In this document: positions 1-64,000 of the stretch, piece after piece
Position numbering within the stretch: position 1 is the stretch's first letter
Layout of the letters: every line of letters begins with the position of its first letter
Assembly (NCBI RefSeq): GCF_044790785.1
Contig: NZ_CP085258.1
Location: 2,559,689-2,623,688, forward strand
Source of the DNA: Thalassospira australica
Lineage (GTDB): Bacteria > Pseudomonadota > Alphaproteobacteria > Rhodospirillales > Thalassospiraceae
Length of the DNA stretch: 64,000 nt
Direction of reading: 5' to 3'
Translations under genes and position numbers: made by a program
Notes under the pieces: generated by a model
Told to the model about the DNA's origin: nothing
What the model saw: the letters and a program-made list of their open reading frames with translations, nothing else
The model's database searches: none

Positions 1-1220
1 AGAGTACGTTCGACAAGGTTGCGCAATTCGCGCACATTCCCCGGCCAGTCATATCGTGTCAATCCGGCCCGAACCGCCCCATCCATCGCGACTTGCGGTA
101 CGCCAAGCTGCTTGGATAGCTTGCTCATGAACAGGCTGGCAAGTTCAAGCACGTCATCGCCGCGATCACGCAGGGGCGGCATGGCGATATGCATGACATT
201 GATCCGGTAAAACAGATCGGCACGGAACCGGCCTGCCTCGACCTCTGCCTCAAGATCGGCATTGGTGGCAAAGATGAATCGCAAATCAACCGGTGCCTCG
301 CGCTCCGACCCTACCGGGCGAATACGGCGGCTTTCAATCGCGCGCAAAAGCTTGCTTTGCGTCGCCAGCGACAATTCACCAACCTCGTCCAGAAACAGGG
401 TGCCGCCCTGCGCATGCATGAAAAGCCCGTCGCGCGTGGTTTGCGCCCCGGTAAAGGCTCCCTTAAGGTGTCCAAACAATTCGGCCTCGATCATTTCGGA
501 CGGAATCGCGGCACAATTGATCGGCACGAACGGCTTTTCGGCACGATCTGATAGCGCATGCAGGGAACGCGCCGTCACTTCCTTGCCCGTACCGCTTTCC
601 CCGGAAATCAGGATCGATGTCGGAAGTGGCGCGACCCGCGCAATCGTTTCGCGGATTTCCTGGATTTGCGCCGAATAACCAATCAGCTTGTCGCGCAGCA
701 AGACATGATCGGACGTTGCACGCAATTCATGGCGTAGAACATGGTTTTCGCGCCGTAACCGCATCCGGTCAAGGCAGCGCGCCACCGCGTTCAAAATCTG
801 GTTGGATCGAAACGGTTTCAGGACAAAGTCAACCGCCCCGGCCCGCAATGCCTTGATCGCGGTATCCAGATCGGCATAGGCCGTCATCAGGATGGCATCG
901 GAAAAAAAGCCGATCTCGCGCTGCTCGGTCAACCACTCAACCCCGGACTTGCCCGGCATGATGTTATCAAGGATCACGACATCAAAATGATGCTGATCGA
1001 GAAGCTTGGTCGCTTCTTCGCAATCGGCGGCTTCCTCGACCCGTTTGGCACGCGGCCCCAATGTGCGGACAAGGAAATTGCGCATCCCCGGTTCGTCATC
1101 GACAATCAGGATCGATGCCTTTTCCAGCCACGGTCCGAATTCCGGCCCCGGCTTGCCATCCGGTTGCGATGCAGGTAAAGATGCCGCCAAATCCGGCGCA
1201 CCCATTGCACTCGATCTCAT
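1..1220 (-). CDS. sigma-54-dependent Fis-family response regulator (NtrC-like); C-terminal HTH cut off by window start
   Basis: Absent from ORF track because it runs off the window. Reverse-complement translation is continuous and gives a receiver domain (ILIVDDEPGMRNFL), Walker A GESGTGKEV (rc of ~578-606), ELFGH, GAFTGA and DWPGNVRELRN motifs. ATG at rc 1218-1220 is preceded by GGAGGA SD; an alternative ATG lies at rc 1248-1250. Confidence 0.8.
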   Translation of the reverse strand, partial: MRSSAMGAPDLAASLPASQPDGKPGPEFGPWLEKASILIVDDEPGMRNFLVRTLGPRAKRVEEAADCEEATKLLDQHHFDVVILDNIMPGKSGVEWLTEQREIGFFSDAILMTAYADLDTAIKALRAGAVDFVLKPFRSNQILNAVARCLDRMRLRRENHVLRHELRATSDHVLLRDKLIGYSAQIQEIRETIARVAPLPTSILISGESGTGKEVTARSLHALSDRAEKPFVPINCAAIPSEMIEAELFGHLKGAFTGAQTTRDGLFMHAQGGTLFLDEVGELSLATQSKLLRAIESRRIRPVGSEREAPVDLRFIFATNADLEAEVEAGRFRADLFYRINVMHIAMPPLRDRGDDVLELASLFMSKLSKQLGVPQVAMDGAVRAGLTRYDWPGNVRELRNLVERT

Positions 1221-1340
1221 TGATATTCCTCCGCCGATCTTCCCGGTCATTTTGTTTTTATTTTTTCGAAGATTAGATCAGCAGCACCTGAAAAGCAAAA
1301 CCGTTGGTCGCATTCCTCAAAGTTCTTCGCGCAAGCACAA

Positions 1341-1376
1341 TAAAAATCGGGCGGGAAACCAATGTTCCCCGCCCGA
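1341..1376 (-). terminator. rho-independent terminator downstream of mmsA (minus-strand transcript)
   Basis: Hairpin: left arm tcgggcggg (1347-1355), loop aaaccaatgtt, right arm ccccgcccga (1367-1376). On the minus strand it is followed by a TTTTTA tract (1341-1346 on plus). It sits just 3' of the mmsA stop at 1411. Confidence 0.5.
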
Positions 1377-1410
1377 TAGGCTCAGTTTAGGATTTATGCT
1401 GCCAGCGGCA

Positions 1411-2910
1411 TCACTTCATCGTCGGCATGACGAATTCGGCACCCTTGCGAATGCCCGTCGGCCAGCGCGAGGTGATGGTTTTAAGGCGGGTATAGAACCG
1501 CACACCTTCCATGCCATGCATGTGGTGATCGCCAAACAGAGATGCCTTCCAGCCGCCGAATGAATGGAACGCCATCGGAACCGGGATCGGCACATTGATG
1601 CCGACCATGCCGGTCTGGGTGCGGTTGGCAAATTCACGCGCCGTATCGCCATCGCGGGTAAAGATCGCAGTACCATTGCCATATTCATGGCTATCAACAA
1701 GATCGGCAGCGGTTTCAAAATCATCGGTCCGAACGATCGACAGGACCGGGCCGAAAATTTCTTCCTTATAGATCGTCATGTCGGGCGTGACATTATCAAA
1801 CAAGGTGCCGCCAACGAAATAGCCGTCTTCATAGCCCTGCAAACGAATGTCGCGGCCGTCCACAACCAGCTTCGCGCCTTCTTCAACGCCCTTGTTGATG
1901 TAACCGACAACCTTGTCGCGATGCTGCGCAGTGACAAGTGGGCCCATCTCGGCTGCCGGATCTGTCCCTGGTGCGACGCGAAGCTCGTTAATGCGCGGGA
2001 CAAGCTTTTCGACCAGCGCATCCGCCGTCGCCTTGCCGACCGGCACCGCAACCGAAATCGCCATGCACCGTTCGCCAGCCGATCCATATGCCGCTCCCAT
2101 CAAGGCATCCACCGCCTGATCCATATCGGCATCCGGCATCACGATCATGTGGTTTTTCGCACCACCCAGCGCCTGGCAACGTTTGCCCTGCGCGGTCGCG
2201 GTTTCATAGATATATTTCGCAATCGGGGTCGACCCGACAAAGCTGATCGCGCTCACATCCGGGTCAAACAGCAACGCATCAACCGCTTCTTTGTCGCCCT
2301 GAACAACGTTGAACACGCCATCGGGAAGACCTGCCTCGCTCAGCCATTCGGCGAGCAGAAGCGACGCCGACGGATCGCGTTCCGACGGTTTGAGAATAAA
2401 ACAGTTGCCGCAGGCAAGCGCGACCGGGAACATCCACATCGGCACCATCGCCGGGAAGTTGAAAGGCGTAATACCCGCAACAATGCCAAGCGGCTGGCGC
2501 ACCGAATGGCTATCAACCTTGGTGCCGACATTCTCGGTAAACTCGCCCTTCAAAAGCTGCGGCGCGCCAGTGGCAAACTCAACAACCTCGATACCGCGGG
2601 TAACTTCGCCCAGCGCATCCGAAAGCACCTTGCCGTGCTCGGCAGTGATCGCGGCGGCCAATTCTTCGGAACGGCTTTCAAGAATGCCAAGGAATTTATT
2701 GAGGATACGGGCACGACGCAGCGGCGTGGTATTGGCCCATTCGGCGGCCACCGCACGTGCGCTTTCAACAGCCGTCCGAACCTCGGCCTTGGATGCAAGG
2801 TCAACCGTCGCACTCTGCTGACCGGTGGCCGGGTTGAACACGGCAGCACTGCGGCCCGATTTGCCGGCAACACGTTTGCCGTTGATGTAATGGGTGATCT
2901 GGCTGGACAT
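1411..2910 (-). CDS. mmsA: methylmalonate-semialdehyde dehydrogenase (CoA-acylating)
   Basis: 499 aa ORF with aldehyde dehydrogenase hallmarks and the MmsA-typical N-terminus ([17 protein letters not shown]), [17 protein letters not shown], catalytic Cys region GERCMA and [15 protein letters not shown] upstream of ATG at 2908-2910. Confidence 0.9.
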
Positions 2911-2980
2911 TCGGCTTCTCCCGATAATCTGATGATCTTTTGTTGCGGGTCATAAAAAAACTGCCCGCAAAGTATGCCGA

Positions 2981-3010
2981 TTATGGATATGCATATGGAT
3001 GCACATCAAT
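2981..3010. promoter_or_regulatory. candidate LysR-type operator in the mmsA/LysR divergent promoter region
   Basis: Three tandem hexamers ATGGAT-ATGCAT-ATGGAT containing the perfect 10-bp palindrome ATATGCATAT (2987-2996), lying between divergent starts 2910 (-) and 3057 (+). T-N11-A-like architecture. Confidence 0.3.
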
Positions 3011-3056
3011 TATCATTATTGCAAATTCGATGTGCAATTTTTAAAGTCGACTAATC

Positions 3057-3944
3057 ATGGATTGGGACCGCATTCGCATATTCCTTGCTGTTGCCAGACA
3101 AGGACAAATCCTGTCGGCTGCCCGTCAGCTTGGCCTGAACCACGCCACAGTCGGTCGACAATTGACCGCGCTGGAACAGGAACTTGGCACCAAGCTTGTC
3201 GAACGGCGCACTACCGGATCGGAACTGACCGAGGCCGGAAAGGCGCTAATGGGTGCGGCAGAGGCCGCAGAATCCGCCTTCCTTAAAGTCGGCACCGCCT
3301 TCCCCAACCGGGCAGAAGGCATCGTCGGGACCGTACGTGTCGGCGTACCCGACGGGCTTGGCAACTATTTTCTGGCGCGCGAACTGGCTGGCTTTGCCGC
3401 CCAGCATCCCGATCTGGTGATCCAGCTTGTGCCGCTGCCGCGCACCTTCTCGTTATCACAACGCGAGGCCGATATCGCCATCACCCTTGACCGCCCCAAA
3501 CAGGGGCGGCTGGTGATCAAAAAACTGACCGACTACTCGCTCAGCGTCTATGCATCCCAAAGCTACATCACACAATATGGCGCGATCCGGTCGGAACGCG
3601 ATCTGACCGACCGGTTGTTCGTCACCCATATCGAAGACCTGATTTACAGCCGCGCGCTTGATTACGCCGCACGCCTCGGCAAACTGATGAAGCGCCGCTT
3701 TGAATGCGGCAGTGTGGTCGCCCAGATGGAAGCGGTGCGCAACGGGCATGGCATTGGCATTTTGCATGATTATGCCGCACGCAATATGCCGGAACTGGTT
3801 CGGCTGTTACCCGATATCCATTTTATCCGGAACTACTGGATGCTGCTTCATCCCGATACCAAGGACACACGAACTGTTGCCGCCGTTGCTGATCATATTT
3901 CGCGAATCGTACGCGCGGCACGTGACCAGTTTGTTCTGGATTGA
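3057..3944 (+). CDS. LysR-family transcriptional regulator, divergent from mmsA
   Basis: N-terminal wHTH typical of LysR ([39 protein letters not shown]), then a substrate-binding co-inducer domain. 295 aa; divergent arrangement with its probable target mmsA. Confidence 0.85.
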
Positions 3945-4305
3945 TCCGGTTGATCAAACCTTGTCGGCAAGTCGCCAATCTGGCACTCCGGGGTCTGCTT
4001 TTTACCAAACCTGGCCATCGATAGATGCAGGCAATTCAATACTATACGTTTGATCGCAGGATCGAAGGCATACAGCGGTTTCTAATAAAGGCATTTGAAT
4101 GCTCGGAGCCCCAAAAATCCAGCCTTTGGCTGCATTTTCATTTATTTAACATACAATTTTTCACGACAGTCTCTTGCAAAACAGGGCCGATCACGGCCAT
4201 ATTCTTTCAGATATGGTTGGGGGAAACAGCCAATTGTGATGCGGTCGCGTGAATAACCTGACGAACAGGATCATTAGGCCTGTCACAATATGGCAGTAAC
4301 AACGT
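3945..4305 (+). promoter_or_regulatory. AT-rich non-coding leader/promoter region upstream of NRPS-PKS gene 1
   Basis: 360 bp with no convincing ORF and markedly lower GC than flanks (e.g. catttatttaacatacaatttttcacg). It immediately precedes the 25 kb operon. Confidence 0.4.
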
Positions 4306-7300
4306 TTGAAAGGTCAGACGTTGCAGAAGCGCACAAACACGTTTGCGCCGGGGACAGAACGGCAGGGAGAACCGCTTACAACGCCGCAGTCGAGCATATG
4401 GCTTGACTGGGCCGAAGGCGACGATTGCGCAAATTACAATATTTGCAGCGTCATCCGGTTCGAGGGCGATCTTGATATTGCAGCCCTTTACAAGGCAATT
4501 GTCCAAACCGATCAGGAAAATGACGCCCTGCGTCTGCGCTTTGCATCAGAAGGCGGCAATCCGTTTCAGACCTTTGCCGATGACTGCCGCGAAACCGATT
4601 TCAGCGTCATCGATTTAAGTTTTACCGATGATCCGGTTCTGATCGCCAATAACGAAGTCGAGGAAATCCGCCGCCGTCCGCTTGACCCGGAAAACGGATA
4701 TCATTGCCGCCATCGCCTGTTGCAACTGGGCACGGGACGTTACTGGTGGGTTCGGGTCTATCATCATCTGGTCTGTGACGGATATGCCGGGCATTTGATG
4801 GCGCAACGCGCGGCGGAAATTTACAGCGCACTTAAAACCGGTACTGCCGTCCCCGAAAGCACATTCGGGTCCTATGGCGACTTTATCGCTGCTGACGCGA
4901 CCTATCCCGAAACACCGGCCTATCAACGTGACCTTGTCTATTGGCAGGAACGCCTGCAAAACGATCACGCGATCACGCGGTTTTCATCCGACAAACCATC
5001 GGGAAAGCTGATTCAGGCCCGGCTGGAACAGACGCTGGATGGTCAGGAACTTGCCAGACTGACCCAGACGGCCAAAGCCTGCGGCACATCGCCCACCGCG
5101 ATTGTCATGGCCACATATTTCATCCTGCTGGGTCAGGTCACCCATATCAAACACCCGACCGTCACCATGCCGCTTCTAAACCGGATGGGACGGGTGGAAC
5201 GCCATACGCCGGGGGCATTTTCCTATATCGTGCCCTTCGATGCCGATTTGGGAAAACACTCACGTTTTTCGGAATTGGCCCGCGATATCTTTGCCCGGGC
5301 GCGTCGCGATGTCCGGCATATGCGCCTTGGCGCGCCGCGCATGCGTGCGGCAAGGCTGGGTGCCAGGGGCCTGTCGGGCGGCGGTGCCTTTTTCAACAGT
5401 CTGGACGGGGCAGAACCCTTATCCTTTACCGGGATCGATACGCGCCGGGTCAATATCTATAACGGGCCGGTCACCGACCTTGGCCTGATCTATATGATGC
5501 AGGCCATAAGCCCGGACAGGCAGGAAGCCGAAATCATCTGGCAATATGATACCGCTTGTCACGACGTTAAATCCGTTACCCGCATCGCCGACCGTTTCCG
5601 TCATTTCCTGTCCCGTGCACTGGACGACCCGGAACAGGAAATTGCGACGATTGCCGCACCGCCATTGGACGAGCTTGCCGTTATCCGCAAACTTGAAACC
5701 GGCGCGGCATTCACAAGACCGGTTCCCGAACGACTCATTCCTGACCGAATTCAGCACGCCATATCATCACGCCCCGGCGATATCGCGCTGATCACCGATG
5801 ATGGCCACGAAGTCACCTTTGCAACGCTGGGCCACATGGCCAATGCCGTTGCGCATCACCTGCGCCAAAGCGGGATTGCAGCGGGTGACTTTGTCGGCAT
5901 GAATGTCTCGCCGAGCGCGCAGCAAATTGCCGCTGTGATCGGCGTCCTGAAATGCGGGGCAGTCTGCGTGCAGCTCGACCCGTTGCAGCCCGTCGCACGC
6001 AACGCGTCGATGACACGTCATCTTGATTGCCGACTTGTTCTGAGTGACAACACCGACGCATGGCGCGAGATCGGCAACACCACCATCACGGTGAAGGATA
6101 TCAACGCCGTGCCGGGCATTGACGGCAGAACCGTCTTGGAAGATGTCCGTGCCGATATTTGCGGTGACGATATTGCCTTTGTCTTCCATACGTCGGGTTC
6201 AACCGGGCAACCAAAACCGGTTCCCGTTCATCACCAATCCCTTGCCGACAAGATCGACGTCGCCATTGCGCTATTCGGCATCGGATCACATGAAAACGGC
6301 AATCCTGAAACTATAGGACTGTTCCCATCGCTCGGATTTGATCCGTGGATGCATCAATTCTGTGTCGGGTTGATCTGTGGCCATCGTATGTGGCTGATGA
6401 CCCATGCGATACTCAGCGACGGGCATAAATTCTGGAACGGTGTAGCGCGACACCATGTCACCCACCTTATGTCGGTGCCATCATTTTATGAAAGTGTGAT
6501 TGATGCCATTCCGGCAGATGGCAATTTCAAATTGCGCCGAATGATCATTGGCGGCGAGGTCCTGCAACCAACACTTTCCCGGCGGCTTTATTCCGTTTTC
6601 GAGTCTGCCGATATCTGGAACTGCTATGGCCCGACCGAAGCCACAATCCATGCCGCTACCCATCTGATCCCAAGGGACATCAAAACCAAAAACATCCCGC
6701 TTGGCTGCGTCGACAGGGGGGCATTTGTCCGGATACTTGATGAGGACGGAAAACGGGTGCCGCTTGGTGTTCCGGGCGAGATTTACCTCGGCGGGATCGG
6801 GCTTAATCGCGGCTATATCAATATGCCCGCAGTAACCGCTGAAAAGTTTATCAAAGACCCGACTGGCGAGACCGGTGAAACCTTTTATCGCAGTGGCGAT
6901 CTGGTTTCCTGGGGCGAAGACGGGCTGCTTTATTATCATGGGCGCACGGACGAGCAGGTCAAAATCCGCGGGCAACGTATTGAAATCGGGGAAATCGAAT
7001 ACCAGCTTTCGCGTGTTTCCGGCGTTGGACGGGCTGCCGTATCGTATGTCAAAACCAATCATGGCGGCGAACTGATCGGTTATCTTCTATCCAACGGAAA
7101 CCCTTCGTCGCGGCCCGACATTGGCACCGTGCGTGGCGAACTGGCGCACCACCTGTCCGACGCAGCGGTTCCGACCCGCCTTGAATGGGCAGAAACGCTT
7201 CCACTGCTGCCGTCGGGCAAAATCGACCGTAAAGCACTTGCTGAATTTGCCGCACTCCGCGACAGCAAGCAACCTGTTGCCCAAGCCACCAGCCCGCAAC

Positions 7301-10300
7301 CAGCGGTCCGTAAACCCGATCAGATGCGCATCCTTCAACTGGCAGATAAAATTGCCAAAATCTGGATGGATTTGATCGAAACCGACGAAATTGAATTTGA
7401 CACCAACCTGTTTGAAGCCGGTGCCCATTCATTGCTGGTGCCACGTGCCCAGTTTGCCCTGTCAAAACTTGCCGGTCGCAATATCGCGTCGGTCGAAATA
7501 TTCAATCATCCGACCATCAATTCCTTTGCCCGTCACCTTTGTGCCGATGACCAAGCCCCCCCCGAAACCGTACAGGCCGACCCAGTAAAGTCCCAACGCA
7601 ATGTGTCTGAGAATCACGACATTGCGATTATCGGCATGGCGATGCGCCTGCCCGGTGCGAATGATCCCGACGCCTTCTGGTCAATGCTTGAAAACGGGAT
7701 CAATCAGATAAAGGATGTCGATATTTCGCGGCTAAGCGCAATGGGCGGCGATCCATCGGCGCTCGAAGACGCCGATTTCGTCGCACGTCACGGGATTCTC
7801 GACGATATCGATATGTTCGATCCCGCCCCGTTTGCCATGACTGCGGGCGAAGTCATCGAAACCGATCCCCAACAACGCCTGCTGCTTGAAGTCGCCCTTG
7901 GCGCGATGGAAGACGGGTCTTGTGATCCGGCGCGCGACGGCCCTGTCGGTGCCTATGTTGGCGTCGGTTTCCCGACCTATCTGGTCGACAGCCTGCGCGA
8001 CAGCCTGCGCGACCGCCCCGATGCGATCCGGTATGGCGTAACAATCGGCAATGACAAGGACTTCGCCGCCACACGGCTTGCCTACAAGCTGAACCTGACC
8101 GGCCCGGCCATCGCATCCTCGACCGCATGCTCGACCGGTCTTGTCAATATTGCGCTTGCCGTAAATGCATTGCGGTCCGGCCAATGCCGTGTCGCCCTTG
8201 CCGGTGGTGCCTCCCTTGGGATCAGCCCGGCTGGCGGATATTATTTCACGCAGGGCGGCATCGGATCACGAAGCGGCGTCTGCCGCCCGTTCGACAGCAA
8301 GGCAGACGGCGTTGTCGGCGGCAGCGGTGCGGCCATTATTCTTCTGAAACGTCTTGATGATGCCATTGCCGACAGGGATACCATTCATGCGATCATCAAA
8401 GGTGTCGGTATGAGTAATGACGGCTCTGCAAAAGCCGCCTTTACCGCCCCCAGTGTCGATGGTCAGGCAAAAGCCATCCAGACGGCCCTTGACGACGCCC
8501 AAATCGATCCATCCACCATCCGCTTTGTCGAAGGCCACGGCACCGCAACAGCCCTTGGCGACCCGATAGAGATCGCCGCACTGAACAAGGTTTATGCAAA
8601 GGCCGATGCAAGGCCAACGCATCCGATCTGGCTTGGCTCGGTCAAGGGCAATATCGGCCATCTGGACAGTGCCGCCGGAATTGCCGGTCTGATCAAGGCC
8701 GTATTGGCAATCCGCCACCGGGCATTCCCGCCGACCTGCCATTTCAATCAACCGAACGAAAACCTTGGTCTGGATCAGGGACCTTTTCGAATAAACAATA
8801 CCGTTCAACCATTGTCGAATAATGATGATGAACCGCTGCGCGCGGGCATCAGCAGCTTCGGGGTTGGCGGCACCAATGCGCATGTGATTATCGAGGAGGC
8901 CCCCCGTTTCGATGGACCGGCATCACGCCAGACACAAAACGATATTCCCCATATCCTACCGTTCTCGGCGGCAAGCGAAACCGCCTTGCAGAAACTTCTG
9001 ACCAACACCGCAAGCTGGCTTGACCGCCACGGATCAGGCATGGCGATATCCGATGTGGCCAACAGCTTGTCGTGCCGCCGCGCCTATCGTTTCAGGGCCG
9101 CCATCGTTGCCACCGACATCAACGCTGCGATTTCCTCCCTGACAAATCCGAAATCGCCCGCCCATCACCAATCCGTTGCCAGACGCAACACTCCTTCCAT
9201 CACCTTCCTGTTCCCCGGTCAGGGATCGCAACGACCGGGCATGGCTAAAGATCTTTGTGCCGCCGATCACGCATCAGCAGAACGGATACGCAATGCCTGC
9301 CTGCATGTGGCACAAACCGGTGGCCCCGATGATCTGTTTGACTTGCTGACCGTGCCTGATGAAAGCCCGGCAACCGCAAACCGCATGGCACGCACCGAAA
9401 TAGCCCAGCCCGCCCTGTTCATTTATGAATATGCGCTGGCAAACTGGCTGATCGAAAATGGCATTTCTCCTGCGGCACTGGCCGGGCACAGCATCGGCGA
9501 ATATGTCGCCGCCTGTATTGGCGGGGTTATGTCCTTTGACGATGCGCTTCGCCTTGTGGTGATGCGCGGTCGCCTGATGGGCCAGACCGAACCGGGATCA
9601 ATGTTTGCCCTGTCCATGGCCGAGGCCGAGGTCGGTGATCTTCTGTCGGCCTTTGGCCCCGATCTGTCGATGGCCGCAATCAACGGACCGCGTCAATGCG
9701 TGGTGGCAGGCAGCACCGAATGCATCGACGCACTTGAAGATCATATCACGGCTCAAGGGAAATCCGGTCGTCGGCTTGTGGTTTCCCATGCCTTCCATTC
9801 ACGCATGATGGAACCGGTTCTCGACGAATTCCGCAATACGGTCGCCAAAATCAGGCTGAACGCGCCAACCCTTCCGATCCAGTCCAACCTGACCGGTAAC
9901 TGGCTGACACCCGAAGACGCCACAAGCCCCGATTACTGGGTTCAACATCTGCGCAATGCGGTGCGCTTTGCCGATAATATCAAGGGACTTATCGCCGAAA
10001 TGCCCGAAACGATCATGGTCGAATGCGGTTTTGGCAACACGGCAAGCCGCCTTGCCATCGTCAACGGTACCCCGACGGGAAACAGCATGGCCCTGCAACC
10101 TGCCCCCGATGCCGCCCGAAAAACAGATGCCGTCATCACCGGCTCAAATGCACTGGCCGGAACGATTGCCAGACTTTGGGTCATGGGCACGTCGCCCGAT
10201 TGGGACAAGGTCAACCAATCCCATGATGCCCGCCGCATTCCATTGCCGACCTATGCCTTTGATCGACGCCGGTTCTGGCCGGACAAGGGAACCACCACAA

Positions 10301-10728
10301 CATCCGACCTGCAATCTTTCGCAGCCCCTGCCACATCGGCAGAAGTCACATCGCCACCGGCACAGAATGCACAGAATGCACAGAATGCACAGAATGAACC
10401 AAACGCAAACATGCACCGGCAGGCCACCATTCTGGACGTCTGGCGCAATATGTTTGGCGATCCGACCATCGGTCCCGATGATGACTTCTTTGAACTTGGC
10501 GGGGACTCCTTATTCGCAGTGCGGATCGCAACACGGCTTTCCGAAATCCTGGCCGCCGAAATTCCGGCTGCCGTAATGTTTGAAGGCCGCACGGCTTCGG
10601 GTGTTGCCAACCTGCTTGCATCCTTTGATACAAACAGCACGCCGACCAATCCCCAGCCAGCGCCAGCGACAACAGCAAAACCAACTGCAACAGCCCCCCT
10701 TCCATCACGCGAACAGGGAGTGCTGTAA
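4306..10728 (+). CDS. hybrid NRPS-PKS, modules 1-2: C(starter-like)-A-T-KS-AT-T
   Basis: C domain HHLVCDGYA (~4761-4790). A domain cores FHTSGSTGQPKPV (~6190), NCYGPTEAT, GEIYLGGIGLNRGY, YRSGDL, GRTDEQVKIRGQRIE, PSGKIDRKAL. PCP FEAGAHSLL (~7420). KS DTACSTGLV (~8120), EGHGTATALGDP, GNIGHLDSAAG. AT GHSIGEYVAA (~9483) with HAFH motif, indicating malonyl-CoA. C-terminal carrier FFELGGDSLFAVRIATRL (~10495). Annotated start is TTG at 4306; TTG at 4321 is also possible. The stop overlaps the gene 2 ATG (TAATG). Confidence 0.9.
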   Translation: MKGQTLQKRTNTFAPGTERQGEPLTTPQSSIWLDWAEGDDCANYNICSVIRFEGDLDIAALYKAIVQTDQENDALRLRFASEGGNPFQTFADDCRETDFSVIDLSFTDDPVLIANNEVEEIRRRPLDPENGYHCRHRLLQLGTGRYWWVRVYHHLVCDGYAGHLMAQRAAEIYSALKTGTAVPESTFGSYGDFIAADATYPETPAYQRDLVYWQERLQNDHAITRFSSDKPSGKLIQARLEQTLDGQELARLTQTAKACGTSPTAIVMATYFILLGQVTHIKHPTVTMPLLNRMGRVERHTPGAFSYIVPFDADLGKHSRFSELARDIFARARRDVRHMRLGAPRMRAARLGARGLSGGGAFFNSLDGAEPLSFTGIDTRRVNIYNGPVTDLGLIYMMQAISPDRQEAEIIWQYDTACHDVKSVTRIADRFRHFLSRALDDPEQEIATIAAPPLDELAVIRKLETGAAFTRPVPERLIPDRIQHAISSRPGDIALITDDGHEVTFATLGHMANAVAHHLRQSGIAAGDFVGMNVSPSAQQIAAVIGVLKCGAVCVQLDPLQPVARNASMTRHLDCRLVLSDNTDAWREIGNTTITVKDINAVPGIDGRTVLEDVRADICGDDIAFVFHTSGSTGQPKPVPVHHQSLADKIDVAIALFGIGSHENGNPETIGLFPSLGFDPWMHQFCVGLICGHRMWLMTHAILSDGHKFWNGVARHHVTHLMSVPSFYESVIDAIPADGNFKLRRMIIGGEVLQPTLSRRLYSVFESADIWNCYGPTEATIHAATHLIPRDIKTKNIPLGCVDRGAFVRILDEDGKRVPLGVPGEIYLGGIGLNRGYINMPAVTAEKFIKDPTGETGETFYRSGDLVSWGEDGLLYYHGRTDEQVKIRGQRIEIGEIEYQLSRVSGVGRAAVSYVKTNHGGELIGYLLSNGNPSSRPDIGTVRGELAHHLSDAAVPTRLEWAETLPLLPSGKIDRKALAEFAALRDSKQPVAQATSPQPAVRKPDQMRILQLADKIAKIWMDLIETDEIEFDTNLFEAGAHSLLVPRAQFALSKLAGRNIASVEIFNHPTINSFARHLCADDQAPPETVQADPVKSQRNVSENHDIAIIGMAMRLPGANDPDAFWSMLENGINQIKDVDISRLSAMGGDPSALEDADFVARHGILDDIDMFDPAPFAMTAGEVIETDPQQRLLLEVALGAMEDGSCDPARDGPVGAYVGVGFPTYLVDSLRDSLRDRPDAIRYGVTIGNDKDFAATRLAYKLNLTGPAIASSTACSTGLVNIALAVNALRSGQCRVALAGGASLGISPAGGYYFTQGGIGSRSGVCRPFDSKADGVVGGSGAAIILLKRLDDAIADRDTIHAIIKGVGMSNDGSAKAAFTAPSVDGQAKAIQTALDDAQIDPSTIRFVEGHGTATALGDPIEIAALNKVYAKADARPTHPIWLGSVKGNIGHLDSAAGIAGLIKAVLAIRHRAFPPTCHFNQPNENLGLDQGPFRINNTVQPLSNNDDEPLRAGISSFGVGGTNAHVIIEEAPRFDGPASRQTQNDIPHILPFSAASETALQKLLTNTASWLDRHGSGMAISDVANSLSCRRAYRFRAAIVATDINAAISSLTNPKSPAHHQSVARRNTPSITFLFPGQGSQRPGMAKDLCAADHASAERIRNACLHVAQTGGPDDLFDLLTVPDESPATANRMARTEIAQPALFIYEYALANWLIENGISPAALAGHSIGEYVAACIGGVMSFDDALRLVVMRGRLMGQTEPGSMFALSMAEAEVGDLLSAFGPDLSMAAINGPRQCVVAGSTECIDALEDHITAQGKSGRRLVVSHAFHSRMMEPVLDEFRNTVAKIRLNAPTLPIQSNLTGNWLTPEDATSPDYWVQHLRNAVRFADNIKGLIAEMPETIMVECGFGNTASRLAIVNGTPTGNSMALQPAPDAARKTDAVITGSNALAGTIARLWVMGTSPDWDKVNQSHDARRIPLPTYAFDRRRFWPDKGTTTTSDLQSFAAPATSAEVTSPPAQNAQNAQNAQNEPNANMHRQATILDVWRNMFGDPTIGPDDDFFELGGDSLFAVRIATRLSEILAAEIPAAVMFEGRTASGVANLLASFDTNSTPTNPQPAPATTAKPTATAPLPSREQGVL
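10361..10396 (+). repeat. perfect 4x tandem 9-bp repeat (cacagaatg) encoding (AQN)4 in the AT-to-carrier linker of gene 1
   Basis: Counted directly: four identical 9-mers at 10361-69, 10370-78, 10379-87 and 10388-96. In-frame, low-complexity linker. Confidence 0.9.
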
Positions 10729-13700
10729 TGAATACCGATCAGCTGTTTCGCCGCACGCAAACCGCACGCACCCTGCTTGATAAACTTCGTCAGCGCGACA
10801 TTGCGCTAAGCCTGCATGCCAACGGGCACGATCTTTGTTTTGATGCCCCGACCGGTGCGTTTGACGATGCCCTGAAATCCGAAACCCGTGACCTGAAGGC
10901 TGAAATCATCGGCCTGCTGCGCGCACCCTCCGAACCAGACACCAAGGGTTCCAGCGCCGGTCCGATCCTCAAATCCTTCCCGGCCCATCCCGCCATCGAA
11001 GGACAATGGATTGCACGGCGCGACCAGCCGACAAGTGCGAATTACCATATCGTCACGGGCTTTTCCCTTCCCGAAGGAACCGGTTTCAGTGCGGTCCGCG
11101 ATGCCATCGCCACCATTGTCAAGCGCCATGATGCCCTCAGATCGACCTTTGTCGAACAGGATGGGCAACTGATCCAGCGCGTGCATGCCTACATGCCTGT
11201 AAGCGTGCGCAAGATCGAAACCACCCGTGAAATTCGTCATGATCTTTTTGATCTCGCCACCGGTCCTTTGGCCCGGTTTGGCTATGTCGGACATGACGAT
11301 GGACAAGTCCCGCAACTGGCCATGGCAATCGATCATCTGTGCTTTGATGGTCAATCGGTCATGTTGCTGCAAAAAGAGCTTCTTGCCATTCTTGCCGGAA
11401 ATCCCCCCGGAAACATTCCCGACATCGAAAAACTTGTGCGCAACGCGCATTACAATTTGGATCGGGAACGCGGCGAAATCGCTCGGAAATTCTGGTCGTC
11501 ACGAACCGATAAGTTGTTATCTGTCGGACTGCCTGACGATCCGGCAACAGACAGCAATGGCGACGGCAAACGCTTTTTGATCGAACTGACGGGGCAAGAC
11601 GCCGAAGCCGTTGCAAAGCTTGCCAGCCATACCCGCAAAACGACCCAGACCACACTCTGGGCAGCACTCACCATCGCAGTGATCGCACGGCACAAGGAAA
11701 ACGCCACAGCCATCATCGGGCTGCCTTTTGCCGGCCGCAGGGACAGGGAAACCATGCAGTCTATGGGCTGCTTTGTGAATCTCCTGCCTGTCGCGATCAA
11801 ACCCGATATGACAGGCACCCTTGAAAACCTGACCAGACAGGTCGGGCACGAGGTCCTGTCCATACTCGATGTTCAGGATTACCCCCTGTCGCGTCTGGTT
11901 CACGATCTGACACAGGCGGCACAGGGCCCGATAGGCCAGCCATTCGATGCCGTTCATGTAATGGAAACCTCCGACAGCCCGTTCGTGATCGAAGATCTCG
12001 ACTTCGGCGCGGGTAAATTCCCCCTGATGATCGGCATGATGAAAAACGGCGCGGAAACATTTTTGGCTGTCGAATATCAAAGTAACATCTATGGCAACGC
12101 ATGGGCTGAACGCTTTGCAAAACGTTTCCTGACCTTTGCACGTGCGCTTGCCAAAAACCCGGACATGCCGCTTGGCCTTGTTGATCTGCTGCCCGAAGAC
12201 GAACGCGACCACCTGTCCATCACGCTGAACGATACTGCATCGGATTACCCGCACGACTGCGGTCTTGGTGAATTACTCGCCCGGCAAATCGCCAAGCCAG
12301 CCAATGCGGACAAGGTCGCCCTGCAAGATCGTGATCGAAAAATCACTTATCGCATGTTGGGCCAACGGGTTGCCGCCATTTCTGCCGGGCTTGATGCTCT
12401 TGATGTTGCGCCCGGTTCGATTGTTGCTCTGGCCGCCGATCGTTCTCTTGATGCGATTATCACCCTTCTGGGCATTGCATGGCATGGGGCGGCCTATCTG
12501 CCGATTGATAAATCGCTGCCCGGCGATGCTATTGCCACCCTGATGGCCGAATGCGGTGCCGGTATTTTGCTGTGTGACGACGCCGAATTTGAACGCCTGT
12601 CGGGCCTGTCTGGTCGCGTTCGTATTGCCCGTCTTCCCGACACCAACGCAACATCCGATGCGACCTTTACCAGACGATCCGGCGATGATCTGGCTTATGT
12701 CATGTTTACCTCCGGCTCCACCGGCGCCCCCAAGGGGGTGCTGATCCCCAACCGGGCAGTGGCACGTCTGGTTGTCAATAACCGGGCGCTTGCGTTTGAT
12801 GACACCGATGTCATGGCACAGGCCGCATCGCTTGGCTTTGATGCCGCAACCCTTGAAATCTGGGCCCCGCTTCTGAATGGTGGCAGACTGGTTCTGATCG
12901 ATAACGAAACCCTGTTTGATCCAGAATCCCTTCACAATGCCCTTAAAGATGGCGGTGTCACCACCATGTGGCTGACCGCAAGCCTGTTTAACCGGATCGC
13001 CGATGATGCCCCGGGTTGCTTTGCCCCGCTCAAAAGACTGCTTTCCGGGGGCGAGGTGCTCAGTCCAGCTCACCTGCAAAAAGTCATGGCCGCCTGCCCG
13101 GACCTGGCCCTGATCAACGGCTACGGCCCGACGGAAAATACGACCTTTACCTGTATCCACCCGATCACGGCTCAAGACGTCCAATCGGCAAACATCCCGA
13201 TTGGACGACCGATTGGCAATACCCGCACCTATATTCTTGATACCGGCGGTCAACCGGTTCCAACCGGGGTCTGGGGCGAACTTTACGCCGCAGGCGACGG
13301 GCTGGCACTGGGATATTCCGGCGCGCCCGAACGCACCGCCAAGGCATTCGTCACGTTCGATCATTTGCCCGAAACGCGCCTTTACAAAACCGGCGACCGT
13401 GCGCGCTGGCGGGCGGATGGTGTAATTGAATTTGGCGGCCGCGGTGACGGGCAGGTCAAAATTCGCGGGCACCGGATTGAAACCGCCGCCATTGAAAAAC
13501 GCCTTGCCGAAATCGATGGCATTCGCAATGCCTGCGTGATTGCCGCCGACTCTGGTGCCGATGCCTTCCTTGGGGCGGCCATCGCCGCCGATCAGGATAA
13601 CAGCACCATCTGGATGCAGGTCCTTGGCCGCAATCTGCCCGATTACATGATCCCCGAACGGTTTCTCGTGCTTGATCATCTGCCAGTCAATGTGAATGGC

Positions 13701-16700
13701 AAGGTGGATCGAAAACAGCTTCTTCATGCCCTGACAGATACGGCACCACTTGTCCCCCAAACCGGCAACGCTGCGACCGGCAACGAACTGGAACAGATCG
13801 TTACCGAACAATTCAGGGCCCTGTTTGGCAACCGGGACATCACCCCGTCATCGGATTTCTTTGCACTGGGCGGGCACAGCCTTGTCGCCATGCGCCTTGC
13901 CGGATTGCTCGAAAAATCCACCGGCATTCGCCCGAAACTTCAGGATATCTTTGTTGCCCGGACAGTCGGCGGGATAGCAACCCTTCTTGCCAACCATAAA
14001 CAGAATGGCAAACAATTCCGGATCCCCAAGGCAGACGGCCCGAAATTCCCGCTTTCAAGCGGACAGGCCCGCCTTTGGGTTTTGCAACGCATGCAGCCCG
14101 ACATGGCGGTCTATTCCGTCCCCGCCGCGTTTGAAATCAATGGTCCGATTGATGCCGATGCCTTGCAGGCCGCCCTGCACAAACTTGAAGAACGGCAACA
14201 TGCGCTGCGCCTGCGCTTCAAATCTGATCCGCATCATCCCGATGGCGTCAGCCAGTATCTGGCACCCGCCGGTTCATGGGTTCTTGGCCGCCATCAAATG
14301 GACGAAGGCCCCGCCCGCCTGTTCATCGCACGCGAAACCGTTCGTCCGTTCGATCTTGAAAACAAACCATTGGCACGGGCCGATCTGATCACGCTCGCCC
14401 CCAAACGTCACTGGATGCTGGTTTCCCTGCATCATGCGATTTGCGATGGCTGGTCGATGCCGACATTGCTGCGCGATCTTGCCGCCCTTTATGCCGCCGA
14501 AACCGGTGCAACCGCTGCTTCCTTGCCGTTACTCGACCGGCATTACGAGGATTTTGCAAGCTGGCAACATGGTTATTTAAACTCGACCGGGGGCAAGGAT
14601 TTGCTGGCCCGCTGGAAAGAACGGCTGTTGCCCCTGCCCGAACCACTGGCCCTGCCATCGGACCGACGCCGACCCAAAGTCCGTCGTTTTGCCGGTGATT
14701 TCAACGAAATTGCCTTTGGCGAACAAACCACGCGTCTGATCAACGATGCGGCGGATCGGCATGGCACAACCGCCTTTTCCATTCTGACCGCTTTGGTGCA
14801 AATCCTGATGTACCGCCAATGCGGGCAGACCGATATCCCGCTTGGCATGCTGGTGGCCGGCCGTGAACAGACCGCCCTTGATGATGTGGTCGGCTTCTTT
14901 GTCAACACCGTCGTCCTGCGCCAGAATGTTGATCCAAACGCCGGATTTGACGATCATCTGGCCCAAACCGGCAAAACCATCATTGATGCCCTGTCCGATC
15001 AGGCCGCCCCGTTCGAGGATGTGGTCGCCGCAGTCAATGCGCCGCGCGATCCCGCCCGCAATCCGCTGTTTGATGTTCTGGTCGCCTGGCAGGACAGCAT
15101 ACCTAACCTTGGAAAACTCGGCGATGCCGAACTCTCGCTGCTGAAAACCGAATTCCCGTTCTCGAAATTCGATCTTGCGTTCTATTTCAGCAAACAGAAC
15201 GACGCCCTGCTGTGTCAGATCGAATTTGATACCGACCTGTTTGACAAATCCACCATTCAGGCAATTTTCAACCGGCTTGAAATCCTTGCAGTTGCGGCCC
15301 TGTCCACGTCATCAAGCGCCAAAATCGCCGAATTACCTATTTTGCCCGCGAACGAGCGCACCCGGATCGATCAATTCAATGCCACCGATCTTGACCTTGT
15401 CATTGAACGCAGCATTTCCGAACCGTTTATCGATCAGGTCCGTGCCACGCCAGACGCACCGGCGGTTATCGGAACATCTGCAACGCTAAGCTACGAACAA
15501 TTCGCCCGTCGTGCTGCCGGGATTGCCGCAAAACTGCGCGCGGCATCGGTCGGACCGGGCGATGTCATCGGCGTTGCCGTGCGTCGTTCGGTCGATATGC
15601 TGGCCGCGATTCACGGGATTCTTCTATGCGGTGCGGCATATAGCCCCCTTGACCCCGACCATCCCGAACAGCGCCGTACGGACATGCTTGATGATCTCGG
15701 CTATCCGCGCGTCGTCACCACCGCCGATCTGGCCGACCTGTTTGATGCCAACAATGTCCTGATCATCGATGGCCACGAAGATGCCGATATCCCTGATGCA
15801 ATCAACGCACCCGATGACCTTGCCTATGTGCTGTTCACATCCGGCTCGACCGGTCGCCCAAAGGGTGTCGAAATCGCCCATCGGGGTGTGTTGAACCGCA
15901 TCCTCTGGATGCAGGACGCCTTCCCGATTGGCCCCGATGACGTGATTTTGCAAAAAACCCCGATCACATTCGATGTGTCGGTCTGGGAACTGTTCTGGTG
16001 GTCATGGACGGGCGCACGCATTGTTCTGCCTGATCCGGGTGTTGAACGCGATCCGCAACAACTTGCCCAGGCCATTCGCGATCATGGCGTCACCACCATG
16101 CATTTCGTGCCTTCGATGCTGGCAAGTTTCCTGTTTTCGGTCGAACACGGGCTGGTCGATATCGAACATCTTGGCAGCCTCAAACGCGTTTTCGCCAGTG
16201 GCGAGGCGCTCGACCCGGCACTGGTAAAACGCTTCAACGATCTGCTATTTGATCGCTTCGGAACCGAACTGCATAACCTTTACGGCCCGACCGAGGCGAC
16301 GGTGGATGTCACATGGCATGCCTGCTCGCCACTTGAAAACCCCGATATCGTGCCGATTGGCAAACCAATTGCCAACACCACCATTCGCATCCTTGATGAC
16401 AAACTTGGCGACATGCCGATTGGCATTGCGGGTGAAATCGTGCTGGGCGGGCCACAGATCGCTCTTGGGTATCGCAACCGCCCGGAACTAACCACCGAAA
16501 AGTTCCCCGACGATCCCCGCAATCCGGGTCATAAACTGTATCGCACCGGTGATCTTGGTCGCTTCCTTGCCGACGGATCGGTCGAATATCTCGGTCGGAT
16601 TGATCATCAGGTCAAAATTCGCGGCTTCCGCATCGAATGCGGCGAAGTCGAAACCACGATTGAAAGCCACGATCTGGTCGAACGCGCATTGGTCAAGGCG

Positions 16701-19700
16701 GTCCGGGTTGGCGGTCTTGATGAATTGCATGCCTTTGTGCTGGGCGATGATGCACTCACCCTTGGCATTCTGCGCGATCATCTGCGCACGCGCCTGCCCG
16801 AATACATGATCCCGGCACGTTTCTTTGCACTTGATCATCTTCCCCTCACCAGCAGCGGCAAGGTCGACCGAAAGGCCCTTTCGGGCACACCAATGGCCGG
16901 TTCGCCCAAAACCGCCAGCCGAAGATCAAAACCGGCTATCGCCGCAAGATCCGACGCCGATAATCCCGATCTGGAAAATCTGGAACGGGTTCTGCAACGG
17001 CTGTGGCAGGAAATCCTGCCTGGTGTGATCGCGGGTCGTGACGACGGCTTCTTTGATGTCGGCGGCAATTCGCTTTTGCTGCTGCGTCTGCATGAAAAAA
17101 TCAATGCCCGCTGGCCCGGCACGATCAGCATTGCCGATCTGTTCGCAAGCCCCACCATCGCCCGCCAGGCCGAACTTCTGGCCGGACTGGATATCGCAAC
17201 CGACGATCCTGAACCGGCAAAGGGTGCGCCGCTTGCCACTAACGAACCGATTGCGGTGATCGGTATCGGCCTGCAACTTGCCGGGGCGGATGATATCGAT
17301 ACATTCTGGGCCGACGTCGCCCGTGGGGCGGATCGCGTCCGTCCGCTTCCGCCCGAACGCGACCACGAAACCCGCGACATGATGGCCGCCATTGGCCGTT
17401 CGGTTCCCGCGCGCTTCCGCGAAGCGGCCTATCTTGACCACATCTTTGATTTCGATCCGGGTCGTTTCCGCATGGCCCCGGCGGATGCCGCCCTGATTGA
17501 CCCGGAACAACGGTTGTTTATCGAAACCGCCCTGATGGCGATGGAAAATGCCGGTTATGGCGGGCAGGCCCTGCGTGGCCAGAAAGTCGGCATTTTTGCC
17601 GGTGGCGGGGCAAACCCGGCATGGCGCATTGCGATGGAGCATGTCGCACGCGACAAGGCCGAACAGATTTTTGCCCTTAACGTGCCGTCAAACATGGTCA
17701 CACGCCTGTCCTTCCTCAAGGACTGGCGCGGTCCGGCAAGTATCGTCGATACCGCCTGCTCGTCATCCTTGGTCGCGGTTCATCAGGCCTGCCAGAATTT
17801 GCGCAGCGGCACATGCACCGTCGCCCTTGCCGGCGGCGCGAAACTGATCCCCTGCCCGCCCGATGCCGATGGCGGCTTCACGATTGATTCTTCCACCGCC
17901 CGTACCCGCGCCTTTGACGATGCCGCTGATGGCACCGGCATGGGCGAAGGCAGCGTTGTCTTTGTCCTCAAACCGCTTGGTAATGCCATCGCCGATGGTG
18001 ATCCCGTTCATGCCATTATCCGCGGCAGTGCCGTCAATCAGGACGGCGCCTCAAGCGGGGCGGCCGCCCCCAACCCGGCCATGCAGGCCGATGTGATCCG
18101 GCAGGCCGCGCAAACGGCGGATATCGAACTGGGCTCCCTTTCCTATATCGAAGCCCACGGCACCGGCACGTCGCTTGGCGATCCGATTGAAATCGATGGC
18201 CTGACCCGCGCCTTCGCCCAAAGCACGGATGAAAATGGCTTTGCCCTGATCGGCTCGGCCAAGGGGAATTACGGCCATCTTGATGGGGCGGCGGGGGCAC
18301 TTGGTCTTGCACGCGCCATCATGGCATTACGCTTTGATCAGGCCCCGCCGCAACCCTTCTTTGAAACCCCCAACAGCCGGATTGATTTCGCGCGTGCGCC
18401 AGTACGCCCGACCAACCGCCTTGAACCGTTGGCGGACCGTGGCGCACCAAGACGTGCCGGTGTCAGTTCCTTCGGGCTAAGCGGCATCAACGCCCACGTC
18501 ATCCTTGAAGCCGCCCCAAAACGCAGCGCAAATGCACCGTATGATATCGCGCAAAACGGGACCTTCATCCTTGCGCTGTCTGCTGCCAACGAGGCCGCAT
18601 TAACCGACTATGCCGCCAAACTGCATCGCGACATCGCCAATGACACCACCCTTGATGTCCGGGACATCTGCCACACACTTGCTACCGGGCGCGACCAGCT
18701 CCGGCATCGCTTCGCCGTTTCGGTATCGGATCGCCAAAGCCTTCTGCACGCCCTTGCCGGTTTGATCGCCGGTGACACGGCAAATTGCGCCGCGCCCAAA
18801 CCTGCCGCGTTCTCTGTCCCGGCGGTTTCAGGTGATCCCGCCGATGCCACGGCCAATGCGCGCCAATGGCTCGAAGGGGCCAATCTGATCTGGCCCGAAG
18901 ATATGCGCGCACGCCGCGTATCCCTTCCCCATGCACCTTTTGCGAAAATCGTCTGCAAACCGGTCTTTGGCGACACCCGGGCACCCGATAACACGATCAT
19001 GACCGGCCCGGTCGAAACCGAAAGGGGCCGCTGCTTTGCCATTCCGGTCGCCTCCCCGTCCTTCTGGCCGACGAATGAACATCACCTGAACGGTCAACCG
19101 ACACTGGTCGGCATGGCCGTTCCCGCCATGATCGCAACTGCGGCCCGAAACGGCATGGGCGATCCGTCGGTACATATTTCTGACCTAAAATGGCAAAAGA
19201 CCCTTCTGCCCAATGCCCTGCCCGATGGCACGGCAACGCTTTTGCTTGGAAATGACGGTCATGTCGAACTGGGTGGCCGCCTTAAAAACGGCAAATGGTC
19301 GGTCTTTGCCACCGCGCACTGGACGAATGATGCACCGGCAAACAGCCACCGCGACAATTTGCCGTCGCTTGACCATGTGCGCGCAAAATGTACGCTTGCG
19401 GCCAATATCCCCCCTTATGCCCCTCAGATCGGCCCGATCACGATCAGCGACCGCTGGGATTGCCGGACGTCCATGCATTACAGCGCGGACGAAACCACGG
19501 CGATCATGCATCTGAAACTGAAACCGCAATATCATGCCGACCTGCGCGACTGGATCATTCATCCGGCCATGGCCGATATTGCATGCAGCATGATTCTGAC
19601 GGCCGAGGATAATGGCTCTCTCCCCGTCGGCATTGACGAAATCATACTGCACGCGCCGTTTAGCGGCGATATCATTGTCTGTGCCGACCGTCGTCATCCG

Positions 19701-22700
19701 GGGCAGGCCGACTTCACCTTCTTTGATGCCGACAGCCACAAACTGCTCCTGACCATACGCGGCATTCGTTTCTCGGGGGATAGTAACGGCAAAGCAGAAT
19801 CCGCCATGCCGGAACTGCTCGAAATTGACTGGCTGCCGGGCACGGTTGAAATGCAACCGGTTCCCGAAAACACCCTGATGATTGTCGATGGCGATTTCTG
19901 GCCGGTCCCGCCTGCCTGCCTGCGTATCCATCCCGATGCCCTTGCCACCACCGGCAAGGATATGCTGGCAACGGCGCAAAACGTCATTCTGGCCTTGGAA
20001 CCGGGCGAAGACATCGCCCTTCGCACCGCCCGATGCCTACGTTCTATCCTGCGCACCATGCGCGGGCGGATGCGGTTTGTCGTTGCCGGATGCGGCGCCT
20101 ATCAGATCAATGGCGATACCATTCCCACCAACCCGGATCAAAGTGCAGCAGCCGGTGTTGCCATCGCCGCAAGCGCCGAAGAACCCCGCCTGGTCCTCTC
20201 CTTTGCCGATATCGCACCGGATGATTTCCTTGCTTATATCGGTACTGAGCTGGCAACCGAACCGGGCCACGATCCGGTTGCGGCTTATCGCAATCAGGTC
20301 CGCTATTGTCGCAAACTCCGCCCGGTTTCCGCGCATGACAATCTGGCAAAAACCAACTGGCCCGATCATGGCGTCTGTGTCGTAACTGGCGGTACCGGCG
20401 GCTTTGCCATGGCCCTTGCCGATGAAATGGCGATGGGCGGCAAAGTGGCTCTTGCCCTGCTTGCCCGTCGCGGTGAAGACGGCCTTGATGCAACAACAAG
20501 GACACAGCTTGCACACCTTCGCGCAACCGGCATCAAGGTATCAATCCACACCTGCGACGTTGCCGACAAAGACGCGCTTTCCGATACGCTTGCCACGATC
20601 CGAAATAGTCTCGGCCCGATCACGGCCATTGCCCATGCCGCCGGGCTTGCCGATGGCGGGTTCCTTGCCGTCCGCGACATGGATGCGTTCGACACCATCA
20701 TGGCCGCCAAGATCAACGGCGCCCGTCATCTTGACACCCTGACCCTTAACGACCCCGTGCAGGCCTTTGTCATGTTCGGCAGCCTGACGGCCATCGTCGG
20801 TGTGCCCGGTCAGGCCGCCTATAGTGCGGCCAACGCCTTCCTTGACGGTTTTGCCCGTTACCGCAGGTCGCAGGGCCGCCCGGCCCTGACCATCGACTGG
20901 TGCGCTCTTGCCGATCAGGGCATGGCCGCACGTCACAATGTTCCGCTTCAGGACGGGGCCGCCATTACCCCGCAACAGGCCCCGGTCTTCTGGCGCGACG
21001 CGATGCACAGCACGGCCGCACAGCTTGTCGTGCTTGATCCCGCCCTTGCTGGTGAAACAGCGGCACAACCGGTAAAACCCGTTTCCGCACCGGCATCTGC
21101 ATCTCCATCGACACCGGATATCCCGCAAAAGATCGCCACCATCTGGGCTGAAACACTCGGCTATGATGCCATCGCCCCGGATGATGATTTCTTTGCCCTT
21201 GGCGGGGATTCCATCACCGGCATGCAGATCGTGGATCGCATGAATGCCGAACTGAAATTGTCGCTGGCGATTTCGGACCTGTTTGCCGCACCGACGGTAT
21301 CCGACCTTGCAGCACAATTCGGCCCATCACCGGCGGGCGATGTCAACCTGCCGGAACCATCCAGGTATCATGAGGCGATATCGACGGGCCCGGTCAATCC
21401 CACGGATAAAATCGCAAAAATCTGGGCCGAAATCCTTGGCTATGACAACATCGACCCGGACGAGGATTTCTATGCCCTTGGCGGCGATTCCATAACCGGC
21501 ATGCAGATCGTGGATCGCATGAATGCCGAACTGGCCTGCAATATCGGTCTTGCCGACCTGTTTGAAACCCCGACGATCACGGCACTGGCCACAAAGATAT
21601 CGCCATCAGTTGAAACTGTGAAACCATCGCCCGTTTCCCTGTCTCCGGCACCAAAACCGGCACAGCCCAAGGTCAAGCTCGAGGTTGAGGTTGAAACCGA
21701 TCCGCGCCGCGCGCCGGAAATGGAATTCTATCCGCTGGCCCCCGAACAGGTTTCGGTTCTGCATGCCGAACAAAGCGGCAATCTGGGCACCGCCTTTAAC
21801 CTGCCCCATGCCTTCATGCTTGACGACAGTGTCGATCTTGATCGCTTGCGTGATGCCATCATCCGCCTGACGGAACGTCATGAAATCCTGCGCACCCGCT
21901 TGATCGCCAAGGGTGATGACTGGGTCATGAAAATTCTGCCACTTCATGACGCCCTGCCCGATCTGACGCTGATCGAACTTGATGCTTCCGTATCGCTTGA
22001 AGATGCCGGTGTGTACCTTGTCATGCCGTTCGATCTGGCAACGGAAATTCCCGCGCGCTGGCGTCTGCTATGTGCTGCCGACGGCCAAAAGGCATTGTTC
22101 TTTGATATCCATCATACGGTTTCCGATGGCTTTACCATTGAAATGCTGCTGTCGGAATTGCTGGCGATTTATCGTGGGCAGCCCCTGCCACCCGTCCCCT
22201 ATCAGTTGCGCGATTACGCCTGGTGGAGCCATCTACCCGAAAGCCGCAAGCGGCTTGAAACCGCGCGTGATTACTGGCTCTCCCTGTATCAGGGACCACT
22301 TCCGAGGCTCGACCTGCCATCGGATCGCAAACGTCCGGCTTTCCATAGCTTCACAGGGGAAATCGTCGCGTTTGATCTTGATCCGGCGGTGCTGAAATCG
22401 GCCCGCAAATTCGCATCCGATCAACGTGTGACCATGTTCTCGCTGATGATGGCAACATGGTTTGCCGTCCTTGGCCGGATCGCCGCCACCGACGATCTGG
22501 TCATCAGCGTCCCGGTCAACCAGCGCGATGGTGCTGGCTTCCGCGATGCGCCGGGCATGATGGTTTCACTTCTGCCACTCCGCATGCAGATTGCCGATGA
22601 TGAAACCTTTGCATCTCTTCTGCACAAGGTGCAAAACCATCATATTGATGCCCTCCGCCACCGGGCCTATTTCCTGGATCTTCTACTGGATGATCTCTCA

Positions 22701-25700
22701 CCACCGGCCGAACCCGAACGCACCCTGCTGTCCGAAGTTTCTCTATCCTATATGAACTATGCACAGGGCGATTACGGACCGGACGAACAAGCCAAATCCA
22801 TGCGCCCCATTGGGCTTGGCCGGCAGCAATGCAAAAACGATCTGGCGATCTTTGTGCGCGACCTTCCCGAAAGAATGGTCATCTCGTTCGACTATTATGT
22901 CGATATGTTTGATCGCGCCCGCATGGTCGAACTCGGTCACATCTTTACGACAACCCTGAAAAAACTGGTTGCCACGGACGCCAACGCAAACACCGCACCG
23001 ATTGCCTCCCTGGATCTTCTGCCCGATGATCAGAAAGCAAATATCGAAATCTGGGAACAGGGTCCGCAACCGGAAACCAGCCTTGATGCGGATGCGAATG
23101 CCGGGATCTTTGCGATATTCGCCAATCAGGCCTCCGTCACCCCCGATGCCCCTGCCATCCGCGATACCAATGGCACATGGACCTTTGGGGAACTGCATGC
23201 CAAGGCGCGCGCCATTGCCAATTGCCTGCAAACCGCCGGGATCGAACCGGGCGATCTGGTTGCAATGCATATTGAACGTGGTCGTCCGGCCATTGCCGCA
23301 ATTCTCGCGATTACCGCCATCGGCGCGGGATATGTCCCGCTTGATCCGGCCTATCCGGTGGCACGCAATCAATTCATCCTTGCCGACAGCGGGGCCAAAC
23401 TGGTTCTGGTTGATAACGCCGGGCATGACGCCCTTGGCTCCCTGTCCGAAACCGGCGATCCATCCCCGCAACGGATCAATATTGTGGGCATTGCCCCGGC
23501 ACCAGCCGATTTCACCCTTCCCGAACTGACCAACCCGGACAGTTTTCCTGCCTATATCATGTATACCTCCGGCTCGACCGGAACGCCCAAGGGGGTTCTG
23601 ATCGAACAGGGTGCAGTACGCCGGCTGGCATTGGGCGCGGATTACGCCAAAATCGTTGCCTCTGATGTGGTGGCACAGGCAGGCCCACTGGCATTTGATG
23701 CCTCGACCTTTGAAATATGGGCGACCTTGCTGCGTGGTGCGGAAATCGCCGTGATTGACCGCGATGACCTGCTTGATCCGGCCAAACTCGGCGATGCCCT
23801 GTCGCAATCGGGTGTTACGAAAATGTTCATGAGCGTCGGCCTGTTCAACCGTCAGGTCGATCATGATCCCCGCACCCTTGCCGGGCTTGATATCCTGATG
23901 GTCGGCGGGGACGCGATCAGCAAACAGCATGTCCGCACCTTTATCGCCGCCTGCCCGCACGTCACGGTTCTGAACGGTTATGGCCCGACCGAAAGCACGA
24001 CCTTTGCCGTTGTCGGCCCGATCACCGAAAATGATCTGTCGGGCGATACCGATGCCACCATCATCGGCAAACCCATCCCCTGTACCAAAACGCTGATCCT
24101 TGATCAGAACGGTCAACGCACCCCGGTTGGCGTCTGGGGCGAATTGATGATTGGCGGGTCACGTCTGGCGCGCGAATACTGGCAACGTCCCGACCTGACC
24201 TGCGAACGGTTCATCCCCGATCCCGATCAGCCCGGCGAACGGCTCTATCGCACCGGCGACCTGACCCGATGGACCCGCGAGGGCCGAATCGAATTTGGCG
24301 GCCGTCATGACAATCAGATCAAACTGCGCGGTTTCCGTATTGAACTGGATGAAATCGAACAACAGCTTCAATCCACACCCGACATCAAAAATGCGGTTGC
24401 CCTGTTTGACTCGATCGCCCCTGATGGTGGGGCGATCATCGGCTGTATTCAGACGACACAGAATCAGGATATCGATTTCCCTGCCCTGATGACGTGGCTT
24501 GGCCAACATCTGCCCGGCTACATGATCCCGGCGAAATGGCATATCGTCGATGCCATCCCGATCACCGCCAATGGCAAGGTCGACCGAAAGGCCCTGCTCG
24601 AAACGGTGCGCACGCAATCGAGCGCGCTGGCCCTTGACGGCAACACCGATACCCCGCCCGCCAACGCCGCCGAAAAACTGGTTGCCGATATCTTTACCGA
24701 GGTTTTCGCAACCCCCATCCGTAACCGGCACGCAAGCTTCACCCAGCTTGGCGGTCACAGTCTGATGGCAATCCGGATCGTAAACCGCATTGCGGATCGG
24801 ACCGGCAAACGCATCAGCATGGCCGACTTCTTTGCCGATCCGACGGTCGCGGGGCTTGCCCGCCATATCGACAATGCCACCATTGATATCGCCGCAACCG
24901 GCAATGGCCAAATCCCGCCCGCACCGGAAATGGAACATTACCCGGCCAGCCACGCGCAAAAACGGCTTTATCTGCTCTCAAAGATGGACGGCAACAGCGG
25001 TGCCTATGGGATGCTTTATGTCTTCCGCTGCACCGGTGATTTGCGTGCCGATATCCTGCAATCCGCCCTGACCCGGCTGGTCGACCGTCATGAAACATTG
25101 CGCACGGGCTTTGCCGAACAGGACGGCACGATCACGCAGAAAATCCATGCCACCACCCCGCCCGCCGTCGCGTTTGACGATCTTTCCGGTCATGCCGATC
25201 CGGCCCGCGAAGCCCTTCGTCTGACCCGGCTTGAGGCGGCAACACCGATCATCCTCGATCAGCCGCCGCTGATCCGCGGGCGCGTCATCCGGGTGGCGGC
25301 CAATGAAAGCCTGATGATCCTGATGACCCATCATATCGTCGGCGATGGCTGGTCTTCGCGCATCCTGATCAACGAACTTGGCGCGCTTTATGATGCCGTC
25401 CTTCATCAGCGGAACGATGCCCTGCCGCAACTTCCGATCACATACAAGGATTTCGCCCATTGGCAATCCCGACAGGATTGGGCCGATGCTGCCGATTACT
25501 GGCGTCAACAGCTTGCCAATGCCCCGGAACAGATCAATCTGCCAACGGATCGCCCTGTACCGGAAAAACAATCCTTCCGCGGCGCGCATGTGCATCTTGC
25601 CCTGCCTGATGACGTCCTGTCCGGCCTGCACCAGCTCGCCAGCCGGAACAAAACAACCCTGTCATCGGTTGGCCTGTCGCTGTTTTCCGCCATGCTCTAT

Positions 25701-26252
25701 CGCCTGACGCGCCAACCTGACATGGTTATCGGCATGGGCGTTGCCGGGCGTGAACGTATCGAGACCGAGGGCCTGATCGGCTTCTTTGTCAATGTCCTGC
25801 CGATCCGCATGCAGCTTGACGACGACACCGATCTTGGCGACCTGATCCGTACCACCCATATCAATATTGGCAATGCGCTGGACCGGCAGGATTTCCCGTT
25901 TGATGAACTGGTCCGGGCCGTCGCACCAAAACGCAAATCCAACCGTCAGCCGCTGGTTAATGTGGTGTTCGAATATCAACGCTTCGAAGCCGTAACCAAT
26001 ATGACGCAATCCGGTCTGCCGCTGCTGGCTCCCGATGCCGACGGCATCCTGCCATCCAATATGGATGCCTTTGTCGATAACACGACGGCCAAACATGACA
26101 TCATTCTGTTCCTGACCGAAGAAGCCGGTCAGGCACGCTTCACCCTTGAATATGACACCGATCTGTTCGATGCGGAAACCATGCAGCGCTGGTTGGCCTT
26201 CCTTGGCAAATTTGCCGCTGCCGCCGCACAAAATGCCCAAAGGGATGCATAA
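10728..26252 (+). CDS. hybrid NRPS-PKS, modules 3-7: docking-C-A-T-C-A-T-KS-DH(like)-KR-ACP-ACP-C-A-T-C
   Basis: 5174 aa. TubC-N-like docking N-terminus (LLDKLRQRDIALSLHANGHDLCFDAP). C domains IDHLCFDGQS (~11331; first His replaced by Asp), HHAICDGWS (~14431), HHTVSDGFT (~22111), HHIVGDGWS (~25330). Three A domains with TSGSTG(A/R/T)PKGV cores (~12710, ~15838, ~23565). PCPs LGGHSL / VGGNSL / LGGHSL. KS DTACSSSL (~17750), EAHGTGTSLGDP, GNYGHLDGAAG, followed by a KS-AT-type linker but no AT (no GHSxG). DH-like region with degenerate HxxxGxxxxP (HHLNGQPTLVGMAVP). KR GGTGGFAMA plus YSAANAFLD. Two tandem carrier domains DDDFFALGGDSITGMQIVDRMNAEL. Ends in a C domain. ATG at 10728 with GGGAG SD; stop overlaps the gene 3 ATG. 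Confidence 0.9.
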   Translation: MNTDQLFRRTQTARTLLDKLRQRDIALSLHANGHDLCFDAPTGAFDDALKSETRDLKAEIIGLLRAPSEPDTKGSSAGPILKSFPAHPAIEGQWIARRDQPTSANYHIVTGFSLPEGTGFSAVRDAIATIVKRHDALRSTFVEQDGQLIQRVHAYMPVSVRKIETTREIRHDLFDLATGPLARFGYVGHDDGQVPQLAMAIDHLCFDGQSVMLLQKELLAILAGNPPGNIPDIEKLVRNAHYNLDRERGEIARKFWSSRTDKLLSVGLPDDPATDSNGDGKRFLIELTGQDAEAVAKLASHTRKTTQTTLWAALTIAVIARHKENATAIIGLPFAGRRDRETMQSMGCFVNLLPVAIKPDMTGTLENLTRQVGHEVLSILDVQDYPLSRLVHDLTQAAQGPIGQPFDAVHVMETSDSPFVIEDLDFGAGKFPLMIGMMKNGAETFLAVEYQSNIYGNAWAERFAKRFLTFARALAKNPDMPLGLVDLLPEDERDHLSITLNDTASDYPHDCGLGELLARQIAKPANADKVALQDRDRKITYRMLGQRVAAISAGLDALDVAPGSIVALAADRSLDAIITLLGIAWHGAAYLPIDKSLPGDAIATLMAECGAGILLCDDAEFERLSGLSGRVRIARLPDTNATSDATFTRRSGDDLAYVMFTSGSTGAPKGVLIPNRAVARLVVNNRALAFDDTDVMAQAASLGFDAATLEIWAPLLNGGRLVLIDNETLFDPESLHNALKDGGVTTMWLTASLFNRIADDAPGCFAPLKRLLSGGEVLSPAHLQKVMAACPDLALINGYGPTENTTFTCIHPITAQDVQSANIPIGRPIGNTRTYILDTGGQPVPTGVWGELYAAGDGLALGYSGAPERTAKAFVTFDHLPETRLYKTGDRARWRADGVIEFGGRGDGQVKIRGHRIETAAIEKRLAEIDGIRNACVIAADSGADAFLGAAIAADQDNSTIWMQVLGRNLPDYMIPERFLVLDHLPVNVNGKVDRKQLLHALTDTAPLVPQTGNAATGNELEQIVTEQFRALFGNRDITPSSDFFALGGHSLVAMRLAGLLEKSTGIRPKLQDIFVARTVGGIATLLANHKQNGKQFRIPKADGPKFPLSSGQARLWVLQRMQPDMAVYSVPAAFEINGPIDADALQAALHKLEERQHALRLRFKSDPHHPDGVSQYLAPAGSWVLGRHQMDEGPARLFIARETVRPFDLENKPLARADLITLAPKRHWMLVSLHHAICDGWSMPTLLRDLAALYAAETGATAASLPLLDRHYEDFASWQHGYLNSTGGKDLLARWKERLLPLPEPLALPSDRRRPKVRRFAGDFNEIAFGEQTTRLINDAADRHGTTAFSILTALVQILMYRQCGQTDIPLGMLVAGREQTALDDVVGFFVNTVVLRQNVDPNAGFDDHLAQTGKTIIDALSDQAAPFEDVVAAVNAPRDPARNPLFDVLVAWQDSIPNLGKLGDAELSLLKTEFPFSKFDLAFYFSKQNDALLCQIEFDTDLFDKSTIQAIFNRLEILAVAALSTSSSAKIAELPILPANERTRIDQFNATDLDLVIERSISEPFIDQVRATPDAPAVIGTSATLSYEQFARRAAGIAAKLRAASVGPGDVIGVAVRRSVDMLAAIHGILLCGAAYSPLDPDHPEQRRTDMLDDLGYPRVVTTADLADLFDANNVLIIDGHEDADIPDAINAPDDLAYVLFTSGSTGRPKGVEIAHRGVLNRILWMQDAFPIGPDDVILQKTPITFDVSVWELFWWSWTGARIVLPDPGVERDPQQLAQAIRDHGVTTMHFVPSMLASFLFSVEHGLVDIEHLGSLKRVFASGEALDPALVKRFNDLLFDRFGTELHNLYGPTEATVDVTWHACSPLENPDIVPIGKPIANTTIRILDDKLGDMPIGIAGEIVLGGPQIALGYRNRPELTTEKFPDDPRNPGHKLYRTGDLGRFLADGSVEYLGRIDHQVKIRGFRIECGEVETTIESHDLVERALVKAVRVGGLDELHAFVLGDDALTLGILRDHLRTRLPEYMIPARFFALDHLPLTSSGKVDRKALSGTPMAGSPKTASRRSKPAIAARSDADNPDLENLERVLQRLWQEILPGVIAGRDDGFFDVGGNSLLLLRLHEKINARWPGTISIADLFASPTIARQAELLAGLDIATDDPEPAKGAPLATNEPIAVIGIGLQLAGADDIDTFWADVARGADRVRPLPPERDHETRDMMAAIGRSVPARFREAAYLDHIFDFDPGRFRMAPADAALIDPEQRLFIETALMAMENAGYGGQALRGQKVGIFAGGGANPAWRIAMEHVARDKAEQIFALNVPSNMVTRLSFLKDWRGPASIVDTACSSSLVAVHQACQNLRSGTCTVALAGGAKLIPCPPDADGGFTIDSSTARTRAFDDAADGTGMGEGSVVFVLKPLGNAIADGDPVHAIIRGSAVNQDGASSGAAAPNPAMQADVIRQAAQTADIELGSLSYIEAHGTGTSLGDPIEIDGLTRAFAQSTDENGFALIGSAKGNYGHLDGAAGALGLARAIMALRFDQAPPQPFFETPNSRIDFARAPVRPTNRLEPLADRGAPRRAGVSSFGLSGINAHVILEAAPKRSANAPYDIAQNGTFILALSAANEAALTDYAAKLHRDIANDTTLDVRDICHTLATGRDQLRHRFAVSVSDRQSLLHALAGLIAGDTANCAAPKPAAFSVPAVSGDPADATANARQWLEGANLIWPEDMRARRVSLPHAPFAKIVCKPVFGDTRAPDNTIMTGPVETERGRCFAIPVASPSFWPTNEHHLNGQPTLVGMAVPAMIATAARNGMGDPSVHISDLKWQKTLLPNALPDGTATLLLGNDGHVELGGRLKNGKWSVFATAHWTNDAPANSHRDNLPSLDHVRAKCTLAANIPPYAPQIGPITISDRWDCRTSMHYSADETTAIMHLKLKPQYHADLRDWIIHPAMADIACSMILTAEDNGSLPVGIDEIILHAPFSGDIIVCADRRHPGQADFTFFDADSHKLLLTIRGIRFSGDSNGKAESAMPELLEIDWLPGTVEMQPVPENTLMIVDGDFWPVPPACLRIHPDALATTGKDMLATAQNVILALEPGEDIALRTARCLRSILRTMRGRMRFVVAGCGAYQINGDTIPTNPDQSAAAGVAIAASAEEPRLVLSFADIAPDDFLAYIGTELATEPGHDPVAAYRNQVRYCRKLRPVSAHDNLAKTNWPDHGVCVVTGGTGGFAMALADEMAMGGKVALALLARRGEDGLDATTRTQLAHLRATGIKVSIHTCDVADKDALSDTLATIRNSLGPITAIAHAAGLADGGFLAVRDMDAFDTIMAAKINGARHLDTLTLNDPVQAFVMFGSLTAIVGVPGQAAYSAANAFLDGFARYRRSQGRPALTIDWCALADQGMAARHNVPLQDGAAITPQQAPVFWRDAMHSTAAQLVVLDPALAGETAAQPVKPVSAPASASPSTPDIPQKIATIWAETLGYDAIAPDDDFFALGGDSITGMQIVDRMNAELKLSLAISDLFAAPTVSDLAAQFGPSPAGDVNLPEPSRYHEAISTGPVNPTDKIAKIWAEILGYDNIDPDEDFYALGGDSITGMQIVDRMNAELACNIGLADLFETPTITALATKISPSVETVKPSPVSLSPAPKPAQPKVKLEVEVETDPRRAPEMEFYPLAPEQVSVLHAEQSGNLGTAFNLPHAFMLDDSVDLDRLRDAIIRLTERHEILRTRLIAKGDDWVMKILPLHDALPDLTLIELDASVSLEDAGVYLVMPFDLATEIPARWRLLCAADGQKALFFDIHHTVSDGFTIEMLLSELLAIYRGQPLPPVPYQLRDYAWWSHLPESRKRLETARDYWLSLYQGPLPRLDLPSDRKRPAFHSFTGEIVAFDLDPAVLKSARKFASDQRVTMFSLMMATWFAVLGRIAATDDLVISVPVNQRDGAGFRDAPGMMVSLLPLRMQIADDETFASLLHKVQNHHIDALRHRAYFLDLLLDDLSPPAEPERTLLSEVSLSYMNYAQGDYGPDEQAKSMRPIGLGRQQCKNDLAIFVRDLPERMVISFDYYVDMFDRARMVELGHIFTTTLKKLVATDANANTAPIASLDLLPDDQKANIEIWEQGPQPETSLDADANAGIFAIFANQASVTPDAPAIRDTNGTWTFGELHAKARAIANCLQTAGIEPGDLVAMHIERGRPAIAAILAITAIGAGYVPLDPAYPVARNQFILADSGAKLVLVDNAGHDALGSLSETGDPSPQRINIVGIAPAPADFTLPELTNPDSFPAYIMYTSGSTGTPKGVLIEQGAVRRLALGADYAKIVASDVVAQAGPLAFDASTFEIWATLLRGAEIAVIDRDDLLDPAKLGDALSQSGVTKMFMSVGLFNRQVDHDPRTLAGLDILMVGGDAISKQHVRTFIAACPHVTVLNGYGPTESTTFAVVGPITENDLSGDTDATIIGKPIPCTKTLILDQNGQRTPVGVWGELMIGGSRLAREYWQRPDLTCERFIPDPDQPGERLYRTGDLTRWTREGRIEFGGRHDNQIKLRGFRIELDEIEQQLQSTPDIKNAVALFDSIAPDGGAIIGCIQTTQNQDIDFPALMTWLGQHLPGYMIPAKWHIVDAIPITANGKVDRKALLETVRTQSSALALDGNTDTPPANAAEKLVADIFTEVFATPIRNRHASFTQLGGHSLMAIRIVNRIADRTGKRISMADFFADPTVAGLARHIDNATIDIAATGNGQIPPAPEMEHYPASHAQKRLYLLSKMDGNSGAYGMLYVFRCTGDLRADILQSALTRLVDRHETLRTGFAEQDGTITQKIHATTPPAVAFDDLSGHADPAREALRLTRLEAATPIILDQPPLIRGRVIRVAANESLMILMTHHIVGDGWSSRILINELGALYDAVLHQRNDALPQLPITYKDFAHWQSRQDWADAADYWRQQLANAPEQINLPTDRPVPEKQSFRGAHVHLALPDDVLSGLHQLASRNKTTLSSVGLSLFSAMLYRLTRQPDMVIGMGVAGRERIETEGLIGFFVNVLPIRMQLDDDTDLGDLIRTTHINIGNALDRQDFPFDELVRAVAPKRKSNRQPLVNVVFEYQRFEAVTNMTQSGLPLLAPDADGILPSNMDAFVDNTTAKHDIILFLTEEAGQARFTLEYDTDLFDAETMQRWLAFLGKFAAAAAQNAQRDA
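21195..21533 (+). repeat. intragenic tandem duplication encoding two near-identical carrier (ACP/PCP) domains
   Basis: A 60-nt block gcccttggcgg(g/c)gattccat(c/a)accggcatgcagatcgtggatcgcatgaatgccgaactg occurs at 21195-21254 and again at 21474-21533 (2 mismatches, 279 nt apart). The flanks are about 80 percent identical. Confidence 0.85.
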
Positions 26253-29200
26253 TGAAAATCGCCGATTTCGATTTTGAAACTCTCGACACACCACCCGGGG
26301 CAGACAACCAACCCGATTCCCGACCATCGGCAACAACCGGCAGCATCGTGACCCGGTTTGCAACGATTGCCGCGTCGCATCCCAATCGCATTGCAACCCG
26401 CGATGAAACCGGCGAAATCAGCTATGCCGAACTGGACCGCCAAAGCAATCGTATCGCGCATTTCATTACCGGGCTTGCCCTGCCCGCCGGATCGCTTGTC
26501 GGCGTGATGACCGGGCGCAACCGCCATTACATCACCGCAACCCTTGGCGTCCTTAAGGCCGGTTTTGCCTTTGTGCCGCTTGATCCGAATGTACCGCTGA
26601 TCCGCCGCACCACACTGGTCCGCAATGCAGCACTACCGCTGATCATTTCCGAAGGCCCCCATATCGGCGACCTGCACCAGTTGCAGTGGCGCTGCAAAAC
26701 CGTCACCGACATTCTGTGTCTTGACCATGACGATATTGATATCCTGACGGAAAATCCCGGTTCCCTGATGTCGGTTGAACTGTGGGATCATCTGGCCGGC
26801 GATGATGCCGACAACATTCTGGCGGGTGGCTGGAAAAGTGCCTTTACCGGGCAGCCGATTGCGCAAAGTGCGATGGATGCCTTTGGCGCAAATGCGCGCA
26901 ACAAGGTCGCCGGTCTGGTATCACGCGATGCCCGCGTACTTGAAATCGGCTGCGCATCCGGTTTCACCATGAAGCATGTCGCCCCCGTCGTCAGCACCTA
27001 TGTCGCGACCGATCTGTCGCGTCGCAACGTCGAACGGACCGAGGCCCTGGCGATCAATCTTGGCATGACCCATGTTATCGGTCGGCAGCTTGGCGCGCAT
27101 GATATCGATGTTTATGAACCGGGCTCGTTCGACCTGATCATCATGAACAGCGTCATCGAAAACTTCCCCGGCTACGGTTATCTGCGCACGGTCCTGGCAA
27201 AGGCAAAAACCCTGTTGGCACCGGGTGGAGCGATTTATCTTGGCAATGTCTGGGATGCGGATCGTCGCGATGATTACCTTGCCGATCTGGCGCAGTTTGC
27301 CCGTGACACGGTGGGCAAGGGATACAATACCCGACTTGATTTCCTCGAAGACCTGTTTGTCCCCCAGTGCTTCCTTGAAGACTGGGCACGCGAACAGGGC
27401 GGCTTTGCCGCCAACCGATCCGCAATCGATGCCGACGGGTTCGATCCCGCCCCCTACACATTCGATTTCGTCCTGACAACGGATGCTGCCAAACAGCCTG
27501 CCCCGCCGCAAAAGCGCCGCCACGATCTGGCCGCACTGACCAACGATGCGCACACCGCAACCGAAACCAATGCAAACGATCTTGCCTATGTCCTGTTCAC
27601 CAGCGGTACCACCGGCACGCCAAAGGGGGTGATGATCGAACATGGCTCGGTTGTAAATCTGGCCCAGTCGGTTCTCGATACGCAGTTAAAACAGATCGGT
27701 GCCGATGCTCCCGACCGCGCCCTTAACCTGACCTGTGTCGCGCCCTTTGCCTTTGACGGCTCCATCGTTCAGATTTTCGCGGCCATCCTGAACGGGCATT
27801 GCCTGAACATCACCGGATCGGCCACGCGAAGCGACCCGGAAGCCCTGCATCACCTGATGGTCGCCAACGCAATTGATCAGCTTGACGCAACGCCAAGCCT
27901 GTTTTCCCTGCTCCTTGACTACTGGGAAGAAAACCGGCTTTCCTGCCCGGCTAGGATGGTGGTTCTGGGCGGTGAAACGGTTTCCGCCCGACTGGTCGAA
28001 CGTTTCTTTGCCCTGCCCGGCCAGACCGACCGCAAACTGGTCAATGCCTATGGCCCGACGGAATGCTGCGTTTCATCGGCCCAGTATGTGATGACCGCGC
28101 ACAACCATAAACAGATTCTGCCGCCCCCAATTGGCAAGGCCATTCAGGGCGTGCATGTGGAAATCTGCGATGATATGGGCCGCCCCTTGCCCGATGGTGT
28201 TCCGGGCGAAATCCGCATCGGCGGTGCCGGTGTCGCGCGCGGCTATCTGAACGACCCGGCCCTGACCGCGCACAAATTTGTCACCGATCACAACGGCAAC
28301 CGGTTCTATCGCAGCGGCGATATGGGCCGGCGGCGCAATGATGGCGAAATCGTTTTTCTTGGGCGCGAAGACGGCCAGATCAAGGTGCGCGGCAACCGGA
28401 TCGAACTGGGCGAAGTCGAACATGCCCTGCTTGCCCATCCCCATATCCGCCGTGCCGCCGTGGTCGCCCATGACCGTCATCAGAACGGCAATGTTGTTCT
28501 GGTCGGTTATGTCGTGACCGATGACAATGCCCATGCCGATTTCGATATCGCGGCGTGTAGGGCAAAACTTGAACAGGCCCTGCCGAACTATATGGTGCCC
28601 AACCATCTGATCACGATGGATGACCTTCCGCTGACCGTGAATGGCAAAATCGATCTTTCACGCCTTCCCATCCCCGAAAACACCGATCAGGCCACAAGCA
28701 CCACCGCAAAGCCGCTTGGCAGCGACCATGAACGCACCGTTGCCCGCCTGATGGGCGAGGTCCTTGATTGCACCGTCGATGACGCCACCGCCGATTTCTT
28801 TGAACTCGGCGGTCACAGCGTCCTTGCGGTTCAGTTCCTGTCAAAAATCAACAAGGTTACCGACGTCAAAATCCCGCTGGGCGATCTGTTTACCTGTGCC
28901 TCGGTCGAAAAGCTCGCCGCGCGCATTTCCGAACGCGAAAACGAAAGCGACGCCAAAAGCCCGATTGTCACCGTCAATGCAGCGGGTACCAAACCACCGA
29001 TGATCTGCTTCCATCCGGTCGGCGGCAATGTGCTGTGCTATCAAAACCTTGCCCGTGAATTCGGCCCCGATCAGCCGCTTTACATGGTCGAAGCCCAAGG
29101 CCTCGAAGAAGGCCAGAATTTGCAGCCAACGGTCGAGGAAATGGTGGCCGCATACATGCCTGCCATCCGCCACACCGTTCCCGACGGCCCGATCCATGTC

Positions 29201-29767
29201 ATCGGCTGGAGCTTCGGCGGATTGCTGGCCTTCGAGGCCGCCTTCCGCATGCAGCAGGCAGGGATCGATGTGCGCAATATCATCCTGCTTGATGCGATTG
29301 CCGTGCCCGATGCGGTCCGCGCCATCCTGCGCAAGGGCGAGGCCGAATATCTTGCCGATATCTTTGCCGAACTCGGCCTTGTCACGGTTGACGAATTGCG
29401 TCCGCTCACCCCCGAAGAACGCATCGACCTGTTGCTGGAACGCGGCAAAAACTGCGACCTTCTGCCTGACGAGGCAGATCGCGGCACCATGCGCCGCCTG
29501 CTTGCAGTATTCCAGAATAACGCACTGGCCGCCGTACATTATGTCCCGCCGAAAATTGACGGGATTGATGTCCTGCTGCTGCGCCCGACAACCGAAACCC
29601 GCGCCGCACCCAGCATCGAAGGCGATCAATATAGCGGCTGGCAAAGGGTCGCGGGTGATGCCCTGACCCTTGAATGGGTTGGCGGCACCCACGGATCAAT
29701 GATGTTCGATCCCCATGTGATCGAAGTTGCCGAACGCATCCGCCGTCATCTTGAAAAATCGAAATGA
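26252..29767 (+). CDS. NRPS termination module: A domain interrupted by a SAM-dependent methyltransferase (between cores A2 and A3), then T and TE
   Basis: A1/A2 cores (LKAGFAFVPLDP). Class I MT motif LEIGCASGF plus DLIIMNSVIENF (~26940-27200). A3 LAYVLFTSGTTGTPKGV (~27600), NAYGPTE, GEIRIGGAGVARGY, YRSGDMGRR, GQIKVRGNRIELGEVE, NGKIDLSRL. PCP FFELGGHSVLAVQF (~28805). TE GWSFGG (~29205). ATG at 26252 with AAGGGA SD, overlapping the gene 2 stop. Confidence 0.9.
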   Translation: MKIADFDFETLDTPPGADNQPDSRPSATTGSIVTRFATIAASHPNRIATRDETGEISYAELDRQSNRIAHFITGLALPAGSLVGVMTGRNRHYITATLGVLKAGFAFVPLDPNVPLIRRTTLVRNAALPLIISEGPHIGDLHQLQWRCKTVTDILCLDHDDIDILTENPGSLMSVELWDHLAGDDADNILAGGWKSAFTGQPIAQSAMDAFGANARNKVAGLVSRDARVLEIGCASGFTMKHVAPVVSTYVATDLSRRNVERTEALAINLGMTHVIGRQLGAHDIDVYEPGSFDLIIMNSVIENFPGYGYLRTVLAKAKTLLAPGGAIYLGNVWDADRRDDYLADLAQFARDTVGKGYNTRLDFLEDLFVPQCFLEDWAREQGGFAANRSAIDADGFDPAPYTFDFVLTTDAAKQPAPPQKRRHDLAALTNDAHTATETNANDLAYVLFTSGTTGTPKGVMIEHGSVVNLAQSVLDTQLKQIGADAPDRALNLTCVAPFAFDGSIVQIFAAILNGHCLNITGSATRSDPEALHHLMVANAIDQLDATPSLFSLLLDYWEENRLSCPARMVVLGGETVSARLVERFFALPGQTDRKLVNAYGPTECCVSSAQYVMTAHNHKQILPPPIGKAIQGVHVEICDDMGRPLPDGVPGEIRIGGAGVARGYLNDPALTAHKFVTDHNGNRFYRSGDMGRRRNDGEIVFLGREDGQIKVRGNRIELGEVEHALLAHPHIRRAAVVAHDRHQNGNVVLVGYVVTDDNAHADFDIAACRAKLEQALPNYMVPNHLITMDDLPLTVNGKIDLSRLPIPENTDQATSTTAKPLGSDHERTVARLMGEVLDCTVDDATADFFELGGHSVLAVQFLSKINKVTDVKIPLGDLFTCASVEKLAARISERENESDAKSPIVTVNAAGTKPPMICFHPVGGNVLCYQNLAREFGPDQPLYMVEAQGLEEGQNLQPTVEEMVAAYMPAIRHTVPDGPIHVIGWSFGGLLAFEAAFRMQQAGIDVRNIILLDAIAVPDAVRAILRKGEAEYLADIFAELGLVTVDELRPLTPEERIDLLLERGKNCDLLPDEADRGTMRRLLAVFQNNALAAVHYVPPKIDGIDVLLLRPTTETRAAPSIEGDQYSGWQRVAGDALTLEWVGGTHGSMMFDPHVIEVAERIRRHLEKSK

Positions 29768-29779
29768 TGGACTGAAAAC

Positions 29780-30541
29780 TCAGGCCCAGGACAGGCTTGC
29801 CGGATCGAACTCCGTTTGATCCGGCAGTGTCAGGCCAAGCCACCCCTGCACACCCGGCCAGATGATCGTGCGATACTGGCCAAAATTGGCATACCGCACC
29901 TCAAAACCAAGGCCCTTGCGCTCAATCGATGACGGCGCATAAAGCTCAAGCGGCGTCATCATCCCCGTGGTGATGGTCTTGGCAAGGCTTTCGCGCGCCA
30001 CCCAAAGCAGGCAAGCGACCCCATGATCGTCAAGATCAATGCTCCTGAACATCTTCCGCACATCGGGCGCAATTCCGTCCAGAATCGCGGGCACATCCTT
30101 CATCGTCGGCAGGTCGACATCAATCCCCAATGGATGGGCACGATGAAACACAAGGGCAACCGCAAACCGATCCGAATGCGACAGCGAAACCGACATGCCC
30201 TGAACATCGTCCCCGCCGCCAGCAATAATCGGCTGATCAAAAACCCCCGATCCGATTTCAATCGATTGCGGATCGATCCCCGGAAAATACGCCTTCAATG
30301 CCGCCTTCGCCGCCAGTCGCCCGCAGATAAAACTTTTACGGCGACGATCATGCCGGAAACTTGCCAGTCGACTCTTTTCCGCCGGATGTAACTGGTTTTC
30401 TGCCAGTTTGTTGCACCCGGCATCATCCAGCCCCTCCAGATCAAGAACCGCCAACACCGCGTGCAGGATATCGGATGGTGCATATGTTCCAGTGCCTTTC
30501 GGGCGCTGGAACATAAGGCTATGGGTTGTGATCGGGGACAT
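29780..30541 (-). CDS. Sfp/EntD-type 4'-phosphopantetheinyl transferase
   Basis: PPTase motifs FICGRLAAKAALKA, SLSHSDRFAVALVF, LGIDVD and WVARESLAKT. ATG at rc 30539-30541 (MSPITT) with AGAAGG SD; the longer ORF to 30592 is probably an over-extension. Its stop lies 12 bp from the convergent NRPS gene 3 stop. Confidence 0.7.
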   Translation of the reverse strand: MSPITTHSLMFQRPKGTGTYAPSDILHAVLAVLDLEGLDDAGCNKLAENQLHPAEKSRLASFRHDRRRKSFICGRLAAKAALKAYFPGIDPQSIEIGSGVFDQPIIAGGGDDVQGMSVSLSHSDRFAVALVFHRAHPLGIDVDLPTMKDVPAILDGIAPDVRKMFRSIDLDDHGVACLLWVARESLAKTITTGMMTPLELYAPSSIERKGLGFEVRYANFGQYRTIIWPGVQGWLGLTLPDQTEFDPASLSWA

Positions 30542-30641
30542 CCGGGTGGCCTTCTGTGCGTCATCAAAAACAGATAAAAAAAGAATGCCCAAAGCACGCT
30601 TTGGGCATTCTCGAAATACGGTCTGAAAACCCGATGATCAA

Positions 30642-31202
30642 TCAGGCTTTGGCGGTCGTTGCACCCGCTGCCGGTTTGGCCGTGGTTTTGCCGCCTTTGA
30701 CAAATTCGGACGCCTTGCGTTTGCCGTCTTCGAATTCGTCCTTGAAACGACCCTTCATTTCATCGGCGTCGAAATCCTCAACCGTTCCGCCCTTGGCAAA
30801 GTGCCACGCGAAAACACGACCCAGCGCATAGGTGCAGGCACCGGCAAAGGTCGGCATGGCGACAACACCAAAGATCGTGCCAACAACCGGAACCTTGCGC
30901 ACCAGCGCCGCCGTTGCATAACCGACACCGGTCATCGGCAGAACCGTTGCAACCAGGGTCGAAATCGAACTCTTGATCGCATTCTCAGAGAACGGAACAC
31001 CATAAATGTCACAAAGCTTTGCAAGCATCCGCACCTGGATGGTGCTGCTGGTGGCCATTTCAAGGAACGGGATCGGGACAAGACCACCAACCGCAGCATA
31101 AACGCTATGACGATGGATGCAGTCACGGGACTGGGCACGAATTTCATCCGCTTTCGCGACGGCCAGTTCTTCAGTCTCTTCGATGGTTTCTGCTTCGCTC
31201 AT
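30642..31202 (-). CDS. DUF697 (YcjF-like) membrane protein, paralog A
   Basis: Core GGLVPIPFLEMATSSTIQVRMLAKLCDIYGVPFS matches the YcjF DUF697 signature (PLPLLDML...IGDIYGIELG). ATG MSEAETIEE at rc 31200-31202 with AGAGG SD. Confidence 0.6.
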   Translation of the reverse strand: MSEAETIEETEELAVAKADEIRAQSRDCIHRHSVYAAVGGLVPIPFLEMATSSTIQVRMLAKLCDIYGVPFSENAIKSSISTLVATVLPMTGVGYATAALVRKVPVVGTIFGVVAMPTFAGACTYALGRVFAWHFAKGGTVEDFDADEMKGRFKDEFEDGKRKASEFVKGGKTTAKPAAGATTAKA

Positions 31203-31303
31203 TATCGCCTCTTGAATTTCTACCTGTAAGTTGATGATCTGCACGCAAAACTTATTCTTCAACTTTACCTGAACTAACCGAAAGTAGCAATGTGTAACAC
31301 CCT

Positions 31304-32698
31304 TTATTTGCTACCGGTTTTTGAAATTTCAGGCTGCCCCGCACTCTCATGTGTCGCGGTCGGTTCCATGTCGCTCTGTTTTACAATACCGTCCCCGTCT
31401 CCGCCGGACCGGTCAAACGACGAGGCGACCGATTTCAAAACATCTTCTGCCGTCTTGCCCGAAGACGAAGCGCCCTCCGCCCCGCCTTCTGTCGGGGCCG
31501 CCGGCTTCATCAGGGGCGTAATCGGAAGCGGGTCAGAATTTGCCGGTGCGTTCCTGTTTGCCCCGGCCGGTCGTTGGCGTTTGCCCGCCGGATCGACCGG
31601 TTCGCGGATCCCGGGCGAAATCGCATTTTGCGGTGCCACTTCCTGCGAACGCGCATTCACCGCCCCCGCATTCGGCAGGCTTTCCTCGGTATCGTTCACA
31701 AGCTCCGCACCAGAATCTGAATCCGGGCTGCTGGCCGTCGGTGCATCCGCAGTATTAAGGATCACGGGCAGGCCGTCCTTGCCGCCAATGATGATCGTCT
31801 TGCTGTTTTTCGATGTCGCAAGCGTCATGGTGGCTTCGATACCGCGCAGGCGCAGATATTCCTCGGTAATCGTTTTGGCAACGATATCCTGAAATTCACG
31901 AATACCTTCCGCCTCGATTTTCTTGCGCTGCTTTTCCTTTTCCTCACGCGCAAGACGGAAATCATATTCCAGCATCGCCTGATATTGTTCGGCCTTGCGT
32001 TCAATGGCATCCGCAACGCGTTCCGGCAGAATAACTGACCGGATCAGAACATCCTCAACCGTTACCAGCCGCCCCTGAAAACTCTGATTAACCAGCGACG
32101 ACCCCAGCTCGTTGACCATGCGTTCAAGAATTTCGGCCTGAATGAAGGCACGGGTTTCGGTATAAAGCTGTTCGGGGGTATAGCGCGAAATCAATTCACG
32201 CGCGTGCGATCCGATTTCCGGATAGACAAGGATTTCCGCATAATTCGGCCCGACCAGCTTGTGCAGCATCCCGACCGCTTCGCGATTGATCCGATAACGC
32301 ACCGCGATATCGACTTCCATCGACAGACCGTTTGATGAAATGGTGTCGTAAACCCGCGCCTGATTTTGCAGACGCGCGTCATAGACATACATTTCATCCC
32401 ACGGGAAGATCATGTGAATGCCTTCACCGTAACTTTGATCAACCACCGTCCCGCCAAAGAACCGGTACCACATCACCGCAACATGCCCGGCAGGCACGGT
32501 AATGAAAATCTGCGGTGCCAACGCGAAAATCGCGATCAGCAAAAACAGAATCCCGATCAGAAATGCCGTGCGCAAACGCCGCAGGCGTTCCCCTGCGCTG
32601 ATGAAAAAGCGCCGCCAAAAGATCGACCACCGCCCTCTTTTGCGGGCAGTTGCGTTTTCGTCTGGTGCTCCGGGTGCGACTGTCGCGCTATCAACCAT
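31304..32698 (-). CDS. SPFH/band-7 (prohibitin/HflC-like) membrane protein with long disordered C-terminal tail
   Basis: N-terminal TM (LIGILFLLIAIFALAP), then SPFH core (VPAGHVAVMWYRFFGG...SMEVDIAVRYRI) and a coiled-coil (EEKEKQRKKIEAEGIRE). This is followed by about 170 aa of A/P/S/G/D-rich low-complexity sequence. Confidence 0.75.
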   Translation of the reverse strand: MVDSATVAPGAPDENATARKRGRWSIFWRRFFISAGERLRRLRTAFLIGILFLLIAIFALAPQIFITVPAGHVAVMWYRFFGGTVVDQSYGEGIHMIFPWDEMYVYDARLQNQARVYDTISSNGLSMEVDIAVRYRINREAVGMLHKLVGPNYAEILVYPEIGSHARELISRYTPEQLYTETRAFIQAEILERMVNELGSSLVNQSFQGRLVTVEDVLIRSVILPERVADAIERKAEQYQAMLEYDFRLAREEKEKQRKKIEAEGIREFQDIVAKTITEEYLRLRGIEATMTLATSKNSKTIIIGGKDGLPVILNTADAPTASSPDSDSGAELVNDTEESLPNAGAVNARSQEVAPQNAISPGIREPVDPAGKRQRPAGANRNAPANSDPLPITPLMKPAAPTEGGAEGASSSGKTAEDVLKSVASSFDRSGGDGDGIVKQSDMEPTATHESAGQPEISKTGSK

Positions 32699-32756
32699 TC
32701 ATCATCTCGTCGTCGGGTGTATCATGGCGCATGCTGATCGCCCCTCAGCCATCATC

Positions 32757-32954
32757 TTATTCATAGTCAAGGTCTTTAAGCTTTTCACGAAGCTCCCGCG
32801 ACGGGCGCGCGACGATCTGAACCAGAAAATCACCAATCGGGGTAATGACAATCGCCAGCAGGAAATGGCCCAGAAACCCGAACGACGTTTTGCGCCCAAG
32901 CATGCCGCAAACAATGCAGGCCAGCAGATAAATTACAATCAAAATCAAATGCAT
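32757..32954 (-). CDS. small hydrophobic membrane protein (65 aa), hypothetical
   Basis: Two predicted TM helices (ILIVIYLLACIVCGMLG; FLGHFLLAIVITPIG). Co-directional, located between the SPFH gene and DUF697 paralog B. Coding status is uncertain. Confidence 0.35.
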   Translation of the reverse strand: MHLILIVIYLLACIVCGMLGRKTSFGFLGHFLLAIVITPIGDFLVQIVARPSRELREKLKDLDYE

Positions 32955-32998
32955 CGTTTCGCCACCCGAATTCCTGTTATTGCGCGATTACGCATTCT

Positions 32999-33505
32999 TT
33001 ACGCCGTTTTTCCGTCCCGTTCGAATTTCAGGCCATCCTTGAATTTCTGACGAAACTCGGCCTCCGCCTTTTTGGCATCAAAGTTCGTTAATGTGCCGCC
33101 CGCGGCATAATGCTGCTGGAAAACCCGGCCAAGCGCATAGGTAAATGCCGCATTGAAACCCGGCATCGTCACAATGCTCAGTGTCGATCCGACAATCGGC
33201 ATCACCTTGGCAAGGTTGGAAAATATCCCGGTTCCCAAAAGAGCCCGCCCCAAAACACCACTGGTAATGCACGCCGTTAAGGCCGCAATCACCGATTTGC
33301 CGCTGCTTTTGTTGAATTCGACGCCATAAACATCGCTCAGTTCCGCCAGCATTTTAAGCTGCACGGCAACCGTCGCCGCAGAATCGACAACAGGGATCGG
33401 AACAAAGCCGGTCGTGGCGGCCCATAGTGTATTGCGTTGCACAACACCACTTGCAAGCCGGTGCTGTTTGCGCCGCTTCAGCACTTCAAGCGTTTCAGCC
33501 CCCAT
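32999..33505 (-). CDS. DUF697 (YcjF-like) membrane protein, paralog B
   Basis: TGFVPIPVVDSAATVAVQLKMLAELSDVYGVEF... is a clear paralog of the 30642-31202 product. ATG MGAETLEV at rc 33503-33505 with GGGGGA SD. Confidence 0.6.
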   Translation of the reverse strand: MGAETLEVLKRRKQHRLASGVVQRNTLWAATTGFVPIPVVDSAATVAVQLKMLAELSDVYGVEFNKSSGKSVIAALTACITSGVLGRALLGTGIFSNLAKVMPIVGSTLSIVTMPGFNAAFTYALGRVFQQHYAAGGTLTNFDAKKAEAEFRQKFKDGLKFERDGKTA

Positions 33506-33700
33506 AACGTCCCCCGGTTTATTGTCCCGTGCCAAATCATAATCGCTAACTATCAGCACTGCAAACCGAATCAAGGTTTTATACAGCCTTGACCCAACTC
33601 CCGATGCAATCAACCATATGGTTTGTGAAAGCCGGTTTCTGAGGATATAACCGGCTTAACAGGATCATGATTTGAAAATATATGTCGCCGGAGACACGTT

Positions 33701-34483
33701 TTGAAGCTGTCTACCAAGATCGGGCTGGCCCTTTTTCTTGTGCTTGCAAGCGCACTGAGCATGACCACGGTCCTGAACTATCTGCGATTCGACCAGACGC
33801 TGCACACTCTTCTGTCACAGCGCATGACCGTGATCCTCAATGAAACCAGTCAGGATATCCTTGCGGGGATCGATCTGGGTTTGCGGCTGGAAAACATGGA
33901 AAATCTGCAATCAATCCTGAACCGGCGTCTGGATATGTCCAACGATATCCGCAATGTCGCCGTTCTGGACTGCGACGGCACGATCATCAGCAACGCCGCC
34001 CGGTCCGCTGATGACAAGGTCGGCTCCGGGGCCGCGATATCGCAACAGCCCCGTGATCAGTGGATCGATTTCGCACCGGGCATCGCCACCGCCGGGCAGG
34101 TTCTGCGCGACAGCCTTGGCCAATGCACCGGTCAGGTCGTCATCACCGCAAGCGCCCAGGCCTCCGAAGCCAAACTTGCCAATGCCCTATCTGAAATGTG
34201 GAAATCCGCCGCCCTTGGCATGGGCATGATCGTTCCCATCCTTGGCGTCCTGTTCATTCTGATGCGTCGTCGTCATCGCGTTTTCGAAGAACTGCACGAA
34301 GATCTGGCACGCGCGGTCGCGGGCGAAGCCCCCAATATCCGCCCCCATGACGGCGATGTCCTGACCGAAAGCGAAATCGAACTGATCGCCCTTTACCGTG
34401 AAATTCGCGATCAGTTACCTCATGACTCTGACAAAGACAGCACCGCTCGCGTATCAAAAACCCCGGCGGAGACAAAAAAATGA
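33701..34483 (+). CDS. membrane protein with TM-periplasmic domain-TM-cytoplasmic tail (sensor-like), hypothetical
   Basis: TTG start with GGAGA SD. N-terminal TM (IGLALFLVLASALSM), about 150 aa extracytoplasmic segment, second TM (MGMIVPILGVLFILM), acidic cytoplasmic tail. Its extracytoplasmic segment is a paralog of the N-terminus of the downstream MFS fusion. The stop overlaps the next start (ATGA). Confidence 0.5.
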   Translation: MKLSTKIGLALFLVLASALSMTTVLNYLRFDQTLHTLLSQRMTVILNETSQDILAGIDLGLRLENMENLQSILNRRLDMSNDIRNVAVLDCDGTIISNAARSADDKVGSGAAISQQPRDQWIDFAPGIATAGQVLRDSLGQCTGQVVITASAQASEAKLANALSEMWKSAALGMGMIVPILGVLFILMRRRHRVFEELHEDLARAVAGEAPNIRPHDGDVLTESEIELIALYREIRDQLPHDSDKDSTARVSKTPAETKK

Positions 34484-36498
34484 CCCTCTCTGCCAACCCG
34501 AAAACCAAACCCCGTCCCGCCGCATCCGGTCACACACCCCCACATGGCGGGAATATCCGAAGCCGCCTTTTCCCCAAGGGCACCATCTGGATTCTGCTGC
34601 TGTTCAGCACAATCTCGCTTTGCATCGCGCTGGTCGGGATTTCATGGCGGGCCGCCGAGCTGGCGCGCGCAGATCTGCAAACCGAAATCCGCGAAAAAGC
34701 CGGGATCGAGGCACGGGTTCTTGGCGAAAAAATCGAAAACGCCCTGAATCTGGGCATTCCGCTGCGCGAGATTGTCGGCTTCGAAGCCGTCGTCTATCAG
34801 CTTCGCGACGGAGATCCCGATCTGGTTTTTGCAGCCATTGCTGACAAGGGCGGCGAAATACTGCATGCAGGCGGCCTGCCATCCGATGAAATCGCCACCG
34901 CCCTGAAGGCCCCGTCGGGGAACGACACCCCCTATATCGTGACCCGTCTGGGCCTCCCCCAAGCCGAGGGGCGCGACGATATCGAGGTTGTCCTTGGTCA
35001 TGCCCGTGCCGCCCTGATGCGCCCGGTCACCGACAATCTTTATGACATTGCGATCATTTTCATCATTACGCTCGCCCTGTCGTTTGAACTGATGTTGCTG
35101 GTGCTGACCGTCAATGTCGCCCTGCCGGTGCGGGTTGCGCGCAAGGTTCTGGGCAATGTGCGCGACCGCAAATTCACCCTGCTGCATGGCCAAAGTACGC
35201 ATGACGAAATCGGCCAGTTCATGGAACGCATCAATTCCATGATCAACACCACCGCCCAAAAGGTCGGCACACATCCTCAACGCGAACGCGAGGTAAAGCT
35301 GATCGGGGTTCGCATGCTGGCCTTCATGTTCGTTCTGGCCGAAGAACTGGCCCGCCCGATCATGCCTGCCTTCTTTAGCCAGGTCACATCCCACAGCATC
35401 GATGGGCAGCTTGGTGCCGGTGTGGTCATGGCGGTGCATCTTCTGATGATCGCCCTTGCCATGCCGATCTGCAGCCTGTTTCAGGAACAGGTCGGATCAT
35501 TGCGCATGTATCTGTGCGGCGCGTTTCTGGCGACACTTGGCCTGATCGGCACCGCCTTTGCCGTTGGCATCTGGGACCTTGTGCTATGGCGCGCATTATC
35601 GGGGATCGGTTATGCCACCACCTTTGTCGCTTGTCAGTCCTATGTCCTTGATGCCACCAATGACAGCAACCGCACACAGGGTACGGCCATGATGGTCAGT
35701 GGCATCATGCTGGCCGATATCTGCGGCCCGGCCATCGGCGGGATTGTCGCCGGTCATTTCGGCCCGGACATGACCTTTATCGCCGGTGCGACCATTGCCT
35801 TTCTCGCCGTCCTTCTGGCCTTCTTCCTTATGGACAATATGGTGCGCGGCAAAACCCCGCCGCCGATCCCGACCAAAGCCGCCCTTCGTGCCATGCTCGG
35901 CAATCGCCGTTTGCAGGTGCTGATCCTGTTTGCCGCCATTCCCGCCAAACTGATCCTCAGCGGCTTTTTATATTACCTGACCCCGATGATCTTGCTGCAA
36001 TCGGGTGCCACCACGGCTGAAACCGGGCGGGTGATCATGCTTTACGGTCTGGTCGCCATCCTGACCGGCTGGGCCGCGGCAAAATGGACCGACAAGAACC
36101 AGAATGAAACCCGTGCGGTCGGCATTGGCGGCGGGTTGACCGCCGCCGGGTTGTTGCTGGCGGGCTGGCTTCCGGAATATGCGCTGTTTGCGGTGGCGGT
36201 TGCCCTGCTTGGTCTGGCACAGGCCACCTCAATCCCCGCACAGCTCTCCGCCAGTCTGAAACTCAGCAAGGATTTCACCAAGGATCACGGCACCGGCCCG
36301 GTCCTTGCGGTCCTGCGTCTGGCCGAACGGCTGGGCGGGGCGGCAGGTCCGTTGCTAGCCGCCGGTTTGACCCTTCTGGTCGGAACCACACATGCCGTCC
36401 TGATTTTCGGGGCTTTTGCCGCCGTCTCGGTTATGTGCTTCGAACTTCTGATCGGTCATGTTCCAGCCGACCAAAAAGAGCAGGGAGGGAAAAAATGA
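34480..36498 (+). CDS. MFS transporter fused to an N-terminal two-TM extracytoplasmic sensor-like domain plus HAMP-like linker
   Basis: 672 aa. N-terminal roughly 270 aa: TM, periplasmic domain, TM, HAMP-like (RVARKVLGNVRDRKFTLLHGQSTHDEIGQFMERI). C-terminal roughly 400 aa with a 12-TM MFS pattern (ALSGIGYATTFVACQSY, GPAIGGIVAGHFG). ATGA coupling on both sides. Confidence 0.7.
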   Translation: MTLSANPKTKPRPAASGHTPPHGGNIRSRLFPKGTIWILLLFSTISLCIALVGISWRAAELARADLQTEIREKAGIEARVLGEKIENALNLGIPLREIVGFEAVVYQLRDGDPDLVFAAIADKGGEILHAGGLPSDEIATALKAPSGNDTPYIVTRLGLPQAEGRDDIEVVLGHARAALMRPVTDNLYDIAIIFIITLALSFELMLLVLTVNVALPVRVARKVLGNVRDRKFTLLHGQSTHDEIGQFMERINSMINTTAQKVGTHPQREREVKLIGVRMLAFMFVLAEELARPIMPAFFSQVTSHSIDGQLGAGVVMAVHLLMIALAMPICSLFQEQVGSLRMYLCGAFLATLGLIGTAFAVGIWDLVLWRALSGIGYATTFVACQSYVLDATNDSNRTQGTAMMVSGIMLADICGPAIGGIVAGHFGPDMTFIAGATIAFLAVLLAFFLMDNMVRGKTPPPIPTKAALRAMLGNRRLQVLILFAAIPAKLILSGFLYYLTPMILLQSGATTAETGRVIMLYGLVAILTGWAAAKWTDKNQNETRAVGIGGGLTAAGLLLAGWLPEYALFAVAVALLGLAQATSIPAQLSASLKLSKDFTKDHGTGPVLAVLRLAERLGGAAGPLLAAGLTLLVGTTHAVLIFGAFAAVSVMCFELLIGHVPADQKEQGGKK

Positions 36499-37529
36499 CA
36501 TTCCCCCGTCCCCCGGCGTCACGCCTGTCTGGTATTCTCGCGGCCCTGATCCTCGCACTCGGCATGGTCGGCGTGGCGTTCTTGCCAACTGCATATGCGC
36601 AATCCTCAAAGGACCCGCTGAAAATCGCCATGATCCTGTGGCGCGGTGAAACCAATGTCGAACAGGGATTTCGCGCCTATTTCGATGAAAACAGCATCCC
36701 GGTCGACCTGACCATTTATGACGTTGCGCGTGATCTGTCGCGCGTGCCCGCCATCATCGATCAGATCCGCAAAGACCCGCCCGATCTGGTTTACACATGG
36801 GGCACCGGCATCACATCTTCTGTCGTCGGCAAATACGATGCCGTTGATCCGGCGCACAACATCACCGATCTTCCGGTGGTTTATGTAATGGTTTCATCGC
36901 CGTGGAAAACCGGCATCGCCGCCCCCGTGGGCCAAAGCCGCCCCAATGTCACCGGGGCCGCCCACATCGCCCCGCTTGCCGCCCAGATCAACGCCATCCG
37001 TGCCTATCGCCCGATGGATAAACTCGGGGTGGTCTATAACAGCCGCGAGGATAATTCCGTTTCCAACGTCGCCGATCTGACTGAACTCGGCCGCGAAATG
37101 GGGTTCGAGGTTCTGGCCGCCACCCTTGGTACCGACGGCGAACCGTCCCCCGATGACATTGCCCCTGCGGTTGCCGAACTGGCGCGCAAGGGTGCCGATA
37201 TCCTGTATATCGGCCCCGACAATTTCATCGGCAATTATCGCGACACCCTGACCGATGCCGGTTTTGCCAACGGGCTTGCTGCGTTTAGCGCGACCGAACT
37301 TGAAGTCCGCGACGGTCACGCCATGCTGGGCCTTGTCAGCCGCTATGAACTTGTCGGCCGTCTCGCCGCCAGCAAGGTCGAACAAATTCTGATTGATGGC
37401 ATATCGCCGGCCGATATCCCGGTCGAAACGCTTGACCGGTTTTCTTATCTGATCCGGCTGTCATCGGCGCGCAAACTGAAACTCTATCCGCCCCTGTCGC
37501 TGCTCGATTACGCGGAAGTCATCGAATGA
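36495..37529 (+). CDS. periplasmic substrate-binding protein (ABC_sub_bind/PF04392-like)
   Basis: Signal peptide (ILAALILALGMVGVAFLPTAYAQ), periplasmic binding-protein fold pattern, GGAGGG SD, ATG overlapping the MFS stop. No cognate permease or ATPase nearby. Confidence 0.6.
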   Translation: MTFPRPPASRLSGILAALILALGMVGVAFLPTAYAQSSKDPLKIAMILWRGETNVEQGFRAYFDENSIPVDLTIYDVARDLSRVPAIIDQIRKDPPDLVYTWGTGITSSVVGKYDAVDPAHNITDLPVVYVMVSSPWKTGIAAPVGQSRPNVTGAAHIAPLAAQINAIRAYRPMDKLGVVYNSREDNSVSNVADLTELGREMGFEVLAATLGTDGEPSPDDIAPAVAELARKGADILYIGPDNFIGNYRDTLTDAGFANGLAAFSATELEVRDGHAMLGLVSRYELVGRLAASKVEQILIDGISPADIPVETLDRFSYLIRLSSARKLKLYPPLSLLDYAEVIE

Positions 37530-38197
37530 CCCAACTGACCCGGCTTGGCCCTTCCCATCTTCCGGCCATCATCGCCCTGCATCACAGGGTGATTGCGGAC
37601 CTGCCGCCGGGTAATGCCGCCACCGAAACCGATCAGTTCTTTGCCGATCATCTGGATGCCTGCGGGCAAATCTTTGGGGCCTTTGACGGGGACCGTCTGA
37701 TGGCCTATTGCGTGCTGGGATTGCCGCGCGAAACCGATCCGAATTTCGGCACCGACCATCACCTGCCCCCAGATCAGCTTCGCAAGGTCGCCCATATCGA
37801 CGGGGTCGCGGTTGATCCGCAATGGCGCGGACGGGGATGGCAACGCAGAATGGTCGAATACCGCATCGAAATCGCCCGAAAAAGCGGGCGCACCATCGTT
37901 CTCAGCACCGTCGCACCAACCAATTTCGCAAGCCTGATCAGCACGGTCTCAACCGGCCTTACCATTCATGGGTTGATCGCAAAATTTGGTGGAAACCGTT
38001 TTCTGCTGCGCCGGGATATCGGCCCCGATCAGGATGCAAAATTCCCGTCCGCACCCGATACCGCAATCTGGTGCGCCAGTGACGATCTTGCGACCTGTCG
38101 GAAATTGCTTGATGACGGATTTATCGGCCCGCTTTGCCAATCATCAACCCACGGCACGGCACCGCGCATCGGCTGGGTTCCGGCTATATCCGCCTAA
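37526..38197 (+). CDS. GNAT-family N-acetyltransferase
   Basis: GNAT motif A (VAVDPQWRGRGWQRRMV). 223 aa; ATG overlaps the upstream stop (ATGA). Confidence 0.65.
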   Translation: MTQLTRLGPSHLPAIIALHHRVIADLPPGNAATETDQFFADHLDACGQIFGAFDGDRLMAYCVLGLPRETDPNFGTDHHLPPDQLRKVAHIDGVAVDPQWRGRGWQRRMVEYRIEIARKSGRTIVLSTVAPTNFASLISTVSTGLTIHGLIAKFGGNRFLLRRDIGPDQDAKFPSAPDTAIWCASDDLATCRKLLDDGFIGPLCQSSTHGTAPRIGWVPAISA

Positions 38198-38206
38198 TAA
38201 CGCGGC

Positions 38207-39487
38207 TTATTGCTGATAGGTATAATTCCATTTGCGCGGCCCTTTCGGGTCGGCCTGCTGATAATAGGGTTGCCAGTCGCAGGCATGCGCATCGGTTTCC
38301 CAATAACATGCCGCCCCCTTATGGAACGGCAGGAAATTGCCCTTTTCAAACATATCGTCGGCAACCACACTCCGGAATGTCGGATATGTTTCCTTCATCC
38401 GGTCGATATTTTCATGAACGATCCGCGTGATCCAGTACACCACATATGGATCAGCCGGTTCATAGGCAATCAGGGACGCCTTGAAGCCATAGGATGAAAT
38501 CGCTTCTTCCTGCGCGCTATATGTTTTCGCTGGCAAAACCTGATTAAAGAAATACTGGTTTGCCTTGACCATTTCATCGGTCAAAGGCCCGCCCATGCCA
38601 ACAACCCGCGCCCCGCAGCCAAGCGTATCTTCAATCAGGGTCGCCGGATGCCCGATCCAAAGACCGAACGCATCGATATAATTCTCGCAGATGCCAAGCT
38701 CGTTATAATCCTGCGCAACGCCGTAAACGGTATCAAGATCATCAACCGTGATGTTGTAGCGCGACAGAAGTTCAAGCCACAATTCCCGCGATGCCGATCC
38801 TTCCGGCCCGATATTGATGCGTTTGCCGCGCAAATCGGCAACCGATTCAATGTCGGAATCATCGCGCACAACCAGCAGCCCCATTTCATCATGCAGCGAC
38901 ATTACCGACCGCGCACCGGGGATCGGCGCAATGCCTTTCTGCGCTTCCCAGTTATTGTTCGACTGCACGATGGCAAGCTGCACCCGCCCTTCCTTCATCA
39001 GGCGGATATTGCTGCCAACTCCCTGGGATCGCAACGGCACGCAATGCACGCGATGGCGTTCAAAGGTACGGCTCATCATCTCGCAAATCTGGGCTGCGAC
39101 CTTGAAATACACGCCGCTCGTGCTGCCGCTGTAAATCGCCGCGTAATAGGATCTCTCGGTCTTGCCGTCCCCGGCAATCTCATCGATGTTGCTCAACGCC
39201 GCCAGACTTTCCGGGTCGGTTGCCCGGCGACGGTACTGCGACAACGGAATGGCATCGGGCTTGTAAATCAGGCCGTCGATCAGATCGGGATTGGATATTG
39301 CCGGATCAATGATGGCATCGTCATATGTGTCGACATTGATATCGGGCAGGACGTCAACCGGCGACATATCGGCATTTGCGTCCTCGGCAACAGTACCGCT
39401 CTGCGCATAGGCAACAGCAGACACCGCTGACAACATCATCGCCAGCATACCGGTCGCAATCGTTCTCATGCCGATCTCAAAACGCAA
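38207..39487 (-). CDS. TAXI-family TRAP transporter solute receptor (orphan, no adjacent DctQM permease)
   Basis: Signal peptide (MLAMMLSAVSAVAYAQ). TAXI-like core (YYAAIYSGSTSGVYFKVAAQICE...NIRLMKEGRVQLAIVQS). 426 aa. Confidence 0.6.
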   Translation of the reverse strand: MRFEIGMRTIATGMLAMMLSAVSAVAYAQSGTVAEDANADMSPVDVLPDINVDTYDDAIIDPAISNPDLIDGLIYKPDAIPLSQYRRRATDPESLAALSNIDEIAGDGKTERSYYAAIYSGSTSGVYFKVAAQICEMMSRTFERHRVHCVPLRSQGVGSNIRLMKEGRVQLAIVQSNNNWEAQKGIAPIPGARSVMSLHDEMGLLVVRDDSDIESVADLRGKRINIGPEGSASRELWLELLSRYNITVDDLDTVYGVAQDYNELGICENYIDAFGLWIGHPATLIEDTLGCGARVVGMGGPLTDEMVKANQYFFNQVLPAKTYSAQEEAISSYGFKASLIAYEPADPYVVYWITRIVHENIDRMKETYPTFRSVVADDMFEKGNFLPFHKGAACYWETDAHACDWQPYYQQADPKGPRKWNYTYQQ

Positions 39488-39704
39488 AACCGTCCACTCA
39501 ATCGTTAGTGATGAACCAATCGCCGCATTCTAAAGGATCATCGGGAAGCCCGTCGAGAGCGAAGATGAATTAATATCCCTATTCTCAGCGATTTAACACA
39601 ACGAACAATATTCAGATTGTGTTTGACGCAACATCATACGACCCTCATAAACCACAAGGATACATAACAGAAAACCGGACCACGGCCAGATTTCGGAGAA
39701 GACG

Positions 39705-40787
39705 ATGACGTCCATCATCGCCCCTGATCCCGGGCGTAAAGATATTTATCAGGCTTTCGACCTGATATCCTCCTGGCCGGAATATCGCCAAAGCCCGCTG
39801 ATCCGGGCAACGGGTCTTGCCCGCGAACTGGGTCTTGGCACTGTCTGGGTCAAGGATGAAAGCAAACGGTTCGGCCTTGGCGGGGTCAAGGCGCTTGGCG
39901 CGCCCTATGGCCTGAAACAGCAGCTTTTAAAACGCGGCCTGACACCCGGAAGCCCCATGTGCGCGGGCTATACCGCCGTTGCCGCAACCGATGGCAATCA
40001 CGGCCTTGCCGTGGCATGGGCGGCCCAAAAATTCGGCTGTCATGCGCGGATCTATGTCGGCACAGAGGTCGATCAGGCCCGCATTGCCCGCATCACCGAT
40101 AACGGGGCTGAAATCGTCCGGGTGGATGGCACCTATGACGATGCGGTTCTTGCCGCCGAAAATGCCGCACAATCACCCGACGTCCTTCTGATCACCGATA
40201 CCGACTATGGCCATGCGCTCGACGTCACACGCGACATCATGGCGGGTTATGCGGTTCTCGGCATCGAATGCGCCCGGCAGCTCCGGGCTGAAAACATCAC
40301 CCCGGATCATGTTTTCCTGCAATGCGGGGTGGGCGGCATGGCAGCAGGTTGCGCCATCGGCCTTTGGCATGAAAGCGGCCAGAAACCGAATGTCTGCACG
40401 GTCGAGGCAACAAACGCCGCCTGCATTCAGCAAAGCCTTGCAACCGGCGAACTGACATCGGTGCCGGGCAAGCTCCTGACCCGCATGATCGGACTGTCCT
40501 GTGGCAAACCGAGTCTCCCGGCGTTTGAAATCCTGCGCGAAGTATCCACCCATAGCATCGCGATTGACGATGACGTCGCCCTGCTGGTCCAAAACACGCT
40601 TTCCGCCGGGATCAACGGCGACGCCCCGCTTGAAACATGGGATACCGGCATTGCAGGCATCGCCGGGCTGTGGCATGTGGCAAAAAACCACGATCTTCGC
40701 ACCCGTTTTGGCCTGAATGCCCAAACCAACGTGCTCGTGATCAACAGCGAAGGCCCTATTCCGCTGCCATACCGTACAAATATCTGA
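39705..40787 (+). CDS. diaminopropionate ammonia-lyase family PLP-dependent enzyme (YgeX/DpaL-like)
   Basis: VWVKDESKRFGLGGVKALGA and TDGNHGLAVAWAAQKFG closely parallel E. coli YgeX (KDESKRFGLNAFKMLGG; TDGNHGRGVAWAA). The Lys in GGVKALG is the PLP lysine. Confidence 0.65.
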   Translation: MTSIIAPDPGRKDIYQAFDLISSWPEYRQSPLIRATGLARELGLGTVWVKDESKRFGLGGVKALGAPYGLKQQLLKRGLTPGSPMCAGYTAVAATDGNHGLAVAWAAQKFGCHARIYVGTEVDQARIARITDNGAEIVRVDGTYDDAVLAAENAAQSPDVLLITDTDYGHALDVTRDIMAGYAVLGIECARQLRAENITPDHVFLQCGVGGMAAGCAIGLWHESGQKPNVCTVEATNAACIQQSLATGELTSVPGKLLTRMIGLSCGKPSLPAFEILREVSTHSIAIDDDVALLVQNTLSAGINGDAPLETWDTGIAGIAGLWHVAKNHDLRTRFGLNAQTNVLVINSEGPIPLPYRTNI

Positions 40788-40826
40788 ATTCTTTCGACGC
40801 GAAAAAGGCTTTCGGTTATGCCCCCA

Positions 40827-40847
40827 ACTGGACAGCGACTGGACAGC
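40827..40847. promoter_or_regulatory. tandem direct repeat (ACTGGACAGC x2, 11-bp register) upstream of ABC exporter operon; candidate operator
   Basis: actggacagc at 40827-40836 and again at 40838-40847, about 65 bp upstream of ATG 40912. A TACAAT -10-like hexamer lies downstream (~40871). Confidence 0.3.
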
Positions 40848-40911
40848 CCTGCCGGGCACCGGTACAGTCGCGTACAATGACCACATCGGGTTCTATGGGG
40901 ACTGCAAACAA

Positions 40912-42561
40912 ATGAAATTGCTCGAACTGTTGTCTTGGGGGGATAACAGACTGATGGCCCGGCTTGCACTTGCCGGCGGGCTATCGGGTGCGGGCAGTGC
41001 GGTTCTGCTGGGTCTGGTCAATGCCGCCGCCGAAGGCATTGCCGATGACGGTGTTGACCGGGTTGACTGGCTTCTGGCGGGCGGCTTTATTGCCCTTGCC
41101 GTGGTCTATTTCCTCGCCGAGGTTTTCCTGCTTGCCAACATCTCGACCCAGATCGAACAGGGCATCGACAAGGTGCGGCGAAAACTGCTGGATCAGATCG
41201 CCCGTGCCGACTTTGCCCGGCTTGAAACCTTCGGACAGGCCCGCCTGTTTGACAGCATCACCCAAAGCACTCAGGTCATTTCGCAGAACTCGCACATGAT
41301 CGGCATGTCGTTCCGCTCCCTTCTGCTGGTGGTTGCGGTCATGATCTATGTCTTCTGGCTCTCCACGCTGGCCTTTTTCCTGATCGTGCTGGTGATCGGG
41401 GCCGGGATTGTCATTTACCTGCGCATGGGCAAACAGCTCGGCATGTGGTTTGGCAAACTCCATCTCGCCGAAACCAGCCTGTTTGGCAAGGTCGCTGATC
41501 TGTTTTCGGGCATCCGCGAAGTCCGCATGTGGTCATCGCGCAGCAGCACCCTTTTCAATGCCTTTTCGGAAAATTCGCTGCAAAAGGAACAGATCACGGC
41601 GGAAACCCACAGCCTGATGTTCCGTCAGATGATCATGGGCATGACCGCCTTTTATGTCCTGCTGGCGGTGATCGTCTTTATCGTGCCGGTCTATACCGAT
41701 AATTTCGGCTCCACGGTTTCCAAGGTCAGCACCGCCGTCCTGTTCATGATCGGCCCGATCAGCACCGTGGTGCAGGCAATGGCGGTTCTGGGGTCGGCGG
41801 AACAGGCCGCCGCGCGCATGGTCACGCTGTCAAAGGATCTGGACGAAATTGCCGAACCGATTGACGAAAACGGCACAAAGCTGCCCGATACATTTACGAA
41901 CATCGCGTTTGATGACGTCTGCTTTACCTATCCCAACCGCGACCCGCGCCACGGCTTTGTTCTTGGCCCGATCAGCCTTGCGGTTAAAAAGGGCGAACTG
42001 ATTTTCATCACCGGCGGCAACGGGGCAGGCAAATCCACCCTGATCAAACTTCTGACCGCTCTTTATCGCCCGGTATCGGGTGCCATCCGGTTTGACGATA
42101 TCCAGCTTGGCGCGCAAAATATCGCCTCCTTCCGCGATAAAATCGCCACCGTGTTTTCCGATTTCCATCTGTTTTCGGAATTGCACGGATCGGCTGAAAT
42201 TGATCCCGACGAAGCAGATTACTGGCTCAACCTATTTGAACTGTCCCACGTGACGGGTATTCGCGACGGCAAATTTGTTTCCATCGCCCTGTCGGCCGGG
42301 CAACGCAAACGGCTTGGCCTGATCACCGCCATTCTCGAACATCGCCCGATCCTTGTTCTCGATGAATGGGCCGCCGATCAGGACCCCTATTTCCGTAAAA
42401 AGTTTTATTACGAAATCCTGCCACAGATCAAAGCACGCGGCACAACCATCATCGCCGTCACCCATGACGACCATTATTTCGATGCCGCCGACCGCCGCCT
42501 GCACCTTGAATCCGGCACCCTGCACGAACTCGACCGCAACGACCCGCGTGGAAGGATCTGA
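40912..42561 (+). CDS. cyclic-peptide-type ABC exporter (fused TMD-NBD; SyrD/PvdE/YojI family), subunit 1
   Basis: 6-TM N-terminal domain. Walker A GGNGAGKST, signature LSAGQRKRLGLI, Walker B LVLDEWAADQD. Confidence 0.8.
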   Translation: MKLLELLSWGDNRLMARLALAGGLSGAGSAVLLGLVNAAAEGIADDGVDRVDWLLAGGFIALAVVYFLAEVFLLANISTQIEQGIDKVRRKLLDQIARADFARLETFGQARLFDSITQSTQVISQNSHMIGMSFRSLLLVVAVMIYVFWLSTLAFFLIVLVIGAGIVIYLRMGKQLGMWFGKLHLAETSLFGKVADLFSGIREVRMWSSRSSTLFNAFSENSLQKEQITAETHSLMFRQMIMGMTAFYVLLAVIVFIVPVYTDNFGSTVSKVSTAVLFMIGPISTVVQAMAVLGSAEQAAARMVTLSKDLDEIAEPIDENGTKLPDTFTNIAFDDVCFTYPNRDPRHGFVLGPISLAVKKGELIFITGGNGAGKSTLIKLLTALYRPVSGAIRFDDIQLGAQNIASFRDKIATVFSDFHLFSELHGSAEIDPDEADYWLNLFELSHVTGIRDGKFVSIALSAGQRKRLGLITAILEHRPILVLDEWAADQDPYFRKKFYYEILPQIKARGTTIIAVTHDDHYFDAADRRLHLESGTLHELDRNDPRGRI

Positions 42562-42563
42562 TC

Positions 42564-44237
42564 ATGCTGCTCATTGATCTTCTGCGATCCAGAACCCGCA
42601 TCGATCTGCGGCATGCCGTTGGCCTGCTGTCGCTGGCATCGATTGCCACCACCATGGTGCTGATCATCGTCAATCTGGCCGCCGAACAGGCCGAAGACGG
42701 CGTGGCCAGCATGCGCTATCTCGGCCTGATGGCCCTGTCGCTGATCGGCTATATCTGGGCCCAGAAAAAATCCAGCGACATGATCGCCGCCGAGGTGGAA
42801 CACATCCTCCATCAACTCCGCCTCAGCCTGTTTGACCGTGTGCGAAATGCCGCTCCCGATACGCTGGCCAAGGTCGGACAGGGCGCGGTTCAAACCGCAC
42901 TCACCCAGGAAATGCAAACCGTATCGGCCGCCCTGCCCCTGATGCTGAACGGCGTGCAGCAGGTGGTCCTGATCATCTGTGTCGCGGCCTATCTCGCATG
43001 GCTGTCGACCTTTGCCTTTGTGATGATTTCCGTTCTGGCCGTTGTGGTTTCAACCATCCATCTGCAACGCATGCGTAAAATCAACGCCGCCACCCGTGAC
43101 GCGATTGATGATGAAAACCTGCTTTTTGGTGGCCTGACCGATCTGTTGCACGGCTTCAAGGAAGTCAAAATGAACAGTCGGCGTCGCGATGCGCTGCTCG
43201 GCGCACTCAATGACCGTTCCATCCGCGCGCGCGACACCAAATCCGTGGTCAAGGCCCAATGGTCGCGTGAATTCGCCCTGATCCAGTTGGCCTTCTACGG
43301 GATGATGGCGGCAATGGTATTCATCGTTCCGATCTTCACATCGGATTATCATGACGTTGCCGTGCAAACCACGACCGCGGCCCTGTTCATGATCGGCCCG
43401 ATCGGGGCCGTGGTTGCCTCTGTCCCCAGCTTCACCGATTCCGATGTGGCGCTCCGCAAGATCAATGATATCGATCACCAGCTCGAAGACGCCCTTGACG
43501 CCCAACATGCCCAAGAGGCCACCAACGGCACGTCATCGCCCGAAACCCTTGATAAATTGCGCGGTGCCCTTGGCAATATCGCCGAAATCAGCCTGCGCGA
43601 CGTTCGTTTCGCCTATCCCGGCACGACCGATAGCCCCGGCTTTGCCGTCGGCCCGATCAATGCCACCTTCAAAAAGGGCGAAATCACCTTTATCACCGGC
43701 GGCAACGGGGCTGGCAAATCAACCATCATCGCCGTTCTGACCGGCCTTCGCCCGGCGGCAAGCGGTTCGATCATGGTCAATGACTGCCCGCTCCCGACCG
43801 ACGCCTTGCAGCTTTATCGCGATCATTTCGCGACCGTGCTCTCGGACTATCACCTGTTTCGCGAACTGTACGGCATGGATGATATCGATCCCAAACGGGT
43901 TGAAACCCTGCTTAAACAGATGGAAATCAATGACAAGGTCGAACTGGATGACAATGCCTTTTCAACGACGTCGCTGTCACAGGGGCAACGCAAACGCCTT
44001 GCCCTGATCGCGGCCCTGCTCGAAGAAAAGCCGGTTCTTGTCCTTGATGAATGGGCCGCCGATCAGGACCCGCATTTCCGCTCGGTCTTCTATGAAAAAA
44101 TCCTGCCGTCCTTGCGCAAGCAGGGCAAGATCATCATCTGCGTGACCCATGATGACCGCTGGTTTGACACCGCCGATACCATCTATCACGTCCGCGACGG
44201 CGAATTTGTCGACGGGCGTCAAACCACCTCCGCCTGA
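42564..44237 (+). CDS. cyclic-peptide-type ABC exporter (fused TMD-NBD), subunit 2 (paralog)
   Basis: Same architecture. GGNGAGKST, LSQGQRKRLALI, LVLDEWAADQD. ATG 3 nt after the upstream stop. Confidence 0.8.
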   Translation: MLLIDLLRSRTRIDLRHAVGLLSLASIATTMVLIIVNLAAEQAEDGVASMRYLGLMALSLIGYIWAQKKSSDMIAAEVEHILHQLRLSLFDRVRNAAPDTLAKVGQGAVQTALTQEMQTVSAALPLMLNGVQQVVLIICVAAYLAWLSTFAFVMISVLAVVVSTIHLQRMRKINAATRDAIDDENLLFGGLTDLLHGFKEVKMNSRRRDALLGALNDRSIRARDTKSVVKAQWSREFALIQLAFYGMMAAMVFIVPIFTSDYHDVAVQTTTAALFMIGPIGAVVASVPSFTDSDVALRKINDIDHQLEDALDAQHAQEATNGTSSPETLDKLRGALGNIAEISLRDVRFAYPGTTDSPGFAVGPINATFKKGEITFITGGNGAGKSTIIAVLTGLRPAASGSIMVNDCPLPTDALQLYRDHFATVLSDYHLFRELYGMDDIDPKRVETLLKQMEINDKVELDDNAFSTTSLSQGQRKRLALIAALLEEKPVLVLDEWAADQDPHFRSVFYEKILPSLRKQGKIIICVTHDDRWFDTADTIYHVRDGEFVDGRQTTSA

Positions 44238-44241
44238 TCCG

Positions 44242-44982
44242 TCACGCCACCATCAGCGCATCCCCGACCACGCGCACGATGTCATCCCCGGCATTGCGCA
44301 GGAAAAAATGCCCGCCGGGCAAAACATGCTTGGCAAAATCACCCGTGGTTGCCACGGCCCAGTCGTCCAATTCGTCGGGCACCGGGTTCGGGTCATCTGC
44401 CCCGCCAAAGGCGGTAATCGGGCAGGAAAGCCGTGGCAGTCCGGTCGACACCGCGGTTTCCGACAATCTGAAATCCGCCCGAAGGCCGGGTTCAAACAAC
44501 GCGCGATATTCCGCATTTTCCAGAATTTCGCTGGGCGTCCCGCCATAATTGGCAATCCCCTGCCAGAAATCCTCTGACGACAGATGATGTAACGGCGCCC
44601 GATGCCCGGCCACATTCGGCCCGCGCCGTGCCGCAACAAACAGATGAACCGGCGTTGCCATCCCCGCCTGTTGCAAATGACACGCCAGATGATGGGAAAT
44701 CAGCGCCCCCATCGAATAACCGAAAAACGCAAATGGCCGATCCATAACCGGCTTTAATCCCTCGGCCACCGCCGCAACCATATCCGAAAGATCATCAATC
44801 ACCGGATCGCCAAACCGCTGTTCGCGCCCCGGCAAATTGACCGGCACCACATCGATGTCATCGGGGAATTGTGTCAGCCACGGCCGATAGGCCAATGCCC
44901 CGCCCCCGGCAAACGGAAAACAGAACAGCCGCAACCGCGTCCCCGCCGTGATGCTCTGACCGACCCAGACATTTTGCGTCAT
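44242..44982 (-). CDS. type II (editing) thioesterase
   Basis: alpha/beta-hydrolase GYSMGALISHH (GxSxG), LFCFPFAGGG, LPGGHFF. ATG MTQNVW at rc 44980-44982 with GGAAAG SD; the ORF track extends to a TTG at 45000. Confidence 0.8.
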   Translation of the reverse strand: MTQNVWVGQSITAGTRLRLFCFPFAGGGALAYRPWLTQFPDDIDVVPVNLPGREQRFGDPVIDDLSDMVAAVAEGLKPVMDRPFAFFGYSMGALISHHLACHLQQAGMATPVHLFVAARRGPNVAGHRAPLHHLSSEDFWQGIANYGGTPSEILENAEYRALFEPGLRADFRLSETAVSTGLPRLSCPITAFGGADDPNPVPDELDDWAVATTGDFAKHVLPGGHFFLRNAGDDIVRVVGDALMVA

Positions 44983-45040
44983 GTTTCTTTCCGTCCCCAA
45001 TTGCCGACTGCTTTACCTGTCGCAATATTATCGCGCAATT

Positions 45041-45583
45041 TCAAGCCGCTAAACGCGCCAGCGCGCCGGAAAACCCATCCATGGTTTCAATCGCAATCAA
45101 TGTGGCCTGTGCCTGTGCCTGCGGGTCGGTTTCGCCCGTCGCCTTGAATGCCGCCTCGTAATCGCACCAGCCCTGATAAAAATCCCCGCCCTTCGCATCC
45201 CCGTCAAACAGCCAGCGCGACAATGCCTCGATATCACGGCTCGGATCGCGATACTCGATATCGATGCCGATCATGGCATCCGGGTCTTTGGCTATCGCCA
45301 CCGCCACAAGATCGCGGCTGTGACTGATGCTCGCACAATGGGTCACACCATCGATGATCAAGCCCGGCTGACCCGAACTTTGCCGCACGGTTTCATATGC
45401 CGCCTCACCCGCAATATCGGGCCACATATACCGTCCAAGATCACCCAGCATCTGCCACCCGCGTGCAGAACTTTGCCGCCGCCGTTTCGCCCGGTCACCC
45501 TGCAAATCATCCATCCGCCACCAGCACCAAAAAACGGTGCCGTCAAAGGCGCTTTGAACATTGAAAATAGCGGAATTTTTCAT
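45041..45583 (-). CDS. second 4'-phosphopantetheinyl transferase (EntD/AcpT-like, short)
   Basis: ASISHSRDLVAVAIA, IGIDIE (GxDxE) and WCDYEAAFKATGE (WxxxEAxxKA) motifs. Probable start MKNSAIF; the ORF track extends to 45625. Confidence 0.6.
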   Translation of the reverse strand: MKNSAIFNVQSAFDGTVFWCWWRMDDLQGDRAKRRRQSSARGWQMLGDLGRYMWPDIAGEAAYETVRQSSGQPGLIIDGVTHCASISHSRDLVAVAIAKDPDAMIGIDIEYRDPSRDIEALSRWLFDGDAKGGDFYQGWCDYEAAFKATGETDPQAQAQATLIAIETMDGFSGALARLAA

Positions 45584-45706
45584 ATACCCGGCAAGTTTTG
45601 GTTGTGCGGTTGGCGGTAAGTTCATTAAACCTGATATACCTTGCCCGGTTCGGGCAGATGATCCTTGTCGATTACAGAAATAATATCAACAAAAGGCAGG
45701 TTGGAT

Positions 45707-46108
45707 ATGCGCAGTTTGAAATTTGCAGTCGTCGGTTTGCTGGCACTTGTTGTTGCCGCATGCCGCACCGCCCCGGTTCAGAATGTCACGAGTCAGCCCT
45801 TCCCGGCTGATGCGGCAAAGCTCAGCATGGCACAGATCGAAGAAAGCATCATCAAGGCCGCCGGTGAACGCGAATGGATTGTTCAGCGTAAAGCCGACGG
45901 CGAACTGATCGCGACCTATTCCCCGCGTGACCACCTTGCCAAGGTCGAAATCGATTTCGATCAGTCCGAATTTTCGATTTCCTATGTCGACAGCACCAAC
46001 CTGAATTATGATGGGACTTCGATCCATTACAATTACAATCGCTGGGTCAACAATCTGCGACAGGATATCTTGCGCGAGGTATCGGCAAAGGCCGCCCTCG
46101 CCAACTAG
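45707..46108 (+). CDS. lipoprotein, hypothetical
   Basis: Signal peptide with lipobox LVVAAC (MRSLKFAVVGLLALVVAAC). Confidence 0.5.
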   Translation: MRSLKFAVVGLLALVVAACRTAPVQNVTSQPFPADAAKLSMAQIEESIIKAAGEREWIVQRKADGELIATYSPRDHLAKVEIDFDQSEFSISYVDSTNLNYDGTSIHYNYNRWVNNLRQDILREVSAKAALAN

Positions 46109-46110
46109 GT

Positions 46111-46860
46111 TTGGATATGAGTTTGCTGCACGCCAGAATTTCGCACTGGGCGTTTTGGGAAGACCGCGACGAACACGCGGTTCTGAAATCCGGCGCATCC
46201 GGGCACATCGCCGTCCCGATTGACGGTATGAACAATGCCAATCTGGCGCGCAGCCTCAAACCTGCCTGGCGGCGGCGTCTTGACCTCTATGGCCGCGCCG
46301 CTGCCGAGGTGCTGGGCCATACCATCCGTGATGGCGACAACCCGCATATCGTTTTTGCCTCGCGCCACGGCAATATTGATCGAACCCTGAAACTCCTCCA
46401 TCAGGTCGCGACCAACGAAACCCTCTCCCCCGCCGATTTCAGCATGTCGGTGCATAACGCGCTGGTCGGGGTTGCCTCGATCAACTGGTCGATCACCCAA
46501 AGCCACACCGCCATTTCGGCTGGAAATGACAGCCTGATCGCCGCCCTCACCGAAACATTATGCCAACTCACAAGCGAGGATGGCCCGGTCATCCTGTGCT
46601 ATGTTGATCTGCCGCTGCCCGATATTTACGACGATAACGACCCCGACGACATTTCCGGCACCGCCCTTGCCATCCGGTTTGATCAACCGACTGAGCCGGA
46701 AGGCGAAATGTTCCGGTTCGATCCGATCGCCGATCATGATCCCGCCGTCCAGCCCCACCGACAGGCCCGCGCCATCGCCGCCTGCCTTGGCACACCGTCA
46801 AAAACCGGGTTGAACCTGCCGGGGAAATCCGGCGGCTGGGCAATGCAACCGCATGGCTGA
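46111..46860 (+). CDS. APE-type KS chain-length-factor-like protein (KS N-terminal-like, no catalytic Cys)
   Basis: About 250 aa, first gene of the coupled operon. Resembles the small KS/CLF-like partner protein of aryl-polyene clusters. TTG at 46111 or ATG at 46117. Confidence 0.5.
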   Translation: MDMSLLHARISHWAFWEDRDEHAVLKSGASGHIAVPIDGMNNANLARSLKPAWRRRLDLYGRAAAEVLGHTIRDGDNPHIVFASRHGNIDRTLKLLHQVATNETLSPADFSMSVHNALVGVASINWSITQSHTAISAGNDSLIAALTETLCQLTSEDGPVILCYVDLPLPDIYDDNDPDDISGTALAIRFDQPTEPEGEMFRFDPIADHDPAVQPHRQARAIAACLGTPSKTGLNLPGKSGGWAMQPHG

Positions 46861-47680
46861 TAAACACGGTATCCCGGCACGGCTATCAAGGGGCGTTAAC
46901 TGGTACTGGCGGTTGCTGGCGACCGGCTTTGCCTTTTTATTCTTCGGGTTGGGCGGGCTTTTGATGGCCATCACCATTTTCCCCGCCATGATGATCATCC
47001 TGCGCGACCGCGCCAAACGCCGCCAATATGCCCAGTTTGTCATCTGTCGCGGTTTTCGCGTCTTTGTCTGGATGCTTGATGTCACCGGGGTTGCCGTCGC
47101 CCAGACCGAAAATATCGAACGCCTGCGTTCCGCACGCGGCGCACTGATCATCGCCAATCACCCGACATTACTTGATGTCGTGATGATTTTGGCGCAGATG
47201 GATCGCTGCCAGTGTGTGGTCAAACATCAACTGTTTCGCAATCCGTTCATGGCCGGTGTGGTGCGCGCGGCCGGTTTCATTCGCAACAATGATGACCCGA
47301 AAAACCTGATATCGCAGGCGCGCGATCATCTTTCGGCCGGTGCGTGTATCCTGATTTTCCCCGAAGGTACGCGCACCCCCAGCCGCCGCAAACTGGGCCA
47401 ATTGCAACGCGGGGTAGCGAATATCGCGATAGAAACACAAGTCGACTTGATTCCTGTGGTTGTGCACTGTAATCACGATACCCTGAAAAAGGGGGTACCG
47501 TGGTATCGCATTCCGCCGTCGAAAATCCGTTTTCGCCTCGTGGTCGATGCACCGCTATCATTTGGGGACATTGCTGATCCGACACTAAGCCGCGCCAGAC
47601 AGGCGCGTTTGCTGACCCGGATCATCAAGGATTATTATCTGGATAGACTGACGCATGACTTCGCTGGAAACAGAACTTAA
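46853..47680 (+). CDS. lysophospholipid/glycerol-3-phosphate acyltransferase (PlsC/LPLAT family)
   Basis: H(X)4D motif NHPTLLD, FPEGTR, N-terminal TM. Confidence 0.75.
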   Translation: MADKHGIPARLSRGVNWYWRLLATGFAFLFFGLGGLLMAITIFPAMMIILRDRAKRRQYAQFVICRGFRVFVWMLDVTGVAVAQTENIERLRSARGALIIANHPTLLDVVMILAQMDRCQCVVKHQLFRNPFMAGVVRAAGFIRNNDDPKNLISQARDHLSAGACILIFPEGTRTPSRRKLGQLQRGVANIAIETQVDLIPVVVHCNHDTLKKGVPWYRIPPSKIRFRLVVDAPLSFGDIADPTLSRARQARLLTRIIKDYYLDRLTHDFAGNRT

Positions 47681-47918
47681 AGCCTTCATTATCGAGACAC
47701 TTAATCTCGAAGACATAAGTGTCGAGGATATCGACAGCGAAGAAGCCCTGTTTGTCGACGGGCTGGGCCTTGATTCCATTGATGCCCTTGAACTTGGCGT
47801 TGCAATCCAGAAAAAATATGATGTCCGGATCGATGCCAAAAACGAAGATGTCAAAACCCATTTTGCATCGGTGCGCAATCTGGCGACATTCATTCAGGCT
47901 TCGGGAAAGGAGGGGTAA
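47655..47918 (+). CDS. acyl carrier protein 1
   Basis: 87 aa, DGLGLDSIDALEL (DSL-type phosphopantetheine site). Confidence 0.7.
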   Translation: MTSLETELKAFIIETLNLEDISVEDIDSEEALFVDGLGLDSIDALELGVAIQKKYDVRIDAKNEDVKTHFASVRNLATFIQASGKEG

Positions 47919-47920
47919 TC

Positions 47921-48169
47921 ATGCACAGTCGCCAGGACGTTTATCAGCAGCTTCACGATTACCTTGTCGAACTTTTCGAAGTCCCGGCCGAAGATATCAC
48001 CCCTGATGCCCGCCTGTTCGAAGACCTTGACCTCGACAGCATCGATGCCGTCGACCTGATCGTCAAATTCCAGGAAATCACCGGCAAGAAAATCCCGGCC
48101 ATGGAATTCCGGTCTGTCCGCACCGTCGATGACGTCGTCGAGAAGATCCATGACCTGGTCAGCTCCTAA
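47921..48169 (+). CDS. acyl carrier protein 2
   Basis: 82 aa, EDLDLDSIDAVDL. AAGGAGGGG SD 3 nt after the ACP1 stop. Confidence 0.7.
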   Translation: MHSRQDVYQQLHDYLVELFEVPAEDITPDARLFEDLDLDSIDAVDLIVKFQEITGKKIPAMEFRSVRTVDDVVEKIHDLVSS

Positions 48170-48749
48170 ACGGTTCGCGACCATCCTGCTTGCCGTACTG
48201 GGTGTCACCTATCCGGTTCTGGTTTATTTCGGCCTGTCCGTCTTTTCCCCGCAGATCATCCTGATCGGCCTTCTGATCATCGTGCTTTTGCGCGCCGTGA
48301 CATTTGTTTTCGCAAAACGTTATGCCGCCGCCGGTCTTGCGGTTCTGGTCGCAGGCATCGTTACCATCGGCGGCGTTGCAAGCGAACTTCTCGCCATCCG
48401 TTTCTATCCGGTAATCGTCAGCCTGACGATGGGATCGGTCTTTACCGTCACGCTCTTTACCGACAAACCGATGGTCGAACGCCTTGCCCGGATGAGGATG
48501 CCCGATCTTGACGATTACTCGATTGCCTATACCCGCAAACTGACCAAAATCTGGATCGGGTTCTTTGTCACCAATGCGCTGATTGCGGGCTGGACGGCGC
48601 TTTATGCCAATATGGAAATCTGGACGCTGTATAACGGCCTTATTTCCTACATCCTGATGGGCCTATTGTTCATTGGCGAATGGCCGGTCCGGCGCATGCT
48701 CCGTGCCCGCCATGACCGCAAAACCGCAAACGGCACGGAATCCCCATGA
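48150..48749 (+). CDS. integral membrane protein (APE-cluster conserved), hypothetical
   Basis: About 5 predicted TMs. Start ambiguous (ATG 48129 or 48150), overlapping the ACP2 3' end. Confidence 0.5.
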   Translation: MTWSAPKRFATILLAVLGVTYPVLVYFGLSVFSPQIILIGLLIIVLLRAVTFVFAKRYAAAGLAVLVAGIVTIGGVASELLAIRFYPVIVSLTMGSVFTVTLFTDKPMVERLARMRMPDLDDYSIAYTRKLTKIWIGFFVTNALIAGWTALYANMEIWTLYNGLISYILMGLLFIGEWPVRRMLRARHDRKTANGTESP

Positions 48750-50434
48750 CCGGCTTTATCGAAAACCTGCATGATCCGCAAAACGCCGCCACCGCCCTTT
48801 GCATCGAAGGCGACCGGGTATTTCGCGTTGGCGATCTGCGTGCCGATATCGACCGCCTTTGCCCCACCCTGTCCGCATCTTCGCGCATCGCCATTCATTG
48901 CCAGTCGGCCCGTCTGTTCCTGATGGCGATCACCGCGGCATGGCGTGCGGGTGCGACCGTAATTTTCCCGGCAACCGACCGTCCGGCCTACCTTGATGGC
49001 ATTGTCGATCAGTTCGATCTTTATCTGGATGATGCCGCGATCCTCGAAAGACTTGCCACCGCAACCGCCGCAAACACCTGCTGCAACATGACGCTGCCCG
49101 CCGCATCCGATTGCCGCGCGGTGTTCTTTACCTCCGGCTCGACCGGGGATGCCAAACCGATCCCTAAAACACTGGCCCTGATCGAAGCCGAGATCGCCAT
49201 ACAGGAACCGCTTTGGCAACCGCACATCCCGCCGGGCGCGCGCATTGTCGGGCTGGTATCCCATCAGCATATCTATGGCCTGATTTTCCGCATCGTCTGG
49301 CCGGTGATGACAGGCCGTGTCTTTACTGCCGATCCCGCCCCCTATTGGGAAATGATGCAGGGCGATATCAATACCGGCGATGTCCTGATCACAAGCCCCG
49401 CGCACCTCAAAAACCTGCATCCCGATCTGGCCGGTGTGCCGCGCCCATCCCTGATCTTTTCATCGGGTGGCCCGCTTGACCTTGCCGCCGCGACCGAAAC
49501 CACTGCCATGCTCGGCACCTGCCCGACCGAAATTTACGGCAGCACCGAAACCGGCGGCATCGCCCATCGCCAGCAGACCGGCGACAACTGCCCGTGGCAT
49601 CCGCTGCCCGGTGTCGACATTGGTCTGAATGATGCCGGATGCCTGCGCGTGCGCGCCGCCCATATCGCGGGCGATGACTGGTATCAGACCGAAGACATCG
49701 CAAAGATCGATAACACAACCGGCACCTTCACCCTGCATGGCCGGGCCGACCGGGTGGTCAAGGTCGAAGGCAAACGCATTTCGCTGGGCGCGGTTGAACG
49801 CCATCTGCGCCAAAGCCATCTGGTCGAAGACGCCGTTGCCCTGATCCCCGATGATAATGACCGCCGCCTTGGCGTGGTGGCCGTGCTGTCGCCTGCCGGC
49901 CGCGATATGCTCGCCGATATCGGGCGGTTTCGCATGGGCCGCCAACTCCGGCGTGAAATCGCCAAATTCGAAGACGACGCAGCCTTGCCGCAACGCTGGC
50001 GCTTTGTCGATCAGCTACCATCCGACAGTCAGGGCAAACGTCCGCTTCATTTGCTGCGTGCCCTTTTTGCCGATATGGAACCTCTAACGCCTGAAATCGT
50101 TATACAAAATCGCGATGATGACCGCGTCAATCTGGCGCTGCGCCTGCCCACGGATCTGCTTTATTTCCGTGGCCATTTCCCCGGCATGCCGATCCTGCCC
50201 GGTGTCGTGCAACTGCACTGGGCCGTGGATCAGGCCGCAACGCTTTTTGATGTCCCGGTCACCATCGGCGAAGTGACACAACTGAAATACCGAAAGCCGA
50301 TCAAACCCGGCTCGACCGTGATGCTGGAACTTGATTGCGACCGCGACAGTGCGAAAATCAAATTCCGCTATCATTCCGACGCCGAAGGCGATCACAGCTC
50401 CGGTATTCTGAAATGGCGCGAGGCTGCCTCATGA
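48746..50434 (+). CDS. acyl-ACP/aryl ligase-like adenylating enzyme fused to C-terminal hotdog thioester dehydratase
   Basis: AMP-binding FFTSGSTGDAKPI, YGSTETGGIA. C-terminal FabA/FabZ-like YFRGHFPGMPILPGV. ATGA coupling. Confidence 0.75.
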   Translation: MTGFIENLHDPQNAATALCIEGDRVFRVGDLRADIDRLCPTLSASSRIAIHCQSARLFLMAITAAWRAGATVIFPATDRPAYLDGIVDQFDLYLDDAAILERLATATAANTCCNMTLPAASDCRAVFFTSGSTGDAKPIPKTLALIEAEIAIQEPLWQPHIPPGARIVGLVSHQHIYGLIFRIVWPVMTGRVFTADPAPYWEMMQGDINTGDVLITSPAHLKNLHPDLAGVPRPSLIFSSGGPLDLAAATETTAMLGTCPTEIYGSTETGGIAHRQQTGDNCPWHPLPGVDIGLNDAGCLRVRAAHIAGDDWYQTEDIAKIDNTTGTFTLHGRADRVVKVEGKRISLGAVERHLRQSHLVEDAVALIPDDNDRRLGVVAVLSPAGRDMLADIGRFRMGRQLRREIAKFEDDAALPQRWRFVDQLPSDSQGKRPLHLLRALFADMEPLTPEIVIQNRDDDRVNLALRLPTDLLYFRGHFPGMPILPGVVQLHWAVDQAATLFDVPVTIGEVTQLKYRKPIKPGSTVMLELDCDRDSAKIKFRYHSDAEGDHSSGILKWREAAS

Positions 50435-52119
50435 AAATCTGTGCCGTCATCCCGACCCATAACCATCATGACGTCCTGGCTGACGTCGTGTCGCGCATCC
50501 GCGAATATGATCTGCCGGTGATCATCATTGATGACGGCTCGAACGCGCAAACGCATGATGTTGTGGCCGCCCTGCATGATCCCGAAAATGGCGTCACATG
50601 TCAGCACCTGCCCGAAAATGGCGGCAAGGGGGTTGCGGTAATGGCCGGTCTTGCCCTGGCCGAACGCGCCGGTTTCACCCACGCCATTCAGGTCGATGCC
50701 GACGGGCAGCATAATCTTGACCGCATTGCCGAAATGATCCGCATCGCCCGCGAAGATCCCGCCGCCCTCATCACCGGGCTGCCGGTCTATGATGACAGCA
50801 TCCCGCAAAAACGCCGCATCGGGCGCTGGGTATCCCATGTATGGGTCTGGATCGAAACATTATCCACCCACATCCGCGACAGCATGTGCGGCTTTCGCGT
50901 GTACCCGGTTTCCGAAAGCCTCGCCGTCTGGCGCGAAGAAGGCTGCGGCCATAAAATGGATTTCGATACCGAACTGATGGTGCGCCTGTATTGGCGCGGT
51001 GTCCCCGTCCGCCATGTCCCGACCGAAGTCACATATCCCGAAAACAACACCTCAAACTTCCGCATGTGGAAGGACAATGTCCTGATCACATGGATGCATA
51101 CCCGCCTGTTTTTCGGTATGCTGGCCCGCCTGCCCGGCTTCATCGCGCGCGGCGGTCGTTTCGGTCCGAAAACCGGTACGGACCGCAATCAAAGCCACTG
51201 GGCGGAAATTGACGAACGCGGCATGTATTGGGGCATCCGGTTCCTTGGCATGGTTTATCGCTATGGCGGGCGCAGGCTTTGCATGGTGGTGATGTTTCCG
51301 ATCATCGCCTATTTCTTTGCCACAGGGCGGATTGCGCGCCGCGCATCGCAGGATTTCCTGACCCGGATTGCCGCCATCACCAATCAACCCAAACCGGGCC
51401 TGCGTGACAGTTTCCGCCATTTCATGAATTTCGGCGAAAGCGCGCTGGATAAAATTGCCGCATGGTCGGGCGAAATGAAGATCGACGATCTGGACCTGCC
51501 CGATCACGCCGACAGCCTGTTTGCCTATATCCCGCGCGATCAGGCAGTCATCCTGTTCGTATCCCATTTCGGCAATATCGAACTGGTGCGTGCGATTGCC
51601 AGCCGCGACCGCGATTTTCGCGTCAATGTGCTGCTGCATCAAAAAAACGCCGCCCGTTTTGGCCGGGTCTTGCAAAAATTCGCCCCCGAAAGTCAGGTCG
51701 ATCTGATCGAAGTCACCGATATCGGCCCCGATACCGCGATGCTGCTGCGTGAAAAGGTCGAACGCGGCGAATGGATCGTGATTGCCGCCGACCGCGTTGC
51801 CATCGGTGCCCGCGATAAATCGGTACGTGTCCCGTTTCTGGGTGATCCGGCCCCCTTCCCGCAGGGGCCGTTTGTTCTGGCCCATCTGCTGCAATGCCCG
51901 GTCTATATGGTTGCGGCATGGCGCAATGGGAAACGCTTTGAAATCGCGTGGGAAAAACTGGCCGATAAAATAACCCTGCCGCGCGCCAATCGTACCGGCA
52001 AAATCACCGAATATGCCGAACAATATGCGGGCTGGCTTGAAAAGCTTGTTGTTACAAAACCGCTGCAATGGTTCAATTTCTATGACTTCTGGGCGAATAA
52101 AAAGGACGACAATGAATAA
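50431..52119 (+). CDS. family-2 glycosyltransferase fused to lipid-A-type (LpxL/HtrB-like) acyltransferase
   Basis: N-terminal GT2 (ICAVIPTHNHHDVL...IIIDDGSND-like, DADGQH). C-terminal LPLAT-like domain (FVSHFGNIELVRAI). ORF track start 50335 trimmed to the coupled ATG at 50431. Confidence 0.7.
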   Translation: MKICAVIPTHNHHDVLADVVSRIREYDLPVIIIDDGSNAQTHDVVAALHDPENGVTCQHLPENGGKGVAVMAGLALAERAGFTHAIQVDADGQHNLDRIAEMIRIAREDPAALITGLPVYDDSIPQKRRIGRWVSHVWVWIETLSTHIRDSMCGFRVYPVSESLAVWREEGCGHKMDFDTELMVRLYWRGVPVRHVPTEVTYPENNTSNFRMWKDNVLITWMHTRLFFGMLARLPGFIARGGRFGPKTGTDRNQSHWAEIDERGMYWGIRFLGMVYRYGGRRLCMVVMFPIIAYFFATGRIARRASQDFLTRIAAITNQPKPGLRDSFRHFMNFGESALDKIAAWSGEMKIDDLDLPDHADSLFAYIPRDQAVILFVSHFGNIELVRAIASRDRDFRVNVLLHQKNAARFGRVLQKFAPESQVDLIEVTDIGPDTAMLLREKVERGEWIVIAADRVAIGARDKSVRVPFLGDPAPFPQGPFVLAHLLQCPVYMVAAWRNGKRFEIAWEKLADKITLPRANRTGKITEYAEQYAGWLEKLVVTKPLQWFNFYDFWANKKDDNE

Positions 52120-53674
52120 CAGCCGCACCACTGTCCTGTTTGGCGAGGAAAACCTGCGCATCGAAGATATCGTTGCCCTTGCCGAACAACGTGCCCTGCC
52201 CGTCCTGTCATCCGACCCGGAATTCACCACGCGCATTCAGGCCGGGGCCGATTTCCTTGATCGGGAATTGCGTGATCACGGCCATATCTATGGTGTCACC
52301 ACCGGCTATGGCGATTCCGTATCGCGCCGCGTGCCGCCCGAACTGGTCGCCGAACTGCCGCTGCATCTCAGCCGGTTTCACGGCTGCGGCCTTGGCGATA
52401 TTCTGGCCCCCGATCAGGCGCGCGCCGTCCTTGCCGTCCGCCTCGCATCCCTTTGTACCGGCTATTCCGGTGTCAGCCTTGATCTTCTGCGTCAGCTTGC
52501 CGGATTGCTCGAACATGACATCACCCCCCTGATCCCCGAAGAAGGATCGGTGGGCGCCAGCGGCGATCTGACCCCGCTTTCCTATGTGGCCGCCGCCCTG
52601 ATCGGCGAACGCGACGTGCTGTATCGCGGCCGGAAAATGACCGCCCTTGATGCGCTTGCATCCTCCGGGTTAACGCCGTTAACGCTGCGCCCCAAGGAAG
52701 CCCTGGCGATCATGAATGGCACATCGGTCATGACCGCGATGATGTGTCAGGCGTTCGTGCGTGCTGATTACCTTTGCCGCCTGACCGCACGCATCACAGC
52801 ACTTGCCTCCATCGGGTTGCTCGGCAATCCCGCCCATTTTGACAAACGCCTGTTTGCCGCCAAACCCCATCCGGGGCAGGCCCGCATTGCCGCCTTTATC
52901 GAAACCGACCTTGCCGATCTGGGCACCAATTATGCCCCCGCCCGGTTGCAGGACCGCTATTCGCTGCGCTGTGCACCGCATGTCATCGGCGTTCTGGCCG
53001 ACATGATGCCGACCTTCCGCGCAACGCTTGAAACCGAACTTAATAGCGCCAATGACAACCCGCTGATCGATGTCGAAGGCGAAACCATCCTGCATGGCGG
53101 GCATTTCTATGGCGGCCATGTTGCCTTTGTCGCCGATGGCATGAAAACCCTGATCGCCAATCTGGCCGATCTGATGGACCGGCAGATGGCGCTTCTGGTC
53201 GATACCAAGTTCAATCACGGCCTGCCATCGAACCTGTCGGGATCGGATGCCAGCCGCGCCTCGATCAATCACGGGCTCAAGGCCGTGCAGATCGGCGTTT
53301 CCGCCTGGACGGCAGAGGCATTGAAAAACACCATGCCCGCCAGCGTCTTCTCCCGTTCGACCGAATGCCACAATCAGGACAAGGTCAGCATGGGAACGAT
53401 TGCCGCCCGCGATTGCCTGCGCATCCTGCAACTGACCGAACAGGTCGCCGCTGCCAACCTGATTGCCGTCAAACAGGCGATCACGCTGCGCCTTAACAAC
53501 GGTGACATCAAACCGGAACAGCTTGGCAGCGACATCACCGCCTTCCTTGATGCGCTTGGCAATGACATCCCGTTTATCGCCGAAGACGAGCCACTCGAAG
53601 CAACCCTTCGCCTTCTGATCGACCGCATTCAATCGCGTCAATGGGCGCTTTATGGCGGGGGTCTGGCATCATGA
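52112..53674 (+). CDS. MIO-dependent aromatic amino-acid ammonia-lyase (HAL/TAL/PAL family)
   Basis: MIO-forming Ala-Ser-Gly triad in EEGSVGASGDLTPLSYVAAAL. Conserved GVTTGYG and LAIMNGTS regions. ATG 52112 overlaps the upstream stop; the ORF track over-extends to 52013. Confidence 0.8.
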   Translation: MNNSRTTVLFGEENLRIEDIVALAEQRALPVLSSDPEFTTRIQAGADFLDRELRDHGHIYGVTTGYGDSVSRRVPPELVAELPLHLSRFHGCGLGDILAPDQARAVLAVRLASLCTGYSGVSLDLLRQLAGLLEHDITPLIPEEGSVGASGDLTPLSYVAAALIGERDVLYRGRKMTALDALASSGLTPLTLRPKEALAIMNGTSVMTAMMCQAFVRADYLCRLTARITALASIGLLGNPAHFDKRLFAAKPHPGQARIAAFIETDLADLGTNYAPARLQDRYSLRCAPHVIGVLADMMPTFRATLETELNSANDNPLIDVEGETILHGGHFYGGHVAFVADGMKTLIANLADLMDRQMALLVDTKFNHGLPSNLSGSDASRASINHGLKAVQIGVSAWTAEALKNTMPASVFSRSTECHNQDKVSMGTIAARDCLRILQLTEQVAAANLIAVKQAITLRLNNGDIKPEQLGSDITAFLDALGNDIPFIAEDEPLEATLRLLIDRIQSRQWALYGGGLAS

Positions 53675-54078
53675 TCAGTGCATCCGTCACCGAAACGGTG
53701 CAATTCTATCACCTTGATCCGATGAATGTCGTCTGGCACGGCAATTACGTGCAGTTCTTTGAAAATGCCCGCTGCGCGCTTCTGGATCGGATCGACTACA
53801 ATTATCCGCAAATGGATGCGTCGGGCTATGTCTGGCCGGTGGTGGATATGCGGGTCAAATATGTCCGCCCCTGCACCTTCGGGCAAAACATCACGATCAC
53901 CGCGACGCTCCGCGAATATGAAAACCGGCTTAAAATCGACTATCTGGTCAGCGACAGCAAAACCGGTGAAAAACTGACCAAGGGCTTCACCATTCAGGTC
54001 GCGGTCGAAAAATCCAGCGGCGAAATGCTCTATCGCAGCCCCGATTTCTTCATCGAAAAGATGGAGGCCCTTGTTTGA
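53671..54078 (+). CDS. 4HBT-type hotdog acyl-CoA/ACP thioesterase
   Basis: YHLDPMNVVWHGNY and other 4-hydroxybenzoyl-CoA-thioesterase-like features. About 135 aa. ATGA coupling. Confidence 0.6.
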   Translation: MISASVTETVQFYHLDPMNVVWHGNYVQFFENARCALLDRIDYNYPQMDASGYVWPVVDMRVKYVRPCTFGQNITITATLREYENRLKIDYLVSDSKTGEKLTKGFTIQVAVEKSSGEMLYRSPDFFIEKMEALV

Positions 54079-54710
54079 TCCCGATCCGCCGCCTGATCGC
54101 CCCCCTCGCAACCGCCGCCCTGCTGGCCGCAGGCATGACCGGCACCGCACGGGCGGATAATATTCCGGCCCCCTCCACCATCAATCAGGATCAATATCTC
54201 GGCGGTTCCTTCACCATGGACCGCCATCTTGACGGCTTTGAAAAACCGCTCACCTCGAACGGTGATTTCGTTCTGTCCCCGACAAAGGGTCTGGTCTGGC
54301 GCACGTTGCAACCCTTCCCCGGCACCACAATCCTTGATGATCACGGCATCACCCGGATCGATGATCAGGGCAACCGCGATGAGTTGGCCCGCGGTGATCA
54401 GTTCCGCCAGTTTGTCGAACTGATTTCGGCCGTTCTTGCCGGGAACTGGCAACCGCTTGAACAGCGTTTTGACATCGCCAAAGGCACGACCGAAAGTGAC
54501 GCATGGCAAGTCAGCCTGACGCCCAAAGACGGCAGCACCATCCAAAGCCAGATCACCAAAATCACCGCCACCGGCACAGATTTTGTCGAAAGCGTTCGAC
54601 TGGAAAAACCGACCGGCGATCATGATGCCATCACCCTTTCCGATCAGGCATTGCAAACCCTGCCCCTGCCGCCCGAATTTGCCGCTCTTCTGACCGGCGC
54701 GGCTCAGTAA
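54075..54710 (+). CDS. LolA-like outer-membrane lipoprotein carrier protein
   Basis: Signal peptide (LIAPLATAALLAAGMTGTARA). About 190 aa periplasmic beta-barrel-type protein at the LolA-like position of APE clusters. TTGA coupling. Confidence 0.5.
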   Translation: MIPIRRLIAPLATAALLAAGMTGTARADNIPAPSTINQDQYLGGSFTMDRHLDGFEKPLTSNGDFVLSPTKGLVWRTLQPFPGTTILDDHGITRIDDQGNRDELARGDQFRQFVELISAVLAGNWQPLEQRFDIAKGTTESDAWQVSLTPKDGSTIQSQITKITATGTDFVESVRLEKPTGDHDAITLSDQALQTLPLPPEFAALLTGAAQ

Positions 54711-57031
54711 TGGCGTTGCGCGCAACCCTCTGGGCCATGTGCCTGATCGCGATGGCGGTTTTTACCGCGTGGCAATTGCGCGGCGGTCATACCGGGATTG
54801 ATGCCGATATCCTGTCCCTGATCGGGCAGGAAAATGCCGACCAAAACGGGCCGCAAAGTGACATCGCCACCGTCCGCCATCTGCTGGCAAATGATGGTCG
54901 GCAGGTGATCTTCATGCTTTCGCACGCCAACCGCGACACGCTTGAAACCGCCGCCACTGATTTCGCGGACCGGATCGCCGCCCTTGATGGCACGCAGGGC
55001 ATCACCCTGCCCGGTCACAACAATGATCGCTTCACCGATCTGATGGCGCTTTATAGCCCGCACGCCAACAGCCTGCTATCCCCGTCTGATCGCGAAAAAC
55101 TGGCAGATGGCGACGCCGAAACCCTTTATCGCCGCGCCATCCAGAACCTCTATTCCCCGGCAACAACGCTCAGCAGCCAGTCGCTGAAACAGGACCCCTT
55201 TGCCCTTCTGCCCGCCTTCCTGTCCGACCTTGGTGCCAAGCTTGGCACCGGCAATGACGTGATCACCCGCGACGGGCAATTTTACCTGCCGGTCATGACA
55301 AGCCTGTCGCCCGATCTGCGAAGCTCTGGCAACGATCAGAAATGGGTCGCAGATGCCAATACCGCCCTGCAATCCGTCACCGATGCCACACCCGGCCTGA
55401 GCACCGCCAAAACCGGCCAGATATTCTTTGCCGTGGCAGAAGCCACCCGCGCGCAATCCGATGTGCAACGCATCGCCATCATCGCGACCATCGGCGTCCT
55501 TGTGATGATCGGGCTGGTGTTCTACTCCCCCATCCCGCTTCTGGCCGCCCTTCTGGTCGTCGGCAGCGGCCTTTTGGCAGGCCTTGCCGCCGTGGTCGCG
55601 ATCTTTCCGGCGATCCATGCGATTGCGCTGGTGTTTGGCGCGACCATGATCGGCATTTCGGTTGATTATGCCCTGCATTACCTTGTGCTGCGCTCCAATC
55701 CCGGATCACCCACGGACCGGCTACGTAAAATCAGACCGGGGCTAAGCCTTGGCCTTCTGACATCCGTGATCGGCTTTGGCGCGCTATCGCTCAGCCCCAC
55801 CCAATTGCTCTCCCAGATCGCGGTTTATTCCGTCGCCGGTCTGGTGGCGGCCTATTCTTCGGTGCTGTTCCTGTTGCCCCTGATCCCGGCCCGCAATGTC
55901 CGGGCGTCCTCGCCGATCCGCAAACTGCATGATGGCTTGCAAGTCGCCCTTGGCAAAACATTTGCCCCGATCCGCGTTCGCCTGATCGCAAGTGCCGCCA
56001 TCATCGTCACCCTTGCCCTTGCGGCCTTCCTGATCCCCGGCAATAACGATATCCGCCAGTTCGGTCACGGCAATGACGCCCTGATAGCGGACGCCGGTAA
56101 AATCGCCGATATCCTTGGCCTTGGCGGCAGCCCCGTCTTCCTCCGCATTGACGGGGATGATCCCCAAGCCCGCCTTGAAACCGGCGAAGCAGTACGCGAT
56201 GCCCTGACACCACTGATCGCCGATAACCGCCTTGGCGGCATGATCGGCCTGTCCGATCTGATCCCCTCGATTACCCGGCAAACCGAAAACCGCGATCTGG
56301 TCACAACCGCGCTTTATGATCGCTTTGGCACGGCCCTGTCCGATCAGTTGCCGGTCACTGTCACCGCACCGGACATGGGTGCCGATTACCTTGTCCCCGA
56401 TGACACCGCGGCAAGGACATTGCCCGAAATCGCCCGCCTGCATTCCAGCAGATCGGACATCATCCGGCTTCGCAACGCCACCGATATCGATGCCATCCGC
56501 AACGCCCTTGCCGATATCCAAAACGTCACCCTGATCAACCCACCCATCGCGATCAGCAACCAGTTTGCCGCCTATCGCCTGTGGGCATGGATTGCCTTGG
56601 GGGGCGCACTTTGTGTTGCCGCCATCCTCGCGGTTTTACGCTACGGGCTTCAAACCGGCACTTGCGTTTTTGCCGCCCCCGCCGGGGCGATCCTGTTTGC
56701 CGTGATGGGCGGTTATGCCTTTGGTATTACCCAAAGCTTCTTTACCACCATGGCGCTGTTTCTGGTCTTTGCCATCGGGGCGGATTATGTGCTGTTTCTG
56801 GCCGAAAGCCGCAACGCAACCCATGATGACGACACGCGCCTTGCGGTGTTGCTGTCGCTGATCAGCAGTGTGCTGGCCTTTGGTCTTCTCGCCACATCAT
56901 CCGTGCCGCTGGTGCGCGATATCGGATCGGTGATTGCAATCGGCCTGATCGGGGCATGGTTCCTTGCCTTCTGGATGACCGCACCAACACATTATAACGC
57001 GCAAACCCGACATAAAAGGGAACAAGAATAG
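54710..57031 (+). CDS. MMPL/RND-type exporter (predicted lipid exporter)
   Basis: 773 aa with two 6-TM bundles separated by a large periplasmic domain. TAATG coupling. Confidence 0.7.
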   Translation: MALRATLWAMCLIAMAVFTAWQLRGGHTGIDADILSLIGQENADQNGPQSDIATVRHLLANDGRQVIFMLSHANRDTLETAATDFADRIAALDGTQGITLPGHNNDRFTDLMALYSPHANSLLSPSDREKLADGDAETLYRRAIQNLYSPATTLSSQSLKQDPFALLPAFLSDLGAKLGTGNDVITRDGQFYLPVMTSLSPDLRSSGNDQKWVADANTALQSVTDATPGLSTAKTGQIFFAVAEATRAQSDVQRIAIIATIGVLVMIGLVFYSPIPLLAALLVVGSGLLAGLAAVVAIFPAIHAIALVFGATMIGISVDYALHYLVLRSNPGSPTDRLRKIRPGLSLGLLTSVIGFGALSLSPTQLLSQIAVYSVAGLVAAYSSVLFLLPLIPARNVRASSPIRKLHDGLQVALGKTFAPIRVRLIASAAIIVTLALAAFLIPGNNDIRQFGHGNDALIADAGKIADILGLGGSPVFLRIDGDDPQARLETGEAVRDALTPLIADNRLGGMIGLSDLIPSITRQTENRDLVTTALYDRFGTALSDQLPVTVTAPDMGADYLVPDDTAARTLPEIARLHSSRSDIIRLRNATDIDAIRNALADIQNVTLINPPIAISNQFAAYRLWAWIALGGALCVAAILAVLRYGLQTGTCVFAAPAGAILFAVMGGYAFGITQSFFTTMALFLVFAIGADYVLFLAESRNATHDDDTRLAVLLSLISSVLAFGLLATSSVPLVRDIGSVIAIGLIGAWFLAFWMTAPTHYNAQTRHKREQE

Positions 57032-58269
57032 TGAGACCCGATTGCGATATCGCCATCATCGGTGCCGGGCCTGCCGGATCGGTCATTGCCAAATTCCTGC
57101 ATGATGCCGGCATGGCTGTTACCGTGCTCGAAGCCGAAACTTTCCCGCGCTTCGTGATCGGCGAAAGCCTGCTGCCCAATTGCATGAATGTGCTTGAACG
57201 TGCCGGGCTTCTGGATGCGGTCGCCGATGCCGGGTTCCAGTTCAAAAACGGTGCCGTCTTCGAATGCGGCCCCCAATATATGTCGATTGATTTCCGCGAA
57301 AATTTCGAACCGTCCGATTGCTGGGGCACCACGTTTCAGGTGAAGCGGGCCCGCTTTGACCAGATTCTGGCAACCGAAACCGCCCGCGCCGGGGTCGATA
57401 TCCGCTTTGGCCATCGCGTCACATCGGCACATCTTTCCGATGGCGATTGCCGCCTTGGCTTCACCGATGAAAACGGCAATCCCGGCGAACTCCGCGCCGG
57501 GTTCGTGGTCGATGCCAGCGGCTATGGCCGCGTCCTTCCCCGGATGCTCGGCCTTGCCCGCCCCGGTAAGTCGATTGAACGCCGCGCACTTTTTACCCAC
57601 ATGCGCGATCACATCATCGATCCCGGCTATGACCGCGAAAAAATCCTGATCACGGTGCATCCGACCCGTCATGAAATCTGGTACTGGCTGATCCCGTTTT
57701 CCGATGGCACCGCATCCATCGGCGCGATCTATCCCGATAATGATCCGGCCTTTGCCGGCATGTCTGATCAGGACATTTTCAATCAGTTGATCAACGACAC
57801 ACGTCTCGGAAGCCTGCTTTCCAATGCCGAACCGATCCGCGACCTTAATTCCATCGCCGGATATAGCGCACAATCGGAAAAACTTTTTGGCGATGGTTAT
57901 GTGCTGCTTGGCAATTCGGCGGGCTTCCTTGATCCGGTCTTTTCATCGGGTGTCACCATCGCCATGCATTCCGCCGAACTGGCCGCCAAGGCCTTGATCG
58001 CGCGTCATAATGGCAAGTCTGTTGACTGGAACCTGGATTTCGCCGCCCCGCTGTCAAAGGGGGTCGATACGTTCCGATCCTATGTCGATGCATGGTATGA
58101 TGGACGGTTACAGACGATTATTTTCAATCAGCCCGATGACGATTCACAACTGAAACGTATGGTCGTATCGATCCTTGCAGGTTATGCATGGAATATGGAA
58201 AACCCGCTGGTCGCCAAAACCGAACGCTATCTTGAGATGTTGCACGATCTATGCGCTCCGTCGTCGTAA
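57031..58269 (+). CDS. flavin-dependent halogenase (tryptophan-halogenase-like)
   Basis: GxGxxG (IAIIGAGPAGS). Halogenase signature WxWxIP (EIWYWLIPF). GTG start overlapping the upstream stop (TAGTG). Confidence 0.65.
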   Translation: MRPDCDIAIIGAGPAGSVIAKFLHDAGMAVTVLEAETFPRFVIGESLLPNCMNVLERAGLLDAVADAGFQFKNGAVFECGPQYMSIDFRENFEPSDCWGTTFQVKRARFDQILATETARAGVDIRFGHRVTSAHLSDGDCRLGFTDENGNPGELRAGFVVDASGYGRVLPRMLGLARPGKSIERRALFTHMRDHIIDPGYDREKILITVHPTRHEIWYWLIPFSDGTASIGAIYPDNDPAFAGMSDQDIFNQLINDTRLGSLLSNAEPIRDLNSIAGYSAQSEKLFGDGYVLLGNSAGFLDPVFSSGVTIAMHSAELAAKALIARHNGKSVDWNLDFAAPLSKGVDTFRSYVDAWYDGRLQTIIFNQPDDDSQLKRMVVSILAGYAWNMENPLVAKTERYLEMLHDLCAPSS

Positions 58270-58916
58270 AAACCCTTGTCGCTGGCATGCTTGCCACAGG
58301 TCTGAGCGCCTGTGAAACAATGAACATGCCCGATCTGTCGATGCCCGACTTTTCCCTGCCCGATGTCTTTACATCGGCCCCGGCACAGACCGTGATGCTT
58401 GACGAGGGCTATGAATTCACCCTGCCCGAACAGCCATGGACCAATGATGACGCCATCGACGTCACCCAGCAGGTCACGGCAAACTGGCAAACCGCCAACA
58501 GCAGCGAAACCGGAACCGGCACCTTTCAGGCCCGCCTGTCCCTTGAACGCGATCACGCCCGCATCGTCATGATCGATGATCTGGGCCGTCGCGCGATTGA
58601 TATCGACTGGACGCCCGATGCCCTGTCGGTCCAAACCGCAGACTGGCTGCCCGCAACGCTTGATGCCAAACGCATGCTGGCCGATATCGTCATGGTCTAT
58701 TGGCCGCTCGATATCGTGCGCGATGCCCTGCCGGGCAATATGTCGATCCGCGAAACCATGGGCGAAAGGATGCTTCGCATGGATAACAGTGGCCGCGCCT
58801 ATGCCCGGATTGAACGCCCGATCCGCGATGTCTGGCAGGGTGTGGCGAAGCTTCGCAATGAACGGTTCGGCTATGCCATCACGATCCAATCGAAACGGAC
58901 GGAACCGTCATCATGA
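58251..58916 (+). CDS. lipoprotein (DUF3261-like position), hypothetical
   Basis: Lipobox LSAC. ATG 58251 overlaps the halogenase 3' end by 19 nt. Confidence 0.5.
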   Translation: MRSVVVKTLVAGMLATGLSACETMNMPDLSMPDFSLPDVFTSAPAQTVMLDEGYEFTLPEQPWTNDDAIDVTQQVTANWQTANSSETGTGTFQARLSLERDHARIVMIDDLGRRAIDIDWTPDALSVQTADWLPATLDAKRMLADIVMVYWPLDIVRDALPGNMSIRETMGERMLRMDNSGRAYARIERPIRDVWQGVAKLRNERFGYAITIQSKRTEPSS

Positions 58917-60142
58917 CGCCGGGTTCGCTCTATCTTTCCGCCCTTGGCATCGTATCGGCCCTTGGCAGCGGGATCGATGAAAGCCGCGCGACCCTGTTTG
59001 GCAATCGCCCGGCAGACATGATCGCGCGAGATGGCTTCCTGCCCGATCGCACCACGATCCTTGGCACTGTCGCGCATGATCCCGAACCACTGCCAGATCC
59101 CCTTGCCCGCCACGATACCCGCAACAACCGCCTGCTTTGGGCCGCAACCCGGCAGATCGAAACCGATATCACCAATCTGATCGCCGATATCGGCCGCGAC
59201 CGGATCGGTGTCATCATGGGCACCAGCACATCGGGCATCGAAGAAGGCACAAGCGATTACGAAGCCGCCCTTGATGGCGGGGCCTTTCCCGAAACGTTTG
59301 TGTATAGCCATCAGGAAATCGGATCACCCGCCGATTTCCTGCGCGATGCCTTTGATCTTGGCGGACCGTCTTACGCAATTTCGACGGCATGTTCATCAAG
59401 TGCCAAGGCCTTCGCCGCCGGGGCGCGCCTGATCAATGCCGGGCTGTGCGATGCGGTTCTGGTTGGCGGCGCCGATAGCCTCTGCCGCCTGACCGTGCGC
59501 GGTTTTGATGCCCTGCAATCGGTTTCAAACGGCATCTGCAACCCCATGAGCATCAATCGCGACGGCATCAATATCGGCGAAGGGGCCGCGATCTTCATCC
59601 TGCGCCGCGATGCGCATCCGGGTGCGGGCGCGATTGAACTTTTGGGGGTCGGTGAAAGCTCCGACGCCCATCATCCCAACGCCCCGCATCCCGATGGCCG
59701 GGGGGCCGCCATGGCAATGCAAAACGCGCTGGCAAACGCCAGCCTCACCCCCGCCGACATCGCCTATATCAATCTGCACGGCACCGCGACCCCGCTTAAT
59801 GACGGCATGGAGGCACGTGCGGTCTGCGATGTTCTCGGCGCCAACGTCCCGGCAAGCTCCACCAAACCGATGACCGGTCATACGCTGGGTGCTGCGGGCG
59901 CCATCGAAGCCGCGATGCTGTGGCTATCGCTTTGCGATGCCGCCAATGGTGCGCCCCTGCCGCGTCATATCTGGGACGGTGCATCTGATCCCGAAATTCC
60001 CGATATCAATCTGGTGACCAAGCCGGGCACCAGATTGCCACCCGCGGATCGGTTGGCAATGATGAGCAACTCGTTTGCCTTTGGCGGCAGCAACGTCTCG
60101 GTCATTCTTGGCCGGGGCTGGAACCGGGGGGACCGCGCATGA
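58913..60142 (+). CDS. beta-ketoacyl-ACP synthase (FabB/F-like)
   Basis: Active-site Cys AISTACSSSAKAF; His NLHGTATPLND and GHTLGAAGA. Confidence 0.85.
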   Translation: MTPGSLYLSALGIVSALGSGIDESRATLFGNRPADMIARDGFLPDRTTILGTVAHDPEPLPDPLARHDTRNNRLLWAATRQIETDITNLIADIGRDRIGVIMGTSTSGIEEGTSDYEAALDGGAFPETFVYSHQEIGSPADFLRDAFDLGGPSYAISTACSSSAKAFAAGARLINAGLCDAVLVGGADSLCRLTVRGFDALQSVSNGICNPMSINRDGINIGEGAAIFILRRDAHPGAGAIELLGVGESSDAHHPNAPHPDGRGAAMAMQNALANASLTPADIAYINLHGTATPLNDGMEARAVCDVLGANVPASSTKPMTGHTLGAAGAIEAAMLWLSLCDAANGAPLPRHIWDGASDPEIPDINLVTKPGTRLPPADRLAMMSNSFAFGGSNVSVILGRGWNRGDRA

Positions 60143-60627
60143 ATGCGTCTGTAAAACCCGCCTTCCCACCCGTCGAAACACTGGTGCCCCATGCCGCACC
60201 CATGCTTCTGATCGACCGCGTTCTGAATGCCGACGCCGAAAGCCTGACGGCAGAGGTCCACATCACCAAGGACAGCCTGTTCTTCACCCCCACGCACGGC
60301 GTCCCCGCCTATGTCGGGATCGAATATATCGCACAGTCGGTCGCCGCCTATAGCGGCTGGCGCGCCCAATCGGCGGCCCCCGGCACAGCACCCAAAATCG
60401 GTTATCTGCTCGGCACGCGCAAAATGACCATGGCGTGCGATGGCTTTGCCGATGGCGATGTGCTTGTCGTCCATGTGAAAAACATTTTCGAAGACGGCGA
60501 AATGGGTGTGTTTGACGGCGAGGTTCGCAAAGGTGACGAAACCCTTGTGACCGCCCGCATCAATGTCTATCAGCCAGACGACACCGCAGAAACCCCAACC
60601 AGCAACCAAGAAACGACAAAGCCATGA
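60139..60627 (+). CDS. hotdog 3-hydroxyacyl-ACP dehydratase (APE-type)
   Basis: 162 aa, PMLLIDRV motif typical of FabA/Z-like/thioester dehydrases. ATGA coupling. Confidence 0.6.
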   Translation: MNASVKPAFPPVETLVPHAAPMLLIDRVLNADAESLTAEVHITKDSLFFTPTHGVPAYVGIEYIAQSVAAYSGWRAQSAAPGTAPKIGYLLGTRKMTMACDGFADGDVLVVHVKNIFEDGEMGVFDGEVRKGDETLVTARINVYQPDDTAETPTSNQETTKP

Positions 60628-61349
60628 CAGAAACCATTCTGGTAACAGGTGCCAGCAAGGGGATCGGTGCCGCCACCGCGCGCCGTCTTGCAAGGGACGG
60701 TTTTGATATCATCGTCCATTATCATTCCGATCAAACCGGTGCCGAAGCCGTCCGTGATGACATCATTGCCCTTGGCCGCAATGCCCGCCTGATCCGGTTC
60801 GATATCGCTGACCGCGACGCGACGCGCACCGCAATCGAGGCCGACATTGCCGATCATGGCGCGCCCTATGGTGTGATCCTCAATGCCGGGCTGACCCGCG
60901 ATGGACCGTTTCCCGCCCTTGAAGACGACGATTGGGATCGGGTTCTGCACACCAATCTGGATGGCTTTTACAATGTGATCAAACCGCTGATCATGCCGAT
61001 CATTCAACGGCGCAAGGGCGGGCGGATCGTTGCGCTCACCTCCATCGCCGGGATCGCTGGCAATCGCGGGCAGGTCAATTATGCGGCATCAAAGGCCGGG
61101 ATCATCGGGGCGGTCAAATCACTCGCCCTTGAACTCGCCAAACGCAAAATCACCGTCAATGCCGTCGCCCCCGGCGTGATCGAAACCCAGATGACCGGCG
61201 ACCTGCCCGCGGACGAGGTCAAGGCGATGATCCCGATGCGCCGTTACGGCACAACGGATGAAGTCGCGGGCACCATCGCATTTCTGTGCAGCCCCGATGC
61301 GTCCTACATCACGCGCCAGGTCATCAGTGTGAATGGGGGCATGCTATGA
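60624..61349 (+). CDS. fabG: 3-oxoacyl-ACP reductase (SDR)
   Basis: TGASKGIGAATARRLA, catalytic YAASKAG, NAVAPGVIET. Confidence 0.85.
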   Translation: MTETILVTGASKGIGAATARRLARDGFDIIVHYHSDQTGAEAVRDDIIALGRNARLIRFDIADRDATRTAIEADIADHGAPYGVILNAGLTRDGPFPALEDDDWDRVLHTNLDGFYNVIKPLIMPIIQRRKGGRIVALTSIAGIAGNRGQVNYAASKAGIIGAVKSLALELAKRKITVNAVAPGVIETQMTGDLPADEVKAMIPMRRYGTTDEVAGTIAFLCSPDASYITRQVISVNGGML

Positions 61350-62590
61350 GCAACACCACCTCCACCCGCCGCGTGGTCGTCACCGGCATGGCGGGCATCA
61401 CCGCCCTTGGTGATAATTGGGAAACCATTTCATCGCGCATGGCGGCGGGTGAAACCGGCATCCGGCGCATGGATGACTGGGATGGCAAATATGATCTGCG
61501 CACCCGCCTTGCCGCCCCGGTGCAGGATTTCACGCTCAAGGGCAAATTCAGCCGCAAACAGCTCCGCAGCATGGGCCGTGTTGCCCAGATGTCGGTCGAT
61601 GCCACCGACAAGGCATTGGAAATGGCGGGTCTGCGTGACGATACCGCGATCCTGCAGGGTGGGCGTCTTGGCATTGCCTATGGCTCATCCTTCGGAAGCA
61701 CCCCGCCCGTTCTCGGTTTCACCCGCCTGATGGAACATGGCGACAGCAACGCCATCACCGCCACCAGCTACATCCAGATGATGAGCCACACCGCTGCCGT
61801 CAATATCGGCGTGCTCTATGGCATTTCCGGGCGCATCATCCCGACCTCGACCGCCTGCACATCGGGCAGCATGGGGATCGGATATGCGTATGAGGCAATC
61901 AAATTCGGCATGCAGGATCTGATGATCGCCGGCGGGGCGGAGGAACTCTGCCCCACCATGGTCGCCGTATTCGATACCCTGTTTGCCACCAGTACCAGTA
62001 ACGACGCCCCGGAACTCTCCCCGCGTCCCTATGATGCAAGGCGCGATGGTCTGGTAATCGGCGAAGGGGCCGGAACGCTTATTCTGGAAGAATATGAACA
62101 CGCCAAGGCCCGCGGGGCCAAGATTTACGGCGAAATCGTCGGCTTCGCCAGCAATTCCGACGGCGCGCACATCACCCAACCCGCAGCGGACAAAATGGAA
62201 GTCGCCCTTCGCCAGTCGCTTGAAAGTGCCGGGCTGTCGCCATCCGATATCGATATCGTCAACGGCCACGGCACCGCCACCGATCATGGCGACCTTGCCG
62301 AAAGCAGGGCGACCCGTGCCGTCTTTGACCGCGCCATTCCGATCCACACGCTCAAGGGCCATTTCGGCCATAGCCTCGGCGCATGTGGTGCCATCGAGGC
62401 ATGGCTTGGCCTTGAAATGATGCGCGAAGGCAAATTTGTCGCCACCGCCAATCTTGAACAGGTCGATCCCGATTGCGCCGAACTTGATTACATCTTTGGC
62501 GACGCCAGAAACCTTTCGGCCGAACATATGATGAGCAACAATTTCGCCTTTGGCGGTATCAACACGTCCCTGATCTTCCGGCAAATCTAG
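61346..62590 (+). CDS. beta-ketoacyl-ACP synthase II-like (second KS of operon)
   Basis: Cys TSTACTSGSMG; His NGHGTATDHGD and GHSLGACGA. ATG 61346 overlaps the fabG stop. Confidence 0.85.
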   Translation: MSNTTSTRRVVVTGMAGITALGDNWETISSRMAAGETGIRRMDDWDGKYDLRTRLAAPVQDFTLKGKFSRKQLRSMGRVAQMSVDATDKALEMAGLRDDTAILQGGRLGIAYGSSFGSTPPVLGFTRLMEHGDSNAITATSYIQMMSHTAAVNIGVLYGISGRIIPTSTACTSGSMGIGYAYEAIKFGMQDLMIAGGAEELCPTMVAVFDTLFATSTSNDAPELSPRPYDARRDGLVIGEGAGTLILEEYEHAKARGAKIYGEIVGFASNSDGAHITQPAADKMEVALRQSLESAGLSPSDIDIVNGHGTATDHGDLAESRATRAVFDRAIPIHTLKGHFGHSLGACGAIEAWLGLEMMREGKFVATANLEQVDPDCAELDYIFGDARNLSAEHMMSNNFAFGGINTSLIFRQI

Positions 62591-62606
62591 GGTTGCCCAT
62601 CACAAC

Positions 62607-62639
62607 AAAAACCCCGGCATCTGCCGGGGTTTTGCGTTT
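62607..62639. terminator. bidirectional rho-independent terminator between the convergent KS and RidA genes
   Basis: AAAA, then stem CCCCGGCA (62612-19), loop TC, TGCCGGGG (62622-29), then TTTTGCGTTT. Confidence 0.55.
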
Positions 62640-63049
62640 CAGGCGGCGTTCTTGTCCGCCGGGATCGATGCCGTCGCCTCGATCTCGATCAAGGCCTCGT
62701 CTTCGACAAGCGCACTGACGACAACCATCGTCATCGCCGGGAAATTCTTGCCAAGCACCCGGCGATAGGCCTCGCCAACCTCGCGCTGTTTCGCAAGATA
62801 TTCCTTCTTGTCGACCACATACCATGTCAGCCGCGTCAAATGCTCCGGCCCGCCACCGGCGGCCTCCAGCACATCGACGATATTACGCAACGCCTGTTCC
62901 ATCTGACCGACGAAATCCTTGGCGACAAAGACCTGATCAGCGTTCCAGCCGATCTGCCCGCCGATATAAAGCGGCACCCCGTCGGCCAGCACGCCATTTG
63001 CGTAACCCTTGGGCGGTTTCCATCCGTCTGGCTGAATGATTTTATGCAT
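62639..63049 (-). CDS. RidA/YjgF-family protein
   Basis: 136 aa, RidA fold signatures (YIGGQIGW...PAMTMVVVSALV..IEIEATA). Confidence 0.8.
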   Translation of the reverse strand: MHKIIQPDGWKPPKGYANGVLADGVPLYIGGQIGWNADQVFVAKDFVGQMEQALRNIVDVLEAAGGGPEHLTRLTWYVVDKKEYLAKQREVGEAYRRVLGKNFPAMTMVVVSALVEDEALIEIEATASIPADKNAA

Positions 63050-63473
63050 CTTTTTCTACCATTTCATTGATTTCGTTGTCGATTTTGGCACGCAAATCAT
63101 CGGGCCACGGCACCGATTTACCGGCACCTCTTCTGGTAAACACCAGCGTCGCTGTCATCGAAAGGCGTTGCTCGTCGCCACAGACAGCCGTGATTTCAAG
63201 ATCAAGGCTCGACCGCCCCAACCGTTTGGGCACCAGCCGGAATTCAAGCATCTCGCCAAGGCGGCTTGGCGCATTAAACGCAATCTGAAGCCCGGCGGTC
63301 GGCACCGCCACCTCGTCCACCCCATGCATCTGTGCAAAGCTGAACCCGATGCGATCCTCGAACCATTCTTCGACCGTCGCATTGATCATTTCGAAATAGC
63401 GCGGATAAAAAACGATCCCCGCCGGGTCGCAATGCTGAAACAGGACTTTCTGGGCATAGGTGAATGTCGTCAT
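63042..63473 (-). CDS. hotdog-fold acyl-CoA thioesterase (YbgC/4HBT-like)
   Basis: QHCDPAGIVFYPRYFEM... Start probably MTTFTYA; the ORF track over-extends to 63509. Confidence 0.6.
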   Translation of the reverse strand: MTTFTYAQKVLFQHCDPAGIVFYPRYFEMINATVEEWFEDRIGFSFAQMHGVDEVAVPTAGLQIAFNAPSRLGEMLEFRLVPKRLGRSSLDLEITAVCGDEQRLSMTATLVFTRRGAGKSVPWPDDLRAKIDNEINEMVEKDA

Positions 63474-63474
63474 C

Positions 63475-64000
63475 TCACACCCCCAGATACCGGTCGGCAA
63501 GCTCGTCACTCAGTTCATCCACCGCCCCCGTCCATGCGGTAACGCCCTTTTCGACGACCACATAACGGTCCGCAACACCGGATAATTCCTTCAATGACTT
63601 GTCAACGACAAGGATCGACAACCCCGATTGCTTCAACCGGTTGATCGCAGCCCAAATCTCTTGGCGCACCACCGGCGCCAGCCCCTCGGTCGCTTCGTCA
63701 AGGATCAGAAGCCTTGGGTTGGTCATCAATGCCCGACCAATGGCAAGCATCTGCTGCTCCCCACCCGAAAGCGTCATCGCCTTCTGGTCGCGCCGCTCGG
63801 CAAGCCGTGGGAATAAATCCGCCACCCGGTCAAAATCCCATTCCCCGGCCCGTGCGGCTGCCATCAGGTTTTCCATCACGGTCAATCGGGCAAAGCACCG
63901 CCGCCCTTCGGGGACAAGCCCGATGCCAAGGCGTGCGGCCTTGTGCGATGGCAGTTTCGCAAGATCGGTATCGGCAAAGCGGACCTCCCCATCCCGGTGA
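63475..64000 (-). CDS. LivF-like branched-chain amino-acid ABC transporter ATP-binding protein, C-terminal part (gene continues beyond window)
   Basis: ABC signature LSGGEQQMLAIGRAL, Walker B LLILDEATEGLAP. The ORF-track Met at 63885 is internal; the reading frame stays open to the window edge. Confidence 0.7.
   Translation of the reverse strand, partial: HRDGEVRFADTDLAKLPSHKAARLGIGLVPEGRRCFARLTVMENLMAAARAGEWDFDRVADLFPRLAERRDQKAMTLSGGEQQMLAIGRALMTNPRLLILDEATEGLAPVVRQEIWAAINRLKQSGLSILVVDKSLKELSGVADRYVVVEKGVTAWTGAVDELSDELADRYLGV

Follow-up and report, generated by a model that had tools for sequence, protein, structure and literature searches.

A methyltransferase-interrupted adenylation domain in Thalassospira australica and its probable place in a thalassospiramide assembly line

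Introduction

A 64,000-nucleotide window of the Thalassospira australica genome (contig NZ_CP085258.1, positions 2,559,689 to 2,623,688 of assembly GCF_044790785.1) carries a gene whose product combines an amino-acid-activating adenylation (A) domain with a methyltransferase (M) domain. The locus raises the questions of where exactly the A domain is interrupted, which atom of which amino acid the insert would methylate, and to which peptide the module contributes. The gene is very probably the ttcC orthologue of a thalassospiramide cluster, encoding the A-M-T-TE of terminating module 6 with a family 4 A(M) that makes N-methyl-tyrosine. The protein family, the insertion point, the N-methylation chemistry and the product have all been published already.

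Results

The adenylation domain is split between cores a2 and a3

A methyltransferase interrupts the amino-acid-activating domain of the encoded protein, which has the order A (N-terminal part)-methyltransferase-A (remainder)-T-TE (Table 1). Its ATG start codon shares one nucleotide with the TAA stop codon of the upstream ttcB-like gene. Pfam matched AMP-binding in two stretches, the best of which (residues 424-666) corresponds to profile positions 151-384, and the matches to Methyltransf_12, 23, 11, 25 and 31 all fell within residues 223-345. AMP-binding_C (721-799), PP-binding (829-892) and Thioesterase (916-1164) followed. The boundary mapping proposed in the initial annotation thus bore out its central claim, a methyltransferase between the A2 and A3 cores: the AMP-binding match is split by Methyltransf, which lies upstream of a3 and not past A8. 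All of the peptides quoted there were located, namely the a2 core, the SAM-binding loop and the a3 core at the positions in Table 1, and DLIIMNSVIENF at residues 294-305.

Solved uninterrupted A domains cover residues 34-138 and resume at residue 439, with the gap between them unaligned. The distance from a2 to a3 is 349 residues, versus 72-84 residues in the window's four A domains without an interruption, and the net insertion therefore amounts to 265-277 residues. The a8-a9 site is free of inserts, as A8 leads straight into the A-sub and T domains. Family 1, in which an M domain of about 390 residues lies at a8-a9, was rejected on these grounds, with nothing inserted after a8 and the M domain upstream of a3. 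The description of the protein as the terminal module held for A(M)-T-TE, which belongs to the terminating module, but the reading frame has no C domain of its own; that domain ends the upstream 5174-residue protein.

Table 1. Features of the ttcC-like gene and its neighbours, in positions of the window.
Feature	Residues	Nucleotides	Strand	Remarks
ttcA-like gene		4306..10728	+	C(starter)-A-T-KS-AT-ACP, modules 1a and 1b
ttcB-like gene		10728..26252	+	dock-C-A-T-C-A-T-KS-(no AT)-KR-ACP-ACP-C-A-T-C, modules 2-5 plus C6
Condensation domain C6, last module		24933..26234	+	3' end of ttcB-like gene
ttcC-like gene	1171 in total	26252..29767	+	A6(N part)-M-A6(C part)-T-TE
Adenylation core, N-terminal piece	31-138	26342..26665	+	cores a1 and a2
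a2 core LKAGFAFVPLD	101-111	26552..26584	+	
M domain insert	139-438	26666..27565	+	class I SAM-dependent methyltransferase, predicted type V / Mb(a2-a3)
M motif i, LAGGWKSAF	190-198	26819..26845	+	motif definition PMC8341866
M motif ii, SAM-binding loop VLEIGCASG	229-237	26936..26962	+	
M motif iii, TYVATDLS	249-256	26996..27019	+	
M motif iv, DLIIMNSVIENFPGYGYL	294-311	27131..27184	+	contains Asn299
Adenylation core, remainder	439-715	27566..28396	+	cores a3-a8
a3 core LAYVLFTSGTTGTPKG	444-459			
a8 core GREDGQIKVRG	704-714			
A-sub domain	716-810	28397..28681	+	a10 Lys within NGKID (797-801)
Thiolation (carrier) domain T6	829-892	28736..28927	+	phosphopantetheine Ser within LGGHSV (852-857)
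Thioesterase domain	916-1164	28997..29743	+	GWSFG at 985-989
4'-Phosphopantetheinyl transferase gene, ttcD-like		29780..30592	-	adjoins ttcC-like gene

Motifs of the insert predict N-methylation

The four type V motifs, mb(a2-a3) i-iv, were all found in the insert sequence in agreement with the published patterns (4/4), and motifs of types IV, VI, II and III, sought in the same sequence, gave no match. An Asn in the "NSV" motif marks N-methylating inserts (types I and V), and Ala takes its place in the S-methylating type IV (PMC8341866); the diagnostic residue of the insert is Asn299. The motif vi pattern, as transcribed from the paper, had no match in the insert. Because only 1 of 149 a2-a3 inserts matches it, the transcription is probably faulty. 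Against an empirical consensus of this motif, x(E/D)LF(V/I)(S/P)(R/K)x(F/Y), the insert reads EDLFVPQCF, with Gln replacing Arg/Lys.

Judged by these motifs, the insert is classified as a predicted backbone N-methylating type V M domain of family 4 (A2-Mb-A3). The initial annotation had considered N-, O- and S-methylation indistinguishable, a view that can be revised since the type is readable from the type V motifs, including the Asn in "NSV"; motifs i-iv together with Asn or Ala at this position separate N- from S-methylation in a2-a3 inserts without experiment. Family 4 and type V were defined on the thalassospiramide enzyme TtbB, which N-methylates L-Tyr (PMC8341866). The ttcC-like protein shares with family 4, as described by Lundy, Mori and Garneau-Tsodikova in 2020, the insertion site, the insert length (265-277 versus 270 +/- 6 residues), motifs i-iv and the Asn of NSV, and like many of its A(M) proteins, which often start a protein or stand alone, it begins with the A domain. 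The Gln after ELF(V/I)(S/P) is the sole departure, with nothing substantial otherwise.

Relationship to other inserts and predicted fold

The median identity of the insert was 37.6% to a2-a3 N-type (type V-like) inserts, versus 25-32% (median 28%) to a8-a9 inserts. In a neighbour-joining tree, built without bootstrap, 152 a2-a3 N-type inserts, this one included, formed one group, outside of which fell one type-IV-like sequence and 12 a8-a9 inserts. The methyltransferase phylogeny that had been suggested at the outset placed the insert among the a2-a3 N-type sequences.

The best PDB sequence match of the insert was the TioS N-methyltransferase 5WMM (E=1e-15). When the predicted structure of the insert (pLDDT 78.8, pTM 0.82) was compared by fold, the same entry came first (E=1e-13, TMq 0.68), and generic methyltransferases scored lower, at about 0.5. 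AlphaFold modelled the complete A-M didomain poorly (pLDDT 57), and among the solved structures in the PDB copy searched there was none of an A domain interrupted at a2-a3. TioS(A4a-M-A4b), which belongs to family 1 and type I, shares GGWxS, VLEIG, NSV(V/I)(Q/E)xF and the chemistry of backbone N-methylation with the ttcC-like insert. Its own insert lies at a8-a9 and is about 120 residues longer than the family 4 type (390 versus 270 residues), and it requires an MbtH-like partner, whereas no MbtH-like motif was found in the window.

The surrounding genes match the thalassospiramide cluster

The published Ttc line consists of TtcA (C-A-T-KS-AT-T), TtcB (C-A-T-C-A-T-KS-(DH)-KR-T-T-C-A-T-C), TtcC (A-MT-T-TE) and the PPTase TtcD; module 1b lacks a KR, module 4 lacks an AT, and the line has a single MT (10.1101/560987). 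The Pfam-derived domain order of the window is that of TtcA, TtcB, TtcC and TtcD, and KR1b, AT4 and MT5 are absent exactly as published. The DH of module 4 had no Pfam match at E<=1e-5. The published residues TtcA G631 and K972 and TtcB K2045 sit on the a3 Gly and a10 Lys under identical numbers here; the published TtcC G234 is off by one, the equivalent Gly being G233. By their specificity codes, A2, A3 and A5 are Val, Ser and Val-like, in agreement with a Val-Ser(C2)-Val backbone. The A6 code, DGVDVGAVSK, is not known as a Tyr code. Eighteen related loci were found, up to 93% identical, and every one of them lies in Thalassospira or Fodinicurvata.

TtcC of Thalassospira sp. CNJ-328 comes from the same genus and likewise belongs to a three-protein line with a neighbouring PPTase, as a four-domain protein with the M domain at a2-a3. 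The likeness to the CNJ-328 line rests on the domain order and on the published residue numbers of the TtcA and TtcB mutants, which are identical; the SAM-loop Gly is at 233 here and 234 there. The strain is probably different from CNJ-328, as the exact protein had no record. In TtmB and TtbB of Tistrella (module 6/5) the module forms part of a larger fusion protein, and here it is free-standing. For annotation, the window can be taken to hold the thalassospiramide (calpain-inhibitor) cluster, with N-methyl-tyrosine as the predicted terminal residue.

Discussion

The insertion point at a2-a3 is also that of TioN and MarQ, and the ttcC-like insert might accordingly be a side-chain S- or O-methyltransferase of family 3 and type IV that would yield, for example, O-methyl-tyrosine. 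Inserts of types IV and V are closely related, with a related M fold, and the sole type-IV-like insert sampled was 34% identical to the ttcC-like one, inside the type V range. Against this reading, which we regard as very unlikely, the insert lacks all three motifs of type IV, ms(S,a2-a3) i-iii (0/3), the diagnostic residue is the Asn of NSV and not the Ala of AS[T/V/A], and the type-IV-like sequence falls outside the group that contains the insert in the neighbour-joining tree. Family 3 was rejected on the motifs and on Asn299. TioN, which the initial annotation had offered as its comparison, is therefore the wrong subtype: it is a stand-alone A(M) of family 3 and type IV, with Ala at the diagnostic position, and acts on the side-chain S of Cys, whereas the ttcC-like insert (family 4, type V) carries Asn, is followed by T-TE and would act on the backbone N of Tyr, as known from the orthologue. 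No O-methylating insert at a2-a3 is known, according to Lundy et al. (PMC8341866). Published work on the orthologous TtcC supports the early prediction of methylation at the last residue of the product, with N-Me-Tyr in the product structures and desmethyl thalassospiramide formed by the methyltransferase-inactivated mutant TtcC-G234D (10.1101/560987). A table in a 2024 review lists "TtcC (A6-Mb-A6), a2,a3, N-methylation" (PMC11355689).

That same SAM-loop mutation, which abolishes the methyl group, also speaks against the insert being an inactive relic with another enzyme performing the methylation. Relic status was once proposed for a2-a3-interrupted A domains (quoted in PMC8341866), and the Gln of EDLFVPQCF, a motif on the side of the Ppant arm, occupies a position that is Arg or Lys in most relatives. 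However, the SAM-binding motifs that had been noted in the intervening segment are present and intact, the ttc genes showed no second methyltransferase, and the insert is 73-93% identical across the 18 orthologues, with 161 of 300 residues invariant. It is conserved at least as well as the A core, which we read as functional constraint, and a relic seems the least likely of the alternatives. The cluster could also be merely ttc-like and direct a different lipodepsipeptide, with an A(M) that loads and N-methylates a residue other than tyrosine; the A6 code is non-canonical, and the protein had no exact match in the gene-position collection, its nearest species representatives being only 93% identical. 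There is little chance of this, given the domain order identical to that of Ttc, the coincidence of the published residue numbers, and reviews according to which the thalassospiramide cluster is the only NRPS cluster of Thalassospira strains.

In an orthologue of TtcC, the A domain would activate L-tyrosine and load it onto T6, with the tyrosine substrate taken from the literature on the characterized protein. The embedded type V methyltransferase would transfer a methyl group from SAM to the alpha-amino group of the tyrosine on T; judging by interrupted A domains in general, this would take place on the carrier-bound amino acid, ahead of condensation. C6, at the end of TtcB, would condense the peptide chain onto N-Me-Tyr-S-T6, and the TE would close the 12-membered depsipeptide ring, with release by macrolactonisation expected from the literature. 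MT6 of TtcC occasionally methylates the valine of module 5 as well (10.1101/560987).

Insertion between a2 and a3 had been described as rare and confined to a few systems, a statement that no longer fits the numbers. An exhaustive search gave 526 cluster representatives (50%-identity clusters) matching at E<=1e-30, the a2-a3 arrangement was present in 139 of the best 149 of these, and Lundy et al. in 2020 tallied 188 family 4 and 64 family 3 sequences (PMC8341866). Family 4 A(M) units may conceivably, though we consider it improbable, constitute a self-contained cassette that is habitually split from its C domain, a split that may let the M domain reach the carriers of other modules, as TtcC is reported to do with module 5. 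If so, a2-a3 insertion and fission between C and A would be functionally linked, for which no statement was found in the literature examined. The break between TtcB and TtcC is located exactly in the C-A linker, and the same "MK(L/I)xDF..." remnant of this linker also begins the protein in 29 of 149 representatives of related a2-a3-interrupted A domains, or about one in five.

Architecture of the interrupted adenylation domain

The ttcC-like open reading frame is real and begins with an ATG codon; its features and those of the surrounding genes are collected in the accompanying table. In the window protein, Pfam places AMP-binding in two stretches, of which the C-terminal one (aa 424-666) corresponds to profile positions 151-384, and five class I methyltransferase models (Methyltransf_12, Methyltransf_23, Methyltransf_11, Methyltransf_25 and Methyltransf_31; aa 223-345) lie between them. 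Uninterrupted A domains of known structure, LgrA and GrsA among them, cover aa 34-138 and pick up again at aa 439. Together with the motif positions, these results confirm the initial annotation, which had placed a methyltransferase between the a2 and a3 cores, and the peptides it quoted are all present at the expected positions. The size of the insertion was taken from motif spacing: a2 to a3 spans 349 aa here, whereas the window's four A domains without an insert have 72-84 aa, giving a net insertion of 265-277 aa. The same annotation had described a terminal module. This holds for A(M)-T-TE, but the reading frame has no C domain; the C domain of this module ends the 5174-aa protein encoded upstream.

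Positions of genes in the window and of domains and motifs in the ttcC-like protein
Feature	Position	Strand	Length	Domains or source
ttcA-like	4306-10728		2140 aa	C-A-T-KS-AT-ACP
ttcB-like	10728-26252		5174 aa	TubC-type dock-C-A-T-C-A-T-KS-(no AT)-KR-ACP-ACP-C-A-T-C
ttcC-like	26252-29767	+	1171 aa	A(M)-T-TE
a2 core LKAGFAFVPLD	aa 101-111			
SAM loop VLEIGCASG	aa 229-237			
methyltransferase peptide DLIIMNSVIENF	aa 294-305			
a3 core LAYVLFTSGTTGTPKG	aa 444-459			
a5 core	aa 598			
a7 core	aa 686			
a8 core	aa 704			
AMP-binding_C	aa 721-799			Pfam
PP-binding	aa 829-892			Pfam
Thioesterase	aa 916-1164			Pfam
phosphopantetheinyl transferase, directly downstream of the ttcC-like gene	29780-30592	opposite		
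MFS transporter	34480-36498			
PLP-dependent enzyme	39705-40787			
two ABC ATPase fusion proteins	40912-44237			
type II thioesterase	44242-45000	-		
Ketoacyl-synt_2	46111-46860			
acyltransferase	46853-47680			
AMP-binding fused to ApeI/FabA-like dehydratase	48746-50434			
GT2 + lipid-A acyltransferase	50335-52119			
aromatic amino-acid ammonia-lyase	52013-53674			
open reading frame	54710-57031		773 aa	no Pfam hit
FAD halogenase/monooxygenase-like enzyme	57031-58269			
DUF3261	58251-58916			
KS	58913-60142			
SDR/KR	60624-61349			
second KS	61286-62590			

Identity of the locus

The locus has the domain order published for the 'complete' Ttc version of the thalassospiramide synthetase, and the window protein is very probably a TtcC orthologue. 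The complete line comprises TtcA-C and the PPTase TtcD; its module 4 is of the trans-AT kind, it has T domains in tandem, module 1b is without KR, and there is one MT in total (10.1101/560987). The ttcA-, ttcB- and ttcC-like genes are co-directional, with a one-base stop/start overlap (TAATG) at both junctions. Three residues mutated in the published work, TtcA G631, TtcA K972 and TtcB K2045, are a3 Gly or a10 Lys residues and carry identical numbers in the window proteins.

Ten-residue specificity codes were read off with GrsA as the ruler, on which the canonical DAWTIAAICK comes out correctly. The codes of A2 (DALWLGGTFK), A3 (DVWHFSLVDK) and A5 (DAFFMGGTFK), which are textbook Val, textbook Ser and Val-like, respectively, fit the Val-Ser(+C2)-Val backbone. 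These codes and the coincident residue numbers support the Ttc identification; a cluster for some other product was rejected, since architecture and residue numbers agree with thalassospiramide. The codes of A1 (4306-7260; DPHMIGCIHK) and A6 (26252-28681; DGVDVGAVSK) are non-canonical, and the published substrates at these positions are Phe/Tyr and Tyr.

PKS module 4 has tandem carrier domains (window ~21190-21490; TtcB aa 3480-3600) whose sequence is near-identical around both LGGDSITGMQIVDRMNA motifs, located at aa 3491 and 3584. A published CRISPR experiment recombined across this tandem repeat.

Scanning prokaryotes with a single genome for each species returned 18 related loci, all from Thalassospira except one from Fodinicurvata fenggangensis; T. 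xianhensis and Thalassospira sp. MCCC 1A03138 had the top identity (93%). Megablast against plasmids gave no match for the ttcC-like gene, which fits a chromosomal locus. At one related locus (L004, 9905-13030, Thalassospira profundimaris S25-3-2) the TtcC orthologue frame spans only ~1010-1042 aa and aligns to residues 1-992 of the query, so that a truncation or frameshift may affect the thioesterase domain in this genome.

Type and activity of the inserted methyltransferase

Lundy, Mori and Garneau-Tsodikova divided interrupted A domains into seven families, among them family 3 (TioN), with a type IV S-methyltransferase at a2-a3, and family 4, with a type V backbone N-methyltransferase at a2-a3 (PMC8341866). 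Family 4 was defined on the thalassospiramide enzyme TtbB; its inserts measure 270 +/- 6 aa, and it had 188 sequences in 2020 (PMC8341866). The insert of the window protein (aa 139-438) matches type V motifs i-iv exactly, none of the type IV, VI, II or III motifs is present, and its SAM-site residue is Asn (NSV), where type IV has Ala. Motif vi, as transcribed from the paper, is unmatched in the insert and matched in just 1 of 149 related inserts, so the transcription is probably at fault; here the window insert follows the empirical consensus, save for a Gln where the consensus has Arg/Lys. NCBIfam yielded no specific model for the insert, just weak generic methyltransferase matches that all fell under the cut-offs. 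Apart from generic methyltransferases, a PDB sequence search returned one solved relative, 5WMM (E=1e-15), which is the backbone N-methyltransferase of TioS. For fold comparison the insert was modelled by itself with AlphaFold (pLDDT 78.8, pTM 0.82), and the best match of this predicted model was again 5WMM (E=1e-13, TMq 0.68), with ordinary small-molecule methyltransferases near 0.5.

Based upon motifs i-iv, the SAM-site Asn and the relationship to 5WMM by sequence and predicted fold, the window protein is a family 4 member on every tested feature. The initial annotation had drawn its comparison with TioN and considered N-, O- and S-methylation indistinguishable by eye; the type V motifs and the NSV Asn do tell N- from S-methylation. 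A TioN-like S-methyltransferase was rejected, since type IV motifs are absent and the SAM site carries Asn, and an O-methyltransferase was rejected because the orthologue N-methylates. TioS is backbone N-methylating and the window protein is predicted to be so; TioS is interrupted at a8-a9 and the window protein at a2-a3. The structurally characterised TioS depends on a partner of the MbtH-like kind; no MbtH-like motif was found in any of the window's six reading frames.

The possibility that the insert is an inactive relic was likewise rejected, because its SAM motifs are intact, it is conserved in 18 orthologues, and an orthologue mutant loses the methyl group. The SAM loop, the acidic D254 after strand 2 and the D294/N299 motif are all preserved, and GGWKSAF and the NSV motif are kept in 18/18 orthologues. 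Over these orthologues, identity to the window protein is 73-93% in the insert and 70-94% in the A core; invariant positions number 161 of 300 and 130 of 277, respectively. Deletion of ttcC abolished production, and complementation with TtcC-G234D yielded desmethyl thalassospiramide A and abolished the analogue that also bears N-Me-Val (10.1101/560987). From these products, the single M domain acts on the terminal Tyr and, at lower frequency, on the module 5 Val. The published G234 corresponds to G233 in the window protein. A 2024 review table lists 'Thalassospiramide, TtcC (A6-Mb-A6), a2,a3, N-methylation' (PMC11355689). Nothing in the insert, its family or its chemistry departs from published knowledge.

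Distribution of the a2-a3 arrangement

The 300-aa insert was searched exhaustively with HMMER against 1.84 billion cluster representatives; 5411 of them matched at E<=1e-3, and 526 still did so at E<=1e-30. The best 149 representatives contained 152 inserts between a2 and a3, in 139 proteins, and a further 11 inserts at a8-a9. Asn was present in 151 of the 152 a2-a3 inserts and the type IV Ala in one. Median motif spacings were 193 and 163 aa, compared with 193 and 156 in TtcC. With a2-a3 N-type inserts the window insert shared 31-59% identity, the median being 37.6%; with a8-a9 inserts it shared 25-32%, and with the type-IV-like one 34%. In a neighbour-joining tree, built with no bootstrap, it fell within the a2-a3 N-type group, and the type-IV-like sequence and all a8-a9 inserts fell outside. 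A word-index homologue search with aa 1-483 returned mostly ordinary A domains and only six useful a2-a3 relatives, none of them informatively named. Insertion between a2 and a3 had been described as rare; by the search counts the arrangement is widespread in sequence data, and the members studied are few.

The TtcB|TtcC break

Module 6 is split over two proteins exactly at the C-A linker (junction window 26190-26290). The TtcB-like protein ends in '...AAAAAQNAQRDA' ('...QRDA*') and the TtcC-like protein starts with 'MKIADFDF', a break paralleled by the fused C3-A3 junction '...STSSSA-KIAELPIL'. The interrupted A domain begins the protein in 29 of 149 related representatives, most of which start 'MK(L/I)xD(F/I)'. 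These sequences suggest recurrent C|A fission among family 4 interrupted A domains. Any link between such fission and the a2-a3 insertion may be coincidental.

Proposed mechanism

The window protein has a bipartite A core that encloses a conserved type V methyltransferase; T and TE domains come next, and C6 lies on the preceding protein. As described for the orthologue, A6 would load L-Tyr on T6, and the M domain would transfer the SAM methyl to the alpha-amino group. C6 would then make the Val-(N-Me)Tyr bond, and the TE would close the 12-membered ring by esterifying the 5-OH of the gamma-amino acid derived from Ser. By analogy with the general behaviour of interrupted A domains (PMC8341866, PMC11355689), methylation probably follows loading and acts on the thioester-bound amino acid. 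Sequence and fold searches of the PDB returned no A domain solved with an a2-a3 interruption; 5WMM (a8-a9) was the sole interrupted one among the results. For the A-M didomain (815 aa), an AlphaFold model built on a 7-row alignment was of low quality (pLDDT 57, pTM 0.38), and its fold search, with TM <=0.25, was uninformative.

Neighbouring genes

Directly downstream of the PPTase gene, two DUF697 genes lie on either side of an SPFH/Band-7 gene (30642-33613, minus strand). A second biosynthetic locus, unrelated to ttc, occupies window positions 44242-62590 and looks like an aryl-polyene or xanthomonadin-type cluster.

What the first reader, a model, noticed from the sequence alone, without database searches (positions are those of the whole stretch)
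46111..62590. 18-gene aryl-polyene (APE)-type operon with TAL/HAL-like MIO lyase and a WxWxIP halogenase: predicted halogenated aryl-polyene lipid (xanthomonadin/flexirubin-like)
The gene order is KS/CLF-like, LPLAT, ACP, ACP, membrane protein, adenylating ligase(+DH), GT2(+LpxL-like acyltransferase), thioesterase, LolA-like, MMPL exporter, lipoprotein, KS, DH, KR, KS. This matches the canonical APE cluster family, the most widespread BGC family in Gram-negatives. Two extra genes are inserted. One is a MIO ammonia-lyase (Ala-Ser-Gly triad) that could make the 4-coumarate-type aryl starter from Tyr, as in flexirubin pathways. The other is a flavin-dependent halogenase (GxGxxG + WxWxIP), recalling brominated xanthomonadins. 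An APE cluster combining both, in this lineage and beside a lipopeptide cluster, looks uncommon.
Basis: partly seen in the sequence, partly recalled or inferred. Interest (0 to 1): 0.65.

Follow-up and report, generated by a model that had tools for sequence, protein, structure and literature searches.

The report
Aryl-polyene lipid operon, common subtype
This is an intact 18-gene operon for a membrane-bound aryl-polyene pigment lipid in a marine Thalassospira bacterium; its extra ammonia-lyase and halogenase genes are not unusual, because they sit at the same places in the same operon in hundreds of other proteobacterial species.

Summary
The genes are real and intact. Seventeen tightly overlapping + strand genes fill 46111-62590, and an ApeA-like lipoprotein gene (45707-46108) just upstream makes 18. 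Every E. coli CFT073 ape gene except the methyltransferase apeB has a homologue here in the same order (24-59% identity). A MIO ammonia-lyase is inserted between apeJ and apeK, and a flavin-dependent halogenase between apeM and apeN. The stated motifs are present: ASG in the lyase; GxGxxG, catalytic Lys, WxWxIP and FSSG in the halogenase.

Two parts of the interpretation fail. First, the combination is not uncommon. A species-level genome scan found at least 592 genomes encoding this lyase clade. In 65 of the 72 sampled loci that reach the core PKS genes, the halogenase is present too, usually at the same position (Pseudomonas, Vibrio vulnificus, Shewanella, Janthinobacterium, Caulobacter, four Thalassospira species). 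Second, the lyase lacks the His-Leu TAL switch. It has Phe-His, and all 80 relatives have [F/Y]-His, so tyrosine use is inferred, not shown.

The architecture is the E. coli/Vibrio APE-lipid type, not the flexirubin or xanthomonadin type. Only one of the four other Thalassospira species sampled has the NRPS-linked genes beside the ape operon. Verdict: an ordinary new member of a known, widespread cluster family. The product of this lyase+halogenase subtype was not described in any paper I could search.

The parts
45707..46108 (+). apeA-like lipoprotein gene.
   Evidence: tblastn with E. coli ApeA gives 35% identity over 126 of 129 aa, E 1e-23. The N-terminus MRSLKFAVVGLLALVVAAC carries a lipobox. 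The gene ends 2 nt before the next gene.
46111..46860 (+). apeC-like chain-length factor (a ketosynthase without active-site residues)
   Evidence: Pfam Ketoacyl-synt_2, E 3.5e-40. 31% identical to ApeC. No Cys or His KS motifs are present.
46853..47680 (+). apeD-like lysophospholipid acyltransferase
   Evidence: Pfam Acyltransferase, E 3e-21. 39% identical to ApeD.
47655..47918 (+). apeE-like acyl carrier protein
   Evidence: Pfam PP-binding. 52% identical to ApeE. The DSI serine motif is present.
47921..48169 (+). apeF-like acyl carrier protein
   Evidence: Pfam PP-binding. 56% identical to ApeF. The DSI motif is present.
48129..48749 (+). apeG-like integral membrane protein
   Evidence: 47% identical to ApeG over 104 aa, E 3e-32. 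About 5 hydrophobic segments. No Pfam family passes its cutoff.
48746..50434 (+). apeH-apeI fusion: an adenylating aryl-acid:ACP ligase plus a FabZ-like dehydratase
   Evidence: Pfam AMP-binding + ApeI-like. 32% identical to ApeH and 33% to ApeI. The same fusion occurs in 42 of 69 related loci.
50431..52119 (+). apeJ-like bifunctional glycosyltransferase (GT2) / LpxL-type acyltransferase
   Evidence: Pfam Glycos_transf_2 + Lip_A_acyltrans. 45% identical to ApeJ over 557 aa, E 5e-178. The ATG at 50431 overlaps the preceding stop.
52112..53674 (+). MIO-dependent aromatic amino acid ammonia-lyase with a Phe-His switch (absent from the E. coli cluster)
   Evidence: Pfam Lyase_aromatic, E 1.6e-152. 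It has GASGD, Tyr60, the LSRFHGCG switch and ECHNQD. Homologues are 520 aa, and the ATG at 52112 has an RBS.
53671..54078 (+). apeK-like hotdog thioesterase
   Evidence: Pfam 4HBT_2/4HBT. 50% identical to ApeK.
54075..54710 (+). apeL-like periplasmic LolA-type carrier
   Evidence: Pfam LolA_3. NCBIfam flexirubin LolA2, E 3e-11, below cutoff. 25% identical to ApeL. A signal-peptide-like N-terminus is present.
54710..57031 (+). apeM-like RND/MMPL-type exporter
   Evidence: 26% identical to ApeM over 637 aa, E 5e-35; 773 aa against 772 aa. Weak HAE3/MMPL hits. 12 hydrophobic segments.
57031..58269 (+). Flavin-dependent halogenase, short 'variant B' type (absent from the E. coli cluster)
   Evidence: Pfam Trp_halogenase, E 1.8e-23. 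It has GAGPAG, Lys72, WYWLIP and FSSG, and these are conserved in 64-65 of 65 homologues. PDB best hit is 3nix, E 1e-99, followed by ChlB4, CndH, CmlS and PltA.
58251..58916 (+). apeN-like DUF3261 (LolB-like) lipoprotein
   Evidence: Pfam DUF3261, E 4e-25. 24% identical to ApeN. Lipobox GLSAC.
58913..60142 (+). apeO-like elongating ketosynthase
   Evidence: NCBIfam PRK09185, 503 bits against a cutoff of 407. 45% identical to ApeO. The Cys/His/His motifs TACSS, HGTAT and KPMTGH are present.
60139..60627 (+). apeP-like dehydratase
   Evidence: Pfam ApeP-like, E 1.3e-20. 29% identical to ApeP.
60624..61349 (+). apeQ-like ketoreductase (FabG2)
   Evidence: NCBIfam TIGR01831 FabG2, 370 bits against a cutoff of 339. 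59% identical to ApeQ.
61346..62590 (+). apeR-like ketosynthase
   Evidence: NCBIfam PRK09116, 659 bits against a cutoff of 470. 59% identical to ApeR. The ATG at 61346 overlaps the apeQ stop.

Best explanation
The locus is a complete 18-gene operon of the E. coli/Vibrio-type aryl-polyene (APE) lipid family, in a Thalassospira species. It belongs to the widespread subtype that carries a MIO ammonia-lyase and a flavin-dependent halogenase in place of, or in some other genera alongside, the ApeB methyltransferase.

Shown here:
- Gene content, order, intactness and catalytic motifs.
- One-to-one colinearity with the characterised E. coli ape genes.
- Conservation of the whole arrangement, including both extra genes, across Alpha-, Beta- and Gammaproteobacteria.

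Inferred mechanism, by homology with the Xenorhabdus and E. coli pathways:
1. The lyase deaminates an aromatic amino acid, most likely tyrosine (my estimate about 0.6), to the aryl-acrylate 4-coumarate.
2. The ApeH-like domain adenylates the aryl acid and loads it on the ApeE-like ACP.
3. The halogenase chlorinates or brominates the ACP-tethered phenol ortho to the hydroxyl (my estimate about 0.5-0.6). Its nearest characterised relatives all act on carrier-bound substrates.
4. ApeR (initiation), ApeO/ApeC (KS-CLF), ApeQ (KR) and ApeI/ApeP (DH) build the polyene.
5. ApeD and ApeJ attach it to a glycerophospholipid-aminosugar anchor, with ApeK as an editing thioesterase.
6. ApeG, ApeL, ApeM, ApeN and ApeA move the lipid to the outer membrane, where APE lipids protect against reactive oxygen.
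For: Homology to the E. coli cluster:
- All of ApeA and ApeC-R have colinear homologues, at 24-59% identity with E down to 5e-178.
- APE-specific families pass their cutoffs: ApeI-like, ApeP-like, FabG2, PRK09116 and PRK09185.
- The KS triads are present in the ApeO and ApeR homologues and absent in the ApeC homologue. Both ACPs have the serine motif.
- Lipoboxes, a signal peptide and transmembrane segments fit the export proteins.
- Gene junctions mostly overlap by 1-8 nt or leave a 2-nt gap; three overlap by 19-41 nt.

Lyase:
- ASG, Tyr60 and Gln (not the HAL Glu) are invariant in the clade.

Halogenase:
- GxGxxG, Lys, WxWxIP and FSSG are conserved in 64-65 of 65 homologues.
- The best solved relatives are 3nix (E 1e-99), then ChlB4, CndH, CmlS and PltA.

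Conservation of the arrangement:
- The order C D E F G H J-lyase-K L M-halogenase-(N) O P Q R dominates among the 80 loci.
- Independent gene calls in V. vulnificus show the same content.

Gene roles come from bioRxiv 10.1101/2020.12.19.423268 and PMC8253772. Tyrosine-derived, sometimes chlorinated aryl polyenes are established chemistry in flexirubins (PMC3992019).
Against: - There is no chemical or expression data for this organism.
- The lyase switch is Phe-His, not the His-Leu of characterised TALs. By the Watts rule, Phe at position 1 points to phenylalanine.
- No NCBIfam lyase model reaches its cutoff.
- The characterised ApeH of Xenorhabdus loads 4-hydroxybenzoate, and the adenylation domain gives no discriminating signal. 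E. coli ApeH also best-hits the 4-coumarate ligase model.
- No flavin reductase gene is in the window.
- From memory only: the V. fischeri APE, whose cluster probably has the same lyase and halogenase-like genes, was reported as a dimethylated, non-halogenated head group. I could not check the V. fischeri gene content here.
Confidence: 0.8

Rival explanations
1. The operon makes an APE lipid, but the starter is not tyrosine-derived. Either the lyase converts phenylalanine to cinnamate, giving an unhydroxylated phenyl head. Or the pathway still starts from 4-hydroxybenzoate, as in E. coli and Xenorhabdus, and the lyase has another role, such as a broad-specificity lyase or a 2,3-aminomutase.
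For: - The switch residue at position 1 is Phe, or Tyr in 22 of 80 relatives, as in PALs and not the His of TALs (rule as quoted in PMC3992019).
- The pocket residue that aligns with PcPAL Ile460 is also Ile (read from the alignments).
- The lyase scores similarly against TAL, HAL, PAL and aminomutase models, and none reaches its cutoff.
Against: - A flavin-dependent halogenase needs an electron-rich ring, and its near-constant co-occurrence (65/72) fits a phenol.
- His at switch position 2 is invariant, and it aligns with His93 of the tyrosine-specific SgTAM.
- All characterised APE, flexirubin and xanthomonadin head groups are hydroxyphenyl.
- The lyase's fixed place inside the operon argues for a pathway role.
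Confidence: 0.25
2. The halogenase-like flavoprotein does not halogenate the product in vivo. It is silent, or it acts as another kind of flavoenzyme, and the APE lipid is non-halogenated.
For: - There is no biochemical data for this clade. Its closest solved relative, 3nix, is only annotated 'flavoprotein/dehydrogenase'.
- No flavin reductase gene is nearby.
- Vibrio-type clusters carry the gene together with a methyltransferase, and the V. fischeri product is remembered as dimethylated, not halogenated. That recollection is from memory and is unverified.
Against: - The catalytic Lys and the WxWxIP motif, which distinguishes halogenases from monooxygenases, are conserved in 64-65 of 65 homologues across three classes.
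- The Pfam Trp_halogenase score is above its cutoff.
- Halogenated aryl polyenes are known: xanthomonadins with a cluster halogenase (PMC3691225) and chlorinated flexirubins (PMC3992019).
Confidence: 0.3
3. The cluster is a member of the flexirubin family (a dialkylresorcinol ester) or of the xanthomonadin family, rather than of the E. coli/Vibrio APE-lipid type.
For: - It combines a lyase with a halogenase, as flexirubin chemistry does.
- The LolA and KR proteins give sub-threshold hits to the flexirubin models LolA2 and FlxB.
- The halogenase is about half identical to 3nix, which I remember as coming from the flexirubin producer Cytophaga hutchinsonii.
Against: - The FlxA model scores 304 bits against a cutoff of 700, and FlxB scores 267 against 340.
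- The only DarB signal is 23 bits, in a KS.
- The gene order is one-to-one with E. coli apeA and apeC-R, including the lipid-anchor genes apeD and apeJ.
Confidence: 0.05
4. These are housekeeping fatty-acid synthesis genes, not a specialised-metabolite operon.
For: The KS, KR, DH and ACP proteins resemble FabF, FabG, FabZ and AcpP.
Against: - They match the APE-specific models better than the FAS equivalogs. fabF (TIGR03150) scores 354 bits against a cutoff of 494, whereas PRK09116 scores 659 against 470.
- The operon also encodes a CLF, an adenylating enzyme, GT/AT, Lol-like and RND export proteins, a lyase and a halogenase.
Confidence: 0.01

Closest known systems
E. coli CFT073 APE_Ec operon (apeA-R) and the Xenorhabdus doucetiae APE-lipid (APEL) operon
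   Same: There is a one-to-one, colinear homologue for ApeA and ApeC-R at 24-59% identity. It has the same type II PKS logic (KS-CLF, second KS, KR, two DH, two ACPs), the same lipid-anchor enzymes (ApeD, ApeJ) and the same Lol/RND-like export set.
   Different: There is no ApeB methyltransferase. A MIO lyase is inserted between apeJ and apeK, and a halogenase between apeM and apeN. ApeH and ApeI are fused. The predicted starter comes from an aromatic amino acid rather than from UbiC-derived 4-hydroxybenzoate.
Lyase-bearing APE clusters of Vibrionaceae (V. vulnificus L082; probably also the MIBiG reference APE_Vf of V. fischeri, which is unverified), Pseudomonas, Shewanella and Oxalobacteraceae
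   Same: The lyase clade is the same (59-68% identity outside Thalassospira, with an invariant [F/Y]-His switch), and so is the halogenase clade (43-53% identity outside Thalassospira). The lyase position is identical, and in most genera the halogenase position is too.
   Different: Vibrionaceae place the halogenase with an ApeB methyltransferase and apeA on a divergent arm and keep ApeH and ApeI separate. Some Oxalobacteraceae have the methyltransferase instead of the halogenase.
Flexirubin biosynthesis (FlxA tyrosine ammonia-lyase; chlorinated flexirubins) in Bacteroidota
   Same: It is an aryl polyene built from a lyase-derived aryl-acrylate, with optional ring chlorination (PMC3992019). 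The halogenase is about half identical to PDB 3nix, E 1e-99.
   Different: The lyase is not a FlxA equivalog (304 bits against a cutoff of 700), and its switch is Phe-His rather than His at position 1. No dialkylresorcinol genes were seen. The anchor is the ApeD/ApeJ lipid type.
Xanthomonadin clusters (brominated aryl polyenes)
   Same: It is an APE-type type II PKS with a cluster-encoded halogenase (PMC3691225).
   Different: Xanthomonadin starters are hydroxybenzoates made from chorismate (from memory), not lyase products. Gene order and anchor genes differ. Stenotrophomonas and Pseudoxanthomonas genomes also carry the present lyase type (L032, L024).
Carrier-protein-dependent flavin halogenases (CndH 3e1t, PltA 5dbj, ChlB4 7fco, CmlS 3i3l)
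   Same: They share the GxGxxG, Lys, WxWxIP and FSSG motifs and a short C-terminus. E-values are 1e-36 to 1e-42.
   Different: Identity is much lower than to 3nix. The substrate here would be an aryl-acyl-S-ACP of a type II PKS. No activity has been shown for this clade.
Characterised MIO enzymes: RsTAL (His-Leu), cyanobacterial and plant PAL (Phe-Leu), HAL (Ser-His), SgTAM (Ser-His)
   Same: They share the fold, the ASG triad, the catalytic Tyr, and the Arg and Asn/Gln carboxylate-binding motifs.
   Different: The switch is a hybrid Phe-His (Tyr-His in 22 of 80 relatives). E-values to all solved members are similar, about 1e-65 to 1e-69, so it is a separate clade with no solved structure. From memory and unverified: P. 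fluorescens R124 'XAL' (Csuka 2018; I saw only the citation) may be a characterised member.

Membership tests
APE biosynthetic gene cluster family (core set as defined in bioRxiv 10.1101/2020.12.19.423268: apeO/R, apeE/F, apeC, apeI/P, apeQ, apeM) | Two ketosynthases (ApeO, ApeR) with catalytic residues | tested here: met
   45% and 59% identity to ApeO and ApeR. PRK09185 and PRK09116 score above their cutoffs. Cys/His motifs are present.
APE biosynthetic gene cluster family | Chain-length factor (ApeC) lacking the KS active site | tested here: met
   Pfam Ketoacyl-synt_2. 31% identity to ApeC. No Cys or His motifs.
APE biosynthetic gene cluster family | Two dedicated ACPs (ApeE, ApeF) | tested here: met
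   Pfam PP-binding twice. 52% and 56% identity. DSI serine motifs present.
APE biosynthetic gene cluster family | Two dehydratases (ApeI, ApeP) and the ketoreductase ApeQ | tested here: met
   Pfam ApeI-like and ApeP-like. FabG2 TIGR01831 scores 370 bits against a cutoff of 339.
APE biosynthetic gene cluster family | RND-type transporter ApeM with LolA-like and DUF3261 partners | tested here: met
   ApeM homologue, E 5e-35, 773 aa against 772 aa. LolA_3 and DUF3261. Lipobox, signal peptide and transmembrane segments.
APE biosynthetic gene cluster family | The product is an aryl-polyene pigment lipid | not testable with these tools
   This needs pigment extraction and MS/NMR. None of the held papers that my ten searches returned describes a Thalassospira APE.
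Tyrosine ammonia-lyase (TAL) | MIO-forming Ala-Ser-Gly triad and catalytic Tyr | tested here: met
   GASGD and Tyr60 are invariant in the clade.
Tyrosine ammonia-lyase (TAL) | His at selectivity-switch position 1 (His89-Leu90 of RsTAL) | tested here: not met
   The window has Phe89-His90, aligned against the verified RsTAL sequence. All 80 relatives have [F/Y]-His.
Tyrosine ammonia-lyase (TAL) | Reaches the curated score of a TAL equivalog model (FlxA, BagA) | tested here: not met
   FlxA scores 304 bits against 700. BagA/FevW scores 390 against 1000.
Histidine ammonia-lyase (HAL) | Ser-His switch and Glu in the NQED motif; reaches the hutH cutoff | tested here: not met
   The switch is Phe-His. 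The motif is ECHNQD, with Gln where HAL has Glu. hutH scores 357 bits against 539.
Flavin-dependent halogenase | GxGxxG FAD-binding motif | tested here: met
   GAGPAG, present in 65 of 65 homologues.
Flavin-dependent halogenase | WxWxIP motif | tested here: met
   WYWLIP, present in 64 of 65 homologues.
Flavin-dependent halogenase | Catalytic lysine (K79 of PrnA, K76 of CndH) | tested here: met
   Lys72 in FQFKNG aligns with the FPIKRG Lys of CndH 3e1t. Present in 65 of 65 homologues.
Flavin-dependent halogenase | Halogenating activity and halide preference | not testable with these tools
   This needs an enzyme assay. The closest solved relative, 3nix, has no assigned function.
Flexirubin cluster | FlxA-type TAL and FlxB-type reductase equivalogs | tested here: not met
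   FlxA scores 304 bits against 700, and FlxB scores 267 against 340.
Flexirubin cluster | Dialkylresorcinol genes darA/darB | tested here: inconclusive
   The only signal is a 23-bit DarB hit inside a KS. No other candidate appears among the ORFs I annotated, but I did not search the rest of the genome.

The most novel reading that the evidence does not exclude
The [F/Y]-His MIO lyase plus the 3nix-type halogenase define a very widespread APE subfamily that I could not find chemically characterised. It occurs in Pseudomonas, Vibrio vulnificus, Shewanella, Oxalobacteraceae, Caulobacter and Thalassospira. Under this reading, the subfamily starts from tyrosine-derived 4-coumarate instead of 4-hydroxybenzoate and makes chlorinated or brominated aryl-polyene outer-membrane lipids. 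The lyase would then be a new specificity class in which His at switch position 2 reads the phenol, as in tyrosine aminomutase.
Probability: 0.35. Interest if true: 0.45.

Novelty: new member of a known kind. Interest (0 to 1): 0.22.

Why it matters
For this window it matters little. It adds one more Thalassospira genome to a cluster family that genome-mining tools already flag routinely. The broader point is modest but real. In the sampled genomes that carry the lyase, most APE operons also carry a conserved halogenase. Yet none of the held papers that my ten searches returned reports the product, the lyase's substrate or the halogenase's activity for this subtype. If such lipids are halogenated, halogenated outer-membrane pigments would be far more common in Proteobacteria, including pathogens such as V. 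vulnificus, than the xanthomonadin and flexirubin examples suggest.

Tried and rejected
None of the papers these searches returned, among those I opened or scanned by title and abstract, describes a Thalassospira APE, the product of a lyase+halogenase proteobacterial APE cluster, or the halogenase clade. Cimermancic 2014, Jendresen 2015, Csuka 2018 and Brack 2023 are not held.
- V. fischeri: I tried to check whether the reference V. fischeri APE_Vf cluster contains the lyase and halogenase. I searched with Vibrio and Photobacterium lyases. The top 120 hits were saturated by V. vulnificus, V. anguillarum and Photobacterium, so no Aliivibrio entry was reached and the question stays open.
- Adenylation domain: I tested whether its best NCBIfam hit (4-coumarate-CoA ligase, TIGR02372) indicates a coumarate starter. 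I rejected this, because E. coli ApeH, the homologue of the Xenorhabdus ApeH shown to load 4-hydroxybenzoate, gives the same best hit.
- Promoter and terminator scans at both operon ends gave nothing above shuffled expectation.
- An exact-sequence look-up of the lyase found no record, so the source genome is not in that collection.
- Composition shows no island-like anomaly. GC is 0.555-0.60, like the rest of the window.
- I considered and rejected primary FAS, flexirubin-type and xanthomonadin-type membership (see the rival explanations).

Full report
**Source and observation.** The window comes from a Thalassospira species. The lyase is 92% identical to that of T. alkalitolerans, and its next hits are other Thalassospira. 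The exact protein is not on record. Between 46111 and 62590 there are 17 intact + strand ORFs, with these Pfam assignments:
- Ketoacyl-synt_2
- Acyltransferase
- two PP-binding ACPs
- a membrane protein
- AMP-binding fused to an ApeI-like dehydratase
- GT2 fused to a lipid-A-type acyltransferase
- Lyase_aromatic (E 1.6e-152)
- 4HBT thioesterase
- LolA_3
- a weakly scoring RND/MMPL-like protein
- Trp_halogenase
- DUF3261
- KS
- ApeP-like dehydratase
- SDR ketoreductase
- KS

The lyase has GASGD. The halogenase has GAGPAG, a Lys in FQFKNG, WYWLIP and DPVFSSG.

**Corrections to the anatomy.** The stated interval holds 17 genes. The 18th is an ApeA-like gene at 45707-46108, immediately upstream. 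tblastn with E. coli ApeA gives 35% identity over 126 of 129 residues, and the N-terminus carries a lipobox. Comparison with homologues and inspection of start codons move four starts: apeJ to 50431, the lyase to 52112, apeK to 53671 and apeR to 61346. Junctions mostly overlap by 1-8 nt or leave a 2-nt gap, and three overlap by 19-41 nt at the ORF-start coordinates, as expected for one translationally coupled operon. Promoter and terminator scans at the ends were uninformative. Base composition is unremarkable.

**What it is.** I fetched the characterised E. coli CFT073 ape cluster and compared protein by protein. Every E. coli gene except the methyltransferase apeB has a homologue in the window, in the same order:

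| E. coli gene | Identity to window homologue |
|---|---|
| ApeR | 59% |
| ApeQ | 59% |
| ApeF | 56% |
| ApeE | 52% |
| ApeK | 50% |
| ApeG | 47% |
| ApeO | 45% |
| ApeJ | 45% (E 5e-178) |
| ApeD | 39% |
| ApeA | 35% |
| ApeI | 33% |
| ApeH | 32% |
| ApeC | 31% |
| ApeP | 29% |
| ApeM | 26% |
| ApeL | 25% |
| ApeN | 24% |

- The curated models that NCBI uses for these APE-linked enzymes are passed: PRK09116 at 659 bits against 470, PRK09185 at 503 against 407, and FabG2 TIGR01831 at 370 against 339. The housekeeping fabF model is not passed, at 354 against 494.
- The ApeO and ApeR homologues keep the Cys/His/His residues. The ApeC homologue lacks them, as a chain-length factor should. Both ACPs have the serine motif.
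- ApeN and ApeA have lipoboxes, ApeL has a signal peptide, and ApeM has about 12 hydrophobic segments.

This is therefore a member of the E. coli/Vibrio-type APE-lipid family, not primary FAS. Relative to E. coli there are two insertions, the MIO lyase between apeJ and apeK and the halogenase between apeM and apeN. There is one loss, apeB.

**How common the combination is.** Of these, 592 were confirmed as relatives. I compared the 17 window proteins against the 80 best loci, each with 10 kb flanks.
- 72 loci reach the core PKS genes, and 65 of those also encode the halogenase homologue.
- The dominant order is C D E F G H J-lyase-K L M-halogenase-(N) O P Q R.
- It occurs in Thalassospira (four species), Ruegeria, Tepidicaulis, Caulobacter, Pseudomonas (many species), Shewanella, Pseudoalteromonas, Stenotrophomonas, Janthinobacterium, Massilia and others.
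- Vibrionaceae carry the halogenase with an ApeB-type methyltransferase and apeA on a divergent arm. Independent gene calls with precomputed Pfam hits show this 20-gene version in V. vulnificus, where the lyase sequence is indexed in 657 blocks of the assembly collection.
- Some Oxalobacteraceae have the methyltransferase instead of the halogenase, and a few have both.
- The ApeH-ApeI fusion seen in the window is also common, at 42 of 69 loci.

The neighbouring NRPS context is also not conserved. Only T. alkalitolerans shares the ABC exporter and type II thioesterase next to the ape operon.

**The lyase.**
- ASG, the catalytic Tyr and the ECHNQD motif are invariant in all 80 relatives. In ECHNQD, Gln sits where HAL has Glu (criterion as quoted in PMC3992019).
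- The selectivity switch is not that of a TAL. I aligned against RsTAL, whose sequence I verified against PDB 2o6y, and against the cyanobacterial PALs and SgTAM. The window has Phe89-His90 where RsTAL has His89-Leu90, PAL has Phe-Leu, and SgTAM has Ser-His.
- All 80 relatives have [F/Y]-His: 58 Phe-His and 22 Tyr-His.
- No NCBIfam MIO model reaches its cutoff. BagA TAL scores 390 bits, HAL 378, PAL 309 and FlxA 304 against 700. The solved structures are all about equally distant, at E about 1e-65 to 1e-69.

The enzyme is thus a separate clade of aromatic amino acid lyase. I favour tyrosine as the substrate, at about 0.6, for three reasons:
- The invariant His at position 2 aligns with the His that, from my recollection of the SgTAM structures, binds the phenol.
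- The co-occurring halogenase needs an activated ring.
- All known APE-type head groups are hydroxyphenyl.

Phenylalanine or broad specificity cannot be excluded. A characterised 'XAL' from P. fluorescens R124 may belong to this clade. I recall it from Csuka et al. 2018, but I saw only the citation and could not verify the link. The adenylation domain does not help, because E. coli ApeH, like the window's adenylation domain, best-hits the 4-coumarate ligase model.

**The halogenase.**
- The FAD motif, the catalytic Lys, WxWxIP and the FSSG motif are conserved in 64-65 of 65 homologues across three proteobacterial classes. This argues for a functional halogenase rather than a monooxygenase.
- The best solved relative by far is 3nix (E 1e-99, roughly half of the aligned residues identical, full length). 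It is a structural-genomics 'flavoprotein/dehydrogenase' that I remember as coming from the flexirubin producer Cytophaga hutchinsonii.
- Next come ChlB4, CndH, CmlS, a 450-residue FADH2-dependent halogenase (5buk) and PltA. These are short halogenases that act on carrier-protein-tethered substrates, so I infer halogenation of the aryl-acyl-S-ACP.
- Halide preference cannot be predicted. No flavin reductase gene is nearby.

**Mechanism.** Steps 1 and 2 below are inference. The later steps rest on homology to characterised proteins.
1. The lyase makes the aryl-acrylate, and the ApeH domain loads it on the ApeE-like ACP.
2. The halogenase tailors the ring, taking the place of ApeB methylation.
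3. ApeR initiates. ApeO/ApeC elongate, with ApeQ and ApeI/ApeP (PMC8253772).
4. ApeD and ApeJ attach the polyene to a glycerophospholipid-GalNAc anchor of the kind solved in Xenorhabdus. ApeG, ApeL, ApeM and ApeN export it to the outer membrane (bioRxiv 10.1101/2020.12.19.423268).
5. Consistent with that anchor, the GT domain's best (weak) NCBIfam hit is a polyprenyl-phospho-GalNAc synthase.

**Comparison with the known.**
- Closest in architecture are the E. coli/Xenorhabdus ape operon and, more exactly, the lyase-bearing version found in Vibrio, Pseudomonas and others.
- The chemistry predicted, a lyase-derived starter plus ring halogenation, is that of flexirubins. Flexirubins are tyrosine-derived and sometimes chlorinated (PMC3992019).
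- The presence of a cluster halogenase recalls xanthomonadins (PMC3691225). The cluster nevertheless fails the flexirubin equivalog tests and has the E. coli-type anchor genes.
- None of the held papers that my ten searches returned describes the product of this subtype or a Thalassospira APE.
- I could not confirm whether the reference V. fischeri cluster has both genes. If it does, its reportedly non-halogenated product would weaken the halogenation prediction. That report is from my memory.

**Verdict.** This is a correct reading of the genes and a largely correct family assignment, but the claim to rarity is wrong and the TAL call is over-confident. It is an ordinary new member of a known, very widespread cluster family. 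Interest is low for this locus. There is a moderate, non-locus-specific open question about the chemistry of the lyase+halogenase subtype.

Noticed in passing
window 4306-29767 (+), with 29780-30592 (-), 40912-44237 (+), 44242-45000 (-): This is a three-gene hybrid NRPS-PKS assembly line. Pfam finds C, A, T, KS and AT domains in gene 1. Gene 2 has C, A, T, KS and KR domains plus further C/A/T domains. Gene 3 has an A domain with an embedded methyltransferase, then T and TE. Nearby are an Sfp-type PPTase, two ABC exporters and a type II thioesterase. It may be a thalassospiramide-like lipopeptide line, but that name comes from memory and was not tested. Only the ABC exporter, type II thioesterase and the 194-aa ORF were compared: all three recur beside the ape operon in T. 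alkalitolerans, and only the ORF recurs in the other three Thalassospira loci.
   Followed up: partly
window 45041-45625 (-): This 194-aa ORF is divergent from the apeA-like gene. It is conserved at that position in all four Thalassospira loci, at 66, 36, 40 and 39% identity. It shows only weak phosphopantetheinyl-transferase signals: Pfam ACPS at E 0.09 and NCBIfam HetI at E 8e-5, 22 bits. There is no PDB relative. E. coli ape ACPs depend on the orphan PPTase AcpT (PMC8253772), so this could be a dedicated PPTase. That is untested.
   Followed up: partly
loci L011, L020, L026, L068 (methyltransferase only); L013, L019, L034, L037, L050, L061, L076, L014, L030, L035, L082 (both): In lyase-bearing APE operons the head-group tailoring genes behave as interchangeable cassettes. 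Most loci, including the window, have the halogenase only. Some have an ApeB-type methyltransferase only, and some have both. The insertion sites differ between lineages.
   Followed up: partly
window 52112-53674 and the lyase matches in L001-L080: The lyase clade has an invariant [F/Y]-His at the Watts selectivity switch and an invariant ECHNQD motif. This combination matches none of the canonical TAL, PAL or HAL signatures. No solved structure is closer than E about 1e-69.
   Followed up: partly
L005, L009, L044, L066: A few lyase relatives sit in different contexts. L005 has a rearranged compact cluster (halogenase, O, R, P, Q, lyase), and L044 has a reduced set. In L009 and L066 the lyase has few or no ape genes within the fetched flanks.
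   Followed up: no
window 62639-63049 (-) and 63036-63542 (+): Immediately downstream of the operon lie a RidA/L-PSP family gene and a 168-aa ORF with no Pfam or NCBIfam hit. Both are conserved next to the operon in T. alkalitolerans, at 93% and 63% identity. Any relation to the operon is unknown.
   Followed up: no
window 30642-33613 (-): Two DUF697 genes flank an SPFH/Band-7 gene between the NRPS-PKS line and the transporter genes. They are unrelated to the finding.
   Followed up: no
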